Shown one piece after another: positions 1 through 64,000 of a DNA stretch of 64,000 bases. Positions within the stretch are counted from its first letter, which is position 1, and each line of letters opens with the position of its first letter. The notes under the pieces were generated by a model. The model saw only the letters and a program-made list of their open reading frames with translations, made no database searches and was not told the DNA's origin. The DNA comes from an uncultured Nitrososphaeraceae archaeon (lineage in GTDB: Archaea > Thermoproteota > Nitrososphaeria > Nitrososphaerales > Nitrososphaeraceae), in contig CAWGVG010000029.1 in assembly GCA_963825865.1 (NCBI GenBank), positions 64,001 through 128,000 of the forward strand. The letters are read 5' to 3'. The position numbers and the translations under genes were made by a program.

Positions 1-1522
1 TTGAAAATGTTGATCTTCTTGAAAAAACAGGCTGGAAAATCAGAATTACAAAGGCTCCTCAAACAATGCCTACAATTAAGAATATTAATAAAATTCTTTG
101 TAATTCTATAAATGAACGAATTCGTTTCTACAAAGAAGTTGGCGAGAAAATTTTTAGATCGAAACTAAATGAAATAACAGAAGCGAGCTTAATTACGCTA
201 GGCGGTTTTGCTGAAGTAGGTCGGTCTTCGATGCTACTATCTACGCATGAAAGCAAAATTTTACTTGATTGTGGGATCAATATATCAGGTAAAGATTCAC
301 TAAACACTTTACCAAGATTTGATATTACGGGACTTGAAATTAATGATATTGATGCAATAGTCTTAAGCCATGCTCATCTTGATCATACGGGTTTTTTACC
401 TGCTCTATTCAAGTATGGATATAGAGGACCAGTATACTGCTCAGAGCCAACATTACCACTCATGAATTTGTTGCAGAAAGAATATGTTAAGAATACTAGC
501 GGTACAGCACTATATTCTGATAAAGATATAGAGGAGGCAATAATACATACAATTCCTCTAACCTTTGGGATTGTTACCGATATTTCTCCAGACGTGAAAC
601 TTGTGCTTAGCAATTCTGGTCACATTTTAGGCTCTGCATCAATTCATTTACATATTGGTAACGGCGATCACAATGTTGTTTATACTGGAGATATGAAATT
701 TGGAAGAATGTTTTCACTTGAAAATGCTTCTTGGAACTTTCCAAGAGTTGAGACAATGATCATTGAAAGTACTAATGGTGGTAAAGAAGACATTTTTCCA
801 CAACGTGAAGAGGCAGATAAGCGTCTTATTGATAGCATAAACAAAACAGCTGCCAGAAAATGGAAAGGTCTTAATTCCAGTACCCACAGTTGGGTTATCC
901 CAAGAACTTATTTTATCTATTAATATGTATATGAAAACTGGTAAAATTATTGAAACAAAAGTATTGGTCGAGAAGATTATTTCTAATGCCAGCTCAATAC
1001 ATGAAACTTATCCTCAATATCTTTCAAAAGAATTAAAATATATGATACTTCACGATGAAGAAAATCCATTCCGATCGAAACAATTTGTAATTATTGAATC
1101 TCAATCTCTTGAGAGAGAAGAACCTGCAATAATTCTGGCTCCTTCTTCAATGTTAATAGGTGGACCATCAGTAGAATATCTGAAACAGATCTCTGAAGAT
1201 CCAAAAAACACATTAGTTTTAACGTCATTTCAGGCAACAGGAACGCCTGGAAAAAATATTCAGGATGGAAGCCGGGAAGTATTGATTAATGGTCATACTA
1301 TAAAAATCAATTGTCGAGTTGAGAAGATCGAAGGATTCAGTACTCATAGTGATTATAATCAATTAGTGGCATATATAAACAGACTAAGGCCAAAACTCCG
1401 ACGAGTATTGGTTAACCATGGAGAGCGAACCAAAGTACAGAACTTAGCAAGCTCACTCAACAGAATGTTCAAAATACAAACGCAGACACCCCTTGGTACA
1501 AGAGGCCATAAAATTACTCTAA
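1..1522 (+). CDS. beta-CASP metallo-beta-lactamase ribonuclease (aCPSF1-like), 5'-partial, apparent frameshifts
   Basis: LGGFAEVGRS, LSHAHLDHTG, SGHILGS, YTGD, GFSTHSD and NHGE motifs across ORFs 66..923 and 925..1557; the likely true end (HPLVQEAIKLL*) is at 1522 after a frameshift. Confidence 0.88.
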
Positions 1523-1665
1523 ATTTTTCTCTTGTCATAACCAATATAGCAATATAAATACAACAATTTCAATGAGGGTTATTACCCAATATCAAAAAAT
1601 TAACTTCCGCTCATATTATTACTTATCATTCTTGGAAGTTACTGCAAAAGAGATAGTAAGAAAAA

Positions 1666-1950
1666 TTATTTCAAATCATAATCTCCACGCCAGATTTTGA
1701 CACTTGGAGGTGTCACTACAACGCGTTCCTCGCCCAACCTGGCAATATCGCCACCATTGGACTGAACATAGCTGTAAAGTTCTTCTATCACCTTGCGAAG
1801 CTCTTCAACATCTTTTTGTGCTAATGGAGTAACCCGTAAAATGAGAATCATGTCATTTTTGGTGTCGTCCTTGAGACTAGATATATCACTGATGTCTCGA
1901 AGGGTTATTGCTTTCAAATAGATTGGTGTCTTTTCCATTTTCACATCCAT
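1666..1950 (-). CDS. sepF: cell division protein SepF (archaeal)
   Basis: 94 aa ending GGDIARLGEERVVVTPPSVKI, typical of the SepF C-terminus. Confidence 0.8.
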   Translation of the reverse strand: MDVKMEKTPIYLKAITLRDISDISSLKDDTKNDMILILRVTPLAQKDVEELRKVIEELYSYVQSNGGDIARLGEERVVVTPPSVKIWRGDYDLK

Positions 1951-2866
1951 TTCTCTCTCTATCCTCTCTCTTGTTTAAGTACAGCGAAATTCAGCGTGAT
2001 GATCAAATAGTCATGCTGGTCAAAAGTCATTCACCGACTGGTTGATTTTCTAGATTCATCAGTTAAGTTCTTCGTAATTTGTCAAGATTTATTCTTGTTT
2101 TTAATTACAACTGGAATTTGATTCTTTAGATTATATCTAAAATATATTTCCAACATTTTAATAAATTTACATTATAGTATATGAAATCTCTTCATTTTCT
2201 CGTAAGGGTACCTCAGGTTCTTCGAAAATGCAGAATCTAAAGTTAATGTCCAACATCTGAATTTGATGTAGCGCTCGTTTTTAACTGCTCTGCTACTATA
2301 AGGTCCCCTTTCATTTGATATCGATCAGGTTTTCCGGCGTAACTAGGCCACGTTCTCTGTATCCATAGTATACAGATACTCTGCAGAAGAGATCTTAGGC
2401 CTTTATCTGCCATCATATTTTCTTCCTCAATTATGTAGAACCTCAATTATTTTATTTTCATTGGTCCCGAATACCCTCTCTGTTAACGATAAAGTCTGAA
2501 CTAATGTTTTTCATGTGTTCGTATACATCATGTCTCTATAACTATTATAAGAACTCATTTTAGAGTCACCTTACATTTAAGTTTACTTATATTCCTCACC
2601 AAAATGTACAGTTTTAGCTATGCTCCCAGTTCCGCGGCGACTTTATAACTCCGTTCTCTGACATATTCAAAATCACAAAAAGGAGTCTCAGTAACAGCCG
2701 CTTATATTTCTACTCCATGTTTTGCATCATTTTAAAGATGTTATATACTCCAACTTATACCAGAGCCATTGCCTGACTTTGATCGGCAGACAGTCGTCTT
2801 TTTGCACTTATACGCTTAACATGCAAAACCTTGAGTATAATTGTTTATTTGATTTAATCAATTTAA

Positions 2867-3868
2867 TGCTTTGTTGCATGATTAATTATCTTGTAAGTGA
2901 TACTTATTTGACCACTCACCATTTAGCTTGCTAGTATTAATTATTCTGGTATGGTTGACTGGCCTTGCTATAATGAATCACTAGTTAGGCGTGGTCAAGT
3001 ACTCTTGGATTTTGATGTACTTGATGGATGGGATCATGAATTATGTCAAATGAACCTTGGTAAGGTTGGTGAGCCCTACTGCTACCCAAATTCATTTATT
3101 CAGCTTCTAGGTTACATGAGAGCATATTTCCATCTACCATATAGACAAACACAGGGTGTAGTCATAGCTCATGCAAGTAAAGAAGTATCAAACACACCAC
3201 ATTATAATACCATTAATAGACGTATAAACAGGCTAGAGATTAAAATCGATGAAAAATTAGGAAATGATATTGTCATTGCTTTAGACAGCACCGGCATTAA
3301 GGTAGCTAATCGAGGGGAATGGATGCACCACAAATGGCATGTCAGAAAAGGATATCTAAAGATACACATAGCAGTTGATATCGAGAAGAAAAGAATTGTA
3401 TCTCTGGAGGTAACGAGTGAAGAGGTACATGATGGTAAGATGCTAAAGAAGTTAGTAGACAATGCTTCTGAAAATAATAATCATGTGAAGGGTATATTAG
3501 CAGATGGTATGTACGACAGCAATAAGAATTTTAGATACCTATCAAAGAACCACATTAAGCCTGGTATAAAGACAAGAAGTAATTCCAAGGTCAAGTCAAC
3601 TAACTGTCATGCTAGGAATATGTCTGTAGTAAGACAACAGACAAACCTCAAAAAATGGAAGCGTAGCGTGAGCTATGGGTACAGGTGGATAGCAGAAACA
3701 GCATTCTCTTCCATTAAAAGAACATTTGGTGAACATGTAACAGCTAGAAAGTTTCCTCACATGGTAAAAGAGATCCTCCTAAAGGCAGCTCTGTATAACA
3801 TGTTCAATCGAATGACCTAGCTAACGGTTTGCATAACCTAAAATCCTAATGAATTATGCAACAGAGCA
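2867..3868 (+). mobile_element. IS5-family (IS903-like) insertion sequence, copy 1
   Basis: Terminal inverted repeats TGCTTTGTTGCATGATTAATT / TGCTCTGTTGCATAATTCATT (rc); 8-bp TSD CAATTTAA at 2859-2866 and 3869-3876; near-identical copy at 22142..23139. Confidence 0.93.
2951..3820 (+). CDS. IS5-family DDE transposase, intact
   Basis: YNESLVRRG N-terminus; ALDSTGIK, LADGMYD and RWIAETAFSSIKR DDE motifs. Confidence 0.92.
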   Translation: MVDWPCYNESLVRRGQVLLDFDVLDGWDHELCQMNLGKVGEPYCYPNSFIQLLGYMRAYFHLPYRQTQGVVIAHASKEVSNTPHYNTINRRINRLEIKIDEKLGNDIVIALDSTGIKVANRGEWMHHKWHVRKGYLKIHIAVDIEKKRIVSLEVTSEEVHDGKMLKKLVDNASENNNHVKGILADGMYDSNKNFRYLSKNHIKPGIKTRSNSKVKSTNCHARNMSVVRQQTNLKKWKRSVSYGYRWIAETAFSSIKRTFGEHVTARKFPHMVKEILLKAALYNMFNRMT

Positions 3869-3893
3869 CAATTTAAAACAAATATATTTATTG

Positions 3894-4088
3894 ATGAACA
3901 AATCAATTCTATTGATGGCAGTAGAAGGAATTGCAAACTTCGATTCATATGTATGGATTGCCGTAGGACTATTTATCATCGGCCTCTTTGCAATAATGGT
4001 TTATGAGAAGTCAAATTCAAAAACACAACGACATTATCGTCAACAACAACAACAACAGCAGTCAGGAACGTCTTCTGACATTGAATAA
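3894..4088 (+). CDS. small single-TM protein with poly-Gln tail
   Basis: Hydrophobic YVWIAVGLFIIGLFAIMVY; stop codon overlaps the lhr TTG start. Confidence 0.5.
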   Translation: MNKSILLMAVEGIANFDSYVWIAVGLFIIGLFAIMVYEKSNSKTQRHYRQQQQQQQSGTSSDIE

Positions 4089-6828
4089 TGAAACTGATGC
4101 TAATCATCTAACTATTGCAAAATTTAGAAAAGAAGGCTTTACTTCGCTAACAGCAATTCAAGAGAAAGCATTGCCTGTTATTTCAAGGAAAGTGAACTGC
4201 CTATTAGTCGCTCCAACCGGATCTGGGAAGACAGAAGCAGTAATACTGCCAGTCTTCTCAATATTGTCTAGTATTAAAGGACAGTATGCAGGCAAAATTC
4301 GAGCAATCTATATTACTCCTCTAAGAGCATTGAATAACGATGTACTTAGAAGGATTATCAAATATGCTGAATCTGAAAATCTAAGGGTAGAGATCCGACA
4401 TGGAGACACAACTACTACCGCTAAAAAGAAAATTGTCGAAAATCCTCCGGACGTTTTGATCACCACACCTGAATCCCTTGCAGTAATACTAACAAGTATG
4501 AAAATGCTTGAAGCGTTAAATAGTCTGGAATGGATCGTAGTTGATGAAGTTCATGAACTTGTCTCAAATGAACGCGGTGCACATCTGTCAATTGGTCTTG
4601 AGAGATTACAAGAAGTAAGTTTACAACAAGTTACAAGGATCGGTCTATCAGCAACTTTAGGCAATTTAAATGAGGCGGCCAAATTTATTTCTGGAACTAA
4701 CAGAAAATATGCTGTCATTGTAGACAACTCCATGAGAAAATACGATATTGATGTTAAATTCGTAAAAGGTTCAATTAATAACGTAGCTCACTTTGTGATT
4801 CAATATATAAAATCAAATAGAATTGAAGGCTCTGTCTTGCTATTTACAAATACAAGAGATGAGGCGGAATATATAGGCACCATTTTGAAAAACCAAAATG
4901 AAATCAAAGTGGATGTGCATCATGGATCTTTATCTAAGGACATGCGAGAGGAGACAGAAGGAAGATTAAGAGCAGGTTCAGTAGATATCGTAGTTTGTAC
5001 TTCGTCACTGGAACTCGGTTTAGACATCGGTTCAGTAGAACTTGTAATCCACTACGGTTCGCCAAGACAAGTTTCAAAGTTGATGCAGAGGATCGGCCGG
5101 AGCAGACATATGCATAGAAATTCAGCAAAAGGTTTGATTGTAACAAATAATCCAGATGATGAGATAGAAGCACTAGCAATTATACGAAGAATGAAAAGAT
5201 GTTCAATTGAAGAACAGTTAATGCACAAAGGGGCCTTAGATGTTGTAGCTCATCATTTGGTTGGATTAGCAATGCAAACCAGAAATCCGATTAGACTTGA
5301 AACTGCCTTTGATCTAGTAACAAAGGCATATCCGTTCTCTAGAGTTAGCTTTTATGATATTGAAGGATGTATTAATATTCTTGATAATAACGGCATAATC
5401 AGGTATGACAGGGAAGACAAATCATATCAACGAAGATTAAAGTCATACAAGTATTACTTTGAGAATCTGTCCATGATTCCACATGTTTTAAAGTTTGAAG
5501 TCATAGATTCAATTAATAAACGGAAAATTGGGACGCTAGATCAGCAGTTTGTAGGAGATTATTGTGAGAAAGGAAATGTCTTTGTCTTGAAGGGATCGCA
5601 ATGGAGAGTAATTTCAGTTGATGAAGGCAGAATGCAAGTGAATGTCGAGCCATTACATGGCATTGCAATAAATATTCCATACTGGGTGGGAGAGACGATT
5701 CCCGTGGACTACCAAACTGCAGAGGAAGTGGGTATCATACGTAATCAGGCTGCAAAGAAGGTTATCAAACTTTCCACATCTATTATAGATGATACTCTTA
5801 AATTTCTAAAGGTAATTCCAGATTCAAAAAACATTGTAGCAGAAAGTTCAGTTGCAAGAAATATGGTTGTAATTCACTCAACATTTGGTTCGAAAGTAAA
5901 CAATACTTTAGCATCATTACTATCAGCAATAATATCATCCCAACTAGGTTACATAGTAGAAACAAGATCTGATTCTTATAGAATTATGCTAACTTCAAAT
6001 GCAAGAATAGGAAAAAGCCATATAGAAACCACCTTTAATGACATATATGACTTTGAGTCGGTTATTATTGCATCGCTTACTGGAACTCATAATATTAACT
6101 GGAGAGTTTGGATGGTTGCAAAAAGATTCGGTATGATTAGCAGGGAAGCAATATATGACAAAAAAATAGCTCGCATGATTTACGATAGATATGCAAAGAC
6201 GCCTATTAGCAAAGAATCTATTAGAGAATTAATTCATGATAAATATGATGTTATACAAACACAAAAAGTCTTAAGGAATTTAAAAGATGGCAATATTAAA
6301 CTTCACTGGTTTGAAACTACAGAATTTTCTGACTTATCAAAACCGATTCTTGAACATTCAGCAAAATTCTCTGCAACCCCACTTAGTATCGAAAAAGGGG
6401 TTATAGAACTTATAAAGGAAAGACTAGAAAAAACAAAACACAGATTGATCTGTATTCGATGTGGAAAATGGGAACGAATCATAGAGACAAGGGAAATTAC
6501 AGAAACTGTTTCCTGTCCGACCTGTCGATCTAAATTAATCACAGCAACTTTCTGGTCTGATAATGATTTAGCAAAAACCATTATGAAAAGGCTCACTGGA
6601 AGCAAGCTATCCATAGACGAAAATCACAAATTTGACCGCGCATGGAAAGTAGCATCGCTTGTCAATAATTTTGGTAAGAAAGCACTGATTGTATTAGCTG
6701 GTTATGGAATTGGCGCAGATACTGCAGCGCGTATTCTTCGTAATTACATCGACGATGAAGAGATATTTAGAAGCATTTATGAAGCCGAAAGGCAGTATGT
6801 AACGACCCGTGGGTTTTGGAATGATTGA
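4081..6828 (+). CDS. lhr: Lhr-like SF2 DEAD/DEAH helicase with C-terminal Zn ribbon
   Basis: APTGSGKT, TPLRAL, VDEVH, SAT, HHGSLS, SSLELGLDIG, QRIGRSRH; C-terminal CIRC...CPTC. Confidence 0.9.
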   Translation: MNNETDANHLTIAKFRKEGFTSLTAIQEKALPVISRKVNCLLVAPTGSGKTEAVILPVFSILSSIKGQYAGKIRAIYITPLRALNNDVLRRIIKYAESENLRVEIRHGDTTTTAKKKIVENPPDVLITTPESLAVILTSMKMLEALNSLEWIVVDEVHELVSNERGAHLSIGLERLQEVSLQQVTRIGLSATLGNLNEAAKFISGTNRKYAVIVDNSMRKYDIDVKFVKGSINNVAHFVIQYIKSNRIEGSVLLFTNTRDEAEYIGTILKNQNEIKVDVHHGSLSKDMREETEGRLRAGSVDIVVCTSSLELGLDIGSVELVIHYGSPRQVSKLMQRIGRSRHMHRNSAKGLIVTNNPDDEIEALAIIRRMKRCSIEEQLMHKGALDVVAHHLVGLAMQTRNPIRLETAFDLVTKAYPFSRVSFYDIEGCINILDNNGIIRYDREDKSYQRRLKSYKYYFENLSMIPHVLKFEVIDSINKRKIGTLDQQFVGDYCEKGNVFVLKGSQWRVISVDEGRMQVNVEPLHGIAINIPYWVGETIPVDYQTAEEVGIIRNQAAKKVIKLSTSIIDDTLKFLKVIPDSKNIVAESSVARNMVVIHSTFGSKVNNTLASLLSAIISSQLGYIVETRSDSYRIMLTSNARIGKSHIETTFNDIYDFESVIIASLTGTHNINWRVWMVAKRFGMISREAIYDKKIARMIYDRYAKTPISKESIRELIHDKYDVIQTQKVLRNLKDGNIKLHWFETTEFSDLSKPILEHSAKFSATPLSIEKGVIELIKERLEKTKHRLICIRCGKWERIIETREITETVSCPTCRSKLITATFWSDNDLAKTIMKRLTGSKLSIDENHKFDRAWKVASLVNNFGKKALIVLAGYGIGADTAARILRNYIDDEEIFRSIYEAERQYVTTRGFWND

Positions 6829-7141
6829 TTCATGGAATGACCATAGGAACCAAGTAATTATCCAGAGTTTTCAATATACTGAGCTGTTTTTAAGGACGTA
6901 CGTTATCAGAGTTTTTAACATTAATTTACTTGTTGCAAGGCATGTAAGACATTAGACCGTCCTGAGATATATAAGAAGAGTTATTATTTAATTATAAAAA
7001 GCTCTGATTTGGTTAAGTTTTTTCTTAACAATTGTTATTCATGCCTAGTAAAAAATCGGCCTGTTTTCGCTCTAGTAAAGGCTATGTTGCTCAAAGTCAA
7101 ATCAAACTGATAATTTTTTAAGTTCTTTAGATAAATATTAT

Positions 7142-8719
7142 TTGATGACATTATATGAGAATGAAAATACTCTCCACAGATTCATAACGTCAAAAGGAGA
7201 GGAGGCCTTTCATGACAGATATGAAGAGGCAATCGAAAATATCAAATCAGAATTTGGTAGAAGATATACCATGATTATTGGTGGTAAAAATGTCAAAGCA
7301 TCAGAAAGTTTTGTTCATACTTCTCCTATAGATACCCGGATAGTACTTGCATATTTTCCAAGTGGCACGGCTAAACATGCACATCAGGCAATCAAGGCTG
7401 GCAAGAAAGCATTTGAAAGTTGGGGTAAAACTGATTACAAGGAACGTGTAGAATTTTGCAGAATAGTTATCGATATCATGAACAGACGTAAGTTTGAGTT
7501 AGCAGCATGGCTTTCTTATGGAAATGGTAAGAATAGATACGAAGCGATATGTGATATCGATGAGGCTGTCGATTTTATTAGATATTATTCTAAAGAGATG
7601 GAAAAGAATAATGGCTTTATAATTCAAACTAAAAGTCCACATCCCAATGAAAAAAACAAGAGTGTAATGAAACCATATGGGGTCTGGGGAGTAATTGCTC
7701 CATTCAATTTCCCTGCAGCGATTTTAGTTGGAATGAGTATTGGAGCTTTGATTACGGGTAATACTATAGTCTTGAAACCTGCCAGCGACGCTCCAATCAT
7801 AGGGTATAAATTTGCTGAAATTATGAAAGAAGCAGGATTGCCTGACGGCGTTTTGAACTTTGTAACCGGTTCTGGAAATAAAATTGGTAGGACAATAGTT
7901 AATAGCGAAGATGTTGCAGGGATTGTATTTACTGGATCTAGAAAAATAGGCCACAGAATGACAAAAGAATTTAGTAAAGTTAAGCTACGACACGTAATTG
8001 CAGAGCTGGGAGGCAAAAATCCTGCAATAGTTACAGAAAACGCAGATATTGATAAAGCCGTTGAAGGAATATTTAAAGCAGCATTTGGTTATTCAGGACA
8101 AAAATGTAGCGCATGTTCCCGAGTATATATACAAAAAAGTATAAAAAACAAATTTGTTGAAAGACTTGTGGAGAGGACCAAAAATCTATCTGTAGAGAAT
8201 CCACTTGAATCTAATACTTTTATAGGTCCTCTAATTAATTCAAAAGCTTATAAGAATTATCAAAAATATGCCAAACTAGCGTATAGAGATGGCAATATAT
8301 TGCTAGGTGGTAGTGTTAAAAGAGACGGTGATTTCAAGTATGGGTACTATGCGGAACCAATAATTATAGATGGACTGGCTAAAAATCATAGATTATTTAG
8401 GGAAGAATTATTTGTCCCAATTCTTTGTATAGCGGATTATGATAAATTCGATGAGGCTATTAAACTCTGTAATGATTCGGAGTATGGGCTCACAGCAGGA
8501 ATTTATAGTAATAAAAAAGAAGAGGTTGACAGGTTCCTTGACAATATTGAGTGCGGAGTAGTATATGTTAATAGATATATCAGTGCTACGACTGGAGCTA
8601 TGGTAGGATGCCAGTCATTTGGTGGTTGGAAAGGATCGGGTACAACAGGCAAAGGAACTGGAGGGCCATATTATCTGACACAATTTATGCGAGAGCAAAG
8701 CCAAACCATCGTTGAATGA
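7142..8719 (+). CDS. aldehyde dehydrogenase, 1-pyrroline-5-carboxylate dehydrogenase type
   Basis: PFNFP, FTGS, ELGGKNP, GQKCSACSR, EELFVP, GTTGKGTGGPYYL. Confidence 0.88.
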   Translation: MMTLYENENTLHRFITSKGEEAFHDRYEEAIENIKSEFGRRYTMIIGGKNVKASESFVHTSPIDTRIVLAYFPSGTAKHAHQAIKAGKKAFESWGKTDYKERVEFCRIVIDIMNRRKFELAAWLSYGNGKNRYEAICDIDEAVDFIRYYSKEMEKNNGFIIQTKSPHPNEKNKSVMKPYGVWGVIAPFNFPAAILVGMSIGALITGNTIVLKPASDAPIIGYKFAEIMKEAGLPDGVLNFVTGSGNKIGRTIVNSEDVAGIVFTGSRKIGHRMTKEFSKVKLRHVIAELGGKNPAIVTENADIDKAVEGIFKAAFGYSGQKCSACSRVYIQKSIKNKFVERLVERTKNLSVENPLESNTFIGPLINSKAYKNYQKYAKLAYRDGNILLGGSVKRDGDFKYGYYAEPIIIDGLAKNHRLFREELFVPILCIADYDKFDEAIKLCNDSEYGLTAGIYSNKKEEVDRFLDNIECGVVYVNRYISATTGAMVGCQSFGGWKGSGTTGKGTGGPYYLTQFMREQSQTIVE

Positions 8720-8989
8720 ATTAGTTACTAATTCTAGTTCATTAAAGTTTTATTGATGATATATACATAATTAAATACTCTGACCACCTGAATAGTTGCT
8801 GGAACAATTAAAGGAAGAGCCGATTGATCAAAATATCTAAAGAAGTGGCTTTCATTGAAGATTTTAATAGTGCTTTTGCATCAACCAGAACAATAGTTGG
8901 TAAAAATCTCGAGAAACATCATCTTAGCTAAAGAGACAAAGGTCTTTTAAAATAGATGATGCTAGTAACTATTAGAAATATCATAGAAA

Positions 8990-9265
8990 ATGACTTGGTT
9001 CAAAGATAGTAACGGACACATTTTAGAATCTAAAAACAGGATGCATAGGCTGTTGTATTGTCCACTATGTCAAAAACTAATATTCAAAGCAAACTGTCAA
9101 AAATTAAGGCAAGACAAACGGGGAAATCTCTATAAAGTCAAACGTTATCATTATGATAAATTATCCAAGCTAGAACGTGCAGAAATTAAAGAACAAAGAG
9201 AAGGAAAAAGATTGCAGGAATTACCCAGTATTGAATTGAGCAAAATAATAAGGCATATTCTTTAA
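8990..9265 (+). CDS. hypothetical basic protein with CxxC
   Basis: 91 aa ORF with YCPLCQK; no recognised family. Confidence 0.35.
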   Translation: MTWFKDSNGHILESKNRMHRLLYCPLCQKLIFKANCQKLRQDKRGNLYKVKRYHYDKLSKLERAEIKEQREGKRLQELPSIELSKIIRHIL

Positions 9266-9502
9266 AGCACATCTGTCTGTCTTTCTATCTATATCTATTT
9301 TCTTACACAATAAGTATGAATAGGGTGGATAAAAGTTCTAGAATTACGAGTTATTGCGACTTTTTATCGATTCTTGCAATTGATGTGGTATAGACCTTTC
9401 TATCTAAGTCAGTTAAAATAGACTACATCAGTATAATAATGGAACTACAGTTAACACTATTGTCATTCTACTATTATGATTTATGGGGAATGGGCAAATT
9501 AT

Positions 9503-10184
9503 TTACGCGTTTATTATTGACCTTGCGGTTTTAAAAATATTGATCCACATTTGCCATGTTAATTTGCCTGTGTTCGTATTCTGTTTACTTGGATGATAAG
9601 AAGCCAGAAGAGTTTTGCCACTTCCAATACTATAACAAGCGCCATGATAAAATACCAATCCGTTCAAATTACTTGTCATACAGAATGTATTAAAAGCAAT
9701 TTTTCCAAGCGTTAGAATGACTTTTGCCGTTTTATATAAAATTTTTAATTCTGCCACGAGATATTGCGAACAGTTTAATATTTCCAATAGGCTTGGCTTG
9801 TTAACAGGTGGAGCACATCTTAGAACAGTAGTAATGTATGCATCTTTCAATACGAATCTATCATTCCTTGACTGGCTTGTAGGCATATTTGCAAACCCAG
9901 TTTCAAACATTGCTTTTGCAACCCAATCTTAGGAGCTGTCTCCTGTAAACATTCTACCTGTCCTATTACCACCATGATGCAGCAGGTGCTAATCCAATAA
10001 TCAATAATTTAGCCTTTCCATCTCCAAAGCTTGGGAGAGGTTTTGCCCAATAAACTTCATCTATGAATCTACTTACCTTGATCTGCCCAACTTGCTTAAT
10101 GTAACTCGATAAACGGGGACACAAAGTACATTTAATCACTTTTTTATTGAGTTTATGCAGCAAATGTTCTGCGGCGCAATTCAT
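9503..10184 (-). CDS. udgB: uracil-DNA glycosylase, family 5 (Fe-S), frameshifted
   Basis: CTLCPRL, GLAPAA followed across a shift by RTGRMFTGDS, RCAPPVNKP, SYHPSKQNTNTGKL. Confidence 0.85.
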
Positions 10185-10878
10185 TAAGGTATGATAAGTA
10201 GCAGACATCAATATGAAGTATATTAATATTTGCAATAGATATACTGTCAAACTAATGGTTGGTCCAAATACGAAAAAGGAGAAAAATTAATTTGTAAAGC
10301 CTTAGATAAATAAGTGATGTTGTAATTCTTTATCGTTAACATCGAAAGTAGACGAATAAGAAATTTAGGTAGATGAGGATGAATCGAATGCTAATGGAAA
10401 AAGTTTCAATAAAAAAGCAAAGGAACAGGGATTTAGAAATTGGTGAGCTGGAATTTAAAGAAGTAAAACGTGAAAAGAAAAACGACAAATACGAAGGAGG
10501 AAAAAAGAAGGTATAAGACATCATTACCATGATTGATAGTGGTAATCCTTGAGATGGATTTATTATGGTACCAAATGTAAATGAATTTGCGAATTAGAAA
10601 TAAGAAAATCTTTTTATTTTCCTCTTTAACGTTAGGTTTTACGGTTGTCTAATATACAGAATATTATTCCCAGTAGCTATAAGCAGTTAACTTGTAATGC
10701 CGGCTCTGTTGTGATCAGTAATAAACATATACAGAAATTAATAAGAGTTAGAAAAAAATCTGGAATAATGCAATGTGCTGCTATGATACCACAAACAACG
10801 CCGATATCAACAATTCCAGTTTCAGAATTTGAAGGAAAAAAGGCACTGAATAACTTAATTTTAGGTGGCATACAATAG

Positions 10879-11699
10879 ATGCTTCCTATAGAGCAAGCTC
10901 TTGCATGGCTTTCTTTTATGGTGGTCATGACTATTTTTGCGTACAGGACACGGATAATTGATAGATACGGCGCAATAGCTTGCTTTACCGATAGGTTTTG
11001 TTATATTATATTTTGGCTCACTTTCATGGTTTTTTGTCTTGTTATTATTTTTCGTAATAGCGTCTCTATTTACTAAATACAAATACAAACAAAAGCGGAA
11101 AATGGAACTAGCTGAAGAAAATAATGGTGCACGAGGATGGAAGAGTGTGTTGGCAAATGGAGGCCTGGCGGCAGTACTTGCCATCTTGTATTATTTATCA
11201 CATAACAATCCAGTCTTTATACTATCTTTTATTGGATCACTCAGTTTCGCGTTGTCAGATACTATTGCAACCGAAGTTGGCTTGCTCAGCAAGGCAAAAC
11301 CCCGATCAATATTAACAGGTAAGGAAATTGATACAGGCCAGTCAGGCGGGGTTACTATTCAAGGAGAAATTGCTGCATTGACAGGTTCATTATTGATAGG
11401 AATTATGTGTGGACTATTGATACCAAAAGACATATTATTATACATGCATGTTATACTTCCAGGCAGCTGTTACCGGGGGAATGATATCTACAAATATTGA
11501 CAGTATTTTTGGAGCAACAATTCAAGCAAAATATAGATGTGAAACTTGCAGAAAATACCTAGAAAAGAGGGCAATGCATTGTAATTTTCTTACAGTTCAA
11601 GAAAAGGGAATATCATTGGTGGATAATAATGTGGTTAACCTTCTTAGCGCAATAATAGGAGCAGTTATTTCTGCCAGTTTTATTATCGTTTACCATTGA
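10879..11699 (+). CDS. DUF92/TMEM19 membrane protein, frameshifted
   Basis: RGWKSVLANG, SDTIATEVG, GQSGGVTIQG, IDSIFGATIQ, DNNVVNLLS spread over three ORFs. Confidence 0.85.
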
Positions 11700-11851
11700 A
11701 TTAGTTTTAACCTGTGATAGATATTGTTACTTCAGATTAAATCCTTGCCCTTTATCTTCTACTTTTTAATTGAATTGATAACCGATTATTTTTGGGTATA
11801 TTTGGAACGAGAGGAAGGGTTTAATTCTCTGAAAGGGAAAATTCTCTATAT

Positions 11852-12028
11852 ATGCCTCTGATTTCAGTTTCAATGTATCCCGGAAGAACAAAAGAACAGA
11901 AAGAAGAATTTGCAAAGGCGATGACCAATGCAGCTGTACAAATTTTAAAGACAAAAGCTGAGCATGTAATTATTGTATATGATGAAAAGCCCAAGGAACA
12001 CTGGTTTATTTCAGGCGAATCACTTTAA
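11852..12028 (+). CDS. 4-oxalocrotonate tautomerase family protein (absent from the ORF track)
   Basis: Own translation: MPLISVSMYPGRTKEQKEEFAKAMTNAAVQILKTKAEHVIIVYDEKPKEHWFISGESL*; catalytic Pro1 and GRTxEQK. Confidence 0.85.
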   Translation: MPLISVSMYPGRTKEQKEEFAKAMTNAAVQILKTKAEHVIIVYDEKPKEHWFISGESL

Positions 12029-12075
12029 TAGCAAACCATTTTATTTATTGATTTGATGAATGCCAGATAGTAAAA

Positions 12076-12913
12076 ATGCAAAAGGTTTCTCTTATTGCAT
12101 TGGTACAGATGAAAGCATCGGAAAACAAAATTGAAAATCTGAAACTATCAGTTGATTTCATCAAAGAAGCCGCAAAAAAGAAAGCAAGCTTAATATGCTT
12201 TCCAGAATTTCAAATGGCGTTTTCACCCATTAACCAGTCTGCAAAACAGCTGGCAGAACTCGCTGAGTCAGTAAACGATGGCAATTTCATCTCTATGCTC
12301 TGTACAGCAGACTAAACGAAATAAAATTAGCGTTGTGGCAACAATTTATGAAAGAAGTAGCAATCAATCTGACAATCGTGTATATGATACCGCAGTTATT
12401 ATAAATAGCAAAGGCTCGATATATTCAGTTTACCGCAAATTACATCTATATGATGCTCTTGGCTTCAGGGAGTCTGATAAGATGATAGCTGGTAATATAA
12501 TTGAAAAGCCCGCAAAGACGCCGGCCGGAAGCGTCGGCCTGATGATCTGTTATGATATACGTTTTCCTGAAATGTCTAGAATTTTGACTGTGAATGGTGC
12601 AGAAATTTTAATCGCACCTTCAGCATGGGTTCATGGAGTTATGAAGGAAGAACACTGGCAAACAATGCTCAAAGCAAGGGCAATTGAAAATGGGTCATAT
12701 GTAGTTGCGCCGAATCAGATTGGTCATATCTACTCAGGAAGAAGCATGGTTGTAGATCCATTTGGTGCAATTCTGTTAGATATGGGAAATAGAGAAGGAG
12801 TAGATGTAGTTGAAATTGATAAGTCTAGAGTCCAAAAGGTTAGAGAGTCACTTCCACTTCTAAAAAATCGTCGAACTGATGTATATGTAGATAACATCAA
12901 TGCATTTAGTTAG
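12076..12913 (+). CDS. carbon-nitrogen hydrolase (nitrilase/Nit1-like), frameshifted
   Basis: FPE, YRKLHLYD and ICYDIRFPE give the catalytic E-K-C triad; ARAIEN. Confidence 0.88.
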
Positions 12914-13472
12914 TTAAGGTTTCTTCTGTCCCTTTTTGCTAGATATTGAATATTAATGCAGATTTCCACAGGTATTTTGATGGATAGGCAAAATAACACT
13001 GATTATAGGTCATCTACACTAATTACATGCCTTTTTTTCAAACTCTGAAAATGATCAAGATCTAAAACATGTTTTCTAATTTCAAACTCTGTCTACTATA
13101 AAGGAAAGGAAGAAAGTAGAAATTAACATGTAAACGTTGTAATGTCAAAGCAAGGCAATTAAGCAGAGATTAACCTTCTTCGGCTTTTTTACACATTGTT
13201 AATAAACAAGTAATCTTATTTTATCTGAAAAAAGAACTGGAGACTGACAAAAGAGAAAAACGATTGTCATTGGTCAGAATCTTTGTGGAAGGTAACGGCC
13301 TACCATGTAAATGGAAATGATGCGTTGTCACTATTAGATAGCTAATCTACTGCTTGTTAGCATAGCCTTTAGCGATAAGGATAAACGACAGGCTACCGAT
13401 CCTATTTTTCGTTTAAGCAAACGACTTAAAATAGTCAAGCGTGGTCTTTTTTGTAAGCCTTATCAAAAACTG

Positions 13473-14438
13473 GGCTCAGTAGAAATCATCAACAATAAGA
13501 AAAGATTAGTCACCCTATGCATGTTGTAGGCTATGCATCTAAATGATAAATTCCCGATTCTGTGTTTTAACTAACCTTGAAGTAACATGTTCACCAAATA
13601 GTCTCTTTATAACAGATATTATGGTTTCATCCTTGTTGTTACGTTGATTGTACAATGGTTTGGAATAACCTCGTTTCATCTGTTTCCTGTACCTGCCATG
13701 CGTCCTCCATACCGGAACGTGTGGATATCTTGCAGGAATGATGCTATATGCTTTCAGACCTTCTCTTACTAATACATGATTCTTTTTACTGTCATAGCCC
13801 TTGTCACATATACTGCTATTGACAATGGCCTAATTTCCGATGTTCTTGTTATGATTGGTTGAAAATCTATGTTGTCGTGCCTTTTAGGAGCTCTCCTTAT
13901 CTTGATGGTGCAGATAATCTGTTTTAACATATCATCATCTCCAACAGACAATTTTATTATCCATTTCTTTCTCAATCTACTTCTTTCAGTGTAATACTGT
14001 GATGCATGGCTTGGCTTGAATCCAGATGAGTCTATTCCAAAGAATATCTGTTTGATAGTTGTAAGGAGAATGAAAGAAGAAATTATCCTTTCCAGAATGG
14101 TACCTGTGATTCTATCTGTAAATTTCTGTAATGTTGTGAAATGAGGTATTCTGGATAGATTGAGGAACATCCTGAGATAATAAGCTTCTACCAACCATTC
14201 TGTAAACATACGATAACTCTTACCCTCATACTGTCTGATAGTAAGCAGAACAAGATGCTGCCAGACTGTGAAAATGTGATTGCTCTTCCTATGAAGGAAT
14301 AGTGGCATCCTGGCATTCTTCAGGATAGATAACATAGTATGTGCTAGTTTGACATATCTTGATTCTTTCACCACATGTATGATATGGCAATGTTACATAG
14401 CTTTTGGCTTATCAAGAATAGATGGTTTCGACAGAGCC
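13473..14438 (-). mobile_element. IS5-family insertion sequence; transposase ~13510..14374, frameshifted
   Basis: TIRs GGCTCAGTAGAAATCATC / GGCTCTGTCGAAACCATC (rc); 9-bp TSD CAAAAACTG at 13464-13472 and 14439-14447; IPHFTTLQKF and GIDSSGF motifs. Confidence 0.9.
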
Positions 14439-14538
14439 CAAAAACTGTATTAATTTAAATATGATAAATAACTAACTGTGATTATTCTATGCATCCCATG
14501 TCTAAACTTTTTATAATACAAAAAGCATTTTTCATCAA

Positions 14539-15702
14539 ATGACAAATAAGGTCTGTGTCCTCGGTGCAGGTAGGTACTAAATATGGCAAATTAAACGAAA
14601 GTGTTATTGAAATTGCATTAAACGCATCAAAGGATGCCATTGATTCCGCGGGAATCACACCTAGGGATATTCAAGCCGGATACATCTCAAATGTCTTTGG
14701 GGTTACTGACAAGCAAGTTCATATAGCCCCTGTTATCATGAGCAACCTAGGAATTCCATATGTTCCGGGACTCACTATTGAATCTGCATGTGGCTCGGGT
14801 TCAGTAATGTTCAGAGAAGCATATGCCAATATAGCGAGCGGGATTTTATGATTGTGTTTTGGGAGTGGGTGTTGAGAAAATAACCCATACAGGAACTGTC
14901 CAAAGCACTACCTTATTCTCCTACTGTTCTGATTTCTTTTATGAAGGAGGAAATGGTGCATCTTTTCCAGGGCTTTTTGCATCAATAGCTAGGGCTTACA
15001 TGGATACATACAAATCTAATGAAGAAGATCTTGCTCATGTTGCCGTAAAGAACCATGAAAATGGAATTCTTAATCCAAAGGCTCATGTTCGAAAGAGGAT
15101 CACAATTGAAGACGTGTTAAAATCGCCAGTCGTGGCTTCGCCTTTGAAACTCTATGACTGCTGTCCATTTTCAGATGGAGCATCCGCAGTCATACTTTGT
15201 AATGAAGAATTCGCCAAGAAGAGTGGAAGACCTTATATGGAAATTATTGGTTCAGGCAGAGGAGCTTCACCGGCTGCAGTTCAGGCACGTGAAGACATTA
15301 CTACTATCCCAAGTACCAGTAGCAGCCGCCAAGCAAGCATACAAAATGGCTAAAATTACTTCAAAAGATATAGATTTTGCTGAAGTTCACGACTGCTTTA
15401 CAATCGCAGAGATAATTGATATTGAAGATCTCGGTTTCTTTCCGAAAGGAACTGCTGCCCAGGCAGTCCGGGAAGGAGCAACTCGCAGAAATGGTGAGAT
15501 TCCCATTAATCCTTCTGGTGGCTTAAAATCAAAGGGCCATCCAATTGGGGCAACGGGCATAGGTCAGGTCGTAGAAGTTTTCGAACAATTCACTGGCAAA
15601 GCTGGAGAAAGAAAGGTTAAAGATGCTGAAATTGCTCTGACACATAACTTTGGAGCCACTGGCGCAAGCGCGGCAGTTCATATCTTTAGGAAGGTGGAAT
15701 AG
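14539..15702 (+). CDS. archaeal thiolase (acetyl-CoA C-acetyltransferase), frameshifted
   Basis: [47 protein letters not shown]. Confidence 0.9.
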
Positions 15703-15707
15703 AAGAA

Positions 15708-16103
15708 TTGTCAGAGACAAAACAGCAGCAGGATTTGGGCCCACGTGAGAAGTTTATCCTATCTGCCAATAAAGGAAAGATACTCGCCAATAAATGTTTA
15801 AAGTGTGGCCATGCTATGCTTGAGACAATATATTTTTGTGATAAATGCTTCGGCAGCAAATTTGAACCTGTTGAATTTGAAGGCATTGGCAAAATTGTAA
15901 CTTACACAATCCAAGCTGTAGCACCGGAAGGATTTGAAGATACTGAGTCATATGCATGGGCTGTTTTTAAAGTAGACACTGCTCCATTTAGAGCATCAGG
16001 ATTTCTTTCTGGTGTTAAATCACCTAAGGATCTACCCATTGGGGCAAAAGTCAAGGTAGCTGGTTTCGATCCAAAACATGGTCTGTTATTACAAAAACTG
16101 TAA
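15708..16103 (+). CDS. DUF35 Zn-ribbon/OB-fold thiolase partner
   Basis: CLKCG...CDKC, GKIVTYTI; lies directly downstream of the thiolase. Confidence 0.85.
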   Translation: MSETKQQQDLGPREKFILSANKGKILANKCLKCGHAMLETIYFCDKCFGSKFEPVEFEGIGKIVTYTIQAVAPEGFEDTESYAWAVFKVDTAPFRASGFLSGVKSPKDLPIGAKVKVAGFDPKHGLLLQKL

Positions 16104-16189
16104 TTTAATATTTGCTTTGTAGCAGTTGCACATTTTGTAATACAACATTAAAAGCACTTTTATTATTCTATATTTTTATTATATTCCTG

Positions 16190-16360
16190 ATGTCCCTGTC
16201 ATCGGTAGACGTGGTTTGCAAGAAATGCGGATCAATAATCTATACGATGCGTACACTAAAGTCTATTAGAGATGTTTTACGTCCCTCTAATGGTAGATGT
16301 ATCGTTTGTGGTTCGATATTGAATCCCGGAGATTTTACAGTTTCGGTAAAAAGACGATAG
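16190..16360 (+). CDS. small Zn-finger protein
   Basis: 56 aa with CKKCG...CIVCG. Confidence 0.55.
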   Translation: MSLSSVDVVCKKCGSIIYTMRTLKSIRDVLRPSNGRCIVCGSILNPGDFTVSVKRR

Positions 16361-16904
16361 TCTGAAAGTAAGTAAATTCCAAATCAATCAGTTACCATTA
16401 TCATTTTTCTACTTTAATTATATTCGAATGCAAAGTATGAATTACCATTACTCATAGGCTGAGAAATGTAGTGTCCTCGAGGCAATAAATCTATGATGGA
16501 AGATTTCTGTATATTTCTATGCAGTACTCCAACTTAGATAATATCTTAGGTAAAGTTGAAACATCATTTCTGTCTGCATTATCTTGATATATATTATTGT
16601 GCTCAAACACCATAACTCCTTTACCCCAAGAGTATATATATGTATATATATCTTGCTTTGATATCTGCATTATTTTCAATTACTGTAATTATAGCAAGTG
16701 CCGTCTCTGCTTAAATTGTAATGTGCTTCTGCTAATTTATAACGTTGAATTATACTTGATAATCTATAACGGAAATTCTGTATAGATCGTGTTTTGTAAT
16801 AACTTCTACTATGAATTTTGTAGCTTAGCTTTATAGTATCCGTTGGTATACAGAGTTTAACATTGCCCTTAACATTTCTTAAATTTAAAAAATCCGTCTA
16901 GAAT

Positions 16905-17526
16905 ATGGATAGGCATCCGCATCAGCAGTTTAAGAGTGATATTGTAAACGCCAGCCTAGTAGTGAATAATCAGCTCACTCGATTAAGGATGCTTGATAAA
17001 AAATTTACTGCAATGGATACTGATTTGCGCCATCAAATGGCTGTTAATATAAAGTCCGGTAACAATGCTCGTGCAAAAGCTTTTGCAAATGAACTATCAA
17101 ACATTCGACGTGTTCAGCGAACTACTCAAAATATGAGCCTTGCACTCGAAGTGGTGGTAATTCGCTTCAGTACCAATTAACGAATTTACAATGATCTTGG
17201 AAACGATCAATCCTACGATTGAAATGATCAAGGATATTCAAAAAGATGTTTCAAAGGCTGTTCCAACGGCTAATGAAGTCTTGTCAGAAATGACGTCAAT
17301 GACATCTGATGTTTTAGTTAATTCTAACATTAGCTCAGACGTAGACAAAATTTCAACTCCTGTGAGTACAGATGCTCTTTCGATATTGAATGAGGTCGAG
17401 GGAATACTTGAAGATGAGGCAAAGGCAAAGCTGCCAGAGGTTCCAACTACTATTCATAGTGTCAAAATGAATCGAGAAACAGAGGAACAAGTAATGGATG
17501 ATAATCGTGTAATGGTTGAAGGTTAA
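16905..17526 (+). CDS. ESCRT-III (CdvB/Snf7-like) protein, frameshifted at ~17178
   Basis: Helical core with ARAKAFANELSNIRR and LALEVVVIRFST; C-terminal EAKAKLPEVP as in archaeal CdvB paralogs. Confidence 0.8.
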
Positions 17527-17631
17527 ACTTGTTAATCTGTTGTTCAACTGCCTGGAGTAGGGCCTATTACACTATTAGTTAAAAATAATATACAAAGTAG
17601 TTTTAATCAGTTGGTCTAAATATGGGGTGCA

Positions 17632-19773
17632 ATGGAACAGTTGAGTCATGATTATTCCTCCCAACCAGAATCTAGGCGAGATGGAGTTTTGGAATCTGCC
17701 TCAAAGCGGGTCAGGATGATTTTTTCTGTTATGGCTAGTCCTAATAGAATTGATATTCTTCGTATTTTAAATTCCAAAGGACCACTTACCTATTCTGAGC
17801 TAAAAGCCCTTGCTGGATTTAAATCTAAAAAAGAATCTGGCAAATTTGCATATCATTTAAGAAAACTTCTCAGGCAGTCGCTTGTTGCTCTTAACAAGGG
17901 AGAGCGCCGTTACACAATTACAAATTTGGGCAAGTTGGTGTTAAGCCTTGCCAGACAGATAGAAGAAAGATCAATAATTGAAAGTGGCAAAATGTATGTT
18001 AGGACAACCAGACATTCAATTGAAGAATTTAACTCACTTAAGATAATTCAATCTCTTGTAAGAGAGGCAAATATGCCACTTGAACAGGCGCATAAAATTA
18101 CTGAAGAAGTTGAAAATAAGATTTACAAATTCCAGACAGCATATCTAACCTCGTCATTGATTAGGGAAACTGTAAATTCTGTTCTAATTGAACACGGACA
18201 TGAAGAATATAGAAACAAGATGGCCAGGTTAGGACTGCCTGCATCTGATGTTGTAGAGATGTTAAATAATATAGATACCGCCAAGAATGGAGTTGACAGT
18301 GTATTGTCAAAAGCTTCTCATTCGATATTTTCAGAATATCTAATAATCAATACACTCCCAAAAGACATTGCAGACATGCACTTGGCTGGTGAGATAAATA
18401 TCTCTAACAGTGGTATGTGGGGTCTGATTCCTGACACTATATTTCTAGACATAGCCGACTTTGCTGAAGATGGCCTTGACCTCAAAGGCAAGTTTTTGAA
18501 TGTCTCTAGGCTACCTACGTTAAATAATTCTGATGACTTTGTAACTATTCTGCCCATACTAATCTCCCTTCTAAGCAGAGAAGCATCGACAGAAATTATA
18601 CTGGAAACAATTATTCCACAGCTGCTAAAACATGAGCAGAAACCAGAGAAAATTGAATCACAATTTACAAGGGCGTTGCTAGCGTCTTCTGTAGCTCCAT
18701 CTTATTCTTTACCAGGTTTCCCGATTACTACAATAAGTCTTCCAGCATATGAATTTGATGCTAAAGTAATCGATGCATTATTAGATGGTTATGGAAAATA
18801 TGTAGATTCCACTCCTGTCCCTAGAATAGGGATATCGTTGAATTATAATAATAATAATGGCAATCTTAAGGATCATTCAGAGCGTATTGCCCCAATAATA
18901 CGTGCTGGCGGCATCATCTCAATTTTACAAAATGGATCAAGGGGAAGCAATGGTACCTGCAAATCTATAGACAGGAAAGGTTTTGGTACTGTTATGACTT
19001 TACAATCATTGTCAATTAATCTTCCAAGACTGGCGTATCAATCGAATAAGGATGAAACCTATTTCCGAGCAAGGCTTGCTCTGATGATAAAGCCGGCACT
19101 AGCCGCAATGTCGATGAGGAAGAAAGGCATTGCAGATCTGATTAGAAAGGGTATGGTTCCGGCACTTGCCAACAGTACCAACTTTATGCAGCTTGTGACG
19201 ACTAACATTTTGATTAACCTCACAGGGGCCAAAGAATCAGTCTATAATATTTTGGGATATGGTGCTAACAACAATGGTATAGAGATTTTACAAAAAGTAT
19301 TGAAGACTGCTGTAGACGTGGCTACAGAACAAGGTAAACACCTTGGAGAAGATTCTGTAGGAATTGCTATGATATGTGATGATAGCGCTGAGAGATTCGC
19401 AAGTCTAGATTCTGATAAATATGGTAAGATCTCTTTATCGTCAACTCAACAAAATACACCTACTTATTCACAAGGACTAATGTTGAATGGCAAAGACTTA
19501 TTGTTATCTGATAATAATTCTAGTTCTGTAATTAAAGAATGTATTTCAATTGACAAATTGTTGAATGGTGGACTATCAGTAATGCTTGATGTGAGCGATC
19601 TTCCTTCTAATATGGAAGTAAAGAACGCAATAGAAGCTGCGTCAGACCTGCAATTTTTTCGCCCTAGCGTCAAACTTATGTTATGTAACACATGTGGTAA
19701 AAGAGCAAGAACACACTCTATTGAAAAGTGCGAATTTTGCAAGTCGCCTTACTTGTCACCAATTCGTTTATAG
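17632..19773 (+). CDS. ArsR-type wHTH + ATP-cone + class III RNR (NrdD)-like domain + Zn ribbon; no glycyl-radical motif
   Basis: SPNRIDILRIL...FAYHLRKL (wHTH); MYVRTTRHSIEEFNSLKIIQSLVREA (ATP cone); IADMHLAGEI and SINLPRLA (NrdD-like); CNTC...CEFC then stop. Confidence 0.85.
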   Translation: MEQLSHDYSSQPESRRDGVLESASKRVRMIFSVMASPNRIDILRILNSKGPLTYSELKALAGFKSKKESGKFAYHLRKLLRQSLVALNKGERRYTITNLGKLVLSLARQIEERSIIESGKMYVRTTRHSIEEFNSLKIIQSLVREANMPLEQAHKITEEVENKIYKFQTAYLTSSLIRETVNSVLIEHGHEEYRNKMARLGLPASDVVEMLNNIDTAKNGVDSVLSKASHSIFSEYLIINTLPKDIADMHLAGEINISNSGMWGLIPDTIFLDIADFAEDGLDLKGKFLNVSRLPTLNNSDDFVTILPILISLLSREASTEIILETIIPQLLKHEQKPEKIESQFTRALLASSVAPSYSLPGFPITTISLPAYEFDAKVIDALLDGYGKYVDSTPVPRIGISLNYNNNNGNLKDHSERIAPIIRAGGIISILQNGSRGSNGTCKSIDRKGFGTVMTLQSLSINLPRLAYQSNKDETYFRARLALMIKPALAAMSMRKKGIADLIRKGMVPALANSTNFMQLVTTNILINLTGAKESVYNILGYGANNNGIEILQKVLKTAVDVATEQGKHLGEDSVGIAMICDDSAERFASLDSDKYGKISLSSTQQNTPTYSQGLMLNGKDLLLSDNNSSSVIKECISIDKLLNGGLSVMLDVSDLPSNMEVKNAIEAASDLQFFRPSVKLMLCNTCGKRARTHSIEKCEFCKSPYLSPIRL

Positions 19774-20393
19774 TTAATAAATAACACCACAGTAGCTAAT
19801 AATTGAATGGCAAAGATTTTGCAATGACCTTAGAGTAGCAGAACTTGTCATAAACCCAGATGTAAAAAAAGATACTAATGGGTTTAAGAAGGATTTTAAA
19901 AGACAGGCCGATCAATTGGCAAGACAGAACTATTCAGAAGAACAACAACCACAACAACAAAAAAACAACAAGCAGATGATGATGATGATGACGACAAGAA
20001 AGCCTTGGCAATAGATATATTCAAACAAAGATGTAATGGAAAAGCAACACAATGATACAACTTCAAATAAAATTAGCTTCCACCAGGCAGATTCTATCAA
20101 GATAACGCACTCCTTATGATGGAAAAATTTGATTAAAGAAGATGTATGATTAAAGAAGAACTAGAATTAAGGTTAAATGAATATACGACTAATATGCTAT
20201 TGTAACGGAACCAATGTTTAAATTTAAAAATTATCTATGCTGGATAATCGATCAATGGCAAAGTCTTTTAGGAGAAGTATGTCTTTTCTACAATTTGAAA
20301 ATAAACATTATTAACAACCGATTGCTCTTTCATGCTCATATCTCCAATGGAACTTCACAAACAATAAACCAGACTGGCAGTAACAATATCGAA

Positions 20394-20640
20394 ATGAAGT
20401 CATGTCCTATTAATAATACATTCAAAATTGTTGGCATAAAATTTACAGTGTTAATTCTAAGAAATATGATAAACGGCAAACAGAATAGCTTTAACCCGTT
20501 ATTAAACCTCCCTTGAAGAAGGTAACCCAAAAACTCTATCTATGAGACTTAGAGAAATGGAAAATTTAGGATTAATAAAACGTAAGGTCTACTCCCATGA
20601 AACACCTATAAGAATAGAATATTATCAGACAGAAAAGACT
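20394..20640 (+). pseudogene. HxlR-family wHTH regulator, disrupted
   Basis: CPINNTFKIVGIKFTVLILRNM, then after a shift NPKTLSMRLREMENLGLIKRKVYSHETPIRIEY. Confidence 0.7.
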
Positions 20641-20982
20641 ATTTCACAACATGTTACAAAAGTAGGTGTAGTGACTATTATCTATAGAGATACCTAAATA
20701 AAATCCTCACTACTAAAACTGTTAAAGAATTTTAATAGACTGAGAATGGAACGAAGCGGTAATTTGACCGATAACCAATAATATTTGTATTTGCAAACAA
20801 TATGGTAATAGAATGGATATCTAATTATCGTAGAGTCCTATCCTGTTGTTAATAATTTATGCACCTTATCTTTTAGCTTGACCACGATCTCAACTAAGAT
20901 CCTGACACCAGAATGGCGATATATCATCTAACGAATAGTGTGGTATGGTTAATTCAAACTTTTTAAAGTCTTGTGACTACAA

Positions 20983-21447
20983 ATGGGTAGGTTGTCTGAT
21001 ACAAAGGGAAAATTTTCCAGAATATTGGTTGCCATCGATGGCTCAGCTCCATCAATGGATGCAGCAGACTATGCTATAGAAATGGCAAAAAAGAATAATG
21101 CTCAGCTAATTGCGTTAACTGTCTCACGTATTTCGTTATCAGCATATGGTCTTGTACCGTCCCCAGATGCATTAACGCGGGCGAAAGAAAGACATAAACT
21201 TGAAGCTGAGCAATGGTTTAATAAATTTAATCAAAGCGCAAAACAAAAGAATGTTCAATTAAAAACAGAACTCATTGATAGTCAAATGACTATTGAAGCG
21301 GCAATAGTGGAATACGCCGATCGTGAAGGTGTTGATTTGATAATATTAGGTACAAGGGGAAGGTCGGGTTTTAAAAGGCTGCTGGTTGGAAGTGTTGCAT
21401 CAGGGGTAGTAACTTATGCAACATGTCCTGTAATGGTAGTGAAATAA
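20983..21447 (+). CDS. universal stress protein (UspA family)
   Basis: RILVAIDGS; DLIILGTRGRSGFKRLLVGSVA; CPVMVVK. Confidence 0.92.
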   Translation: MGRLSDTKGKFSRILVAIDGSAPSMDAADYAIEMAKKNNAQLIALTVSRISLSAYGLVPSPDALTRAKERHKLEAEQWFNKFNQSAKQKNVQLKTELIDSQMTIEAAIVEYADREGVDLIILGTRGRSGFKRLLVGSVASGVVTYATCPVMVVK

Positions 21448-21650
21448 GTATTATGCAAGCCTCTTCCAATTATGATTACACACACTACCAGTAATCACTC
21501 AATCTCTGTTTATATAATGCAAAGAAAAATATTTTATCCTTCAAACAACATCCAACAGGCAGAAAAGAATGAATATGATGTATGCCTGTCAACTTCACAA
21601 CTGAAAACAAAACAACATTTTATGTAATTGCAAGATAATACTAGATAGTT

Positions 21651-23835
21651 GACGATTGGACATAAATCCAGACTCTATTTTTTGCAAATATATATTGATG
21701 AATTAGGCTAAAGCTATCCTTTGGATGTCTGAATTTGTGATGACATATAATAAAACATCCTCAAAGGACAGCACATGATAGTTCAGAATCCATCCTTATT
21801 GGTATTCTGTATTTGATAGGCTTGATACCATGGCCAGAATCACAAAAGATGAAAAAAAGAGGTAGACCATACGTCTATTCTTCTACTGTCATACTACGAT
21901 GTTTCATAGTCAGATTGTGGTTTAGAATGGATTCTAACAACGCATTACATGAATTCCTAGGAATGGATTACCCTTACAATAAGAAGATAATGAAAAGATG
22001 TGGTCTTACCCAAATACCAGATAGACGAACATTTGACAGACGTCTTAAGACCATATCCATAGACATCAAGGAAAGGATTGCTACTATGACTAGTCTATTA
22101 GTAAATGGGAAGATAATAGACCCTTATATTGTTGCAATAGATGCTTTGTTGCATGATTAATTATCTTGTAAGTGATACTTATTTGACCACTCACCATTTA
22201 GCTTGCTAGTATTAATTATTCTGGTATGGTTGACTGGCCTTGCTATAATGAATCACTAGTTAGGCGTGGTCAAGTACTCTTGGATTTTGATGTACTTGAT
22301 GGATGGGATCATGAATTATGTCAAATGAACCTTGGTAAGGTTGGTGAGCCCTACTGCTACCCAAATTCATTTATTCAGCTTCTAGGTTACATGAGAGCAT
22401 ATTTCCATCTACCATATAGACAAACACAGGGTGTAGTCATAGCTCATGCAAGTAAAGAAGTATCAAACACACCACATTATAGGACCATTAATAGACGTAT
22501 AAACAGGCTAGAGATTAAAATCGATGAAAAATTAGGAAATGATATTGTCATTGCTTTAGACAGCACCGGCATTAAGGTAGTAATCGAGGGGAATGGATGC
22601 ACCACAAATGGCATGTCAGAAAAGGATATCTAAAGATACACATAGCAGTTGATATCGAGAAGAAAAGAATTGTATCTCTGGAGGTAACAAGTGAAGAGGT
22701 ACATGATGGTAAGATGCTAAAGAAGTTAGTAGACAATGCTTCTGAAAATAATAATCTGAAGGGTATATTAGCAGATGGTATGTACGACAGCAATAAGAAT
22801 TTTAGATACCTATCAAAGAACCACATTAAGCCTGGTATAAAGACAAGAAGTAATTCCAAGGTCAAGTCAACTAACTGTCATGCTAGGAATATGTCTGTAG
22901 TAAGACAACAAGCAAACCTCAAAAAATGGAAGCGTAGCGTGAGCTATGGGTACAGGTGGATAGCAGAAACAGCATTCTCTTCCATTAAAAGAACATTTGG
23001 TGAACATGTAACAGCTAGAAAGTTTCCTCACATGGTAAAAGAGATCCTCCTAAAGGGAGCTCTGTATAACATGTTCAATCGAATGACCTAGCTAACGGTT
23101 TGCATAACCTAAAATCCTAATGAATTATGCAACAGAGGAGCAATAGATAGTACATTGCTCAAAGCCAGAGGACATGTTTGGCACAAATCATCTATGGATA
23201 AAGGAATAGTACCACGTTCAGGTATAGATACAGATGCCAGGTGGGGATTCAGTCATACCAGAGGTTGGATATTTGGTTACAAACTACATTTGATATCAAG
23301 ACTGGTTCTACCATAGTACCTTTAGCAGCAGATTTTACAACTGCTAATGTACAGGATAATCAAATGTACAATCCTATGATATCATCATCATCATCATCTC
23401 TGTTCCTAGAAACATGTTTCATGATAGGTGATTCTGGGTATGACGACAATAAACTATATGATTTAGCATAAACAGAGGATTTGAACTGGTATGTCCAGTG
23501 CAAAGGTACAAAAATACCCCAAAGAATAGACTAGAGCTGATACAATTCTATGAATCTGAGTTAGGACAGGCTATTTACTCTTGGAGAAGTAAATCGATAG
23601 AACCACTAATAGAACATATTAAATCTGTTTTTAGAATAGACCCATTACCGGTAAGAGGCTATCAGAAGGCTGCTGGAATAGTACTTCTGTCAGTACTACT
23701 GTATCAGATCCTTGTCTACTACAATTATAAAACCAGACCTAGTCAACGACCAAAAGCAATCAAACACATGTTATGTAGTTAATACATCACTAAATGATAG
23801 ATGAAAAATGTAGAATTGAATTATGCCCATGTCTC
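21651..23835 (+). mobile_element. DDE IS (IS4/IS5/IS982-like), copy A1, interrupted by a nested IS5
   Basis: Ends GACGATTGGACATAA / GAGACATGGGCATAA (rc) shared with the copy at 52227..53407; transposase motifs VAIDST, GYKLH, GDSGYD, IEPLIEHIK. Confidence 0.9.
22142..23139 (+). mobile_element. IS5-family (IS903-like) IS, copy 2, nested in IS A1
   Basis: Near-identical to 2867..3868; 8-bp TSD GCAATAGA at 22134-22141 and 23140-23147, inside the A1 codons for V-A-I-D. Confidence 0.93.
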
Positions 23836-24399
23836 AGCTACCTTCCTTTTTGATTTTCTTCCTCCAGGATTAATTCTTATGGCAATTGTTCCTAAATGAT
23901 TCTCTTCTCCAAAAATATCTTCCATCAACAGCCACAACCGCGGCATTTCATAATCATCTATAGTTACACAAATTATTCCATCTTCACTTAGTAAATTTTT
24001 GGCTAATCCGAGTCTGTGGTTCATAAATGAAAGCCATTTTGTATGTCGGTAAGGATCTTCAGCATCTACATAATTATTGTTGTATTTCCAGTCTTTTGCT
24101 CCTGTGTTATAGGGAGGATCAAGATAAATTACATCGATTTTTCCTTTATGCGTGTAATTCAAAACAGAAAGAGCATGGTAATTATCGCCCTCTATCAAGA
24201 TATTTACAGGCTTTTCCTTGTCTGTCATTATTTCTTTACTTTTAACTTCTTCTAATATTGGCAATTTTGTCTTACACTGTTCAACTACCTCTTCCTGCTT
24301 ATCTTCCCAAACCAATCCAAATTTTTTCCTTTTTTTTAGTTTCTTTATCTCTTGGATAAGGTCATTTTTAGAAAAATCGTCATAATTATTAACGATCAT
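23836..24399 (-). pseudogene. mod: type III R-M methyltransferase (Mod-like), 5' part, cut by IS A1
   Basis: KKFGLVWE, NILIEGDNYHAL, IYLDPPYNTG, HTKWLSFM; ends at GRKSKRKVA at the IS boundary. Confidence 0.85.
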
Positions 24400-24481
24400 T
24401 ATATTTCCACTATGTTGAAAAATTTAGATCGTTCTTAAAAACTTGTCTTAACATTTACAATTTCTCTAGTAATGTGTTTTA

Positions 24482-25341
24482 CTATACTACCTTCATGCCG
24501 TCTAACATAGTTGTGAAAATCTGATAACCTGATAGTATTGGCGTATCAGCCTTTTTTAGTCCTCTTGTAGTTTTCTCCCTATATCTAACCTCACAATTCA
24601 AACGTTCCATCTTGTTATTATTGTGGTCGCCTTGTAACCTGATAGGTAGTATATGCCTAGTTCTCGGTGTTATGTTTGTGCAAAATTCCTTGTCAAACGA
24701 GTCATTGAAATTCGGCGCTCCATCACTAATCAAAGTGTTAGGTCTTTTGTCTGTTACCTCCCTTCATTTATGAAATATTAGATTTATATTCGCTGTGTAT
24801 TTTGTGTTAGCGATTTGCTGAGCAATCCAAAATCTTGTCTCGTCATCCATTAGAGCATATAGATATTCATGTCATCTTTGACTTTTAGAAATAGCTCGTC
24901 TTTTCTCCATGCATCACCTACGTTTGTTTTAATTTTCTCGATAATTTTCCATTAATCCAACATATTTTTCTAATCCACTTGTAAATAGCAACATGGTTCA
25001 TCTTTACTCCCTGCAATTTCAAAAATTGTTTTACATTACGAAACGATTTTGCCTGTAAAATACAAATGCATTGCAGAGGCTATCATTTATGGAGTAGCAT
25101 GCATTTTCTCGAATCCTAAGTTAATTGTAAAATAATGATTGCATTGTCTGCAATTGTATTTTTGTAAATCAGCGTATTTATTGTGCCTAACACCATCTCT
25201 GACAATATTAAACGATTTACAGAATATACAGCATTGGTTAGTAATAGGTTCACACAGGGCCGGTAACGGCGTTACTCTGGATTTTATATACGGGTCCTTT
25301 GGATCTGCTTTCAGTAGAATATTTGATGCTGGCCTGCCCAT
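24482..25341 (-). pseudogene. IS6-like DDE transposase with N-terminal Zn finger, degraded
   Basis: CIFCKS...YNCRQC; MDDETRFWIAQQ on the minus strand; SDGAPNF; NNNKMERLNCEVRYREK; several frameshifts. Confidence 0.7.
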
Positions 25342-25857
25342 AAGATATTCGTATTATTGATATAATCTTCAATTTTGTGAAAAAATTAGTGTCTGGACTA
25401 ATCTACAGTGTTCATGCAGCGGAATTACAAATAGACTGTTAACAAGAGCTAATCCTACGACCATACCTATTATATAGATGTTTGATATGTGAATACGGCC
25501 ATATTTGCCTAAGATGCTTGAGACTAATTCATCTACTTCTTCTTCTTTTGTTGTATCATCTTTGATTCGTTGTACTGTGTTGTTGAAGAGGTTCACATAG
25601 ACCGTATCGTCGATAGTAAGATAGTAGAATATCTTCAGCATCATCCTGTGATGGGTTTTCTTGTGAATCTATATCTTTCTGGGTTATTTCTTGCTGATTC
25701 AGTTACAGACAGAAGTGCGTATCTTAGGAGTACTTTTGCATTTGACAAATACCTACTCACTTTGTTAGAAATTGCGTAAGACGGGGTCGATACCCTAAGC
25801 TATACTTCTATTGTACCATATCGTATTGACAAAGGGATAACACAGCTAATGACGATT

Positions 25858-26038
25858 CTTTTTAAAGCCTATTTTTCTAAATTTACTTTAATATTCAAAA
25901 TATGTAAGGATGTGTTAGAAGGTTATCTGATAGCAGAGGGCCTTAAGAGGTATCACGAAGATGACTTGAAAAATTGCAATATCTAAGTTTGATATATTTA
26001 TATCCATATCAAGAAGGGCATGCTTTCATGATATAATG
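25858..26038 (+). repeat. ~185-bp diverged direct repeat, unit 1
   Basis: Shares colinear blocks with 26533..26721: CTTTTTAAAGCCTATTTT, TCTAAATTTA, GTAAGGATGTGT, TAGCAGAGGG, GACTTGAAAA, GATATATTTATATCCAT, TATAATG. Confidence 0.75.
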
Positions 26039-26532
26039 AACTGTCAATCCATCCTTTATCAGGTCCTCGAAGATCCAGATAGGTGAGCGCCAGGACTACT
26101 ATAAAGAGCAAATACAGAAATACCAAAAGTCAGAGGTGTTTACTGATTGGGAGCAGTATATGACAGCAATTCCAGTACCTTTCGCTAGATAGCATAAAGA
26201 TATGATTGCACACTGCAAGATGCTGCTGTATGATGGACTTTTGCAATACATCCAAAAAGGTCTGACAAGCTGATAACTTCCTTAAGAACAGCTGTGGATA
26301 ATGAACGAACTCTAGACAAGGAAGCAACATCACATAACGATTCATGCTTTTCGCCTAGCTATGAAGTTTTATAGATTTGAACAGTAGCAGAAGGAGGAAG
26401 CTTGGACACCCAGTAGACAGTAGAATATTGTTTCCGAAAACCCCAGGCAAACAGGTTTCGAGCAAGTACTGTTATTGCAATATATCATACTAACAAAGTG
26501 ATTATACAGCTGACAATAGGTCTATTGAATTA

Positions 26533-26721
26533 CTTTTTAAAGCCTATTTTTTCTAAATTTAGTGAAATTCATCATTAAAGTAAGGATGTGTCGGAAGGGA
26601 TAATGGTAGCAGAGGGTTTTAAGACCCAGCAGGAAGGGGACTTGAAAATGCGATATCTAGATTGGATATATTTATATCCATCTGCACATATCTATATAGA
26701 GCATGTTTTCATTATATAATG
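26533..26721 (+). repeat. ~185-bp diverged direct repeat, unit 2
   Basis: Same colinear blocks as 25858..26038. Confidence 0.75.
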
Positions 26722-27348
26722 GTAATACGTTCTCGTACAAGATTGAAACGATCGCGTATATACAGTATCATCTAAAAAGATACATTTGATAGATGTCCAG
26801 AAACAGATTTTTGATGCGCTATATAGCGCATCAGCTCATTATAGAAACTGACCTAGATATGGACGAAACACTATGAAACGAATGACTTGATTAGCTATCC
26901 ACATACAGACTAATTTATAAAAGCAGGGCCTAAACCTAGTGTCTTACTAGACATGACCAATGGAGCGTGTTTATCATGAGCCTGGGCAAAATTTTCCTTC
27001 TTGCCTCATCTGTTCGTCATTGCATTCGAGACCTATTTTCTCTATAATATCAAGAAAATTGGCTTGATGGTTATTTTTATGTTGTAGTGTAATTGGTCAT
27101 GCGTAATTGTTAAAGCAACTCATTATCCTCTACCATTTTGTTGCATGTTTAGTTATCAGAGCATTCTTTGCAGTAATATATGCATAACAAACTATTACTA
27201 GCCCATTAATAATAATAATAATAATAATCTAACAATATTTTTTGTTCAAAATAAATTTTTCAAACTACGATAATGAAGAACGCCTTGGTATATAATGACA
27301 TACTTTATAATACTAAAATAAGACTTGGAAGAGGGAAAAGTTAGCACT

Positions 27349-27837
27349 CTAAGGTGAAATCATTGGTAAGATCCAGCTGCTAAAGAAAACTATTGCGATC
27401 GCTTTTATTACTTTGCCAGAGACAATAGCAATAGCAAATGTTCTAAAATTATATTTTTTTGCACCAGCAATCAACGGTATAAAGTCTCCAACTATCGGTA
27501 TCCAAGGAGAAAAAAAGATTATCGCCAAACCATATCTTTCTAATAATAAAAGGCTTCTTTCTTCATGCTCTTTCTTTGGTGTTTTGTATAGTCTTTTTAA
27601 AAACTTATTGCCGCTGTAACCTATGTAATAAGCAATAAATCCCCCAATTATTGAACCGACTATCAAAATAAGAGATACAATAGTTTTGCTATGACCAGAC
27701 AATAACAAGCCTGATATCGTCAATTCTGTCGGAATTGGAATGATTGATGAAAGAAGCCCGTTTATGAAAAGACCGATTAGACCATATTTTACGAAAAGCG
27801 AGTTATGGACTATAGAATCTATTATTTCACCAATCAT
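27349..27837 (-). CDS. DedA/YqaA (VTT domain) membrane protein
   Basis: SSIIPIPTE, GSIIGGFIAYYIG, WIPIVGDFIPLIAG. Confidence 0.85.
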   Translation of the reverse strand: MIGEIIDSIVHNSLFVKYGLIGLFINGLLSSIIPIPTELTISGLLLSGHSKTIVSLILIVGSIIGGFIAYYIGYSGNKFLKRLYKTPKKEHEERSLLLLERYGLAIIFFSPWIPIVGDFIPLIAGAKKYNFRTFAIAIVSGKVIKAIAIVFFSSWILPMISP

Positions 27838-28284
27838 TGTTACAACCTAGTTGTTACTGTTTATCTACCTTCATCATTCAAAAACCTTCGAGCAATTAGA
27901 TAGTAGATATAATCCATTCCAAACAAAATACAAATTGCATGCGAATGAATGCGACAATTATATGCGAATGAATGGATAAAGACGTAGCTTGATTACCAAT
28001 ATTAAACAAAGTCCATGATTGCTGTACCAGCACCTATTGTAAGCATAAGCACGCGGCTTGCATTTATAGGCACCTTCCCTTCCTGTTGAAATTGCCTTTT
28101 CTTTTAGATTAAACTCTTCCTTGGTTTGGTGAAAGTTTCTAAAGATGCCCTATCTTGTAGTATAGTATGTGTTGAAATATTTTTTGTATTCACAGCAATA
28201 AATATGCTTTTCGAGTCGCCGACGTCCTCTCTCACAAATGGCTTAAAGTTATGGCATTATTTTTATTTGTATATCTATACAAAC

Positions 28285-28977
28285 CTATCTTGTTATCTTT
28301 GCTCTCAGCAATTCATAAGCTCTACCAGCATCATTATCATTTAATATAAGCACAATTTCATTAGGAGCAAAAAAAGCATTATGTAATGGAATTTGATTAT
28401 TGTAAAGAATGTCTGAAACTAGAGATAACAAATTATAATATGGATTTTGTTGCTCTTGGTGGTCTTTGGAAGAAGGGAATGTAATAGTTATCTTTGAAAG
28501 CCCTTCTTTTATTCTACCATCAAATTTTTTAGAAGCGGTAGAAACAATGTTTCTGATTTCCTCAATGTTCTCTGCAAACAATCGGAGTTGTTTATTTGTC
28601 TGGAAAAGATTGTAACCACTTTCCTTCTCAAGCACTTCATCAAGGATATTTGAAAGCTCGTCAAACTCTTGATCATTAAAATCAACATCAATAATACTGC
28701 CTGTTAATGACATCCTAGCTCCTTCGAATGAATAGTTGATGATCGGTTTTTTTTCTCTTTCTTCTTCTATTAGTGTATCCGTAAATCTTTTGATCGCTAC
28801 CACAATCGTGCCTACGTTAACATTAGAAGAGCCTGTAATTTTTTCAACGTCTGGTTTGATTTTCTGTGCTAAAGCTGTATAATTAGCAATTCCAGATACA
28901 AGGGCTTGAAGATATAGGTTGTTAGAAGATAATACTGTTCTTATAGCTTGAGGAACCGATATCGACCCGCTATACAT
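28285..28977 (-). CDS. archaeal HTH/ACT-domain protein
   Basis: LQALVSGIANYTALAQKIKP...IVVAIKRF N-terminus and ACT-like C-terminus (LSKITITF...EIVLIL). Confidence 0.65.
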   Translation of the reverse strand: MYSGSISVPQAIRTVLSSNNLYLQALVSGIANYTALAQKIKPDVEKITGSSNVNVGTIVVAIKRFTDTLIEEEREKKPIINYSFEGARMSLTGSIIDVDFNDQEFDELSNILDEVLEKESGYNLFQTNKQLRLFAENIEEIRNIVSTASKKFDGRIKEGLSKITITFPSSKDHQEQQNPYYNLLSLVSDILYNNQIPLHNAFFAPNEIVLILNDNDAGRAYELLRAKITR

Positions 28978-29072
28978 ATGTGTTATAATTACAAGTAAGT
29001 AATAATAAACTTTTTTAAATGTAAGAAAAATATATATATTGTAGTATTTATTACATATTGTGGGGATATTAC

Positions 29073-29609
29073 ATGTGGAAAGATCCATGGTGGAGTTTTA
29101 AAGGAAGTAGGATTTTTGAAGAGATGAATAAAGAATTTGCAGAAGCAGAAGAGATGATGAATAGAATGTTCAGGACAGTGCATGAAATAAGTCCATCTGA
29201 TGTTGCTCGCAAACTCTCCGTATTATTATGGCTACCAAATAACAATGGGTCCTGATGGCAAACCACGCGTCAGAAAATTTGGTAATATAAAGCCATCTGC
29301 TAGAGGTTTGATAGAACAGGCTGGCGTAAGACAACCATTGTTTGATACAGCAATCGATGGAAAGGAAAATACACTTACTATTACTGCAGAGATGCCTGGT
29401 ATCAACAAAGAGGATATTAAAGTTAACATGGCTGACCAATATGTTACAATACATGCCGGGAAAGGGGACAAGAAATATCATACAGATATACCAGTTGATG
29501 TTGAGCTTGACGATACTTCTGCAAAAGCAACCTACTCAAACGGGATATTGGAGCTCAAGATCAAGTTAAAACAAGCTCTAAAATCACATGGTAAGGAAAT
29601 AAAGGTGGA

Positions 29610-29613
<4 letters not shown>
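29073..29613 (+). CDS. hsp20: small heat shock protein Hsp20 (archaeal type), frameshifted
   Basis: PYYYGYQITMGPDGKPRVRKFGN, AEMPGINKEDI, ATYSNGILELKI, GKEIKVE. Confidence 0.9.
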
Positions 29614-31899
<2,286 letters not shown>

Positions 31900-31935
31900 T
31901 TATAAGCATAGAAAGAGGTGTCAAGCTGAATACAT

Positions 31936-32139
31936 ATGAAAACAACACTAGCAGTTGTTGCCAGACAGGACTTATCATTAAAACCAATACGCAGTAGAGT
32001 GGACTACAATTTTTTCAATTATTGCTCTACCTGTGGCCTGAAACTTTCAAAACAGATCGTGCGATGTCCAGAGTGTAAGCAAAAAGTAAGGACAAAACCA
32101 TGGCATCGTTCAAAAGTTACCCGGTTTAAACGAATCTAG
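31936..32139 (+). CDS. small Zn-ribbon protein
   Basis: CSTCG...CPECKQKVRTKP. Confidence 0.55.
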   Translation: MKTTLAVVARQDLSLKPIRSRVDYNFFNYCSTCGLKLSKQIVRCPECKQKVRTKPWHRSKVTRFKRI

Positions 32140-32387
32140 CTGTTACAAAAATTAGATACATGTTAGGCAGACATCATAATGAATGGTCATGCTTAAAGTT
32201 ACTGTTGTAAAAAATCATAATATGCAATGATTAGGGCATGATGATGTGGCATCACCATCCATCAATAGACAAAACAATAAGAGTAGTGTAGTCTACTTAT
32301 TAGGAAAGAGACCCCTGCTGTAAAGTAGTGCTGGTAAAGTTATTCACTTAGTCACAGTTATAAGAAAGACTTGAAAATTGAATTTAA

Positions 32388-32891
32388 ATGAGCAAAGAAA
32401 TTGGCGATCATCAGCAAAATGCAATGGAGCAGAAAATCAACGAAATGGTTCAGCAGTCAAGAATCCTTGAGGCCTACATGAACGACATCATTACCCGGGA
32501 GACTACAGTTTCAAGGCTAATGGAAGAAGGTCGTCTTGCTTCTTCTGCTGTTCAAAGTATAACAGAAGTGTCAGAAGTCGAATCATTAATGCCTGTTGGA
32601 ATTGGAGTTTATATGAAGGCTTTAGTTCCTCCTATGAAGAAATTGCTGATAAATGTAGGCGCAGGTGTTACTATAGAAAAAAGCAGAGAAGATACTATCA
32701 ATTATATTGAGTCTAGACTTAAAGAATTCGAAGTTGCATTGAGACAGCTTGCTAGTCAAAAACATCAAATAGCAACGCGTATGGAGCAGATTCAAGAACA
32801 AATTAACCAGATGTTACAGCAGGCTGGCGTTACTGCAAAATCACAAACCCGTACACATGCATATGACAGTGGACAACCACATCCTCATTAG
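32388..32891 (+). CDS. pfdA: prefoldin alpha subunit
   Basis: LMPVGIGVYMKA...LLINVGAGVTIEKS beta-hairpins between coiled coils; upstream of ftsY. Confidence 0.88.
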   Translation: MSKEIGDHQQNAMEQKINEMVQQSRILEAYMNDIITRETTVSRLMEEGRLASSAVQSITEVSEVESLMPVGIGVYMKALVPPMKKLLINVGAGVTIEKSREDTINYIESRLKEFEVALRQLASQKHQIATRMEQIQEQINQMLQQAGVTAKSQTRTHAYDSGQPHPH

Positions 32892-32902
32892 GCGGAACAT
32901 GA

Positions 32903-34409
32903 ATGTTTGACAAGCTCAAAAAAGCCTTTTCCGGTATAGCAATAAAAAGCATTGGTCAAAAAGAGATTTCTGAAAAAGATTTTGATAACAATTTATCTGA
33001 TTTACAACTTGTATTATTGGAAAGCGATGTAGCACAAGAAGTAATCGATGATCTTTCTACAAAGTTGAAAAATGAATTACTCGGACTAAAACTGGAAAAA
33101 GGACAGCAGACAGCAGAGGATATAATCAGATCAAAACTTAAAAGCGCTATTGCAGAAATGTTTGCCAAAGCGGGAAAAATAGATCTGATACAGAAAATTC
33201 AAGTGAAGAGAAATGCTAGAGGTGGACCATTTGTTATTGTTTTTCTTGGAATCAATGGGACTGGTAAAACAACCACGGTTGCAAAGATAGCTCATCTACT
33301 ACGTAAGAATGGTATTTCCGTAGTTTTGGCAGCTGGAGATACCCATCGTGCAGGTGCAATCGAACAATTAACTCAACATGCTGAAAAATTATCATTAAAA
33401 GTTATTTCCCAAAGGTATGGAGCGGATCCTTCAGCGGTAGGCAGGGACGCAGTTGATTATGGTAGAAAACACTACATTGATGCAGTATTGATAGATACTG
33501 CTGGCAGAATGCAAACTGCCAAAAATCTAATGGATGAAGTCAGTAAAACTATCAGAGTAGTAAAGCCGGATATGAAATTATTTATAGGCGATTCGCTGGC
33601 TGGAAACGATACGATCAGTCAATCAAAAGAATTTTTCCAATATACCAATTTTGATGGTGCTATTTTAACTAAAGCAGATGCAGATGCAAAAGGCGGTGCT
33701 GGCAATTTCTATAGTTTATATCACATCAAAACCAATAGTTTATCTTGGAGTTGGACAGGGATACGACAATATAATCACTTTTGACCCCGTCAAGTTCCTT
33801 GAATCAATATTTGGCAATTCTTCTTTAATCGATGATGATATAACTACTACAACAGTTTATGAACCGATTGCAGAATCTGGAACCCCTGTCAGTATCTCTG
33901 AAATAGAAGTACAAAAACCAGAGGCAGTTAGGACTGCCGATAGATTAGGTGATTATACAACAACAACCTCCAAAGAAGAAGAACAACTACAATCTACACC
34001 ACGTATATCGACATCTGCAATAATATCTAAAGCATCGAATAACTCAGAATCTGCGCCCATTGTTGTTCCTAAAACGGAAAGAAACTTTGAAAAGTCTTTA
34101 GAAAAGCATCAATCTGAACCAATTTCGACACAGACCACTCCTATAGCAAACGAAAACCAACCGTTAGAGGTAGAAAAGAAGGCAAAGAGTCGTTTCGGTG
34201 GATTGTTTAGTAGAAAAAATAAAGACAAAAAAACGAGATTGAAAGATGAAGATGAGGAGAGAGAAGCAAAAAAACTGCCAAAATCTGCAGAAGATGGAAT
34301 ACAAATAGAAGGCAAAGAGTCAAAGAAGCATGAAGAAGGAGAACAGCAACAAGGAAAAGATGATGTAGTATATATTACAGATGATGATATTGATGACCTT
34401 CTTAAGTAA
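32903..34409 (+). CDS. ftsY: SRP receptor FtsY with long C-terminal extension, frameshift at ~33700
   Basis: GINGTGKTTT, DTHRAGA, DTAGRM, TKADADAKGG, then PIVYLGVGQGYD in the next frame. Confidence 0.9.
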
Positions 34410-35343
34410 CAAAGATGTTCTCAGTTTACAAGACATAAGTTCAAAGGAAATTCTTTCAATTATAAAATTAGCTAATACTTTTAAAAAAGAACTGAAGAAC
34501 AGAAAGTCATTGTTATTACTGAAAGGCAAAGTGTTTGGATTGGTTTTCCAAAAACCATCAACTAGAACAAGGGTAAGTTTTGAGACTGGAATATCTCAAT
34601 TGGGTGGAAACACTGTATACCTGGGTGTCAACGATATCCACTTATCACGTGGAGAGTCAATAGAAGATACGGCCAGAACATTATCACTATATCTCAATTG
34701 CATCATAGGCCGGGTTTATGATCACGCAGATATTCAAAGGTTAGCCTATTGGGCTTCTATTCCTGTTATAAATGGACTTTCTGACACTTTCCATCCATGT
34801 CAAATACTTGCCGACCTTCTGACGATTCAAGAGTACAAGAAAAAACTAAAAGGATTGAGACTTGCATGGGTTGGAGATGGCAATAATGTTTGCAATGATT
34901 TGTTACTAGGTTGTGCAAAAACCGGCATAAATATGACGGTGGCGTGCCCCAGAGGTTATGAACCAATGCAACAGATCGTAAAACTGGCAAAAAAGGATGG
35001 AGAAAATACAGGAGCCGAGATCATTATTACTGACGATCCAGTTGTTGCTGCCAAAGATGTGGATGCTGTAGTAACTGATACATTTATTTCAATAGGGAAA
35101 GATGAAGAAAAGACTAGTCGAGGAATAGTTTTTCTTCCAAAGTATCAGGTAAATTCTGATCTCATGAAACTGGCAAAAAAAGACGCAATCTTTCTGCACT
35201 GTTTGCCCGCCAAGCGTGGTCAAGAAGTGACCTCTGAAGTAATAGACGGAGAAGCATCTGTTGTCTGGGATGAGGCTGAGAACAGACTGCATGTTCAAAA
35301 AGCGTTAATGTGCATGTTACTGAAAATAAAATTTGGCAATTAA
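34393..35343 (+). CDS. argF: ornithine carbamoyltransferase
   Basis: PSTRTRVSF, HPCQILAD, GDGNNV, HCLP. Confidence 0.93.
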   Translation: MTFLSNKDVLSLQDISSKEILSIIKLANTFKKELKNRKSLLLLKGKVFGLVFQKPSTRTRVSFETGISQLGGNTVYLGVNDIHLSRGESIEDTARTLSLYLNCIIGRVYDHADIQRLAYWASIPVINGLSDTFHPCQILADLLTIQEYKKKLKGLRLAWVGDGNNVCNDLLLGCAKTGINMTVACPRGYEPMQQIVKLAKKDGENTGAEIIITDDPVVAAKDVDAVVTDTFISIGKDEEKTSRGIVFLPKYQVNSDLMKLAKKDAIFLHCLPAKRGQEVTSEVIDGEASVVWDEAENRLHVQKALMCMLLKIKFGN

Positions 35344-35771
35344 CCATTTTTTGGCGTTACAACTGTGGTAAAAGAGGAAATCTAAAGTAAATATCGGAAG
35401 ACACACGTTCAAGTAATTTTTATTGCTGGATGAAAAGAAAAGAAATCTAAAAGCGTAAAAATGATCCTGACAACCCTCCTGTGTATCTTTTATTTATGAA
35501 AGAAGCACGCCTGCAGCAAATCAAATCAAATCACATCCAGTTGGAATGTATTACTGTATATGATTTCTATAACCAGATATACATTGGGTAACCGAAGACT
35601 TTCAGATCTTTATGAAAATTGAACAGAATATTATTATTATTATTCCAAGATTATAAAATACGTCATAAAGATTCAGGTATTCTTGGTAAAGTTGATCTTT
35701 ATCATAGAGATGTACAGTTAGAGAAAAATGAAATTTGAAGTCAAAATCTTTTTTAGACACAACTACAGCAT

Positions 35772-36029
35772 TTATTTTATTTGTTCGTTTTGATAATATT
35801 TGCTATTTTCGTTTTTATTTCCATCTCCCTTTTTCCATATCTGTATTTGACCGCCATATACCTCATTTTCATAGACAAATGATGGCACTTGAGCATAATA
35901 CCCTTCTCTACCTGATTTAAATGTCTTGGGCGGTAGTGGTATTTCATGTTCTTTCCCATCTGGCATCCTAAGTATTGCAACTGCAATCCTGCTTTTTGTT
36001 TTTTGTTTTTCATAATCATCTGAAGTCAA
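35772..36029 (-). CDS. hypothetical protein
   Basis: 85 aa with a plausible globular core (PPKTFKSGREGYYAQVPSF...YGGQIQIWKK). Confidence 0.55.
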   Translation of the reverse strand: MTSDDYEKQKTKSRIAVAILRMPDGKEHEIPLPPKTFKSGREGYYAQVPSFVYENEVYGGQIQIWKKGDGNKNENSKYYQNEQIK

Positions 36030-36438
36030 ATTCTACTATGACTTGTCATAATCGGTAGTTTTAATGTTTAATACCTTTTGAGTATTTCAAATTGAAAATC
36101 CTATACTAATAAATTAATGTATTCAATATACTTGAGAGATAACAATTTTTGCTCTTATTTTATTATTTGTATTAATTATATCGAAGAGTATAAAGCGTAA
36201 AAAAGTAATACTATAAGAGGGAATGATTTCTCTTATTTCTGCAGTTGTTATTTTCCTTGTGCCTTTTAGTATCCGCGTTCTCTGATGCGCTCGGACTTGT
36301 TGCACCAATGTAACTTATCACGCTAGCCTTGTTTATTATATCACCTAATTAAGGTCCCCAATCTTATTGTTGGATCTTTTGTAAAGTAACCTTTAATTGT
36401 GATTAAAAATCCATTCAATTCGGATTAGACTAGAAAAT

Positions 36439-37581
36439 ATGATTAGTTTCTTCCTACTGCAACTTAATAGCATTTTTGGACCTGGAGGTGGATCTGATTC
36501 AGGTAATAATCCTCTTTCATATATTCTCTGGTTTGCACCTATCTTCATTTTGATGATGTATGGTCAGAAATTTCAATCATGGATGATTCTCAGCGATATT
36601 TCAAAATCCTTAACCAAGCTAAAGACTATGAAAGAAACGGCGAGGAAAGAAGCAATAGAGTATGTTAAAACATCAATTAAGCCTTCAACTGACCCATGTG
36701 AAAAAATTGACAAATTTCTAGAATATTTTACAATTATGCCTGTTGACCTTGATCCGAATGGGATTATAGGAAAGCTTGATCACATAATGAGAACTAGAGA
36801 TGAAAGGGTTCGATCTGAAATAAAGAGAATGGCTGATGGAATGAGCGAATCGCATGCTTCTCGTATGGAAAACATTCTAGAGGCTGCAACTGCTCTCAAC
36901 ATGATTTACAAGGTCGTAAGGCACTTTTACCTCATGGGTAAACGTACTACAAGCATGTTTGTACTTGTACAGCTGGAAATGGTGATGCCGCTTTTATTAC
37001 AAGAAGCAGAGGCTTTGCAGAAGGCAATAAGTGCATTTAAAAAGGGTCTACCAATTGGGGATAGCATAGGTCCAATGGTTGTTGGCAAAATGATGATTGG
37101 AAAGGAAAAGAAAGTAATCGCAAGAGAAACTGTCTACAGCGAAGACGAGTATATGGATAGAAAATTATATTTGCTCAAAGCAGAAGGACCAGGCGGTACG
37201 GTAGGTAGACCTGGAGAGGCGGTTCAAAGGATAGTTGGAGAGATAGGATTGAAAATTGATGCCATCATAATGATAGATGCTGCAATGAAGCTGGAAGGCG
37301 AAAAAACCGGCTCCATTGCTGAAGGTATTGGAGCTGCCATAGGTGGCATCGGCGTTGAGAAATACCAGATTGAAGAAGTTGCAACAAGGTTCAATATTCC
37401 TGTTTACGCAGTCATAGTAAAACAATCTATCCAGGATGCAATTACGATTATGCGGAAAGAGATTTCTGATTCGTTTGATAAGGTAAGCAAGACAGTACTC
37501 ACTGTAATTGAAGATAAGACTTCTGCGGGACAATCAGTTTTAATTATCGGCATTGGAAATACATTAGGAGTTTCGCAATAG
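36439..37581 (+). CDS. DUF1512 family protein
   Basis: PVDLDPNGII, PIGDSIGP, KAEGPG, MIDAAMKLEGEKTG, IGIGNTLGVSQ. Confidence 0.85.
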   Translation: MISFFLLQLNSIFGPGGGSDSGNNPLSYILWFAPIFILMMYGQKFQSWMILSDISKSLTKLKTMKETARKEAIEYVKTSIKPSTDPCEKIDKFLEYFTIMPVDLDPNGIIGKLDHIMRTRDERVRSEIKRMADGMSESHASRMENILEAATALNMIYKVVRHFYLMGKRTTSMFVLVQLEMVMPLLLQEAEALQKAISAFKKGLPIGDSIGPMVVGKMMIGKEKKVIARETVYSEDEYMDRKLYLLKAEGPGGTVGRPGEAVQRIVGEIGLKIDAIIMIDAAMKLEGEKTGSIAEGIGAAIGGIGVEKYQIEEVATRFNIPVYAVIVKQSIQDAITIMRKEISDSFDKVSKTVLTVIEDKTSAGQSVLIIGIGNTLGVSQ

Positions 37582-37584
37582 TAA

Positions 37585-37803
37585 TTGTTGTTTTTTGGAA
37601 AGAAGAAAAAAGAAGAGACTCCAACTCTTTACACTGAAGAAGCATGTCAAAGTTGTGGCGAAAAGAACAGGAGAGCTTTTCAAGATAGTGATTATATTTA
37701 CAAAAGCAGCTCAAGATGTAATAAGTGCTCTGGAACTGCTATGATTACTGCAATTTATGGCGAATATCCATCAGAGAAAAAACAAAAACAAAAACAACTA
37801 TAG
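37585..37803 (+). CDS. small Zn-binding protein
   Basis: CQSCG...CNKC; translationally adjacent to DUF1512. Confidence 0.6.
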   Translation: MLFFGKKKKEETPTLYTEEACQSCGEKNRRAFQDSDYIYKSSSRCNKCSGTAMITAIYGEYPSEKKQKQKQL

Positions 37804-38004
37804 AGGACTTACACAATAAAAGACTAACTAACTAGTTTGATAGTTTGTATAGAATACTAACTTATATCTAAGTCTATCATATAGATATTGCTGAGAATAA
37901 CATAAATAATGCAAAAATTTCATTAGCTAAGTCAAAATTAAAGTCAAAAGAAGCCATTATTAGTAATACCATTTCTACTACTTCTTCTAGCTATACTCCC
38001 AATA

Positions 38005-40105
38005 TTGATAAGGAAAGCCTACAGTAAGATAGAAAACATTACAGAAGGACTTTCTGCTAACTGCTTTAATTTTCTATATAATAAAATATTGCCAGCATCA
38101 GAAAGTAATGCCTTAACAATTTGTGATTATATTTCTTCTATGAAGTCAGAAATTAATTTAGTTGACCATTATAGAAAAGACGTAATAATTCTGCTTAGTA
38201 ATTTCTCAATCTTTCATAAAAATCAAAAGCCATTCAAATCTATAACAAGAGAAGACATACTTGCATTCTTAGATAGTTATAGAAAGCCAGAAAGCTCAGA
38301 TCTACTCCATAAATGGATAGGCACTTACAACACATATAGAATGCATTTAATGAGATTTTTCAAGTGGCTATATTATCCGGATATAGAACAGAAGAAAAGA
38401 CCAAACCCATCAGTTATTGAAAATATTGCACGGCTTAAAAGAAAAGAAACTTCCATTTACAAGCCAACTGATTTGTGGTCAGAAGAAGATGACATATTAT
38501 TTTTAAAATATTGTCCGTCAAAGAGAATCAAATGTTATCATGCTATCTCAAGGGATACGAGCTGCAGGCCCCATGAGATATTGAAATTAAGGATAAAAGA
38601 TATTGTGTTTAAAACTGCAGGTAATTATCAATATGCAGAAGTTCTAGTTAATGGGAAAACTGGAACAGACATATACCTTTGATAAATTCCATTCCCTTTG
38701 TAAAGGACTATCTGGATCATGAGCATCCACAAAGTGGAAATCCAAATTCAATATTTATCTGTGGAAATGGCAAGAGCATAGGTAAGAGCCTAGGCATTAA
38801 TATCTCTTGTGTAATTAGAAGCTTAGAGCTATATTCCTCTTCACATAGGATATCTATCTGACAAGCTCTTTGATGTCCTATAGCAAATTATGTAAGAAAC
38901 CTTTGATATTCAGGTCATTTACCGGAGTAACTGTATCTGAATTTGAATCCATTTGTAACGAAATTGAACATAACTACGAAGAGCACGAAAGAAGACGTCT
39001 TCTATCAAGGATGAGAATACGGGATATAGGTGCTGGTAGACCATTTAAGCTTAAAGTTAAAGAAAGATTCGTTATGCTTCTAGTATACTACAGATTATAC
39101 ATTACATATACATTATCAGGATTTCTGTTTGACCTTGATCAGAAGCAATGTTTGTAGAGATATATCAATGATGGAACCACTTATCAAGGAGTGTATTCCA
39201 TTGCCAAAGAAGATATACAAACGTCCTAGGAGATTAAGAACTATAGATGAAGTAGAAGAGTACTTTCCTGGATTCAAGGCTTTCATAGACTCTACAGAAC
39301 AAGAAATTCCAAGACCTAAGAACAAAAGAAGAAGGAAGAGTTACTATTCAGGTAGAAAGAAGAAACATACTGTCAAGACACAATTGATGGTAAACCAGTG
39401 AAGGATTGATACTGCATAAGACAGGTCACAGAAGTGGAAGAAAACATGATTATGACATTTACAAACACAATCATTCTATAACTCCATCACAAGTTGAAAA
39501 CATAGTTAATATTGGTTATCTTGGCATTGAAAAGGACTTTCCCACTGTAAATCTGTACTTGGTATCAAAAAGAAAAAGGGTACATTGCTTTCATGTGATG
39601 AAAGAACTTACAACAAGAATCATTCTAGGCTAAGGATCATAGTAGAACATACCATATGTAGAATCAAAAAGTTTGGAATAATGGGTATAAATTTAGAAAC
39701 AGATTAAGGAAGTACGAATAACGTATCTGATATAATATCCGGTCTCCTGAACTTCAGAGTTATACAGTCTGACAGCATTTCAATCTAAGAAGACGGCTAA
39801 AACAAGTAGGGTGTTAGACTATCGCTGCTAATTACGCAGAGATCTATTATAACTCTGTATCAAATATATGATAGATACAAAAAAGAATACTTTCCTAAAT
39901 TATTAGAAAACAATCCAAACGTTCCGCCTGAAGACAAGCAAAAGATTAAAGAATTACTCAAGAAGCCTTGGAACCCATATATTAGAAGACACTCCGCATT
40001 GACAGACAAATCAAAAATATTGAAACATGTATTAAGGCAGCATGCTGGCTGGTCTGGAAATCACAGATGCCACAAAAATATCTCCATTACTTTGGCAATG
40101 AATGT
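38005..40105 (+). pseudogene. tyrosine recombinase/integrase, interrupted by IS5 and 3'-truncated
   Basis: TSCRPHEIL (R) and VNGKTG (K) before the IS; PWNPYIRRHSALT, HAGWS and QKYLHYFGNE (catalytic Y) after it. Confidence 0.85.
38801..39849 (+). mobile_element. IS5-family (ISL2/DDE_Tnp_4 type) IS, frameshifted transposase
   Basis: FRSFTGVTVSEF, FIDSTEQEIPRP, YYSGRKKKHTVKTQ; imperfect TIRs around TCTCTTGTGTAATTAG / TCTCTGCGTAATTAG (rc); probable TAA duplication; ends approximate. Confidence 0.82.
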
Positions 40106-40463
40106 TTTAATGGTTAATGCATGCCTAGGTGCATATCTGTATCTAGACAATTCAATTCATCTAACAATATTGTACAACTGACCGAGTTGGACTACATCAG
40201 AATAACATACAGGATTTAAAAATTCAATAAAAACATGGTCAGATAAGTCAGTTAGGTCAGATAACTAACATAAAAGTCAGAAAGATAACTTGCACTTTGG
40301 TTAGTCATAAGTAATATCAATTTGGCCTGGCAAAGTCTCATGGTTTAATAGATCTTATCTTTTATTTTTCACAAAGCGATATTTGTTCATTTGTCAAGTT
40401 GCTTCATAATAGTAGATATCACTTCCTTTAGAGAAAATGGTTTTTGAATAAACCCATCAATTT

Positions 40464-40794
40464 TCAAAGATGATAAACGTGTATACATGGATCATTGATG
40501 TCAAATGTCGACATTAGTATTACCTTAACTGACGGAACTATTTCCCTCACCTTCTTTGCAAATTCAAATCCATTCATCGCCGGCATCCTTACATCGCAAA
40601 TAATTAGAGAATAATTTTTAGAATTGAGAATGAAATGTTCAAAGGCCAACAAAGGGTTTGTAAATCCAAATGTGCGGTATCTATGCCTTTGTAGCAGATG
40701 TTTGATGAGTGTGACAATATCCACTTCGTCATCAAGCACTAATATGGTCTTATGTGCTGATGTTGAAGATGTTTTCTTATCCTCAAGACTTCAT
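40464..40794 (-). CDS. stand-alone response regulator receiver (CheY-like), frameshifted at both ends
   Basis: ILVLDDEVD, IICDVRMPAMNGFEF, VILMST; KPF continues in another frame. Confidence 0.8.
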
Positions 40795-40841
40795 ATCGCT
40801 AGCAATATCGCTAGCGTTATATTAATCTATCGCTAGCGATA
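40794..40841. promoter_or_regulatory. three TATCGCTAGC motifs, the last a perfect 14-bp palindrome TATCGCTAGCGATA
   Basis: Copies at 40794-40803, 40806-40815 and 40828-40841, abutting the probable start of the receiver gene. Confidence 0.5.
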
Positions 40842-41329
40842 AATTAGACAATAAGTTGCCATAGGAATTTTTTTAAACTATACAGGATAACAATATGCTG
40901 ATAACGACCCGTTTATGGTACCTTTATGGTCACATGGAACTCGTGCTGCTGTTTATGTCGAGGTGAGTATAAGCTAGGACACATCCGACAAAGGTCGTCG
41001 ACGGAGCGTTTTTAGTATAATCCAGTTATAGTTGAATGATTGTAAGTGTCATTTCATATTTTGATCGAAAATGATTCTGATAGAAAAGAAGCTTCCATTC
41101 TGCTGCCTTGTTGTTTCCTCAAGTTCTTACAACCTTGTAGATAGAGCTACAAGTTGGTCTGATAATTGTGTTATGACAGTAGTAGTAGAAGTAAGTCAGT
41201 TGGTTACTTTTCTAGCAGAAGTTCTAGGGTATACGATATAATTGATAATACTCTTTCTCATCCAGAGGCACGAGCATGGAGTATAAGAATTCATAGAGAT
41301 AGTATTGGCCAAGATCCAAAATTACTCTA

Positions 41330-41700
41330 TCATTTTTTAAATAATAGGTAAGTAATTTGAAAAATCACTACTATCTGCATTGTATGAATCATATTTGCTA
41401 TACCTCCGTTTATTGTCCAAACTTCCATTGTCTTGATTATCAACATATCACTATGTGTATATTCGATTTTATATGATGAGTTAAGAGCAGGAGTTGTTAA
41501 TGGATTCAACTCAATTAGTTGAAAATTCTGCAAGCTCGATTTATAGGATGAAACTAGTGAATCAGCAAACTGTTTTAGAGATGTGTTTTGAGAATGTAAT
41601 TTTTTTACCACTATCACAAGGTTTTCTAATATGCCAGAGTCGTTTTCTGATGGTGGACTGAATTCAGCAATAGGAAGGCTGCTATTGACATAATACTTTC
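41330..41700 (-). pseudogene. PsbP-like domain fragment
   Basis: IVVKKL...SLKQFAD...SYKIEYT...KTMEVWTINGG pattern of PsbP-like thaumarchaeal surface proteins; no clear start. Confidence 0.5.
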
Positions 41701-41805
41701 CAATACTATATAGAAAAAATATGCAATGTTAATCAAATTTTATATATTCTTAAATCTAACTGATAATATTTACTATTGTCAAAGCCCAAGATAAATTCCA
41801 AACAA

Positions 41806-42932
41806 ATGGCAGTTATTATTCTTGCTATATCAGCATATGTTATATTAGCAGCATATTTACCAAATGTATCTTTTAGTCAACTACCCTTTCTTCCAGCAGA
41901 TCAAGGCAGCAGTATCTGAGAAAAATCATACAATTACACATGGCAATAATAATAACAATAGCAGCACATCATCCACCAAGCCCTGGAGCAACCAATTCAT
42001 TTTCGTACTCTTTAAATATGATAACAAACACAACAAAACCAGAATCTTTACCATCACAAACAAAAACTATCGACGTTACAAACCTTTCTCATAAAGGAGT
42101 AGATAAATTTGGTATTGCAATGCTTTATCCTACAAAACCCAATGGAGAACAATGGTATATGAATATGAGCAGTCCTACAAGCGACCCAAGGTTTAACCTT
42201 AATAATCCATATAAGCATGTAGGAAAATCTTCTATTTCAAAATTTAACTTTACCAAGAATTCCGATGGCTCATGGAAGGTAATTTCACCAAAGGTAAGAA
42301 TGGAAGCTTATACATCAACTGGTTATAATCAGAGTAAAATGACTACTTACAATCAATCAGAATTAGCTCCTAAAGGCTATATGCAATCACCTGATGATTG
42401 GAAAAATGCCGAAATTACAGGTTATATAAAATACAATGGAGGTAAGAAGGCTGACGAAAATTTTGATTGGTATGCAAGAGGAGGAATACATACGGATGCA
42501 AATAAAGGATGTGAAGGAACAGCTTATAAAGGAAATTTGTATTATTCTGGCAACTCCGATTTTGGAAAAGAGCAGTGGCATGAAAATGGTTTTGTTAGCA
42601 CAGATGAAAAGATAAATGTAACTTCTCCACTAAAAGGAAAATGGATTGGCTTTAAACTTGCAATGTATAACTTATCCCCTACACTTAAGAATGGATCTAT
42701 GTCTGTAAAGCTGGAAAACTGGATCAATGAAAATGCTGACGGTAAAACATGGAAAAAGGTGGATGAGAAAATTGATGATGGTGGCTGGGGAAAAGATGGT
42801 GGACGTTGCGGAGGAAGACCTGATCAAATTATAACATGGGGGGGTCCTGTTGCTACTTTTAGATGGGATGGAGCAAATGAAGTAGATATAAAGAATTTTA
42901 GTGTAAGAGAGATTCAGCCTACTACAAAATGA
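41806..42932 (+). CDS. secreted Trp/Gly-rich beta-sandwich protein (putative carbohydrate-binding or lyase-like)
   Basis: Signal-like MAVIILAISAYVILAAYL at 41806 (other frame); core DKFGIAMLYPTK, WKNAEITGYIK, WYARGGIH, GCEGTAYKG, KEQWH, TWGGPVATFRWD. Confidence 0.65.
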
Positions 42933-43332
42933 TAGAAAATAGCTGTTGTTATCTCAATGTGCAAGACATTGTAGGTGCTAACTCATGCAGAGCAGTTATT
43001 ACTTCATTTATATTCTTTCCCAGAACTTGTCAATACTAGCAAAGATTCCATATTCCTAGAATCAAAACAAAAGATGATCCTTGACATTCAGACTTCTATA
43101 GAAAGAAACATGATGATCGCTGAACAATTTGTAAGTTATGGAGTGGCCGCAAAATGGTGGTATCAAAGTATCAGGTTTCTAATCATATAGTTATTTATGG
43201 TGCGTTATATTACCTTTATTTAGTATTATAAAGATGGTTAATAATGCCTCGAGACATTTTGACTACCACTATAACCTATATGTATTGATAGTAAGTTACT
43301 TTTCTCAACTATCTATCTAGTTTGATAGTATC

Positions 43333-44230
43333 TCACAATGTAATAACGTTGATAGAAGTATCTGAAGGAATTAGTGTATGTTCGGCTTGAGCAACTATTT
43401 TTCCATTTCCTTCAACAAGAATAGGATATGCATGTACATTCCTTTTCTTTATTAAAATTTCCATAGATTGACGCGCCTTTTTCTCTTCGTATTTGTCCAT
43501 CATCCATCTGAGAGCGAATGGTAAAGTCTTGAATCTATTCCACGTATGTTCAAGAAACTCATCTACCTCTTTTTCTTTAGTTGGTTTGCGAGAAATTATG
43601 CCAAAGATATTGCGAGTCTTGCCTTCATAAACTACTCCTTGACCATCTTTTGTGGTTACAAAAGGTTCGATAGCATATGCTTGATTAGGAACTAGGATAA
43701 ATGATGACCCAATAGTCCAGATATTTGGTATTGATCTACCTGCATGAATAGTGTATTGCTCTAGCGAATGACCGCTCAAGTTCTGAATAGGTCTGAATCC
43801 TTGCTTTGAAATCGTATTTTCGATTACCTTTCCAATATCACTAGCTTTTGTATTAGCTTTAGCAATCCTGACTGCTTCGCTTAAAGCGTTCTCGGCAGTT
43901 TTTACTAGTGTTTCGTATTTTGGATTATAACAAACAGTCACCGCTGTATCAGCAATATATCCTTGTATATGCACACCAATATCGATCTTTAAAACATCAG
44001 CATCTTTTACCATAATCTGGTCATTTGGTTCTGCTGTATAGTGAGCTGCCTATGTCATTCAAACTAACATTAACCGGAAAGGCAGGTGCCGCATCCTTTC
44101 TTCTAATTTCAGCTTCTATTGATTCACAAATTTGAAGCAGGGTGGAGCCAATATAATATTTTTTTCGTGTATTTTCCCGTACTTCAGATGCTATCTTGCC
44201 GGCCTGCTTATAGCAATCTAAAAAATTCAT
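43333..44230 (-). CDS. map: methionine aminopeptidase type II, frameshifted
   Basis: PAFPVNVS, KIDIGVHIQGYIADTA, NLSGHS, AIEPF, AQAEHT. Confidence 0.92.
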
Positions 44231-44342
44231 ACGCTAAAAACTTCTTGAAGCTAGTAATATATATACAAATATTGTCATGACGAAGCTTAAAATTATACTG
44301 ATGAATAGTACATTAAGGAAATAATTCTTTGGAATTGAGCGG

Positions 44343-44416
44343 GGGGTCGTTGTCTAGCTTGGTATGATGCCAGCCTTGGGCGCTGGAGGCCGCCGGTTCA
44401 AATCCGGCCGACCCCA
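44343..44416 (+). tRNA. tRNA-Pro(TGG)
   Basis: Acceptor stem GGGGTCG/CGACCCC; anticodon arm CCAGC-CTTGGGC-GCTGG; T-arm GCCGG-TTCAAAT-CCGGC. Confidence 0.95.
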
Positions 44417-44666
44417 GTAAACTCTTCAAATTCTTAAAACAATAGATAAAGAATTATGATGTTACGTCGATCATAAATATCCTAAATGCGGTATTAGATC
44501 TATGACCGCAGTAACTACAATGAAGAGGTTAACTACATTTGTTTTAATATCTGTAATATTGACATCAGTGTTTCTTATAACTAACACCCATTCAGCATCT
44601 GCACAGTGAAACCATACTGAATACCATAGAATAGTTCTCAATTGTTTAATTCACTATAAAAAATCA

Positions 44667-44745
44667 ACCCTGACGGATTAGCTAAATACATATTTTTGTT
44701 AGTAAATCGTGCTCAAATCACTAGTAGTATTGAATCCGTCAGGGT
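44667..44745. repeat. 79-bp MITE-like element with perfect 13-bp inverted repeats
   Basis: ACCCTGACGGATT (44667-44679) and AATCCGTCAGGGT (44733-44745). Confidence 0.6.
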
Positions 44746-45080
44746 ATCCATAATAACCATAGTGCATATTCAATTCTAGAATTAATAAAAAAGAACTAAC
44801 TAAGTTGGAAAGTTATCGTCAAATACTAATCAATCACCAATAAGATAAGCAAAAAAATATTAACCGCTTAAAAGTGGTGTAGATGCAGTAACATACATTA
44901 TTCATTTCATCTATAAATAAGTTATAATGAATATTTACTATAGATTGGTAAATCAATTACTATACCACGTTTGATATACTCAATAGTTATACTAAATAAA
45001 TTAGCAGTAAATCATATTAGATAAATCAGCAGTAACTTCGCCAAGTCAAATATATAGATGACATCGTATTGAGAATATAA

Positions 45081-45443
45081 ATGAACAACACAGCAATAAC
45101 TACTCTAACAATAGCTGCCATCTTGGCAGCAACATTAGTAGTAGGAGTAACGCTGGCAACAACAACAACAGCAATAACTGCATTTGCATCTAGTAGAGGA
45201 AATGGTAATGGTAACACAGATACCGATCAGATAGCCAAGCAAAAAGCATATGTAAGTGGATTTGATAACTCATTCAATCAAGAACTTCAAAACCTGATAT
45301 GCACCCATCCAAGCGCCTCTTGTACAGTAGAGCAAACTCCTACTCCACCGCCGCCACCTCCACCACCTCCAAGTGATGACGACGACGGCGAGGATCGCCA
45401 CGACGATCCAAAAAAAATGGATGACATGAGCAAATACTGGTAG
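45081..45443 (+). CDS. small secreted protein with poly-Pro and acidic tail
   Basis: Signal-like TLTIAAILAATLVVGV...AFA; NLICTHPSASC; PTPPPPPPPPPS. Confidence 0.6.
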   Translation: MNNTAITTLTIAAILAATLVVGVTLATTTTAITAFASSRGNGNGNTDTDQIAKQKAYVSGFDNSFNQELQNLICTHPSASCTVEQTPTPPPPPPPPPSDDDDGEDRHDDPKKMDDMSKYW

Positions 45444-45639
45444 TTCTTTATTACTACCACAACTTTTTTTCTTTTTTGCATCTGCGCAAGAATAAAAATC
45501 TATTTGCAAACGCTTTTACTTGTTTTAACTTGGTTTCAGAACATACTATTATTCGCTTAACATGCTGACACCAACAGTGTAAGGATCCTTAAGGATCTGT
45601 AAGTTTATACAGAACAACACAAAAATTCCCCTTGCAGAG

Positions 45640-45879
45640 TTGTACCTTTTAGAGATTTTACAAAAAGTAAGAGAAAAAGAGAAGACGGTAAGGTCAATGG
45701 TAAAACTCGATTACGACAAGGATAATTACAGAGAAATGATTCTTGATGCTGCAGAAACAGTCATAGGATATTTTGGCTTTGATAGTGCTGTTTATGAAAA
45801 TCCTAGGAATAATAGAAAGAAAAAGAAATGGTATGATGAATTACTGGAAGAAAGAAAAAAAGATATCAAACAGAAATGA
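45640..45879 (+). pseudogene. C-terminal fragment resembling an accessory family-B DNA polymerase
   Basis: DYDKDNYREMILDAAETVIGYFGF resembles a PolB thumb end (YDxxxYxxxLxxAAExIL). Confidence 0.45.
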
Positions 45880-46224
45880 TGATGGAAAAACAATAGCCTC
45901 AATTGACGGTCCAAAATATATATGAATACTAAAAACCCATCTTACCAATAATTGCATAAGAAGGAACTACAGCTAAATTGTTCATAGCAATAACTAAACT
46001 TTTTAGCAATGTTAATCAATATTAGACTAGCGCTGGCGCTTCTATAATACGATAATAATAAGTGCGCGCTGGAGGAACAGATATCATCAACGGTCCTACT
46101 ACTATTGGTATTAGTAGCATCTTTGTTATTCTTGTTTTATCTACTTAATAAGCTCCATGAAAACAATGTTGAACAATGTTCTCATCATATTTATTTTGAT
46201 GCCAATACATATCATATATGTTTA

Positions 46225-46772
46225 AGCCTGGCATTTGTCCAGAACTCATTTAGTCTATACTCTGCTCGCAGAACTATCTTTATTGGTCATTTCGGGACTA
46301 ATGGTTCTTGAGTACATCAGCAGCTTTTCCTAAGGAAATTGTAATTATGCAGCCTGCGCTTCCTTATCTTGGTCTTTTGGCTAGTATATTCTATAAGCTC
46401 TTGCTCTGAATGTGCGTCCCTGAACGCATATAGCTGATCATTCCTATCTATCAGACTCCCTAGTATAGGAATCTCGTCTTTTGAGATGTTGCTGACACTA
46501 TTCCATTCTGCATTATAGGGGTTAGCAGTCGATATGATGGTTGTCGGTGCATCTAGTTCAAAATGGGTGGCATACTTGGTTAATGTTGTCCTACCCTCTT
46601 CAGCAATGTCAGTTATATGACCTTGATCTTCTGGTGACATAAAACCAATCTCGTTAATGGCACATATCGCACCTTTTGCCAATACAGCAGGACCCAACCT
46701 TAAGAATAGGCCACCATCGCTTTCCTTATCTACAATACCGATCAAACTCTTGCCGCTTTGTATTCTGTGCAT
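46225..46772 (-). pseudogene. MCM-type AAA+ helicase fragment
   Basis: SGKSLIGIV, LRLGPAVLAKGAICAINEI, IAEEG, TTIISTANP, SLIDRND, NYNFLRK. Confidence 0.8.
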
Positions 46773-47017
46773 TAATGCTGTGTCTTTCATATGTGTGATC
46801 CAATTGATTATGTCAACTTGAATAATCCTGACATCTCTACCTTCAATCAACTTGGCATAATCTTTCAGCTTCAATATTCATATAGTCCATGAAGTAGCTC
46901 AGAGCTCTTACGATAATCGCGCTTTGTAGCTTCAGATCTGCATGAGTTTATGAAATTTCTATAATATTGATTGTTTGAATTATCTCCAGATATTTGATTA
47001 ATAATATTTCTCTGCAT
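46773..47017 (-). pseudogene. N-terminal (SAM-like) fragment of a tyrosine integrase
   Basis: Own translation across shifts: YYRNFINSCRSEATKRDYRK...SYFMDYMNI...DYAKLIEGRDVRIIQVDIINWITHMKD. Confidence 0.55.
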
Positions 47018-47706
47018 TTTCTTTCTTGGTATGCAGTAGTGAACAAAAAACTACTATTAAAGCGTCTATCCAAGTATGTTAATCAATATTAACGATATTG
47101 TATATTCTAAACGTATATGAATGTTGAAAGGAAAAACCCTTTAAAGCGTGATCAAGCATTGAATGATGCCACGAATGGACAAATAGGAGAAGAGCCTAGA
47201 CCTGAACCAATGTCTGATATAAAAGATCAGCGTGTGAAAACTGCACGTAAAATGTCTAGAGATTTTTAAAGAAACCCTACATTGAAAGAAGACGAAAGTC
47301 AATCCGATACTAAGACTCTTTTAACATGGTCAAATATCCAATACCTTGTAGAAGGATTAGATGCGTTACTACATACTAACCTTGATGGGGATAAGCGAAG
47401 AAAAGTTATCGAGTTAAGAGACGAGTTATCTGCTTATGTTAGCAATATGTTCAGTGATTGAAAAACAACTAATGTAAAAATAGCGTATAGTCCCATTTAA
47501 AAATAATGAGTCAATCCCACAACTGTTCGAATATCCAAAATGTGTGGTTAATTATTAGACTCCAGTTTGACTATTTGTTTCTGAAGATCCATAAGTTAGC
47601 AATATGAACCCATACATAACTGGATATGAAAGATTTCTCCCATACCATTCCGCATCGTTAATCTTTATTATGTGATCTTTAATAACTAAGGATGGCCAGA
47701 CAATAA

Positions 47707-48645
47707 ATGTCTAACAACCATCTATACAATCGCGATATAATCTCAATCAAGGATTTCAGCAAGCAAGATCTCGAATTCGTTTTCTATTCGACAGATATAA
47801 TTAGCAGTCTGAGACCAAATGAAAAGAGTGAACTTGGCAAAGGCAGGACTCTAGGTTATATCTTCTATGAGCCAAGCACTAGGACCAGAATGAGTTTTGA
47901 ATCAGCTATGGCATCATTAGGTGGAAGCTCTATTGGAATCTTTGATCCCAAATCTTCTTCGATTGAAAAAGGTGAGAGTCTTGCTGATACTATTCGAATA
48001 ATAGATCTTTATTCTGATGTTATTGTTTTACGACATCCGCTTGATGGTTCAAGCAGGTTTGCTGGTGAATTATCAAAGAATCCAATAATCAATGCAGGTA
48101 GTGGAAGTGAAGAACATCCTACACAAGCGATGCTTGATCTTTATACTATAATCAAAGAGAAAAAAAAAATTGACGGGCTTACAATAGGCATTGTTGGAGA
48201 TCTAAAGTACGGCAGAACAGTCTATTCATTATTATATGGTTTGGCAAATTATAATGTAGATATTCATCTAATATCACCATCTATATTATGTATTAGAAAA
48301 GAATCGATCTATGACGTACGAAACAATCTGAAAATATATGAACATAGTCAGCTTGATGACGATATTTTGTCTAAACTTGATATAATTTATGTTACAAGAA
48401 TACAAAGAGAGCGTTTTCCCGATATACAAGAGTATGAAAAAGTAAAGGGTACGTATACTATCGATATGAATACTCTGGCAAAAGCAAAACCAGATGTCTC
48501 CATAATGCATCCAATGCCTAGAACAGAAGAAATTTCACATTCTATCGATGGTACAAAGAATGCAATTTATTTTAAGCAGGCCGCATACGGTAAGGAATTG
48601 AGAGCAGCTCTTCTTGCCTTAGTGTTAAACGAAAATCCGATCTAA
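47707..48645 (+). CDS. pyrB: aspartate carbamoyltransferase catalytic subunit
   Basis: FYEPSTRTRMSF, HPTQAMLD, GDLKYGRTV, TRIQRERF, HPMPR. Confidence 0.95.
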   Translation: MSNNHLYNRDIISIKDFSKQDLEFVFYSTDIISSLRPNEKSELGKGRTLGYIFYEPSTRTRMSFESAMASLGGSSIGIFDPKSSSIEKGESLADTIRIIDLYSDVIVLRHPLDGSSRFAGELSKNPIINAGSGSEEHPTQAMLDLYTIIKEKKKIDGLTIGIVGDLKYGRTVYSLLYGLANYNVDIHLISPSILCIRKESIYDVRNNLKIYEHSQLDDDILSKLDIIYVTRIQRERFPDIQEYEKVKGTYTIDMNTLAKAKPDVSIMHPMPRTEEISHSIDGTKNAIYFKQAAYGKELRAALLALVLNENPI

Positions 48646-48781
48646 ATGAAAATCTCAGAATATAGACAAATCATCGTTGATAAACAAACTGCAAAGTTTC
48701 TTCTACGACTTTTTAATTTACATTTATAATCCTTACCGGCATCATAGAATAAAAATGAGTATAAATAAGAGAATTGTTTGT

Positions 48782-51502
48782 TTAGCCCGAGGCGCAAGTA
48801 CTAAAGCCGCATTCAATGCACATATTGCATCCTTCAGTGATTATTAATTTTGCTTTGCATGATGGACAGATTTCATCTTCATTTAGTTCAGTTTGGGGAG
48901 CTTGCATTGTCTTCTTTGTAGTGCCAGTTTGTTCTACAGTTAAGACGCTTCCAATGGCTTCACGCTGGATTTCTGTTTCCTTAAAGATTTTTTCTATTTG
49001 TTCTCGGACATATGGCTCTGTAACGTTTGCATATACATAATCAATGACATATCTGCTTGGTCTTACAATGAATCTCTTTTCCTCTTTATTATTACCAGTA
49101 ATGTGCAGGACTTGCTCATGTCTTGAGCCGTCTCTATATACTGTGACTCCCTTTAAACCGAACTCATGCGATAGCAGATATGCACACTTCACATCTTCTG
49201 CAGTTACATCTCCGGGCATGTTGATTGTCTTTGCAATCGCATTACTGATCCACTTCTGCCATACTGCTTGGGCCATCAGATGGTCAGTCCAATGTATGTC
49301 GATTGCAGTAACAAAGGTTTTCTGAATCCATTCTGGAATTTCAGTTAGCCCACGTACTGAACCGTAGTTGTTTGCAATCTTGGTCAGTATTTCATCGTTG
49401 TATAAACCGTTTTCCTTTAATACATTTTCGAAAATCTTATCGGTATAAAAGAATCTCCCAACTGTTACACGTTTTTCGAAAACTAATGCAAAGATGGGTT
49501 CAACACCATTTGAGGTATCTGCAATCATAGACAATGTACCTGTGGGAGCAATTGTTGATGTCCAAGAGTTTCTGACCCCATGTTTTTGGATCTTTTCAAT
49601 TAGCGAATCCCAATCATATGCATGCATTTCTTTTGGTAAATCATAGTATCCTGCAATTGGAATCTTGCCCTTAACATAATCTGTCTCTTTGAACAGAGGA
49701 AATGGACCTCTTGCCTTTGCAATAGCAACACTTTCCTCTATACTGTAGTATGACATTGCTTCTGCAAGTTTATCCATGAAATCATAGCCATCATTAGAGT
49801 TATATGGGATCCTCAATAAGAACAGCAAATCCGCAATACCCATTATACCAAGACCAATTCTTCTTGTCAGTTTTGTGTTGATATCTATCTCTTCTACAGG
49901 ATACTTGTTCATATCAATTATATTGTCCAAGAATCGCGATGAGAGTCTAATTGCCTGCTCGTATCTTTGCCAATCGAATTCATACATTCCATCTGCCTTA
50001 CGCTTTACAAAATTTGCAAGGTTGATTGAACCTAGGTTACATGATTCATATGGGTATAGTGATTGCTCACCACATGGGTTCGTTGCACGTAATGGTCCAC
50101 CCTTTGCATTGACACATGGGTTGTATTTGTTGATGTTGTCAAAGAAAATAACACCAGGTTCAGCGCTCTTCCAAGCACTTAATGCAATCAAATCCATTAA
50201 CTGATGTGAATCGATTTGTTTTATAAGATCCCTAGTTCTAGGATTGCGCAATGCATACTTTTGGTTGTCCTTATTTACAAGGGATTGCCAAAAATCTTCC
50301 CAGACACCAACGCTGACATTAAAGTTCTCAAACACGCCAGGCTTTGTCTTGGCAGTTATGAATTTTTCAATATCTGGATGCCATGCTTCTAGAATACCCA
50401 TATTTGCTCCACGTCTTTTTCCACCTTGCTTCACTACATCGGTAACGACATCAATGATCCTCATAAACGAGGTTGGACCCGATGCAACACCAGAAGTTGA
50501 GGCAACAATGTCGCCTTCTGGTCTCAGGTCAGAATAATTTATTCCGACTCCTCCACCTGATTTGAATATCATGGCTGCGTCGGTAGATGATTTCATGATT
50601 TTGTACATATCATCCTGCATATCAAGAACGAAGCATGCTGACAATTGACCAAGCTTTGCGCCAGCATTCATCAATGTTGGTGTGTTTGGAAGGAAGTCCT
50701 TTGATACCATCAAATTATAATATTCTTTAATCCTTTCTTCGTACATTGCTAACTTGCCTTCAGCCATGAATCTAAGTAGTTCCTTAAAGCTGACTTTCAT
50801 CTGTCCATGTTTTGCGAGGTAAATATAATGTCGAATCAAAGATTCAAAATGATACTTGTTCAGATAATAGTCATTGATCTTTAACTTTAGATCAAAGTCA
50901 TCAACTTTGGCATAATATTTTTCTGCTTCTTCAATATTTTGAATATGCCCACCTGCTAAATTGAACAATCGTGAATCGTGTATAATATCTGGAATTGCTA
51001 CTAGAATTGCAACTCTTTCGAACATCAGTTTTGGACCTTCAATAATTTCGTTATTGCTATCCCGTAGTAGATAACGTGCTGCTAATACCCTAAGCGAATT
51101 AACATCAAGCGCCTTGTCTACTTCATCAAGGTCTTTCTTGTTTAGAATCTTCATCTTATCGTCACGAACTTTGCGTCGCTCATGTCTATACAGAATGTAA
51201 GACTTCGCGGTTTCAGACAAACCTTCTTCAATGAGTATAGATTCTACTATATCCTGTACATCTTCAACGCTTGGAATGGCATCTTTTTCAGTCGAGTCGT
51301 AACCCTGATGAATTATCTTCTGCACGACCTTATTTGCCAGTCTTTCAGCCAACGGATAATCTGGTTTGCTGGTTGCTACAAGTGCCTTATAGATTGCATC
51401 TGATATCTTGGAGTGCACAAAATCGACTATTCTTCCATCTCTTTTTCGTATGTGTACAATCAAACTCTCTTTCGATTTGTTAAACTCAGTAACTCTAGCC
51501 AT
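48782..51502 (-). CDS. nrdJ: class II (adenosylcobalamin) ribonucleotide reductase with N-terminal ATP cone
   Basis: IRKRDGRIV cone; PNTPTLMN, QLSACFV, GGKRRGANM, TNPCGEQ, ESCNLGS, IAPTGT; C-terminal CPSC...CIEC. Confidence 0.93.
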   Translation of the reverse strand: MARVTEFNKSKESLIVHIRKRDGRIVDFVHSKISDAIYKALVATSKPDYPLAERLANKVVQKIIHQGYDSTEKDAIPSVEDVQDIVESILIEEGLSETAKSYILYRHERRKVRDDKMKILNKKDLDEVDKALDVNSLRVLAARYLLRDSNNEIIEGPKLMFERVAILVAIPDIIHDSRLFNLAGGHIQNIEEAEKYYAKVDDFDLKLKINDYYLNKYHFESLIRHYIYLAKHGQMKVSFKELLRFMAEGKLAMYEERIKEYYNLMVSKDFLPNTPTLMNAGAKLGQLSACFVLDMQDDMYKIMKSSTDAAMIFKSGGGVGINYSDLRPEGDIVASTSGVASGPTSFMRIIDVVTDVVKQGGKRRGANMGILEAWHPDIEKFITAKTKPGVFENFNVSVGVWEDFWQSLVNKDNQKYALRNPRTRDLIKQIDSHQLMDLIALSAWKSAEPGVIFFDNINKYNPCVNAKGGPLRATNPCGEQSLYPYESCNLGSINLANFVKRKADGMYEFDWQRYEQAIRLSSRFLDNIIDMNKYPVEEIDINTKLTRRIGLGIMGIADLLFLLRIPYNSNDGYDFMDKLAEAMSYYSIEESVAIAKARGPFPLFKETDYVKGKIPIAGYYDLPKEMHAYDWDSLIEKIQKHGVRNSWTSTIAPTGTLSMIADTSNGVEPIFALVFEKRVTVGRFFYTDKIFENVLKENGLYNDEILTKIANNYGSVRGLTEIPEWIQKTFVTAIDIHWTDHLMAQAVWQKWISNAIAKTINMPGDVTAEDVKCAYLLSHEFGLKGVTVYRDGSRHEQVLHITGNNKEEKRFIVRPSRYVIDYVYANVTEPYVREQIEKIFKETEIQREAIGSVLTVEQTGTTKKTMQAPQTELNEDEICPSCKAKLIITEGCNMCIECGFSTCASG

Positions 51503-51807
51503 CCCGTATATACAAAAAAAATGTTAGTTTAAAAGCATTACCTAATTAAAAGATAATACTTCACAGGTGTAAATGAAGCCGCTTACTTAACATAAACTGA
51601 TTTTAATTATATTGTACTAAAGAAAAATTGCGGTAATAGATTTAATATCCAACATTTAGTCCATTTATGTGGGATATTATTCAAATGATAATGTTTTATT
51701 TCCTCAAAATTAAGCTATTTTACACCATCACATTAAATACTTTTCACAATATGGGAGGATTATATTGCCAGTGTAATTTCATCCATAACTAGTCTTTGGA
51801 ATGTCCT

Positions 51808-51940
51808 TAGAAGAATGTTGGAATACATCAAAGAATGATCTTCTCATTTGCAGATACTATCAGTCATTTGCTGATTTTACAAACCAAATTAGTGAGTACT
51901 TCAGAACTAAAACCTCCAACTTAACATATGAAAATTGGCA
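51808..51940 (+). pseudogene. IS630-like transposase C-terminal relic
   Basis: EECWNTSKNDLLICRYYQSFADFTNQISEYFRTK. Confidence 0.5.
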
Positions 51941-52226
51941 TGCATTATGTTCATTGAATTGAGCAGCAACTCATGTTTGATCAACTGTCTGAATATCATT
52001 TTAATGTTGACAAGTCTTGGTTGAGATCATTAAATTTACTGTATATTTTTGTCCGAAGAATATCCAAGAGTATTATCATTCCCACTAGTGAATTCGGTTC
52101 TGACTTCTGTTTAATACTCTCAGAAGATTGTCCCAAAACATTCTCAAATTATGATATAAGATCATTTAAGCTTTTGAAGAGATGTGTTTGCTTGGCTGAA
52201 GTGACTGTTCATTTCCTTAACTATCT

Positions 52227-53407
52227 GAGACATGGGCATAATTCATTTCTATATTTTTTATCTATCATTTAGTGCTGCATTAACTACATAACATGTGTTT
52301 GATTGATTTTGGTCGTTGACTAGGTCTGGTTTTATAATTGTAGTAGACAAGGATTTGATACAGTAGTACTGACAGAAGTACTATTCCAGCAGCCTTCTGA
52401 TAGCCTCTTACCTGTAATGGGTCTATTCTAAAAATAGATTTAATATGTTCTATTAGTGGTTCTATCGATTTACTTCTCCAAGAGTAAATAGCCTGTCCTA
52501 ACTCAGATTCATAGAATTGTATCAGCTCTAGTCTATTCTTTGGGGTATTTTTGTACCTTTGTACTGGACATACCAGTTCAAATCCTCTTTTAGTACCTCA
52601 AATCATATAGTTTATTGTCGTCATACCCAGAATCACCTATCATGAAACATGTTTCTAGGAACAGAGATGATGATGATGATGATATCATAGGATTGTACAT
52701 TTGATTATCCTGTACATTAGCAGTTGTAAAATCTGCTCCTAAAGGTACTATGGTAGAACCAGTACTTGATATCAAATGTAGTTTGTAACCAAATATCCAA
52801 CCTCTGGTATGACTGAATCCCCACCTGGCATCTGTATCTATACCTGAACGTGGTACTATTCCTTTATCCATAGATGATTTGTGCCAAACATGTCCTCTGG
52901 CTTTGAGCAATGTACTATCTATTGCAACAATATAAGGGTCTATTATCTTCCCATTTACTAATAGACTAGTCATAGTAGCAATCCTTTCCTTGATGTCTAT
53001 GGATATGGTCTTAAGACGTCTGTCAAATGTTCGTCTATCTGGTATTTGGGTAAGACCACATCTTTTCATTATCTTCTTATTGTAAGGGTAATCCATTCCT
53101 AGGAATTCATGTAATGCGTTGTTAGAATCCATTCTAAACCACAATCTGACTATGAAACATCGTAGTATGACAGTAGAAGAATAGACGTATGGTCTACCTC
53201 TTTTTTTCATCTTTTGTGATTCTGGCCATGGTATCAAGCCTATCAAATACAGAATACCAATAAGGATGGATTCTGAACTATCATGTGCTGTCCTTTGAGG
53301 ATGTTTTATTATATGTCATCACAAATTCAGACATCCAAAGGATAGCTTTAGCCTAATTCATCAATATATATTTGCAAAAAATAGAGCTGGATTTATGTCC
53401 AATCGTC
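52227..53407 (-). mobile_element. DDE IS copy A2, inverted relative to A1, no nested IS
   Basis: Highly similar to 21651..23835 minus the nested IS5; transposase ~52285..53246 with a frameshift near 52595. Confidence 0.9.
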
Positions 53408-53705
53408 AGGTAGCTGCACAACACGAATATGCCTTATTTTTTTCGAGGTCACCATCAGCAAAAGTTGCCCAAATTTCTATAGCACCAGATAAAAAAACTC
53501 ACATCTACAAACCAGATGAGAATGGTAAATGGTTTGAGGAACGTAATCTTAGAAAAGAGGGAGCCGATAGCTTTGCTAGTACAGACTCAAAAAGATACTA
53601 TCCAATTTATTATGATCCAAAAACAGACAAATTAAGCACAAACACCAAGTATCAAATTGAAATTCTACCGATTGATACCCGTGGTCAAAAGAGGATATGG
53701 AGAAC
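53408..53705 (+). pseudogene. mod: type III Mod continuation (middle part)
   Basis: VAAQHEYALFF...NLRKEG...YYPIYY...RGQKRIWR continues the 23836..24399 reading across TSD AGGTAGCT. Confidence 0.8.
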
Positions 53706-54202
53706 TCCCCCTTAAAGATTGGGAAGTTCCAGTAATGATCAGTTACAATAGCAGATACAAACAACTAGAATACAAAGGATTGATAATGGAACCTCTTTTG
53801 TTGAAGAGTCCAAGTGAACCAGAAAAGAAGTTTATGGAAAAATTAGCCAATTCACACAAAGTAAGGTGGTGGTTCAAAAATGGAGAAAATGACATAGAAT
53901 ATTTTGCCATCTTGTACAAAGATGAAAATGATTTTGAGCGAGCATTTTATGTTGATTTTATTGTTATGTTTAACAATGGAATCATAGGACTTTTTGATAC
54001 AAAAAGCGGTGCAACAACAGAAGGAGCTAAATTGCGGGCTGAAGGTTTACAGATCTATATCAAAAGAGAGAACAAGAATCGTAACAAACTTTATGGTGGT
54101 ATTGTTATTCTTAAAGACGGTTCATTTTGGTACAATCATGAAGAAGAATATCAGTATAACCCACATAATCTATCTGAAAATTGGGAAATTCTCGAGTTAT
54201 AG
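53700..54202 (+). pseudogene. res: type III restriction (Res) C-terminal endonuclease fragment
   Basis: SEPEKKFM, VRWWFKNG, FYVDFIV, GLFDTKSG PD-(D/E)xK-type motif; no helicase part. Confidence 0.75.
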
Positions 54203-54728
54203 AGAAGCTGACAAGTTTAAAAGTACTAGTATTGTCTTTTAGAACTTTCTATATGTTGCAAAGGCTAAAATCTCTAGTGCTGCAAATACGAAAAAATAGT
54301 CCTATGAGAATTGTATTGGTAAACTACAACATAATCTTATACCTTGCTTATGTATATCTATTTCAGTTATACACTTGGCTATTATAGTATTCGAACTCTA
54401 AAGCAGGATCAGATTGTCTAATGGTTAAAAAATGGTTTATCTCATCCCCCGCACGACTTCTAGAATAAACAACTAGTCAACGCTAATTTTTCAATGTAGA
54501 CATCTATAATTCTAACATTCATCTTTTGATAATCTACAAGAAGAATGTGAAATTCTTCGATATTCTATAACAATATATCAATAGTAAGATTTATCTAAAT
54601 TATATTACAGTTGTTTTATTAGTAATTGTTTCCTGATAGATATGTACATTCTTATAAGGAGTTTATTAAGCATTTTTCTTGAGATGTTAAATTATCGGGA
54701 AAACTCACACTCTTCTCTGGCTATTTTA

Positions 54729-56203
54729 ATGGCTAGAATTTTGTCGATTGCTACAAATATTTTTGTAACTTCTAACAAAAAAAGAACAGTAACTGTCTAT
54801 ACAATGGTGACGATACTTTTATTCTCAGTTGTTTTACTCAACCAAAATCCATCAATCCCTTTGGTATATGCTGTTAAAGATCATAAAGATAACAAAGCAG
54901 ACAATAATAATAATAATAATAATAATCAGCTATCTCAGTTAGGCGGCACGGGAGATAAAGCTAATAATAATAACAATATTGTAGATAATACGGCGGGAGA
55001 TACACCCTCAACACAACCCACAATTCCGACGACACAGGTCACCCCATCAACACAATCCCAGATACCATCTACTCCCTCTGACAGTAGTTTAAGTTCTGTG
55101 CCCGAAGGAAAGAACTGCGCAACGGATTTGAGTAAGCAGCCAAATGCGATCGAATACCTTACATACTTTAACTGTGGACACGTTAACACATTCAAAAATG
55201 GTAAAACGCTTCGAGAATTTAGTTTGATTACTTCTGAGAATAATACCATTCCTATTTCAGACGTTGGATCAAATGACCCTGTATTGTTCAACGCATGGGC
55301 ATTTAACGGTACAATCCCGGTCCAACAATGCGAATGACTGAAGGTGACCACATAAAGATCACAGTCTTCAATTCCAATTCCTCGACACATGCCCACTCGT
55401 TACATATGCATTCCATTCATCCGGGAGAAATGGACGGAATGATGGGGCCTGCTGGTACTATACCTCCTGGTGGGCATTTTACCTACAACTTTATAGCATC
55501 GCCGTTTGGTGTCTACCCTTACCATTGCCATGTGGAGCCGGTAACATCGCACATCAACCACGGCTTGTATGGTATGATGATTATAGACCCGAAAACACCC
55601 AGACCCGTAGCTAAAGAGATGGTAATGATGATGAATGGGTATAACCTTGTAGATGATTATGCGCCGAGCATGTCAACCCCATCTCACCCACCCACAGCTG
55701 TAGAATTACGTGCCAATTTTAGTGACGCAACCAAACCAGATGAAGGAGTAGATAACCAAATCTATACTGTAAATGGTGCAGCTTTCATCTATAGAGATCA
55801 CCCAATTGATCTCGTTACAGGCCAACCATACAGAATCTATCTCGTAAACATGTTAGAGTTTGATCCGGTTAATTCATTCCATCTACATGGAAACATGTTT
55901 GAATATTATCCTGCAGGAACTGGAACGAACCCTAGCTATCTCACAGATATCCTTACACTGGCACAAGGCGATAGAGGTATGTTGGAATTCACTTATGATA
56001 AACCAGGTATGTACATGTTCCATGCTCATAAGAACGAATTTACTAATTTAGGCTGGATGGGTATGTTCAACGTTCAAGATAAAGCTACGCTAAAAGCAAC
56101 GACAACAACAACAACTTCAATGCTACAACACGCAACAGCTGAACACACAACAAAAGGAAACGATAATACATTCTCATCATCACCCTTTCCTTTTCTTCAG
56201 TGA
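54729..56203 (+). CDS. secreted two-domain multicopper oxidase, frameshift at ~55320
   Basis: WAFNGTIP, HSLHMHS, YHCHVEPVTSHINHGLYG, NSFHLHG, MFHAH; N-terminal TM segment and Asn/Thr/Pro-rich linker; start uncertain. Confidence 0.88.
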
Positions 56204-56516
56204 TGTATTCAGAATCAATTAAGGAGTACCCTGACTGCAGAGAAAATAAGGAAAGACTTCCTTTATAACTCGTCTCTATGAGGGTGATGTTCACCTAACA
56301 TATTTTATTTCCTCATTTGTTGTTTAACACCTTATCATGATATGACATATTTGTACAAGGGTTTGAAGATAAAGGAAAGTATATAGCTGATGTTCGGGAA
56401 ACTCATTGCATTTGTAACAGTCATTTAGCGCACTCATTGCGCTTTTTTATCTAATAATAAAAAAGGAACCTGTGCTCCTTAATAATATATAATCAAACCT
56501 TTTACAATCTTGTAAT

Positions 56517-57690
56517 TTGGCAAAAGCCTATTTCACACCCTATGGAGTCGGTCTTGGGCATGCCAGTCGTCTAATGATGGTTGCACAGAAACTTCAAAAT
56601 TCAGGTGTGATTATAAGATTTTCTTCTTTTGGAGAAGCAGCACTGTATCTCTCAATGCAAGGATATGAGTGTGTAACATGTACCTCCTGTTGAATTCGCA
56701 TGGAGCATAGAGGGGGAATTTTCAATAAAGTATAGTATCGCAAATATTCCGCGTTGGTTTACAAATTTTTCAAGACAGCTCGTTAATGAGACTCGTAATA
56801 TGATAGAGTATAATCCAGATATTATAATTTCAGATTCAAGACTATCTTCACTTGTAACAGCTAAATTTTTGGGAATACCGTCAGTAGTTATTTTGAATCA
56901 AGTAAAACTTTTACTCTCGCCACGCCTTCGAGAATTTAGGATCGCCAGACTTTGTGAAAAAATAACCGGTGAAATTCTTGGAGGTATGTGGACAGTAGCA
57001 GACAGAATTCTAGTACCTGATCTACCTCCCCCGTATACAATAGCAGGACATAATATTTGGGATACAAGTTCTGTGTTGGCAAAATTGGAATATGTTGGCT
57101 TTACCGTACCAAAATTATATGTCACCCAAGAACAAATCAGCAAAGTAGCGCAGTATCTTGGTTTAGACAGATCAAAGCCAATTGTATTTATTCATGTAAG
57201 TGGCCCAATACAAACACGAATGCCATTTATCCGAACTGCAATAGAGGCATGTAAATCTCTTCGTCAGGAAATTCAGTACATAATTTCTGAAGGAAGACCA
57301 AAAGGAGATCTTGAACCTAAAAAGATTGCAGGATCAGGATGGTACTATGAATGGTGTCCTTTACGCGACGAAATCTTTGCAATGAGCAATTTATTGGTAT
57401 TGCGTGGCGGGCACGTGGCTATATCACAGGCTATTCAATTTGGCAAGCCCATTATCACAATACCTATAGAAAATCATGGTGAACAGTTAGGTAATTCTGA
57501 AAAAATCGCTGAAATAGGTATAGGTGTTACTCTAAAAACAAAACAATTGAAAGCAAATCAGATTACTGATGCAATTCATAAGATACTCGATGATTCTAGA
57601 TATCAAAAAAAGGCATATGAACTAATGAAATTAGCTGAAAAACTAGATGGAATCGATAATGTCGTGAAGATAGTTCGGTCCTATCTTTAA
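56517..57690 (+). CDS. GT-B glycosyltransferase (GT28/MurG-like), frameshift near 56680
   Basis: YGVGLGHASR; RGGHVAISQAIQFGKPIITIPIENHGEQ. Confidence 0.85.
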
Positions 57691-58791
57691 TGAGATGGTT
57701 TTCATATTTTTAATGGCTGCTTTTGACAAAGCTTCAATCTTGTTTTCATATTTTTCATATTCCTCTATTTTAAATGTCATCTCTTTGACTAAAGCATCAA
57801 TGGATGTTGCTTTATCTTCCAATCCTATTTCTTTAGTATTATGATAAATACTGTCAGTCAAAAGCATTAATGGCAACCAAGGCATTTTTCCTGCAAACAC
57901 AATTTTTTTCATAGTTGCTTCTACAAACCATGTAGGATGAATCGCTGTACTTAATGGTATAACTAATCTATTTTCCGGTAAAAGGGTCAAGATATTAGCA
58001 GATATGCTTTCTTGTAGCATGAGTTTTAGATTATGATCTAACTTGTCAGGAAGATCGATATGTGCTACCCGAATTTTATGTTTTTTAATACACATTTTAT
58101 TTGCTATATAACTAAATAACTTTGCATTTTCCTTAAGATCATCATCGTTTGTATATAGAATCAAAAAATCAGGTACAAAACCACATTTTACAGTTATCAG
58201 ACAAGATACGGTAGATAGAACATTATGTATACTGCATGCTACTTTCTCCTTTTGAGAACCAAATGGTAGACCACCAAGAGCTGTGTCAATTTGAATGCAT
58301 ACATATGCTGAATCTTTACCAATATATGATAGAATTGTTTTGTTGGCCTCGTATTCATTTTTCGCTGGTTTTGCAGCAATAGATGATAGCTCTGATGTGA
58401 GGTTACCCGACGAAACAAACTCTATGTCTCTTCCGATATAACTTACTTTTGCATTACTACTCATCTGAACTTTAACAAAAAATTTCTCTTCTGGAAATAT
58501 TATCTGTTTTCCAGTATTGACAATTGTAGTTACAATATCAGTAAATCCATTTGTGACATGTTTTGCTATAGCCACTTTGTCTATGCCGAACATTTCTACT
58601 ACACTTGCTGCCGCTTCTACGAGATTGGTGACCTCAAATACAATGCATGATTCTTCAGAAATAATTTTATTGACTTTAACATGTATTAATTCAAGCTTTT
58701 CTTTAACAACAGTTTTTAGGCTATCTTTCCTGTTTGCTGAAAAAGCAGACGGAAAGACTATTAAAACTTTCTTCAAATGATTCTTATTCAA
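57643..58791 (-). CDS. ThiI-like THUMP-domain protein with degenerate PP-loop
   Basis: MFGIDKVAIA, THUMP-like FFVKV region, GGLPFGSQ; SGGxDS replaced by SIHNVLS. Confidence 0.7.
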   Translation of the reverse strand: MNKNHLKKVLIVFPSAFSANRKDSLKTVVKEKLELIHVKVNKIISEESCIVFEVTNLVEAAASVVEMFGIDKVAIAKHVTNGFTDIVTTIVNTGKQIIFPEEKFFVKVQMSSNAKVSYIGRDIEFVSSGNLTSELSSIAAKPAKNEYEANKTILSYIGKDSAYVCIQIDTALGGLPFGSQKEKVACSIHNVLSTVSCLITVKCGFVPDFLILYTNDDDLKENAKLFSYIANKMCIKKHKIRVAHIDLPDKLDHNLKLMLQESISANILTLLPENRLVIPLSTAIHPTWFVEATMKKIVFAGKMPWLPLMLLTDSIYHNTKEIGLEDKATSIDALVKEMTFKIEEYEKYENKIEALSKAAIKNMKTISLKIGPNYLHDIIDSI

Positions 58792-59125
58792 ACTTCGGTT
58801 AATTATAGCTGGTGTTTTCGCACAACAACAACAACAGCAGAAAAATATTAATCGAGGAATTTATACCAGTAAATAAGTTATAATGAAATTTTGTATTCAT
58901 TATATCTGAATATTAGGACTTGTATGAACATATCTTATATTATAATAACTGTGCATGCGATAAAGAATAACAATACAGATCTTGGCACTTTGGACATTAT
59001 GGACTATCTTGCCATTTTTGGTAATTGGTACACATCTATCTCCTTTAATCACCGTTTGCTATTGTTCTTTGTAACTCTGGTTTCCTATCATATCTGCCTT
59101 GATATCATTTTTCAGTCTTATCTTC

Positions 59126-60082
59126 TTAGAGTTGGCTTATAGTGTCTTCAATATTCTTTCTGTCTGCCACATTCGGGGTTTGTTCAAGGTACATTGTCAG
59201 ATCTTCTTTCGCACCAGAATTGTTGTTAAGTTGTAACCTTGCTACTGCACGATTTTTGTATATTGGCCCAAATCTATAAGGATTGATATCGATTGCTTTT
59301 GTATAATACGCTTCGGCAAGAGAATAATCCTTCCTTTTTAAATAGTAGTTTCCAAGACCACGGTATGCAAGGTAATATTTTGGATTAAGTCTAACTGTTT
59401 TTTCATAACAAACAACTGCTTCTGATGAATTGAGTTCATTATGCATGCCTGCTAGCAGGCACCAAACTTGGGGGTTTTCATCATCGGAATTTGATGCTTT
59501 GTGTAATTTTTTTATCGCATCATAAATCTTGTCTTGCTGTCGCAATTTTTCTGCTTCAAAACATATCCTATTTGAGTCTTTAAATTTGAGTTCTTCATTT
59601 TTAAAAAGATCCTTCATATCCTCTGGAATGAGTACTAACGTAATCATATCATCTTGTTCCCAATCGTGTTCAAATTTTGCTTCAGGAATTGCACCTATTG
59701 TATCAGGTTCTGGAATGTACGTAAGGATTCTGCGTTCTTCAGAATTATACCCCGATACGATGGTTGCATGTTGTACAGTATCGCGAATGCCGGGAAGAAT
59801 AACTATTGGAGGAATTCCTTGATCTATTCTCTTTTTAAGATTCTTTATTGAACCTTTGTAGATATATGATACAAAGCCATGTCTTTCAGCAAGCTCTATT
59901 CCTTCCATCATTATAGAACCTTTCATTTTAGGGTATTTCTTGGCTATCTCTATTGCTTCCTCTAATGGGATTTCTTCTCCCCAGTATTTTGAAACTACAT
60001 TAATTACTAGAGGAAGACAAATGTTCTCATCCCTCTCATCTACTAATGGCAAACTGATAAAATGATCTGGCTGGGCCTGCAA
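59126..60082 (-). CDS. C39-like cysteine peptidase domain + TPR protein
   Basis: NICLP (Cys), GIPPIVI, QHATIVSGY (His); C-terminal TPRs (AYRGLGNYY, IYKNRAVA). Confidence 0.72.
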   Translation of the reverse strand: MQAQPDHFISLPLVDERDENICLPLVINVVSKYWGEEIPLEEAIEIAKKYPKMKGSIMMEGIELAERHGFVSYIYKGSIKNLKKRIDQGIPPIVILPGIRDTVQHATIVSGYNSEERRILTYIPEPDTIGAIPEAKFEHDWEQDDMITLVLIPEDMKDLFKNEELKFKDSNRICFEAEKLRQQDKIYDAIKKLHKASNSDDENPQVWCLLAGMHNELNSSEAVVCYEKTVRLNPKYYLAYRGLGNYYLKRKDYSLAEAYYTKAIDINPYRFGPIYKNRAVARLQLNNNSGAKEDLTMYLEQTPNVADRKNIEDTISQL

Positions 60083-60137
60083 GGATGGATTTATAGAAAC
60101 TTCATGGAAATAAAAATCATTCTTATCATCTCTGCTG

Positions 60138-60698
60138 CTATATTGTTAGGAAGTTTGATAGCACGATAAAGCCATCAGTGCCACTTTTTTCAGGATGAAA
60201 CTGTATCCCAAAAATCCTCTTTTTCTTATGGGAAAAGACTTCATGTTTGCAGAACTGAGAACTCGCAGTAGAGTCAAAGTCTTCAGGTAATTTTGAAACA
60301 CAATATCTGTGACTTTCATAAACGCTAACTGACTTTCTATCAGGTATCAAATGATTTGGTTTTGATATGGTTACAGATATTGTACCCTGAACATGATTAT
60401 TCATTCTATAAATTGATCCTCCAAGTGTTAATGCGATTATTTCTGCACCATAACAAATTCCTAATATTGGCATATCATTTTCAAAACAATATTTTATGAT
60501 CTTTGAATTTATGACATTGATCTCTTTGCTATTCTTTCGTCTCCCAGAAAGGATCACCCTATCATACTGATTATTTTTATCATTACTGCTGCCTACTTCC
60601 GAAAATCTTTTACAGATATATGTCGCTCTTAATTTATCTAGACAATCCAATATATTTGGCGTAAACGGTGAAAGATTATCTACCACAAGTATTGTCAA
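60138..60698 (-). CDS. stand-alone class I glutamine amidotransferase
   Basis: ILVVDN, PILGICYG, ESH, GIQFHPE (Cys-His-Glu triad). Confidence 0.85.
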   Translation of the reverse strand: MTILVVDNLSPFTPNILDCLDKLRATYICKRFSEVGSSNDKNNQYDRVILSGRRKNSKEINVINSKIIKYCFENDMPILGICYGAEIIALTLGGSIYRMNNHVQGTISVTISKPNHLIPDRKSVSVYESHRYCVSKLPEDFDSTASSQFCKHEVFSHKKKRIFGIQFHPEKSGTDGFIVLSNFLTI

Positions 60699-60703
60699 TT
60701 GAC

Positions 60704-61292
60704 TTATCCTACCTCGATCGATACATAATGATTTTCTATGATTCCATTTACGTCTTTTAATATCCCAAAGTTAACTTTGGTATCAGTCTGCCACTCGAAT
60801 ATACGTCCACTATCACCATTACTACCTTTGATGAACTTTGAAATTATTGTCTCTGCCTTGGCAAAGTCAGAATCAGACAGATAATCTGCATCTGCTTCCT
60901 TAAAGGCTAGTGGTAAGGAAATTACAGTAGGTTTTGACAGTGTCAATCCAGCAGGCTGTGAAAATCTTTTCCAGCTTTTCAATTCTGTTGGGTTTATCCA
61001 GAAGAGTCCCATTTCTATTCTTCTGCTCTGCTGCAGACAAATCAGAGATTTTTAGCAAATAATTCTGAAAAGATTGCTGAGTAGTGTTGCCTAGTCCAAC
61101 GTAAAAGTTTCCCGTTACAGAAGCACCGACTGTTGCAATTGTACCTAAATGCGTTGCAAAACCCCCACCACTATCCGCAGTACTAGCTGTATAAACTGGA
61201 ATGAAGTAAACTTCTTGGTCCCCTAATCTATAGAGAACATTATCACCAACTCTAAGGTTATTCAAATACTCTGCCTTGGTATCATCCAACAA
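60704..61292 (-). pseudogene. C-terminal fragment of a UPF0182-like membrane protein
   Basis: RVGDNVLYRLGDQEVYFIPVYTA; the upstream large membrane part is absent. Confidence 0.55.
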
Positions 61293-61897
61293 AGCGAGCT
61301 AATTAATCCTAAAGTCTCTTTAATGTGTTTTTTTAAGGGACATTTACGATGGACTTGATTTTTTTGAGCTCGACCACCATCTGAGGTTAATTTTCAATTG
61401 TAATGATAGGGTTAAACAAAAGTATAGTAATTTTGGTATAATGCTACCGCCATGACCGATGTATGTATGTGTGTATGCCGAGGCGATCGTAACTAGGTGT
61501 CAGCAACCCTTGAAATAGTGAATGTCATGCGAGCAGCAAGGATCAAATTTCAAAATAATTTAAGACAGTTATTATTTTTTCTATATAGTACAATGACCTC
61601 TTTTTGTGAAATGATTGAAACCGATCAATTTTTTTGCTGCTGAAATTAGAGTTCTAAGCCAAAGCAATGCTATTATTATCACCTTAAATTTACTTTCTGC
61701 TCTATCTCTTTATTTAATCCAAATTGATTGATGCTTCAACAGGCTATCTATGCCTAAAATCTTACTAATACTGCATGTACTTTTTTATAAATTATATTTA
61801 AAGATAATAAATCATACTAATATTTTGATAATTAAAGTATTATTATGAAATATACTTGTATGAAGTTCTTATAAATATGTTCTATAATCACAATATT

Positions 61898-62308
61898 ATG
61901 TCTAGAAAACAAACAATAGCAATCTTTAGTGCACTTCTTACAGCACTTGCACTATCGACAACGCTGGGCGGTTTTGCTGTTACTTCAGCGTCAGCTCAGG
62001 GCGAAACCAAGGTTTCAATAGTATCCGGAGCATCTACGATGGCTGATAAAGCATTTTCACCAAATCCAGTCAATGTAAAAGTTGGAGATACTGTAACATG
62101 GACTAATGACGACAGTCAACCTCATACAGTTGTATCCGGTTCAGGGTCTAGTGATCCGAAGATGGGAAAAGATTTTAATTCATCACCCAATTTCAATCCA
62201 TTGCTAGTGTCAAAGCAAACATTCCAGCACAAGTTTACTACTGCAGGAGAACTTCCTTATTTCTGCGCACTTCACCCTACGATGGTAGGTAAGGTTGTCG
62301 TGTCCTAG
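61898..62308 (+). CDS. secreted plastocyanin/cupredoxin (type 1 Cu)
   Basis: Signal peptide; FSPNPVNVKVGDTVTWTN, PHTV, YFCALHPTMVGKV (H, C, H, M ligands). Confidence 0.9.
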   Translation: MSRKQTIAIFSALLTALALSTTLGGFAVTSASAQGETKVSIVSGASTMADKAFSPNPVNVKVGDTVTWTNDDSQPHTVVSGSGSSDPKMGKDFNSSPNFNPLLVSKQTFQHKFTTAGELPYFCALHPTMVGKVVVS

Positions 62309-62652
62309 AGTAAGTGACTGTTATGGATTGTTGACTGTATTCCTTGCTTATGTAGACTAAGGAAGACTCAACCGACCCCAAAACAAACAATTTAGCCTAT
62401 TTTATCTAGGCTAATTATCATCATTTCTTTCTTCCTTTTTTCAAACAAAGCAATTTTTTTCTGCCGATCCTTTTGCCAAAAGGTGGCAATGTGGGTTTGC
62501 AATTCAAACTGAATGGATATATCTATAACAAAGAGAAAATATTTATCTTCCACTCTCCATGATATCGATTTTAAACATCAATTTTTTTTGCAAACTCACC
62601 CATGATTCTTTTTATTAGATAGATTACATTAGGGATATTTTCGGCGAGTGCA

Positions 62653-63801
62653 TTAATTTACTTCTGCAAGTCCTTTACAGATCAGGTATACCGCTGCATA
62701 GACAGGTAATCTTGCAGTTTGTTTACTTATATTGAATGACTGACCTTTTAGCTTCAGTTTTACTGGCGCCTTTATCTCTACGTTAACTTCCCTGTCTGTT
62801 AAAAGGCATGCATCAGTTAGCGGATCAAACGATTCCATATCGTTGCACCTCATTTTAGTCAATCCACTTTTGCTGTTTAGGCTACCAGCCATTCTGAACA
62901 CTCTATGAATATCCATTGTTACCTGAGGATCGATTCTGACTCCAACGTCTTTAGTAACTTTGACCAGTTCTGTCTTAAAGCCATTGTATCCTCCTTTCTG
63001 TTGAACTATGTTGCTTAACTTAACTGTCGACGATTGATCAATTCCTAATTTTTCTGCTATTTTTTTACGCCAGCCGTACAACATCCCGCTCTTAGGAAAT
63101 TTAATAAAGAAACCATCGAATGCTTTTCTTACACCGATGCCCTCTGTCATCATATCGTTGCCCATTAGATAACCTACAATATCTGACCTAGCTTGTGAAT
63201 CCAAAGGATGGAATTCACTATCTGAAATATGAATATGGTACCCATTGTTACCTGAAAAATAGACCTGAATAGCCTTTTCCATGATACCAAGATCATACAT
63301 TAACATCTCGATTAGATGTTTTACTTCTTTTTTCAAAGCATAGTTGCATTTGTTACATATTAGAGATATATGATTTAGCTTTCCAGTTTTACATGATGGG
63401 CATAATTCAGACCTGCTTTTTTGCACTTTTCCACAATTTGCGCATATAAAGTATGAATGTGTTAGCTCACATAGCAAATGCAAATCCTTTGCATCAATAT
63501 CAAAAATAAGATCTGCTCCGATCCACTGCTTTTCTTGCATATTATATGTAGGAAATCTGTAATATGCATTTGAACAGTAAACATCAGAAGGAACATCCTT
63601 AATCAAAGTTGCCAAAAGCTCGCCAATATTTCTAAATGCAAGATGTCTTAACATTGCTCCTGATCCAAATTGCCTGTACCCAAATTCACGTTTCTCTATA
63701 CGTTCTGGAACCTCAATAATTTTACTATACTTGAAATAAAATTCTCTGAATACACTCCTAACAAGTGCTGTACTTTTTTCTGCAGATTTAGTGCTAATCA
63801 T
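62653..63801 (-). CDS. priS: DNA primase small subunit
   Basis: KREFG, DLIFDID, FSGNNGYH, IDPQVT, RVFRMAGSLNSKSG. Confidence 0.92.
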   Translation of the reverse strand: MISTKSAEKSTALVRSVFREFYFKYSKIIEVPERIEKREFGYRQFGSGAMLRHLAFRNIGELLATLIKDVPSDVYCSNAYYRFPTYNMQEKQWIGADLIFDIDAKDLHLLCELTHSYFICANCGKVQKSRSELCPSCKTGKLNHISLICNKCNYALKKEVKHLIEMLMYDLGIMEKAIQVYFSGNNGYHIHISDSEFHPLDSQARSDIVGYLMGNDMMTEGIGVRKAFDGFFIKFPKSGMLYGWRKKIAEKLGIDQSSTVKLSNIVQQKGGYNGFKTELVKVTKDVGVRIDPQVTMDIHRVFRMAGSLNSKSGLTKMRCNDMESFDPLTDACLLTDREVNVEIKAPVKLKLKGQSFNISKQTARLPVYAAVYLICKGLAEVN

Positions 63802-64000
63802 AACGCTTCTCTAAATTCCGCCCGAATTGAATTGGGTTTGTTATGCCATTACATTTTTCAGTCGCAAAACAAAGATTTTCGTTTCGAAGTTTTTCACACG
63901 AAGGAACAGAATATTTTACATGGCTCGCCTCTAATGCCAGCAAGATGCTCTACCTGATACCTTGTAACCTTTTCATTATAATCCGGTGCATTATGGAATA
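63794..64000 (-). CDS. priL: DNA primase large subunit, C-terminal part (5'-partial, frameshifted)
   Basis: Own translation: APDYNEKVTRYQVEHLAG...KYSVPSCEKLRNENLC...CNGITNPIQF; stop overlaps the priS start. Confidence 0.82.

Follow-up and report, generated by a model that had tools for sequence, protein, structure and literature searches.

The ATP-cone is a domain which, according to the accessible portion of PMC11226230, is essentially restricted to ribonucleotide reductases (RNRs) and to the bacterial regulator NrdR. NrdR is itself described as rare in archaea in the available part of PMC9110341, and for this reason the control of RNR genes in archaea is largely open. A precedent for regulators built from enzymes is provided by PurR and GfcR, transcription factors that combine a helix-turn-helix domain with an inactive enzyme domain, a phosphoribosyltransferase, and bind metabolites (PMC10838023, in the portion accessible).

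The present report deals with reg, a gene of an uncultured Nitrososphaeraceae archaeon (class Nitrososphaeria, phylum Thermoproteota) located in a window of 64,000 nucleotides, i.e., the whole stretch of DNA that was analysed. The encoded protein links a winged helix-turn-helix (wHTH) to an ATP-cone and to a body resembling NrdD, the class III RNR. No description of a wHTH-cone-NrdD fusion was found in the main texts of the non-subscription full-text literature. With a probability of about 0.6, reg encodes a transcription regulator that derives from an RNR, controls RNR genes and thus works as a functional analogue of bacterial NrdR.

Domain organization and fold of the protein

The features of reg are as follows.

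17632..19773, forward strand: reg, coding for a protein with wHTH, ATP-cone and a predicted dead NrdD-like part (713-aa open reading frame, Pfam domains, AF2 model)
17713..17979, forward strand: winged helix-turn-helix, residues 28-116 (HTH_20 and DUF7347 above cut-off; model)
Residues 62-79 of reg: near-invariant GFKSKKESGKFAYHLRKL in the wHTH
17992..18246, forward strand: ATP-cone, residues 121-205 (Pfam match to PF03477 at residues 121-193)
18247..19683, forward strand: NrdD-like barrel core, residues 206-684, without the catalytic residues (hhalign, family profile)
18430..18444, forward strand: PDTIF, residues 267-271, carrying Thr269 (hhalign alignment)
18931..18966, forward strand: finger-loop remnant NGSRGSNGTCKS, residues 434-445, carrying Ser436 (hhalign, alignment of 35 homologues)
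19012..19035, forward strand: SINLPRLA, residues 461-468, an NrdD core motif still kept (alignment of 35 homologues, hhalign)
19684..19740, forward strand: Zn ribbon C685/C688/C700/C703, with the stop 10 residues on and without a Gly-radical loop

The first-pass annotation had read a wHTH, an ATP-cone, an NrdD-like body and a CxxC-CxxC ribbon in this open reading frame, a layout borne out by Pfam and by the positions of the quoted motifs. The matches comprise HTH_20 (residues 34-86, 32.7 bits vs a cut-off of 27), DUF7347 (residues 30-104, 39.6 bits vs 27.6), the ATP-cone PF03477 (44.4 bits vs 25.8) and NRDD (residues 447-705, 58.5 bits vs 26.2), and the motifs are MYVRTT (121-126), ADMHLAGEINISN (247-259), CNTC (685-688) and CEFC (700-703). 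The NRDD match covers profile positions 269-529 of 562, so that nothing in reg corresponds to the Gly-radical end of the profile.

The AF2 model (mean pLDDT 83.3, pTM 0.73), a check proposed in the first-pass annotation, displays three helices followed by a β-hairpin in the wHTH region and an NrdD-type barrel. The ten-stranded α/β-barrel of the RNR and glycyl-radical-enzyme type, which was looked for by AF2, Foldseek and hhalign, is present. Searched against the PDB with Foldseek, the model retrieved class III RNRs at all listed ranks from 1 to 35, the first class I hit occupying rank 37; the best match was 9dca (E 7.5e-19), and T4 NrdD (1hk8) gave a TM of 0.69. Consistently, hhalign aligned reg with E. 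coli NrdD at a probability of 98.8 over 459 columns, and the reg family profile matched NrdDs of the PDB with an E of 5e-14. SINLPRLA is aligned to slnlpria of E. coli NrdD, and in the alignment of 35 homologues Asn463 is invariant and Leu464-Pro465-Arg466 nearly so. The modelled fold is that of NrdD.

Loss of the catalytic apparatus

Comparison of the catalytic positions with those of E. coli NrdD (hhalign) places Ser436 of reg opposite the thiyl-radical cysteine (G-SRGSNG vs mgCRSFLG) and Thr269 opposite the cysteine of fnCml, which we take to be the catalytic, second active-site cysteine. The finger loop had been described as non-canonical and reduced to SNGTCKS, a statement that needs correction since the remnant is recognisable in this alignment. 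C443, the cysteine of SNGTCKS, is located 7 residues past Ser436, and only the closest relatives share it; no conserved cysteine occurs in the finger-loop region of the 35 aligned homologues. The finger loop of homologue P0133 still reads R-RSFLG, and intact NrdDs adjoining wHTH forms carry CCRL at this position.

The RxxGY-type glycyl-radical loop that had been reported missing after the Zn ribbon is indeed absent from reg, in which CEFC is followed by KSPYLSPIRL (10 residues) and a stop; intact NrdDs beside wHTH forms elsewhere carry SRITGYY. Judging by its relatives, the early stop does not stem from faulty assembly: the 120 best homologues measure 708-748 aa with four Pfam domains identical to those of reg, and among the 35 aligned homologues the 29 members that possess both CxxC pairs end 8-19 residues past the second pair. 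The ribbon is missing altogether in five of the 35, and a sixth (P0163) keeps only the first CxxC.

Other signatures of NrdD are missing as well. The accessible part of PMC11226230 names an NxN flap over the substrate as an NrdD feature. This motif is absent from reg and three aligned wHTH forms, and occurs as ENAN in three of the four aligned intact archaeal NrdDs. TIGR02487, the best of the NCBIfam NrdD equivalogs, scores 40.8 bits on reg vs a cut-off of 326.35, and the five others all remain far under their cut-offs. The activase NrdG (TIGR02491) reaches its cut-off in none of the 151 genomes of the class, the best score being 45.2 bits vs 126.1. In the genome of reg, which is 82% complete, the best score is 35.3 bits and no NrdG lies near reg, as already pointed out from the locus itself. 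Since it has neither the Gly-radical tail nor either of the two cysteines, and since the activase is missing too, reg is considered a pseudo-enzyme, in line with the first-pass annotation; judged from its sequence, it is catalytically dead and cannot be an active NrdD.

The ATP-cone of reg exhibits T-T (VRTT) at the Lys-Arg positions of the cones of E. coli NrdD and of the NrdJ encoded in the window, and ATP/dATP sensing by reg is therefore presumed. The same cone subtype (VRTS, VRGT, VKVS) is common to the intact archaeal NrdDs adjoining wHTH forms. Owing to the T-T cone and the missing NxN flap, ligand binding may be altered or lost. Only two ATP-cones occur in the whole genome, one in reg and the other in NrdJ.

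Distribution, conservation and expression

Proteins matching reg are found in 127 of 151 genomes of the class (108/110 among the high-quality ones), in 59 of the 61 genomes of its own family and in 142/201 genomes of the phylum. One family (f5) possesses nrdJ in 14/14 genomes and reg in 0/14.

The mean pairwise identity among 35 sequences amounts to 0.64 for the wHTH, 0.59 for the cone and 0.21-0.35 for the core, which makes the wHTH and the cone the best conserved parts of the protein and the core the least conserved one. All 35 aligned homologues keep the wHTH motif (D/E/H)(S/A)G(K/R)F(A/V/G/S)YHL(R/K), as do the 8 of 20 listed N-termini that reach that far. Of 15 wHTH forms taken from other families, 13 contain DUF7347 at E<=1e-5, and 12 of these exceed the cut-off; the form of locus L117 has no match. 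This pattern of conservation indicates that reg is under selection rather than decaying.

Contigs from four RNA libraries, belonging to four studies, cover reg, which is thus probably expressed; parts of the window that no contig covers (e.g., 20114-20487) and contig ends near 19932, beside a skipped repeat, do not enter into this evidence.

A quickly computed tree of 29 rows, containing 23 wHTH cores, five archaeal NrdD-type neighbours without wHTH (one of them without the Gly) and E. coli NrdD, with many long branches and skewed composition, did not recover the wHTH forms as one clade set apart from intact NrdDs.

Genomic linkage with ribonucleotide reductase genes

The presumed target of reg and the elements surrounding it in the window are listed below.

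48782..51502, reverse strand: nrdJ-type RNR, 906 aa, with its own ATP-cone, presumed target (Ribonuc_red_lgC 502 bits, ATP-cone 68.7 bits)
47707..48645, forward strand: gene of the aspartate/ornithine carbamoyltransferase family (pyrB-like), convergent with nrdJ (Pfam)
21650..23840, no strand assigned: insertion sequence (IS) copy A (DDE_Tnp_1), bounding the inverted segment on the left (self-comparison of the window by blastn, Pfam)
52222..53408, no strand assigned: IS copy B, in the opposite orientation to copy A, bounding the inverted segment on the right (self-comparison of the window by blastn)

Both IS copies, which are of the DDE_Tnp_1 type according to Pfam, flank the inverted segment and share 97-99.8% identity (blastn of the window against itself), copy A being split by a second IS of 1 kb at 22141-23137; the first-pass annotation had spoken of an IS630 relic. 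At the place where the window carries the inversion, the closest relatives have reg and nrdJ in tandem, and recombination between the two inverted IS copies has parted the genes. As a result, nrdJ is now located ~29 kb from reg on the opposite strand, so that any control exerted by reg would have to act in trans. It had been suggested that, once the inversion is undone, nrdJ lies ~2.6 kb downstream of reg; nrdJ does fall downstream, but its start is ~4.8 kb away. The open reading frame at 20214-20516, taken earlier for an HxlR relic, has no Pfam match at E<=0.001.

The proposed survey of adjacency came out in favour of linkage. A distance of at most 1 kb separates reg from nrdJ in 90 of 127 genomes of the class (89/126 when the unpublished genome G132 is left out), with 80 tandem reg→nrdJ arrangements, 9 convergent and 1 divergent. 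In the own family of reg, the genes are in tandem in 35/59 genomes, 12.6-461 kb apart in 6/59 and on different contigs in 17/59. In families f7, f8 and f9, the two genes were never seen side by side. The conserved neighbourhood consists of reg, an RNR gene and an OTCace gene, in the order reg-nrdJ-pyrB-like in relatives.

Going past the initial idea of a link with nrdJ, wHTH forms in other Thermoproteota were found directly upstream of intact nrdD genes. Among 15 loci from other families, the gene following the wHTH form encodes a full-length NrdD in four, all with a CCRL-type finger or an SRITGYY-type tail, and a class I/II-type RNR in one. OTCace genes stand beside wHTH forms in 6/15 of these loci, AA_kinase genes in 3/15, and a thiolase accompanied by ChsH2-OB in 2/15 and also in the window. 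Part of the adjacency between wHTH forms and RNR genes could be old synteny.

Genes for thiolase, HMG-CoA reductase and OTCace recur near wHTH forms.

Promoters and candidate operator

The upstream regions of both genes comprise the following elements.

17539..17630, forward strand: reg promoter region, ~90 bp conserved across the family (HMM of 29 family promoters, consensus)
51503..51583, reverse strand: nrdJ promoter region, of which the part common to the closest relatives ends at 51575
51566..51573, forward strand: GGTGTAAA box, candidate half-operator, inverted with respect to nrdJ and 71 nt upstream of its start

The reg promoter contains a TTTTAAT box (17601-17607) and is the sole match in the genome (E 1.5e-21) for the HMM of the 29 reg promoters. 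Within the family, no operator was found that the promoters of reg and nrdJ share: the HMM of each misses the promoter of the other, and their consensus sequences have in common only an AT-rich TATA region. When 6-mers enriched upstream of reg were sought, most of the signal came from the preceding gene, whose coding end is conserved.

Upstream of nrdJ, a [GT]TGT[CA]AA box occurs in 21/40 genomes vs 5.5 expected from shuffles, and upstream of reg in 9/40 vs 5.1 expected. In Nitrosopumilaceae, the nrdJ box takes the form GTGTCAA-N5-TTGA at -88 to -98. It stands there upstream of the TATA element, a position that would point to activation, whereas in Nitrososphaeraceae it adjoins the TATA element, which may point to repression. 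Similar boxes precede the nrdD adjoining wHTH forms in two of five loci. The nrdJ promoter of the window possesses the inverted half-box only. A genome-wide scan of five Nitrosopumilaceae genomes with GTGTMAANNNNNTTGA returned 27 hits vs 18 control hits, which gives no indication of a regulon; just one other site recurs, and it lies within a small gene, in its coding end.

GGTGTAAAATAGC, at -227 of nrdJ in the window, was considered as a copy of the Nitrosopumilaceae box and dropped because it belongs to sequence which the relatives lack and which is copied from element-like loci.

Proposed function and alternative readings

The observations on which the regulator reading is built are the domain make-up of reg, its lost catalytic residues, its conservation and its linkage with RNR genes. 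From these we infer DNA binding and nucleotide sensing, together with the operator, the target gene, the ligand and the sense of the control, activation or repression. According to this reading, an archaeal NrdD bearing a cone of its own at the N-terminus would have gained an N-terminal wHTH and lost the radical chemistry, giving rise to a non-catalytic NrdD paralogue. The wHTH would bind promoter DNA, probably as an NrdD-type dimer, and reg would control the transcription of the working RNR gene of the cell, here nrdJ. Its nucleotide-responsive module would be the ATP-cone, possibly together with the dead barrel. An NrdR-like function would thus be assembled from different parts. The reading is supported by the finding that NrdR is not available for this job in the genomes of the class, since TIGR00244 matches in 1/151 of them, which is another genome than that of reg. 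The box upstream of nrdJ, the NrdD fold, the probable expression and the precedent of PurR and GfcR also speak for it. Arguments on the other side are the operator that the reg and nrdJ promoters fail to share, the half-box of the window, the low yield of the genome-wide scan, the T-T cone and missing flap, the weakly conserved core, the incomplete linkage, the situation in family f5, the possible old synteny and the tree.

A more ambitious version, which is tentative and less likely than not, would make reg a phylum-wide master switch of the archaeal dNTP supply, in which the wHTH would read a conserved GTGTCAA-type box at RNR promoters and the whole dead RNR would sense several nucleotide pools at once. 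The cone, the specificity site at the dimer interface and the substrate pocket would be the retained nucleotide-reading sites. Compared with NrdR, such a switch would be the richer sensor, and it would supply the RNR regulator that is missing in the Thermoproteota. Integrated MCM-bearing elements of this genome, in which the nrdJ promoter is present as a copy, might then respond to the same signal.

Among the other readings, action at the protein level is rather unlikely: reg would bind or sequester nucleotides, or associate with NrdJ or replication proteins, its wHTH tethering it to DNA without promoter specificity or making protein contacts. Maintenance of the whole NrdD body of ~480 aa with its NLPR, RF..LD and YSQG motifs, an excess for a simple ligand switch, speaks in its favour, as does the failure to find a convincing operator in the own family; however, the wHTH is the most conserved part, passes the Pfam cut-offs of both HTH_20 and DUF7347, and has a near-invariant recognition-helix motif which fits a specific nucleic-acid target. 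It is unlikely, too, that reg is a transcription factor with other nucleotide or lipid-precursor genes as main targets, its closeness to RNR genes reflecting an inherited gene order. Candidate targets of this kind, namely pyrB-like OTCace, amino-acid-kinase family and mevalonate-pathway genes, are suggested by the neighbours counted above and by the gene order of the relatives, and reg and nrdJ are unlinked in several lineages. Nevertheless, the partner switches RNR class from lineage to lineage (nrdJ, nrdD, class I/II-type) and is always an RNR, reg is itself derived from an RNR, and a conserved box is found upstream of RNR genes.

Readings that leave reg an enzymatic activity fare worse. It is quite improbable that reg is a moonlighting ("trigger") enzyme, which would combine DNA binding with a non-radical nucleotide reaction in a remodelled barrel. 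Several pocket-lining motifs of NrdD are kept and most members have the Zn ribbon, but no conserved cysteine or new catalytic set is evident, the identity of the core is as low as indicated above, and both the losses of the ribbon and the disappearance of the NxN flap argue against it. Finally, a working class III RNR is suggested by the NrdD fold and by the names given to reg homologues in many databases, such as "anaerobic ribonucleoside-triphosphate reductase". This reading has virtually no chance of being correct: it is refuted by the missing Gly-radical loop and thiyl cysteine, and the wide margin by which the NCBIfam equivalogs are missed and the lack of NrdG across the class weigh in the same direction. 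The name is accordingly misleading, because in metabolic reconstructions it suggests that these aerobes make dNTPs anaerobically.

Comparison with known systems

If the regulator reading holds, the reg family would represent a third home of the ATP-cone, beside the RNRs and NrdR, and reg would be the first transcription factor derived from the catalytic subunit of an RNR. The gene is near-universal in ammonia-oxidising archaea and present in many other Thermoproteota.

With NrdR, reg shares a DNA-binding domain associated with an ATP-cone, the genomic association with RNR genes and, as proposed here for reg, the coupling of nucleotide pools to RNR transcription. The two proteins are homologous only in the cone. 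NrdR has an N-terminal Zn ribbon, whereas reg has an ArsR/MarR-like wHTH and, as its only Zn ribbon, the C-terminal one of the NrdD type; reg is ~5 times larger and comprises a whole dead NrdD barrel. In addition, reg has no TIGR00244 match, its cone is devoid of Lys-Arg, and no tandem 16-bp NrdR boxes were seen.

With NrdD, it shares the fold, the order of cone, core and Zn ribbon, and the NLPR, RF..LD and GG motifs, but differs by the extra wHTH and by the lack of the Gly-radical loop, both cysteines, the NxN flap and the activase. The N-terminal region recalls the ArsR/SmtB and MarR regulators: HTH_20 is above its cut-off, and the wHTH alone gives weak matches to ArsR, MarR and SmtB sequences of the PDB (E 0.15-1.5). 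Other ArsR-type models stay below their cut-offs, i.e., HTH_5 (12.3 bits vs 22) and the NCBIfam metalloregulator model NF033788 (23.6 bits vs 55), and the effector module of the ArsR/SmtB proteins is entirely different.

A parallel in terms of construction is found in PurR from Bacillus and GfcR from Haloferax, in which, according to the accessible portion of PMC10838023, a pathway enzyme was likewise duplicated, inactivated and provided with an N-terminal HTH. These regulators derive from an unrelated enzyme family, and their DNA binding and ligands have been demonstrated experimentally, whereas those of reg are presumed.

Domain organization and fold

The gene considered here, reg, is an intact open reading frame (17632-19773, + strand, window ORF call) of 713 amino acids, in which a winged helix-turn-helix (wHTH) domain is followed by an ATP-cone and a body resembling NrdD, the class III ribonucleotide reductase (RNR). 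The first-pass annotation had observed this wHTH-cone-NrdD-like frame; the observation is confirmed, and all the motifs it quoted were found at their positions in the sequence. The four Pfam domains all exceed their gathering scores, although NRDD is matched over profile positions 269-529 of 562 only.

Domains and motifs of the reg protein
aa 34-86, HTH_20 (Pfam)
aa 30-104, DUF7347 (Pfam)
aa 121-193, ATP-cone (Pfam)
aa 447-705, NRDD (Pfam)
C685, C688, C700 and C703, Zn ribbon, with the stop 10 residues downstream

The AlphaFold2 model called for by the annotation, built from an alignment of 35 homologues, is confident (mean pLDDT 83.3, pTM 0.73) and adopts a class III RNR fold. Among the PDB matches listed by Foldseek, ranks 1-35 are all class III RNRs, headed by 9dca (E 7.5e-19), and class I RNRs first occur at rank 37; T4 NrdD (1hk8) gives a TM-score of 0.69 normalised to the target.

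Loss of the catalytic residues

The family profile of reg aligns to Escherichia coli NrdD (taken from NC_000913.3) with 98.8% probability, query residues 226-695 covering template residues 132-671 of 712, and the alignment ends at the Zn ribbon. Ser436 replaces the finger-loop cysteine and Thr269 the other cysteine (window 'PDTIF' opposite 'fnCml'). The annotation had seen no canonical finger loop; the loop is in fact recognizable, because 'G-SRGSNG' aligns with 'mgCRSFLG' of the E. coli enzyme, and one homologue retains R-RSFLG at this place. The cysteine of SNGTCKS is not conserved among homologues. Against the NCBIfam NrdD equivalogs, reg scores 40.8 bits for a cut-off of 326. No match to NrdG, the activase of NrdD, exceeded the profile cut-off in any of 151 genomes of the class Nitrososphaeria, the weak matches (25-45 bits) being mostly one radical-SAM ORF of ~240-250 aa sited elsewhere. 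The proposal of a pseudo-enzyme thus holds, both cysteines being replaced, radical chemistry lacking and no NrdG reaching the cut-off in the class genomes. Judged from its sequence, the protein is an NrdD paralogue without any of the features needed for catalysis, and it is almost certainly not an active RNR.

Distribution and conservation

The best 120 database homologues (708-748 aa) possess the same four domains and are called 'anaerobic ribonucleoside-triphosphate reductase' by some sources and 'ArsR family regulator' by others. The gene occurs in 127 of the 151 class genomes (108 of the 110 high-quality ones), in 59/61 of its own family, Nitrososphaeraceae, and in 142/201 of the phylum Thermoproteota; it was found in none of the 14 genomes of another family, f5. 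The 35 homologues compared share 30-95% identity with the window protein; their mean pairwise identity reaches 0.64 in the wHTH and 0.59 in the cone, and only 0.21-0.35 in segments of the core. These sequence comparisons show strong constraint on the wHTH and cone, together with a fast-evolving core. The stretch GFKSKKESGKFAYHLRKL is nearly invariant, and a version of it, (D/E/H)(S/A)G(K/R)F(A/V/G/S)YHL(R/K), recurs in distant forms of 740-780 aa, one of them with a Bathyarchaeota source name. Contigs from four RNA libraries of four studies cover reg at an identity of at least 95%, with DNA carry-over possible.

Linkage to ribonucleotide reductase genes

The RNR gene of the window, nrdJ, was the second query of the linkage survey that the annotation had suggested.

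48782-51502, - strand, nrdJ, 906 aa with its own ATP-cone

The two genes lie at most 1 kb apart in 90 of 127 genomes of the class (89/126 without the unpublished genome G132), the non-adjacent class being possibly overcounted since 32 weaker nrdJ matches are unlisted. Of these pairs, 80 are in tandem with reg first, 9 are convergent (families f4 and f12) and 1 is divergent; several lineages lack the linkage. In the own family, the tandem order occurs in 35/59 genomes, 6/59 (the window's genome included) carry both genes on one contig 12.6-461 kb apart, 17/59 have them on different contigs, and the nrdJ N-terminal match is absent from one. G132 counts as one genome in the class figures for reg, nrdJ, linkage, NrdG and NrdR, and another unpublished genome, G181, as one in the own-family figures and as a single row in the alignment of promoters; none of the claims rests on either.

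Fifteen loci were taken from other families of the phylum, 4 picked for visible adjacency and 11 by score. A full-length NrdD directly follows the reg relative (wHTH form) in 4/15, matching Pfam NRDD from profile position 1 with 406-527 bits, up to position 560-562 in three and 517 in locus L109. The next gene is a weaker NrdD-like gene devoid of the glycine in 1/15, and a class I/II-type large subunit in another. Reg-type genes are thus shown to be associated with RNR genes of different classes.

At one locus, a second NrdD-like gene (L106:1677-3584, - strand; 635 aa, NRDD 255 bits, no wHTH) adjoins the wHTH form; its tail, SRSIAFY, lacks the glycine, and it may be another dead paralogue. A pyrB-like gene of the aspartate/ornithine carbamoyltransferase family (window 47707-48645) adjoins the pair of reg-type and RNR genes in 6/15 loci (L106, L107, L110, L115, L119, L120), and amino-acid-kinase family genes lie nearby in 3/15; their recurrence may reflect a wider nucleotide-metabolism neighbourhood or regulon. 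In one own-family genome (G186:C20:20240-21014), the nrdJ N-terminal match contains three TGA and one TAA stops; this nrdJ may be broken or the assembly poor.

Inversion in the window

In the nearest relatives (81-82% identical protein), gene order agrees with the window from the thiolase genes up to and including reg, after which come nrdJ and the pyrB-like gene. The match of the window breaks off with the stop codon of reg (19773); it restarts, inverted, at 51575. Self-comparison of the window identified a DDE_Tnp_1 insertion sequence (IS) present twice in opposite orientations; the two copies, 97-99.8% identical, bracket a ~28-kb segment (23841-52221) holding nrdJ and the pyrB-like gene.

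21650-22142 and 23140-23840, IS copy A, split by a second IS of 1 kb
52222-53408, IS copy B, inverted relative to copy A

The inversion inferred in the annotation is sound; the gap between reg and nrdJ after undoing it amounts to ~4.8 kb, not 2.6 kb. Neither the stretch 19774-21650, with the USP gene, nor 51576-52221 is matched in the reg-nrdJ intergenic region of the relatives or in the compared parts of their contigs. The 1-kb IS inside copy A is 99% identical to window 2866-3866. Upstream of reg, two small ORFs of 91 and 111 aa (16905-17526), for which no Pfam family was found, correspond to a single ORF of 208-209 aa in relatives; base 17173 is absent from contigs of three RNA runs, and without it the two would form one frame of 206 aa; the split is either a strain frameshift or an assembly error.

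Promoters and candidate operator

In the own family, strong conservation extends over ~90 bp upstream of reg, a sequence unique within the genome. The nrdJ promoter has the consensus ..ttncacc..atTATTtTTtanttagatAAtgcTTTTAA.., conserved with or without an adjacent reg; no element common to both promoters was found in the own family. Across families, a [GT]TGT[CA]AA box occurs in the 150 nt preceding nrdJ in 21/40 genomes (5.5 expected from shuffles) and upstream of reg in 9/40 (5.1 expected), these genomes being related and the counts not independent. In Nitrosopumilaceae it reads GTGTCAA-N5-TTGA at -88 to -98, with a TTTATA-like box following ~30-50 nt downstream; it is present in 6/6 genomes of f4 and f12, and GTGTCAA boxes, 'GTGTCAATATTTTT' among them, lie between the wHTH form and nrdD in 2/5 loci. 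The window has only GGTGTAAA at 51566-51573, at -71 and inverted relative to nrdJ, and the extended motif shows no genome-wide enrichment. The box is a candidate operator, no more.

The 305 bp upstream of nrdJ (51510-51814, promoter included) have near-copies elsewhere in the window's genome (C29:9774-10078 and C24:17494-17752; 94% and 91% identical), each upstream of a small VapB-like and AbrB-like gene pair; the C29 copy, which a split MCM helicase gene follows, has the look of an integrated element. Of the 305 bp, relatives have only the first ~73 in common with the window. Either elements carry an nrdJ-like promoter or recombination occurred at the nrdJ promoter. In three loci of f4 and f12 (L030, L031, L032), the 150 nt upstream of the reg-type gene contain ..GGTTCAAATCC..CCA, which resembles the 3' portion of a tRNA gene.

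Origin of the fusion

Among the four intact neighbour NrdDs, a CCRL-type finger is seen in the two for which it was printed, and a 'WSRITGYY..GWN.GK' tail and an ENAN flap each occur in 3/4. The wHTH forms of other families display a G(T/L/S)RL finger and only a vestige of the tail, for example 'YSRSSAKYLPLQWW', devoid of the glycine; this tail is wholly deleted in the Nitrososphaeria forms. Since regulator-like forms and intact archaeal NrdDs share a VRTS-like cone subtype, a duplicated archaeal NrdD gaining a wHTH would be the simplest history of reg. A quick tree of wHTH forms and NrdDs did not separate single from repeated wHTH acquisition. A Nitrosopumilaceae fragment (G008:C1:1091142-1091393, - strand), 89% identical to the wHTH (aa 20-103) and containing two stop codons, lies ~6 kb from the intact gene and looks like a pseudogene remnant of duplication.

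Proposed function and comparison with known systems

We consider the reg protein a probable regulator of RNR genes (probability about 0.6). Its wHTH would bind RNR promoters, and nucleotides bound to the cone, possibly also to the dead barrel, would alter DNA binding or the oligomeric state, as in NrdR; in the window's genome, the protein would act in trans on nrdJ. Several features call for caution about this reading: the cone displays T-T (VRTT) at the positions where the cones of E. coli NrdD and of NrdJ in the window have Lys-Arg, the protein lacks the NxN flap, its core evolves fast, and the linkage to RNR genes has been lost in several lineages. A literature search found no description of a wHTH-cone-dead NrdD fusion.

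NrdR itself (TIGR00244) was found in only 1/151 genomes of the class. The proposed mode of working resembles that of NrdR, but the reg protein, which has neither the N-terminal Zn ribbon nor a TIGR00244 match, stands outside that family; from NrdD, its paralogue, it differs by the loss of radical chemistry. A precedent in design is given by PurR and GfcR (PMC10838023), which join an HTH domain to an enzyme of the pathway under their control, the enzyme having lost its activity.

What the first reader, a model, noticed from the sequence alone, without database searches (positions are those of the whole stretch)
21643..53415. ~28.4-kb inversion between two inverted IS copies, shown by swapped target-site duplications
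Seen: IS A1 (21651-23835, +) has AGATAGTT on its left (21643-50) and AGCTACCT on its right (23836-43). Read in its own orientation, IS A2 (52227-53407, -) has AGCTACCT on its left (rc of 53408-15) and AGATAGTT on its right (rc of 52219-26). Each 8-bp TSD is therefore split between the two copies. Inference: 23844-52218 was flipped, either by homologous recombination between two independent insertions or by intramolecular replicative transposition. Several SNPs between the copies near their 3' ends favour recombination. The flipped segment includes cdc48, ftsY, argF, map, tRNA-Pro, pyrB and nrdJ. An assembly mis-join at the repeats would give the same pattern.
Basis: partly seen in the sequence, partly recalled or inferred. 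Interest (0 to 1): 0.75.

Follow-up and report, generated by a model that had tools for sequence, protein, structure and literature searches.

The report
IS-flanked 28-kb chromosomal inversion
Two oppositely oriented copies of the same mobile element have recombined and flipped the 28 kb of archaeal chromosome between them, which is a clear but textbook kind of genome rearrangement.

Summary
IS A1 (21651-23835, +) and IS A2 (52227-53407, -) carry reciprocally swapped 8-bp target duplications, AGATAGTT and AGCTACCT. All 7 other full-length copies in the genome have perfect 8-bp duplications.

Two independent lines show that the segment between them is inverted relative to the ancestral order:
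- **Split gene.** A DNA methyltransferase gene is cut exactly at the IS. Its first 188 codons abut A1 and the next 99 abut A2. The two parts join in frame and match full-length homologues seamlessly.
- **Synteny.** The NrdD-like gene left of A1 and nrdJ, now 29 kb away on the opposite strand, are adjacent and co-oriented in 21 of 28 relatives holding both genes.

A1 and A2 differ by 17 substitutions, and 8 of these are states diagnostic of another IS lineage. They are therefore not sister copies. This favours homologous recombination between two independent insertions over replicative transposition.

Whether the flip exists in cells or only in the assembly could not be tested, because no public contig spans an IS. 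The mechanism is well known, so interest is low.

The parts
21643..21650 (+). Left copy of target duplication X (AGATAGTT), on the outer-left flank of IS A1
21651..23835 (+). IS A1, 2185 bp. It is a copy of the 1181-bp DDE_Tnp_1 element (ends GACGATTGGACATAA... and ...TTATGCCCATGTCTC) interrupted by a nested IS B, so its transposase gene is broken.
22142..23139 (+). Nested IS B, 998 bp, IS5 family. Its own 8-bp duplication GCAATAGA lies at 22134-22141 and 23140-23147. Another copy lies at about 2866-3872 of the window, and the genome holds 20 full-length copies.
23836..23843 (+). Copy of target duplication Y (AGCTACCT), on the inner flank of A1
23836..24399 (-). N-terminal 188 codons of a DNA methyltransferase (PF01555 profile positions 1-84 of 221), ending exactly at the A1 boundary
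23844..52218 (.). Inverted segment of 28,375 bp holding cdc48 (in 3 ORFs), prefoldin, ftsY, argF, map, tRNA-Pro, pyrB, nrdJ and mobile-element remnants
48782..51502 (-). nrdJ (class II ribonucleotide reductase). In relatives it lies directly downstream of the NrdD-like gene on the same strand.
52219..52226 (-). Second copy of duplication X (AACTATCT on the + strand, the reverse complement of AGATAGTT), on the inner flank of A2
52227..53407 (-). IS A2, 1181 bp. Its transposase frame is open for 218 of about 321 codons.
53408..53415 (-). Second copy of duplication Y (AGGTAGCT on the + strand, the reverse complement of AGCTACCT), on the outer flank of A2
53416..53715 (+). Continuation of the methyltransferase: 99 codons plus a stop, in frame with the N-terminal part once the IS and the flip are removed. 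It matches homologue residues of about 189-303.
17632..19773 (+). HTH / ATP-cone / NrdD-like gene, the conserved upstream neighbour of nrdJ in relatives. It marks the ancestral junction.

Best explanation
Two copies of one 1181-bp DDE-transposase insertion sequence inserted independently, and each made its own 8-bp target duplication. One went into the intergenic DNA between the usp/NrdD-like genes and nrdJ (target AGATAGTT). The other went into a DNA methyltransferase gene about 28 kb away (target AGCTACCT), in the opposite orientation.

A single reciprocal homologous crossover between the two inverted copies then flipped the 28.4 kb between them. The crossover most probably fell in their roughly 820-nt 5' stretch, which carries no substitutions. 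Each IS was left with one half of each duplication.

Shown:
- the swapped duplications
- the split gene
- the broken conserved gene order
- that the two copies are not sisters

Inferred:
- that the crossover was by the host's homologous recombination
- where the crossover lay
- that the arrangement exists in cells and not only in the assembly
- that the flip is selectively neutral. No gene is newly broken by it, and nrdJ keeps 727 bp of its own upstream DNA.
For: 1. Swapped duplications. A1 and A2 carry reciprocally swapped 8-bp duplications, while 7 of 7 other full-length copies have perfect ones.

2. Split gene. Joining the outer flank of A2 to the inner flank of A1 gives one 287-codon frame across the joint. 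Full-length methyltransferase homologues of 554-639 aa match 24399-23836(-) up to the IS boundary and then carry on at 53416(+). The next residue follows without a gap in 3 of the 4 homologues checked; the fourth has alignment gaps.

3. Synteny. The NrdD-like gene (17632-19770, +) and nrdJ (48782-51499, -) are adjacent, co-oriented and in that order in 21 of the 28 relatives that hold both, out of 30 searched. G009 shows thiolase, chsH2, orf91, orf111, NrdD-like, nrdJ(+), pyrB(-), which is exactly the window's order after un-flipping. G014 shows the same order as far as nrdJ.

4. Not sister copies. There are 17 substitutions and 4 indel columns between A1 and A2, against 7-13 substitutions from either copy to C6, C21a or C9. 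A1 carries divergent-subfamily states at 8 of 32 diagnostic 3' sites and at 0 of 124 5' sites. A2 carries 1 of 32 and 0 of 124.

5. Assembly behaviour. The assembly threads other repeats of this kind correctly: 7 of 7 other IS A copies and 16 of 20 IS B copies have perfect duplications. The four flanks occur only once in the assembly.
Against: - No read or contig spanning either IS was seen. All 4 runs laid were short contigs, and no listed piece bridges 52227-53407; only 32 of 308 pieces were listed. A mis-join at the repeats is therefore not excluded.
- The assembly is imperfect. Conserved genes are fragmented and two contig ends overlap at only 97.35% identity.
- Three relatives among the closest by identity of the NrdD-like protein (G017, G010, G016) have the two marker genes on separate contigs and say nothing. 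In 2 of 28 relatives (G002, G013) the genes are not adjacent.
- The second breakpoint has no synteny support. In G009 and G014 the order beyond nrdJ (G014) or pyrB (G009) is not conserved.
- All nine copies show no substitutions in the 5' 483 nt apart from one in C19, so that part cannot separate the models.
Confidence: 0.8

Rival explanations
1. Assembly artefact. The true chromosome has both IS copies with matching duplications and the segment in the ancestral orientation. The assembler threaded the inverted repeat pair the wrong way.
For: - An inverted repeat pair gives exactly this ambiguity when no read spans the repeat.
- The assembly has flaws: fragmented conserved genes and a contig-end overlap at 97.35% identity.
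- A second swapped pair and one unmatched IS B copy exist elsewhere in the genome. These could equally be further mis-joins.
- No spanning public contig was found.
Against: - 7 of 7 other IS A copies and 16 of 20 IS B copies sit inside contigs with perfect duplications, so repeats of 1.0-1.2 kb are normally resolved correctly.
- Because A1 holds the nested IS B and A2 does not, a false join would have to lie within a 483-nt or a 698-nt shared tract. The 698-nt tract differs at 17 substitutions. By inference, reads able to resolve the other copies would span such tracts.
- No alternative contig holds any of the four flanks.
Confidence: 0.12
2. Intramolecular replicative transposition. A single resident IS attacked a target 28 kb away on the opposite strand. 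This duplicated the IS and inverted the DNA between in one step, and it gives the same pattern of duplications.
For: - The pattern of duplications is formally identical.
- A review of the IS6 family describes replicative intramolecular transposition giving deletion or inversion with loss of flanking repeats (PMC7986276, passages read).
- Both 8-mers fit the element's target form A-N-N-T-A-N-N-T.
Against: - The two copies would be born identical. They differ by 17 substitutions and 4 indel columns, and neither is the other's nearest relative.
- 8 of A1's differences are states of a divergent subfamily, which random later mutation would not produce.
- 7 of 7 other copies look like simple insertions.
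- From my own knowledge and not tested here, PF01609 IS4/IS5-type transposases mostly move by cut-and-paste.
Confidence: 0.05
3. The pair is a composite transposon that inserted as one 31.8-kb unit, or a programmed invertible switch driven by a site-specific recombinase.
For: - Two inverted IS copies bracket a segment, as in Tn5 or Tn10.
- A weak integrase-like N-terminal match lies inside the segment at 38005-38679 (E 7e-5, no stretch passing on its own).
Against: - The outer flanks do not form a duplication: AGATAGTT against AGGTAGCT on the + strand.
- The segment holds housekeeping genes whose neighbours match ancestral synteny only after un-flipping.
- No invertase or resolvase family was found among the 60 ORFs scanned.
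Confidence: 0.03

Closest known systems
IS-mediated chromosomal inversion by homologous recombination between inverted IS copies, recognised by exchanged target-site duplications
   Same: Two near-identical IS copies lie in inverted orientation. Each 8-bp duplication is split between the copies. Gene order and a split gene are restored by un-flipping.
   Different: Nothing in kind. The host is an uncultured soil ammonia-oxidising archaeon; sources name related transposases as Nitrososphaeraceae. One arm carries a nested second IS. My two literature searches listed no report of such an inversion in this group, but that is a narrow search of open-access text.
Inversion by intramolecular replicative transposition (IS26/IS6 family, Tn3 family)
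   Same: It gives the same end product and the same pattern of duplications (PMC7986276, passages read).
   Different: It would need identical daughter copies. Here the copies differ by lineage-diagnostic states, and the transposase is of the PF01609 type, not IS6.
IS5-family insertion sequences. From memory, the ISH1 group is archaeal, about 1.1 kb, with 8-bp duplications.
   Same: IS A is 1181 bp, has imperfect terminal inverted repeats and an 8-bp duplication, and encodes one 321-aa PF01609 transposase with a weak PF13737 N-terminal match. IS B passes NCBIfam's IS5 model NF033579 at 259 bits against a cut-off of 140.
   Different: The IS A transposase stays below every NCBIfam IS-family cut-off. 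Its best scores are IS1182 at 79.5 bits against 270 and IS5 models at 44-46 bits against 140. The ISH1 comparison is recalled, since ISfinder is not on hand.

Membership tests
IS-mediated inversion (homologous recombination between inverted IS copies) | Two copies of one IS in inverted orientation on one molecule | tested here: met
   Inverted arms of 470, 161, 164 and 370 nt at 97-100% complementarity. The blastn match covers the full length.
IS-mediated inversion (homologous recombination between inverted IS copies) | Target-site duplications exchanged reciprocally between the two copies, while the family otherwise makes matching duplications | tested here: met
   A1 has X|Y and A2 has Y|X. 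7 of 7 other copies have perfect 8-bp duplications.
IS-mediated inversion (homologous recombination between inverted IS copies) | Un-flipping restores the ancestral sequence at both breakpoints | tested here: met
   Breakpoint 2: the methyltransferase is restored in frame and is colinear with homologues. Breakpoint 1: NrdD-like and nrdJ are adjacent as in 21 of 28 relatives.
IS-mediated inversion (homologous recombination between inverted IS copies) | Physical molecules spanning each IS in the flipped arrangement | not testable with these tools
   Only short contigs of public runs were on hand and none bridges A2. Two metagenome scans gave 0 hits.
Intramolecular replicative transposition product | The two IS copies are daughter copies, identical at birth and each other's nearest relatives | tested here: not met
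   17 substitutions and 4 indel columns separate them, and each is nearer to C6, C21a and C9. A1 carries 8 of 32 divergent-lineage states in the 3' part, A2 1 of 32.
Composite transposon insertion | Matching direct duplication on the two outer flanks | tested here: not met
   The outer flanks are AGATAGTT and AGGTAGCT on the + strand.
IS5 family (NCBIfam NF033579), for the nested IS B | Transposase scores above the curated cut-off | tested here: met
   259.1 bits against a cut-off of 140 for the intact copy at 2951-3817. 16 of 20 copies have perfect 8-bp duplications.
IS5 / IS1182 / IS4 families (NCBIfam), for IS A | Transposase scores above a curated family cut-off | tested here: not met
   The best score is NF033551 at 79.5 bits against 270. 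IS5 models give 24.6-45.6 bits against 110-140. The Pfam PF01609 DDE_Tnp_1 match at 78.7 bits against 23 is met.
Programmed invertible switch (site-specific invertase) | A recombinase gene at or in the segment, with short specific inverted sites | tested here: inconclusive
   No invertase or resolvase family was found among 60 ORFs. There is only a weak Phage_int_SAM_1 match at 38005-38679. Orientation ratios could not be measured.

The most novel reading that the evidence does not exclude
The flip is not a fixed scar but one of several ongoing, possibly reversible IS-driven rearrangements in a soil ammonia-oxidising archaeon with an unusually large, IS-laden genome. The assembly holds 4.98 Mb at 82% completeness, against 1.2-4.2 Mb for the family relatives listed. 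Both orientations might coexist in the population. The flip also uncouples nrdJ from the HTH/ATP-cone/NrdD-like gene that precedes it in most relatives. A second reciprocally swapped pair of IS B copies on contigs C26 and C14 fits recurrent events.
Probability: 0.15. Interest if true: 0.4.

Novelty: new member of a known kind. Interest (0 to 1): 0.2.

Why it matters
This is a clean, internally documented case of IS-mediated genome rearrangement in Nitrososphaeraceae, where gene order is known to vary more than in marine relatives. Bartossek et al. 2012 (PMC3379541, abstract and passages read) proposed IS activity as one cause of that variation.

The case shows that swapped target duplications, a split gene and family-wide synteny can together date and orient such events without reads. 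It adds nothing new in mechanism. Its practical value is as a flag for anyone using this assembly: either a real structural variant or a place to check for mis-assembly.

Tried and rejected
- **Public runs.** 24 runs were listed and 20 hold part of the stretch, all kept as short contigs. I laid 4 of them (X1, X2, X3, X15) on 49500-56500. No listed piece bridges A2, and contigs stop at or inside the IS, so neither orientation could be confirmed. One X1 contig (record 5) matches from 53408 onward and has 205 further letters that lie on nothing in the stretch.
- **Exact-pattern scans of metagenome contigs.** I used the inner flank of A2 and the outer flank of A2. Each gave 0 hits.
- **GC skew.** It follows coding strand and gives no breakpoint signal.
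- **Paralogue of the methyltransferase in the genome itself.** None was found.
- **Pfam on the 99-aa C-terminal piece alone.** No hit. Colinearity was shown through homologues instead.
- **Synteny at the second breakpoint in G009 and G014.** Order is not conserved beyond nrdJ (G014) or pyrB (G009).
- **Earlier notes of this scan.** None fitted the look-up.
- **Composite-transposon and site-specific-switch readings.** Both were rejected on the flank sequences and the absence of an invertase.
Full report
**Observation.** The window is G000:C29:64001-128000. IS A1 occupies 21651-23835 on the + strand and IS A2 occupies 52227-53407 on the - strand. Read in each element's own orientation, the flanks are:
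- A1: AGATAGTT | A1 | AGCTACCT
- A2: AGCTACCT | A2 | AGATAGTT

A2 is a plain 1181-bp copy. A1 is 2185 bp because a 998-bp second element, IS B, sits at 22142-23139 with its own 8-bp duplication GCAATAGA.

**Is it more than chance?** The genome holds nine full-length copies of IS A at 98.6-100% identity to A2. The seven other than A1 and A2 all have perfect 8-bp direct duplications of the form A-N-N-T-A-N-N-T (7 of 7). A1 and A2 are the only two without a matching pair, and they complement each other. By hand, from base composition, two fixed 8-mer matches have a probability of about 9e-10. Allowing for the target preference visible, the figure is about 6e-4.

**Independent test 1, a split gene.**
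- The ORF at 24399-23836(-) runs straight into the right end of A1. It matches Pfam N6_N4_Mtase profile positions 1-84 of 221.
- Rebuilding the pre-insertion site from the outer flank of A2 and the inner flank of A1 gives one 287-codon frame across the joint. That is 188 codons from the A1 side and 99 from 53416-53712(+).
- Homologues of the N-terminal part are site-specific DNA methyltransferases, the listed ones mostly 554-642 aa.
- I ran 4 of the 120 listed homologues by tblastn against the window. Each matched 24399-23836(-) up to the IS boundary and then 53416-53703(+). In 3 of the 4 the next residue follows directly at 53416; the fourth has alignment gaps.
- Nothing in the window matches homologue residues beyond about 303. 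The gene was therefore also truncated or had decayed at its 3' end.

**Independent test 2, conserved gene order.**
- I searched 30 relatives with the 713-aa HTH/ATP-cone/NrdD-like protein (17632-19770, +) and with nrdJ (48782-51499, -).
- 28 relatives hold both genes. G011 and G023 gave no match to the first query.
- Reading the two tables by hand, the genes are adjacent, on the same strand, with NrdD-like first and gaps of 78 to about 1600 bp, in 21 of the 28.
- In 5 relatives (G008, G010, G016, G017, G028) the genes lie on different contigs, so adjacency is undetermined. Three of these are among the closest relatives.
- In 2 relatives (G002, G013) the genes are not adjacent.
- G009 shows thiolase, chsH2, orf91, orf111, NrdD-like, nrdJ(+), pyrB(-). 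G014 shows the same order up to nrdJ.
- The window has the same left-hand genes at 14555-19770(+). Its nrdJ(-) and pyrB(+) lie 29 kb away at the far end of the segment. Un-flipping 23844-52218 reproduces the G009 order exactly.
- Beyond pyrB in G009, and beyond nrdJ in G014, order is not conserved. The second breakpoint therefore rests on the split gene alone.

**Which mechanism?** Homologous recombination between two independent inverted insertions and intramolecular replicative transposition give the same pattern of duplications. The replicative route is described for IS6 elements in PMC7986276 (passages read). Because the target form is palindromic, the orientation of the 8-mers does not separate the two routes.

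The copies themselves do separate them:
- A1 and A2 differ by 17 substitutions and 4 indel columns, all in the 3' 698 nt. Each is 7-13 substitutions from C6, C21a and C9.
- Three copies of a divergent subfamily (about 84% identical) served as outgroup.
- 9 of A1's 12 non-majority substitutions carry a state found in that subfamily.
- By a stricter count, A1 holds the divergent state at 8 of 32 diagnostic sites in alignment columns 841-1223 and at 0 of 124 before that. A2 holds 1 of 32 and 0 of 124.
- These are therefore inherited lineage differences, not noise or random later mutation, and A1 and A2 are not daughter copies of one event.

The long 5' stretch without substitutions is the likeliest place for the crossover, but that is inference. 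All nine copies show no substitutions in the first 483 nt apart from one in C19, so that part carries no information.

**What the elements are.** Only the C6 copy of IS A keeps a full 321-aa frame. It matches Pfam DDE_Tnp_1 at 78.7 bits against a threshold of 23, but it stays below every NCBIfam IS-family cut-off. Close relatives at 82-90% identity are abundant on short soil-metagenome contigs, and NCBI names two of them as transposases of Nitrososphaeraceae. IS B passes NCBIfam's IS5 model and has 20 full-length copies.

**Real or artefact?** This is the open point. Public runs holding the stretch are all kept as short contigs, and none of the listed pieces bridges A2. Two metagenome scans found nothing.

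Against an artefact:
- The assembly threads 7 of 7 other IS A copies and 16 of 20 IS B copies with perfect duplications.
- The four flanks are unique in the assembly.
- With IS B nested in only one arm, a false join would have to fall in a shared tract of just 483 or 698 nt.

For caution:
- Conserved genes are fragmented in the window.
- Two contig ends overlap at 97.35% identity.
- IS B shows one more reciprocally swapped pair and one unmatched copy. These are either further real rearrangements or further mis-joins.

I put the real inversion by homologous recombination at 0.8, an artefact at 0.12 and the replicative route at 0.05.

**Consequence and novelty.** The flip itself breaks no gene. 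Site 1 is intergenic, and the methyltransferase was already cut by the insertion. nrdJ keeps its own 727-bp upstream DNA but is uncoupled from its usual upstream neighbour.

IS-mediated inversion recognised by exchanged duplications is textbook. The two literature searches I ran listed no such case in Nitrososphaera. One of the listed papers already proposed IS activity as a source of gene-order variation in the soil group (PMC3379541, abstract and passages read). This is a well-documented new instance of a known kind.

Noticed in passing
G000:C26:262763-263762 and G000:C14:68578-69577 (outside the window): Two IS B copies carry reciprocally swapped 8-bp duplications: AAAAATAC|GAACAATT and GAACAATT|AAAAATAC. 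This is a second recombination of the same kind, on two contigs, so its size and type are unknown. A further copy at C14:124140 has unmatched flanks.
   Followed up: partly
window 22142-23139: IS B (IS5 family) is nested in IS A1 with the 8-bp duplication GCAATAGA, which breaks A1's transposase gene. The nested copy's own transposase is split into two frames, 22226-22630 and 22597-23088.
   Followed up: yes
IS A copies genome-wide (alignment): Among nine copies there are no substitutions in the first 483 nt apart from one in C19, but up to 23 in the remaining 698 nt. Some of these sit in tight clusters, for example in C21b at A2 positions 943-954 and in C19 at 552-558. Gene-conversion patches or polishing artefacts are possible causes, and I cannot tell which applies.
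   Followed up: partly
window 29610-31896, 32903-33781, 43333-44010, 66-1554, 14555-15699: Conserved genes are fragmented or truncated. cdc48 is in three overlapping frames. ftsY and type II map score just under their NCBIfam cut-offs because parts are missing. A beta-CASP nuclease and a thiolase are each in two pieces. This suggests indel errors of a long-read assembly or real decay.
   Followed up: partly
window 17632-19773 (+): A 713-aa protein combines an HTH (HTH_20/DUF7347), an ATP-cone and the C-terminal half of the anaerobic-RNR (NRDD) fold. It scores far below NrdD equivalog cut-offs. It lies directly upstream of nrdJ in 21 of 28 relatives across the order and may be an RNR-linked regulator or accessory protein.
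   Followed up: no
window 53416-55334: Only about the first 300 of roughly 560-640 residues of the methyltransferase are present. The following frames (53657-54199 and 54642-55334) match no Pfam or NCBIfam family. The region looks like a decayed restriction-modification remnant.
   Followed up: partly
window 38005-39398 and 44343-46871: More mobile-element debris lies inside the flipped segment. There is a weak integrase N-terminal match, and HTH_Tnp_4 and DDE_Tnp_4 fragments. A 184-aa MCM P-loop fragment lies about 2 kb from the only tRNA gene, tRNA-Pro at 44343-44416.
   Followed up: no
G000:C12:69406-74583 and G000:C19:2-5195: The end of contig C12 and the start of C19 overlap over 5.2 kb at 97.35% identity and share the same IS A insertion site. 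They are either one locus assembled twice with errors or two strain variants.
   Followed up: partly
whole genome G000: The assembly holds 4.98 Mb in 62 contigs at 81.8% completeness. It is larger than any of the 18 family relatives listed (1.2-4.2 Mb, rounded figures). It has 9 and 20 full-length copies of just these two IS types, plus many partial and divergent ones.
   Followed up: no
window 53408-54522, run X1 record 5: A 1320-letter public contig matches from the first base of the duplication at 53408 onward. Its first 205 letters lie on nothing in the stretch laid. This would fit an allele without the IS in the methyltransferase gene, but the letters were not shown.
   Followed up: no
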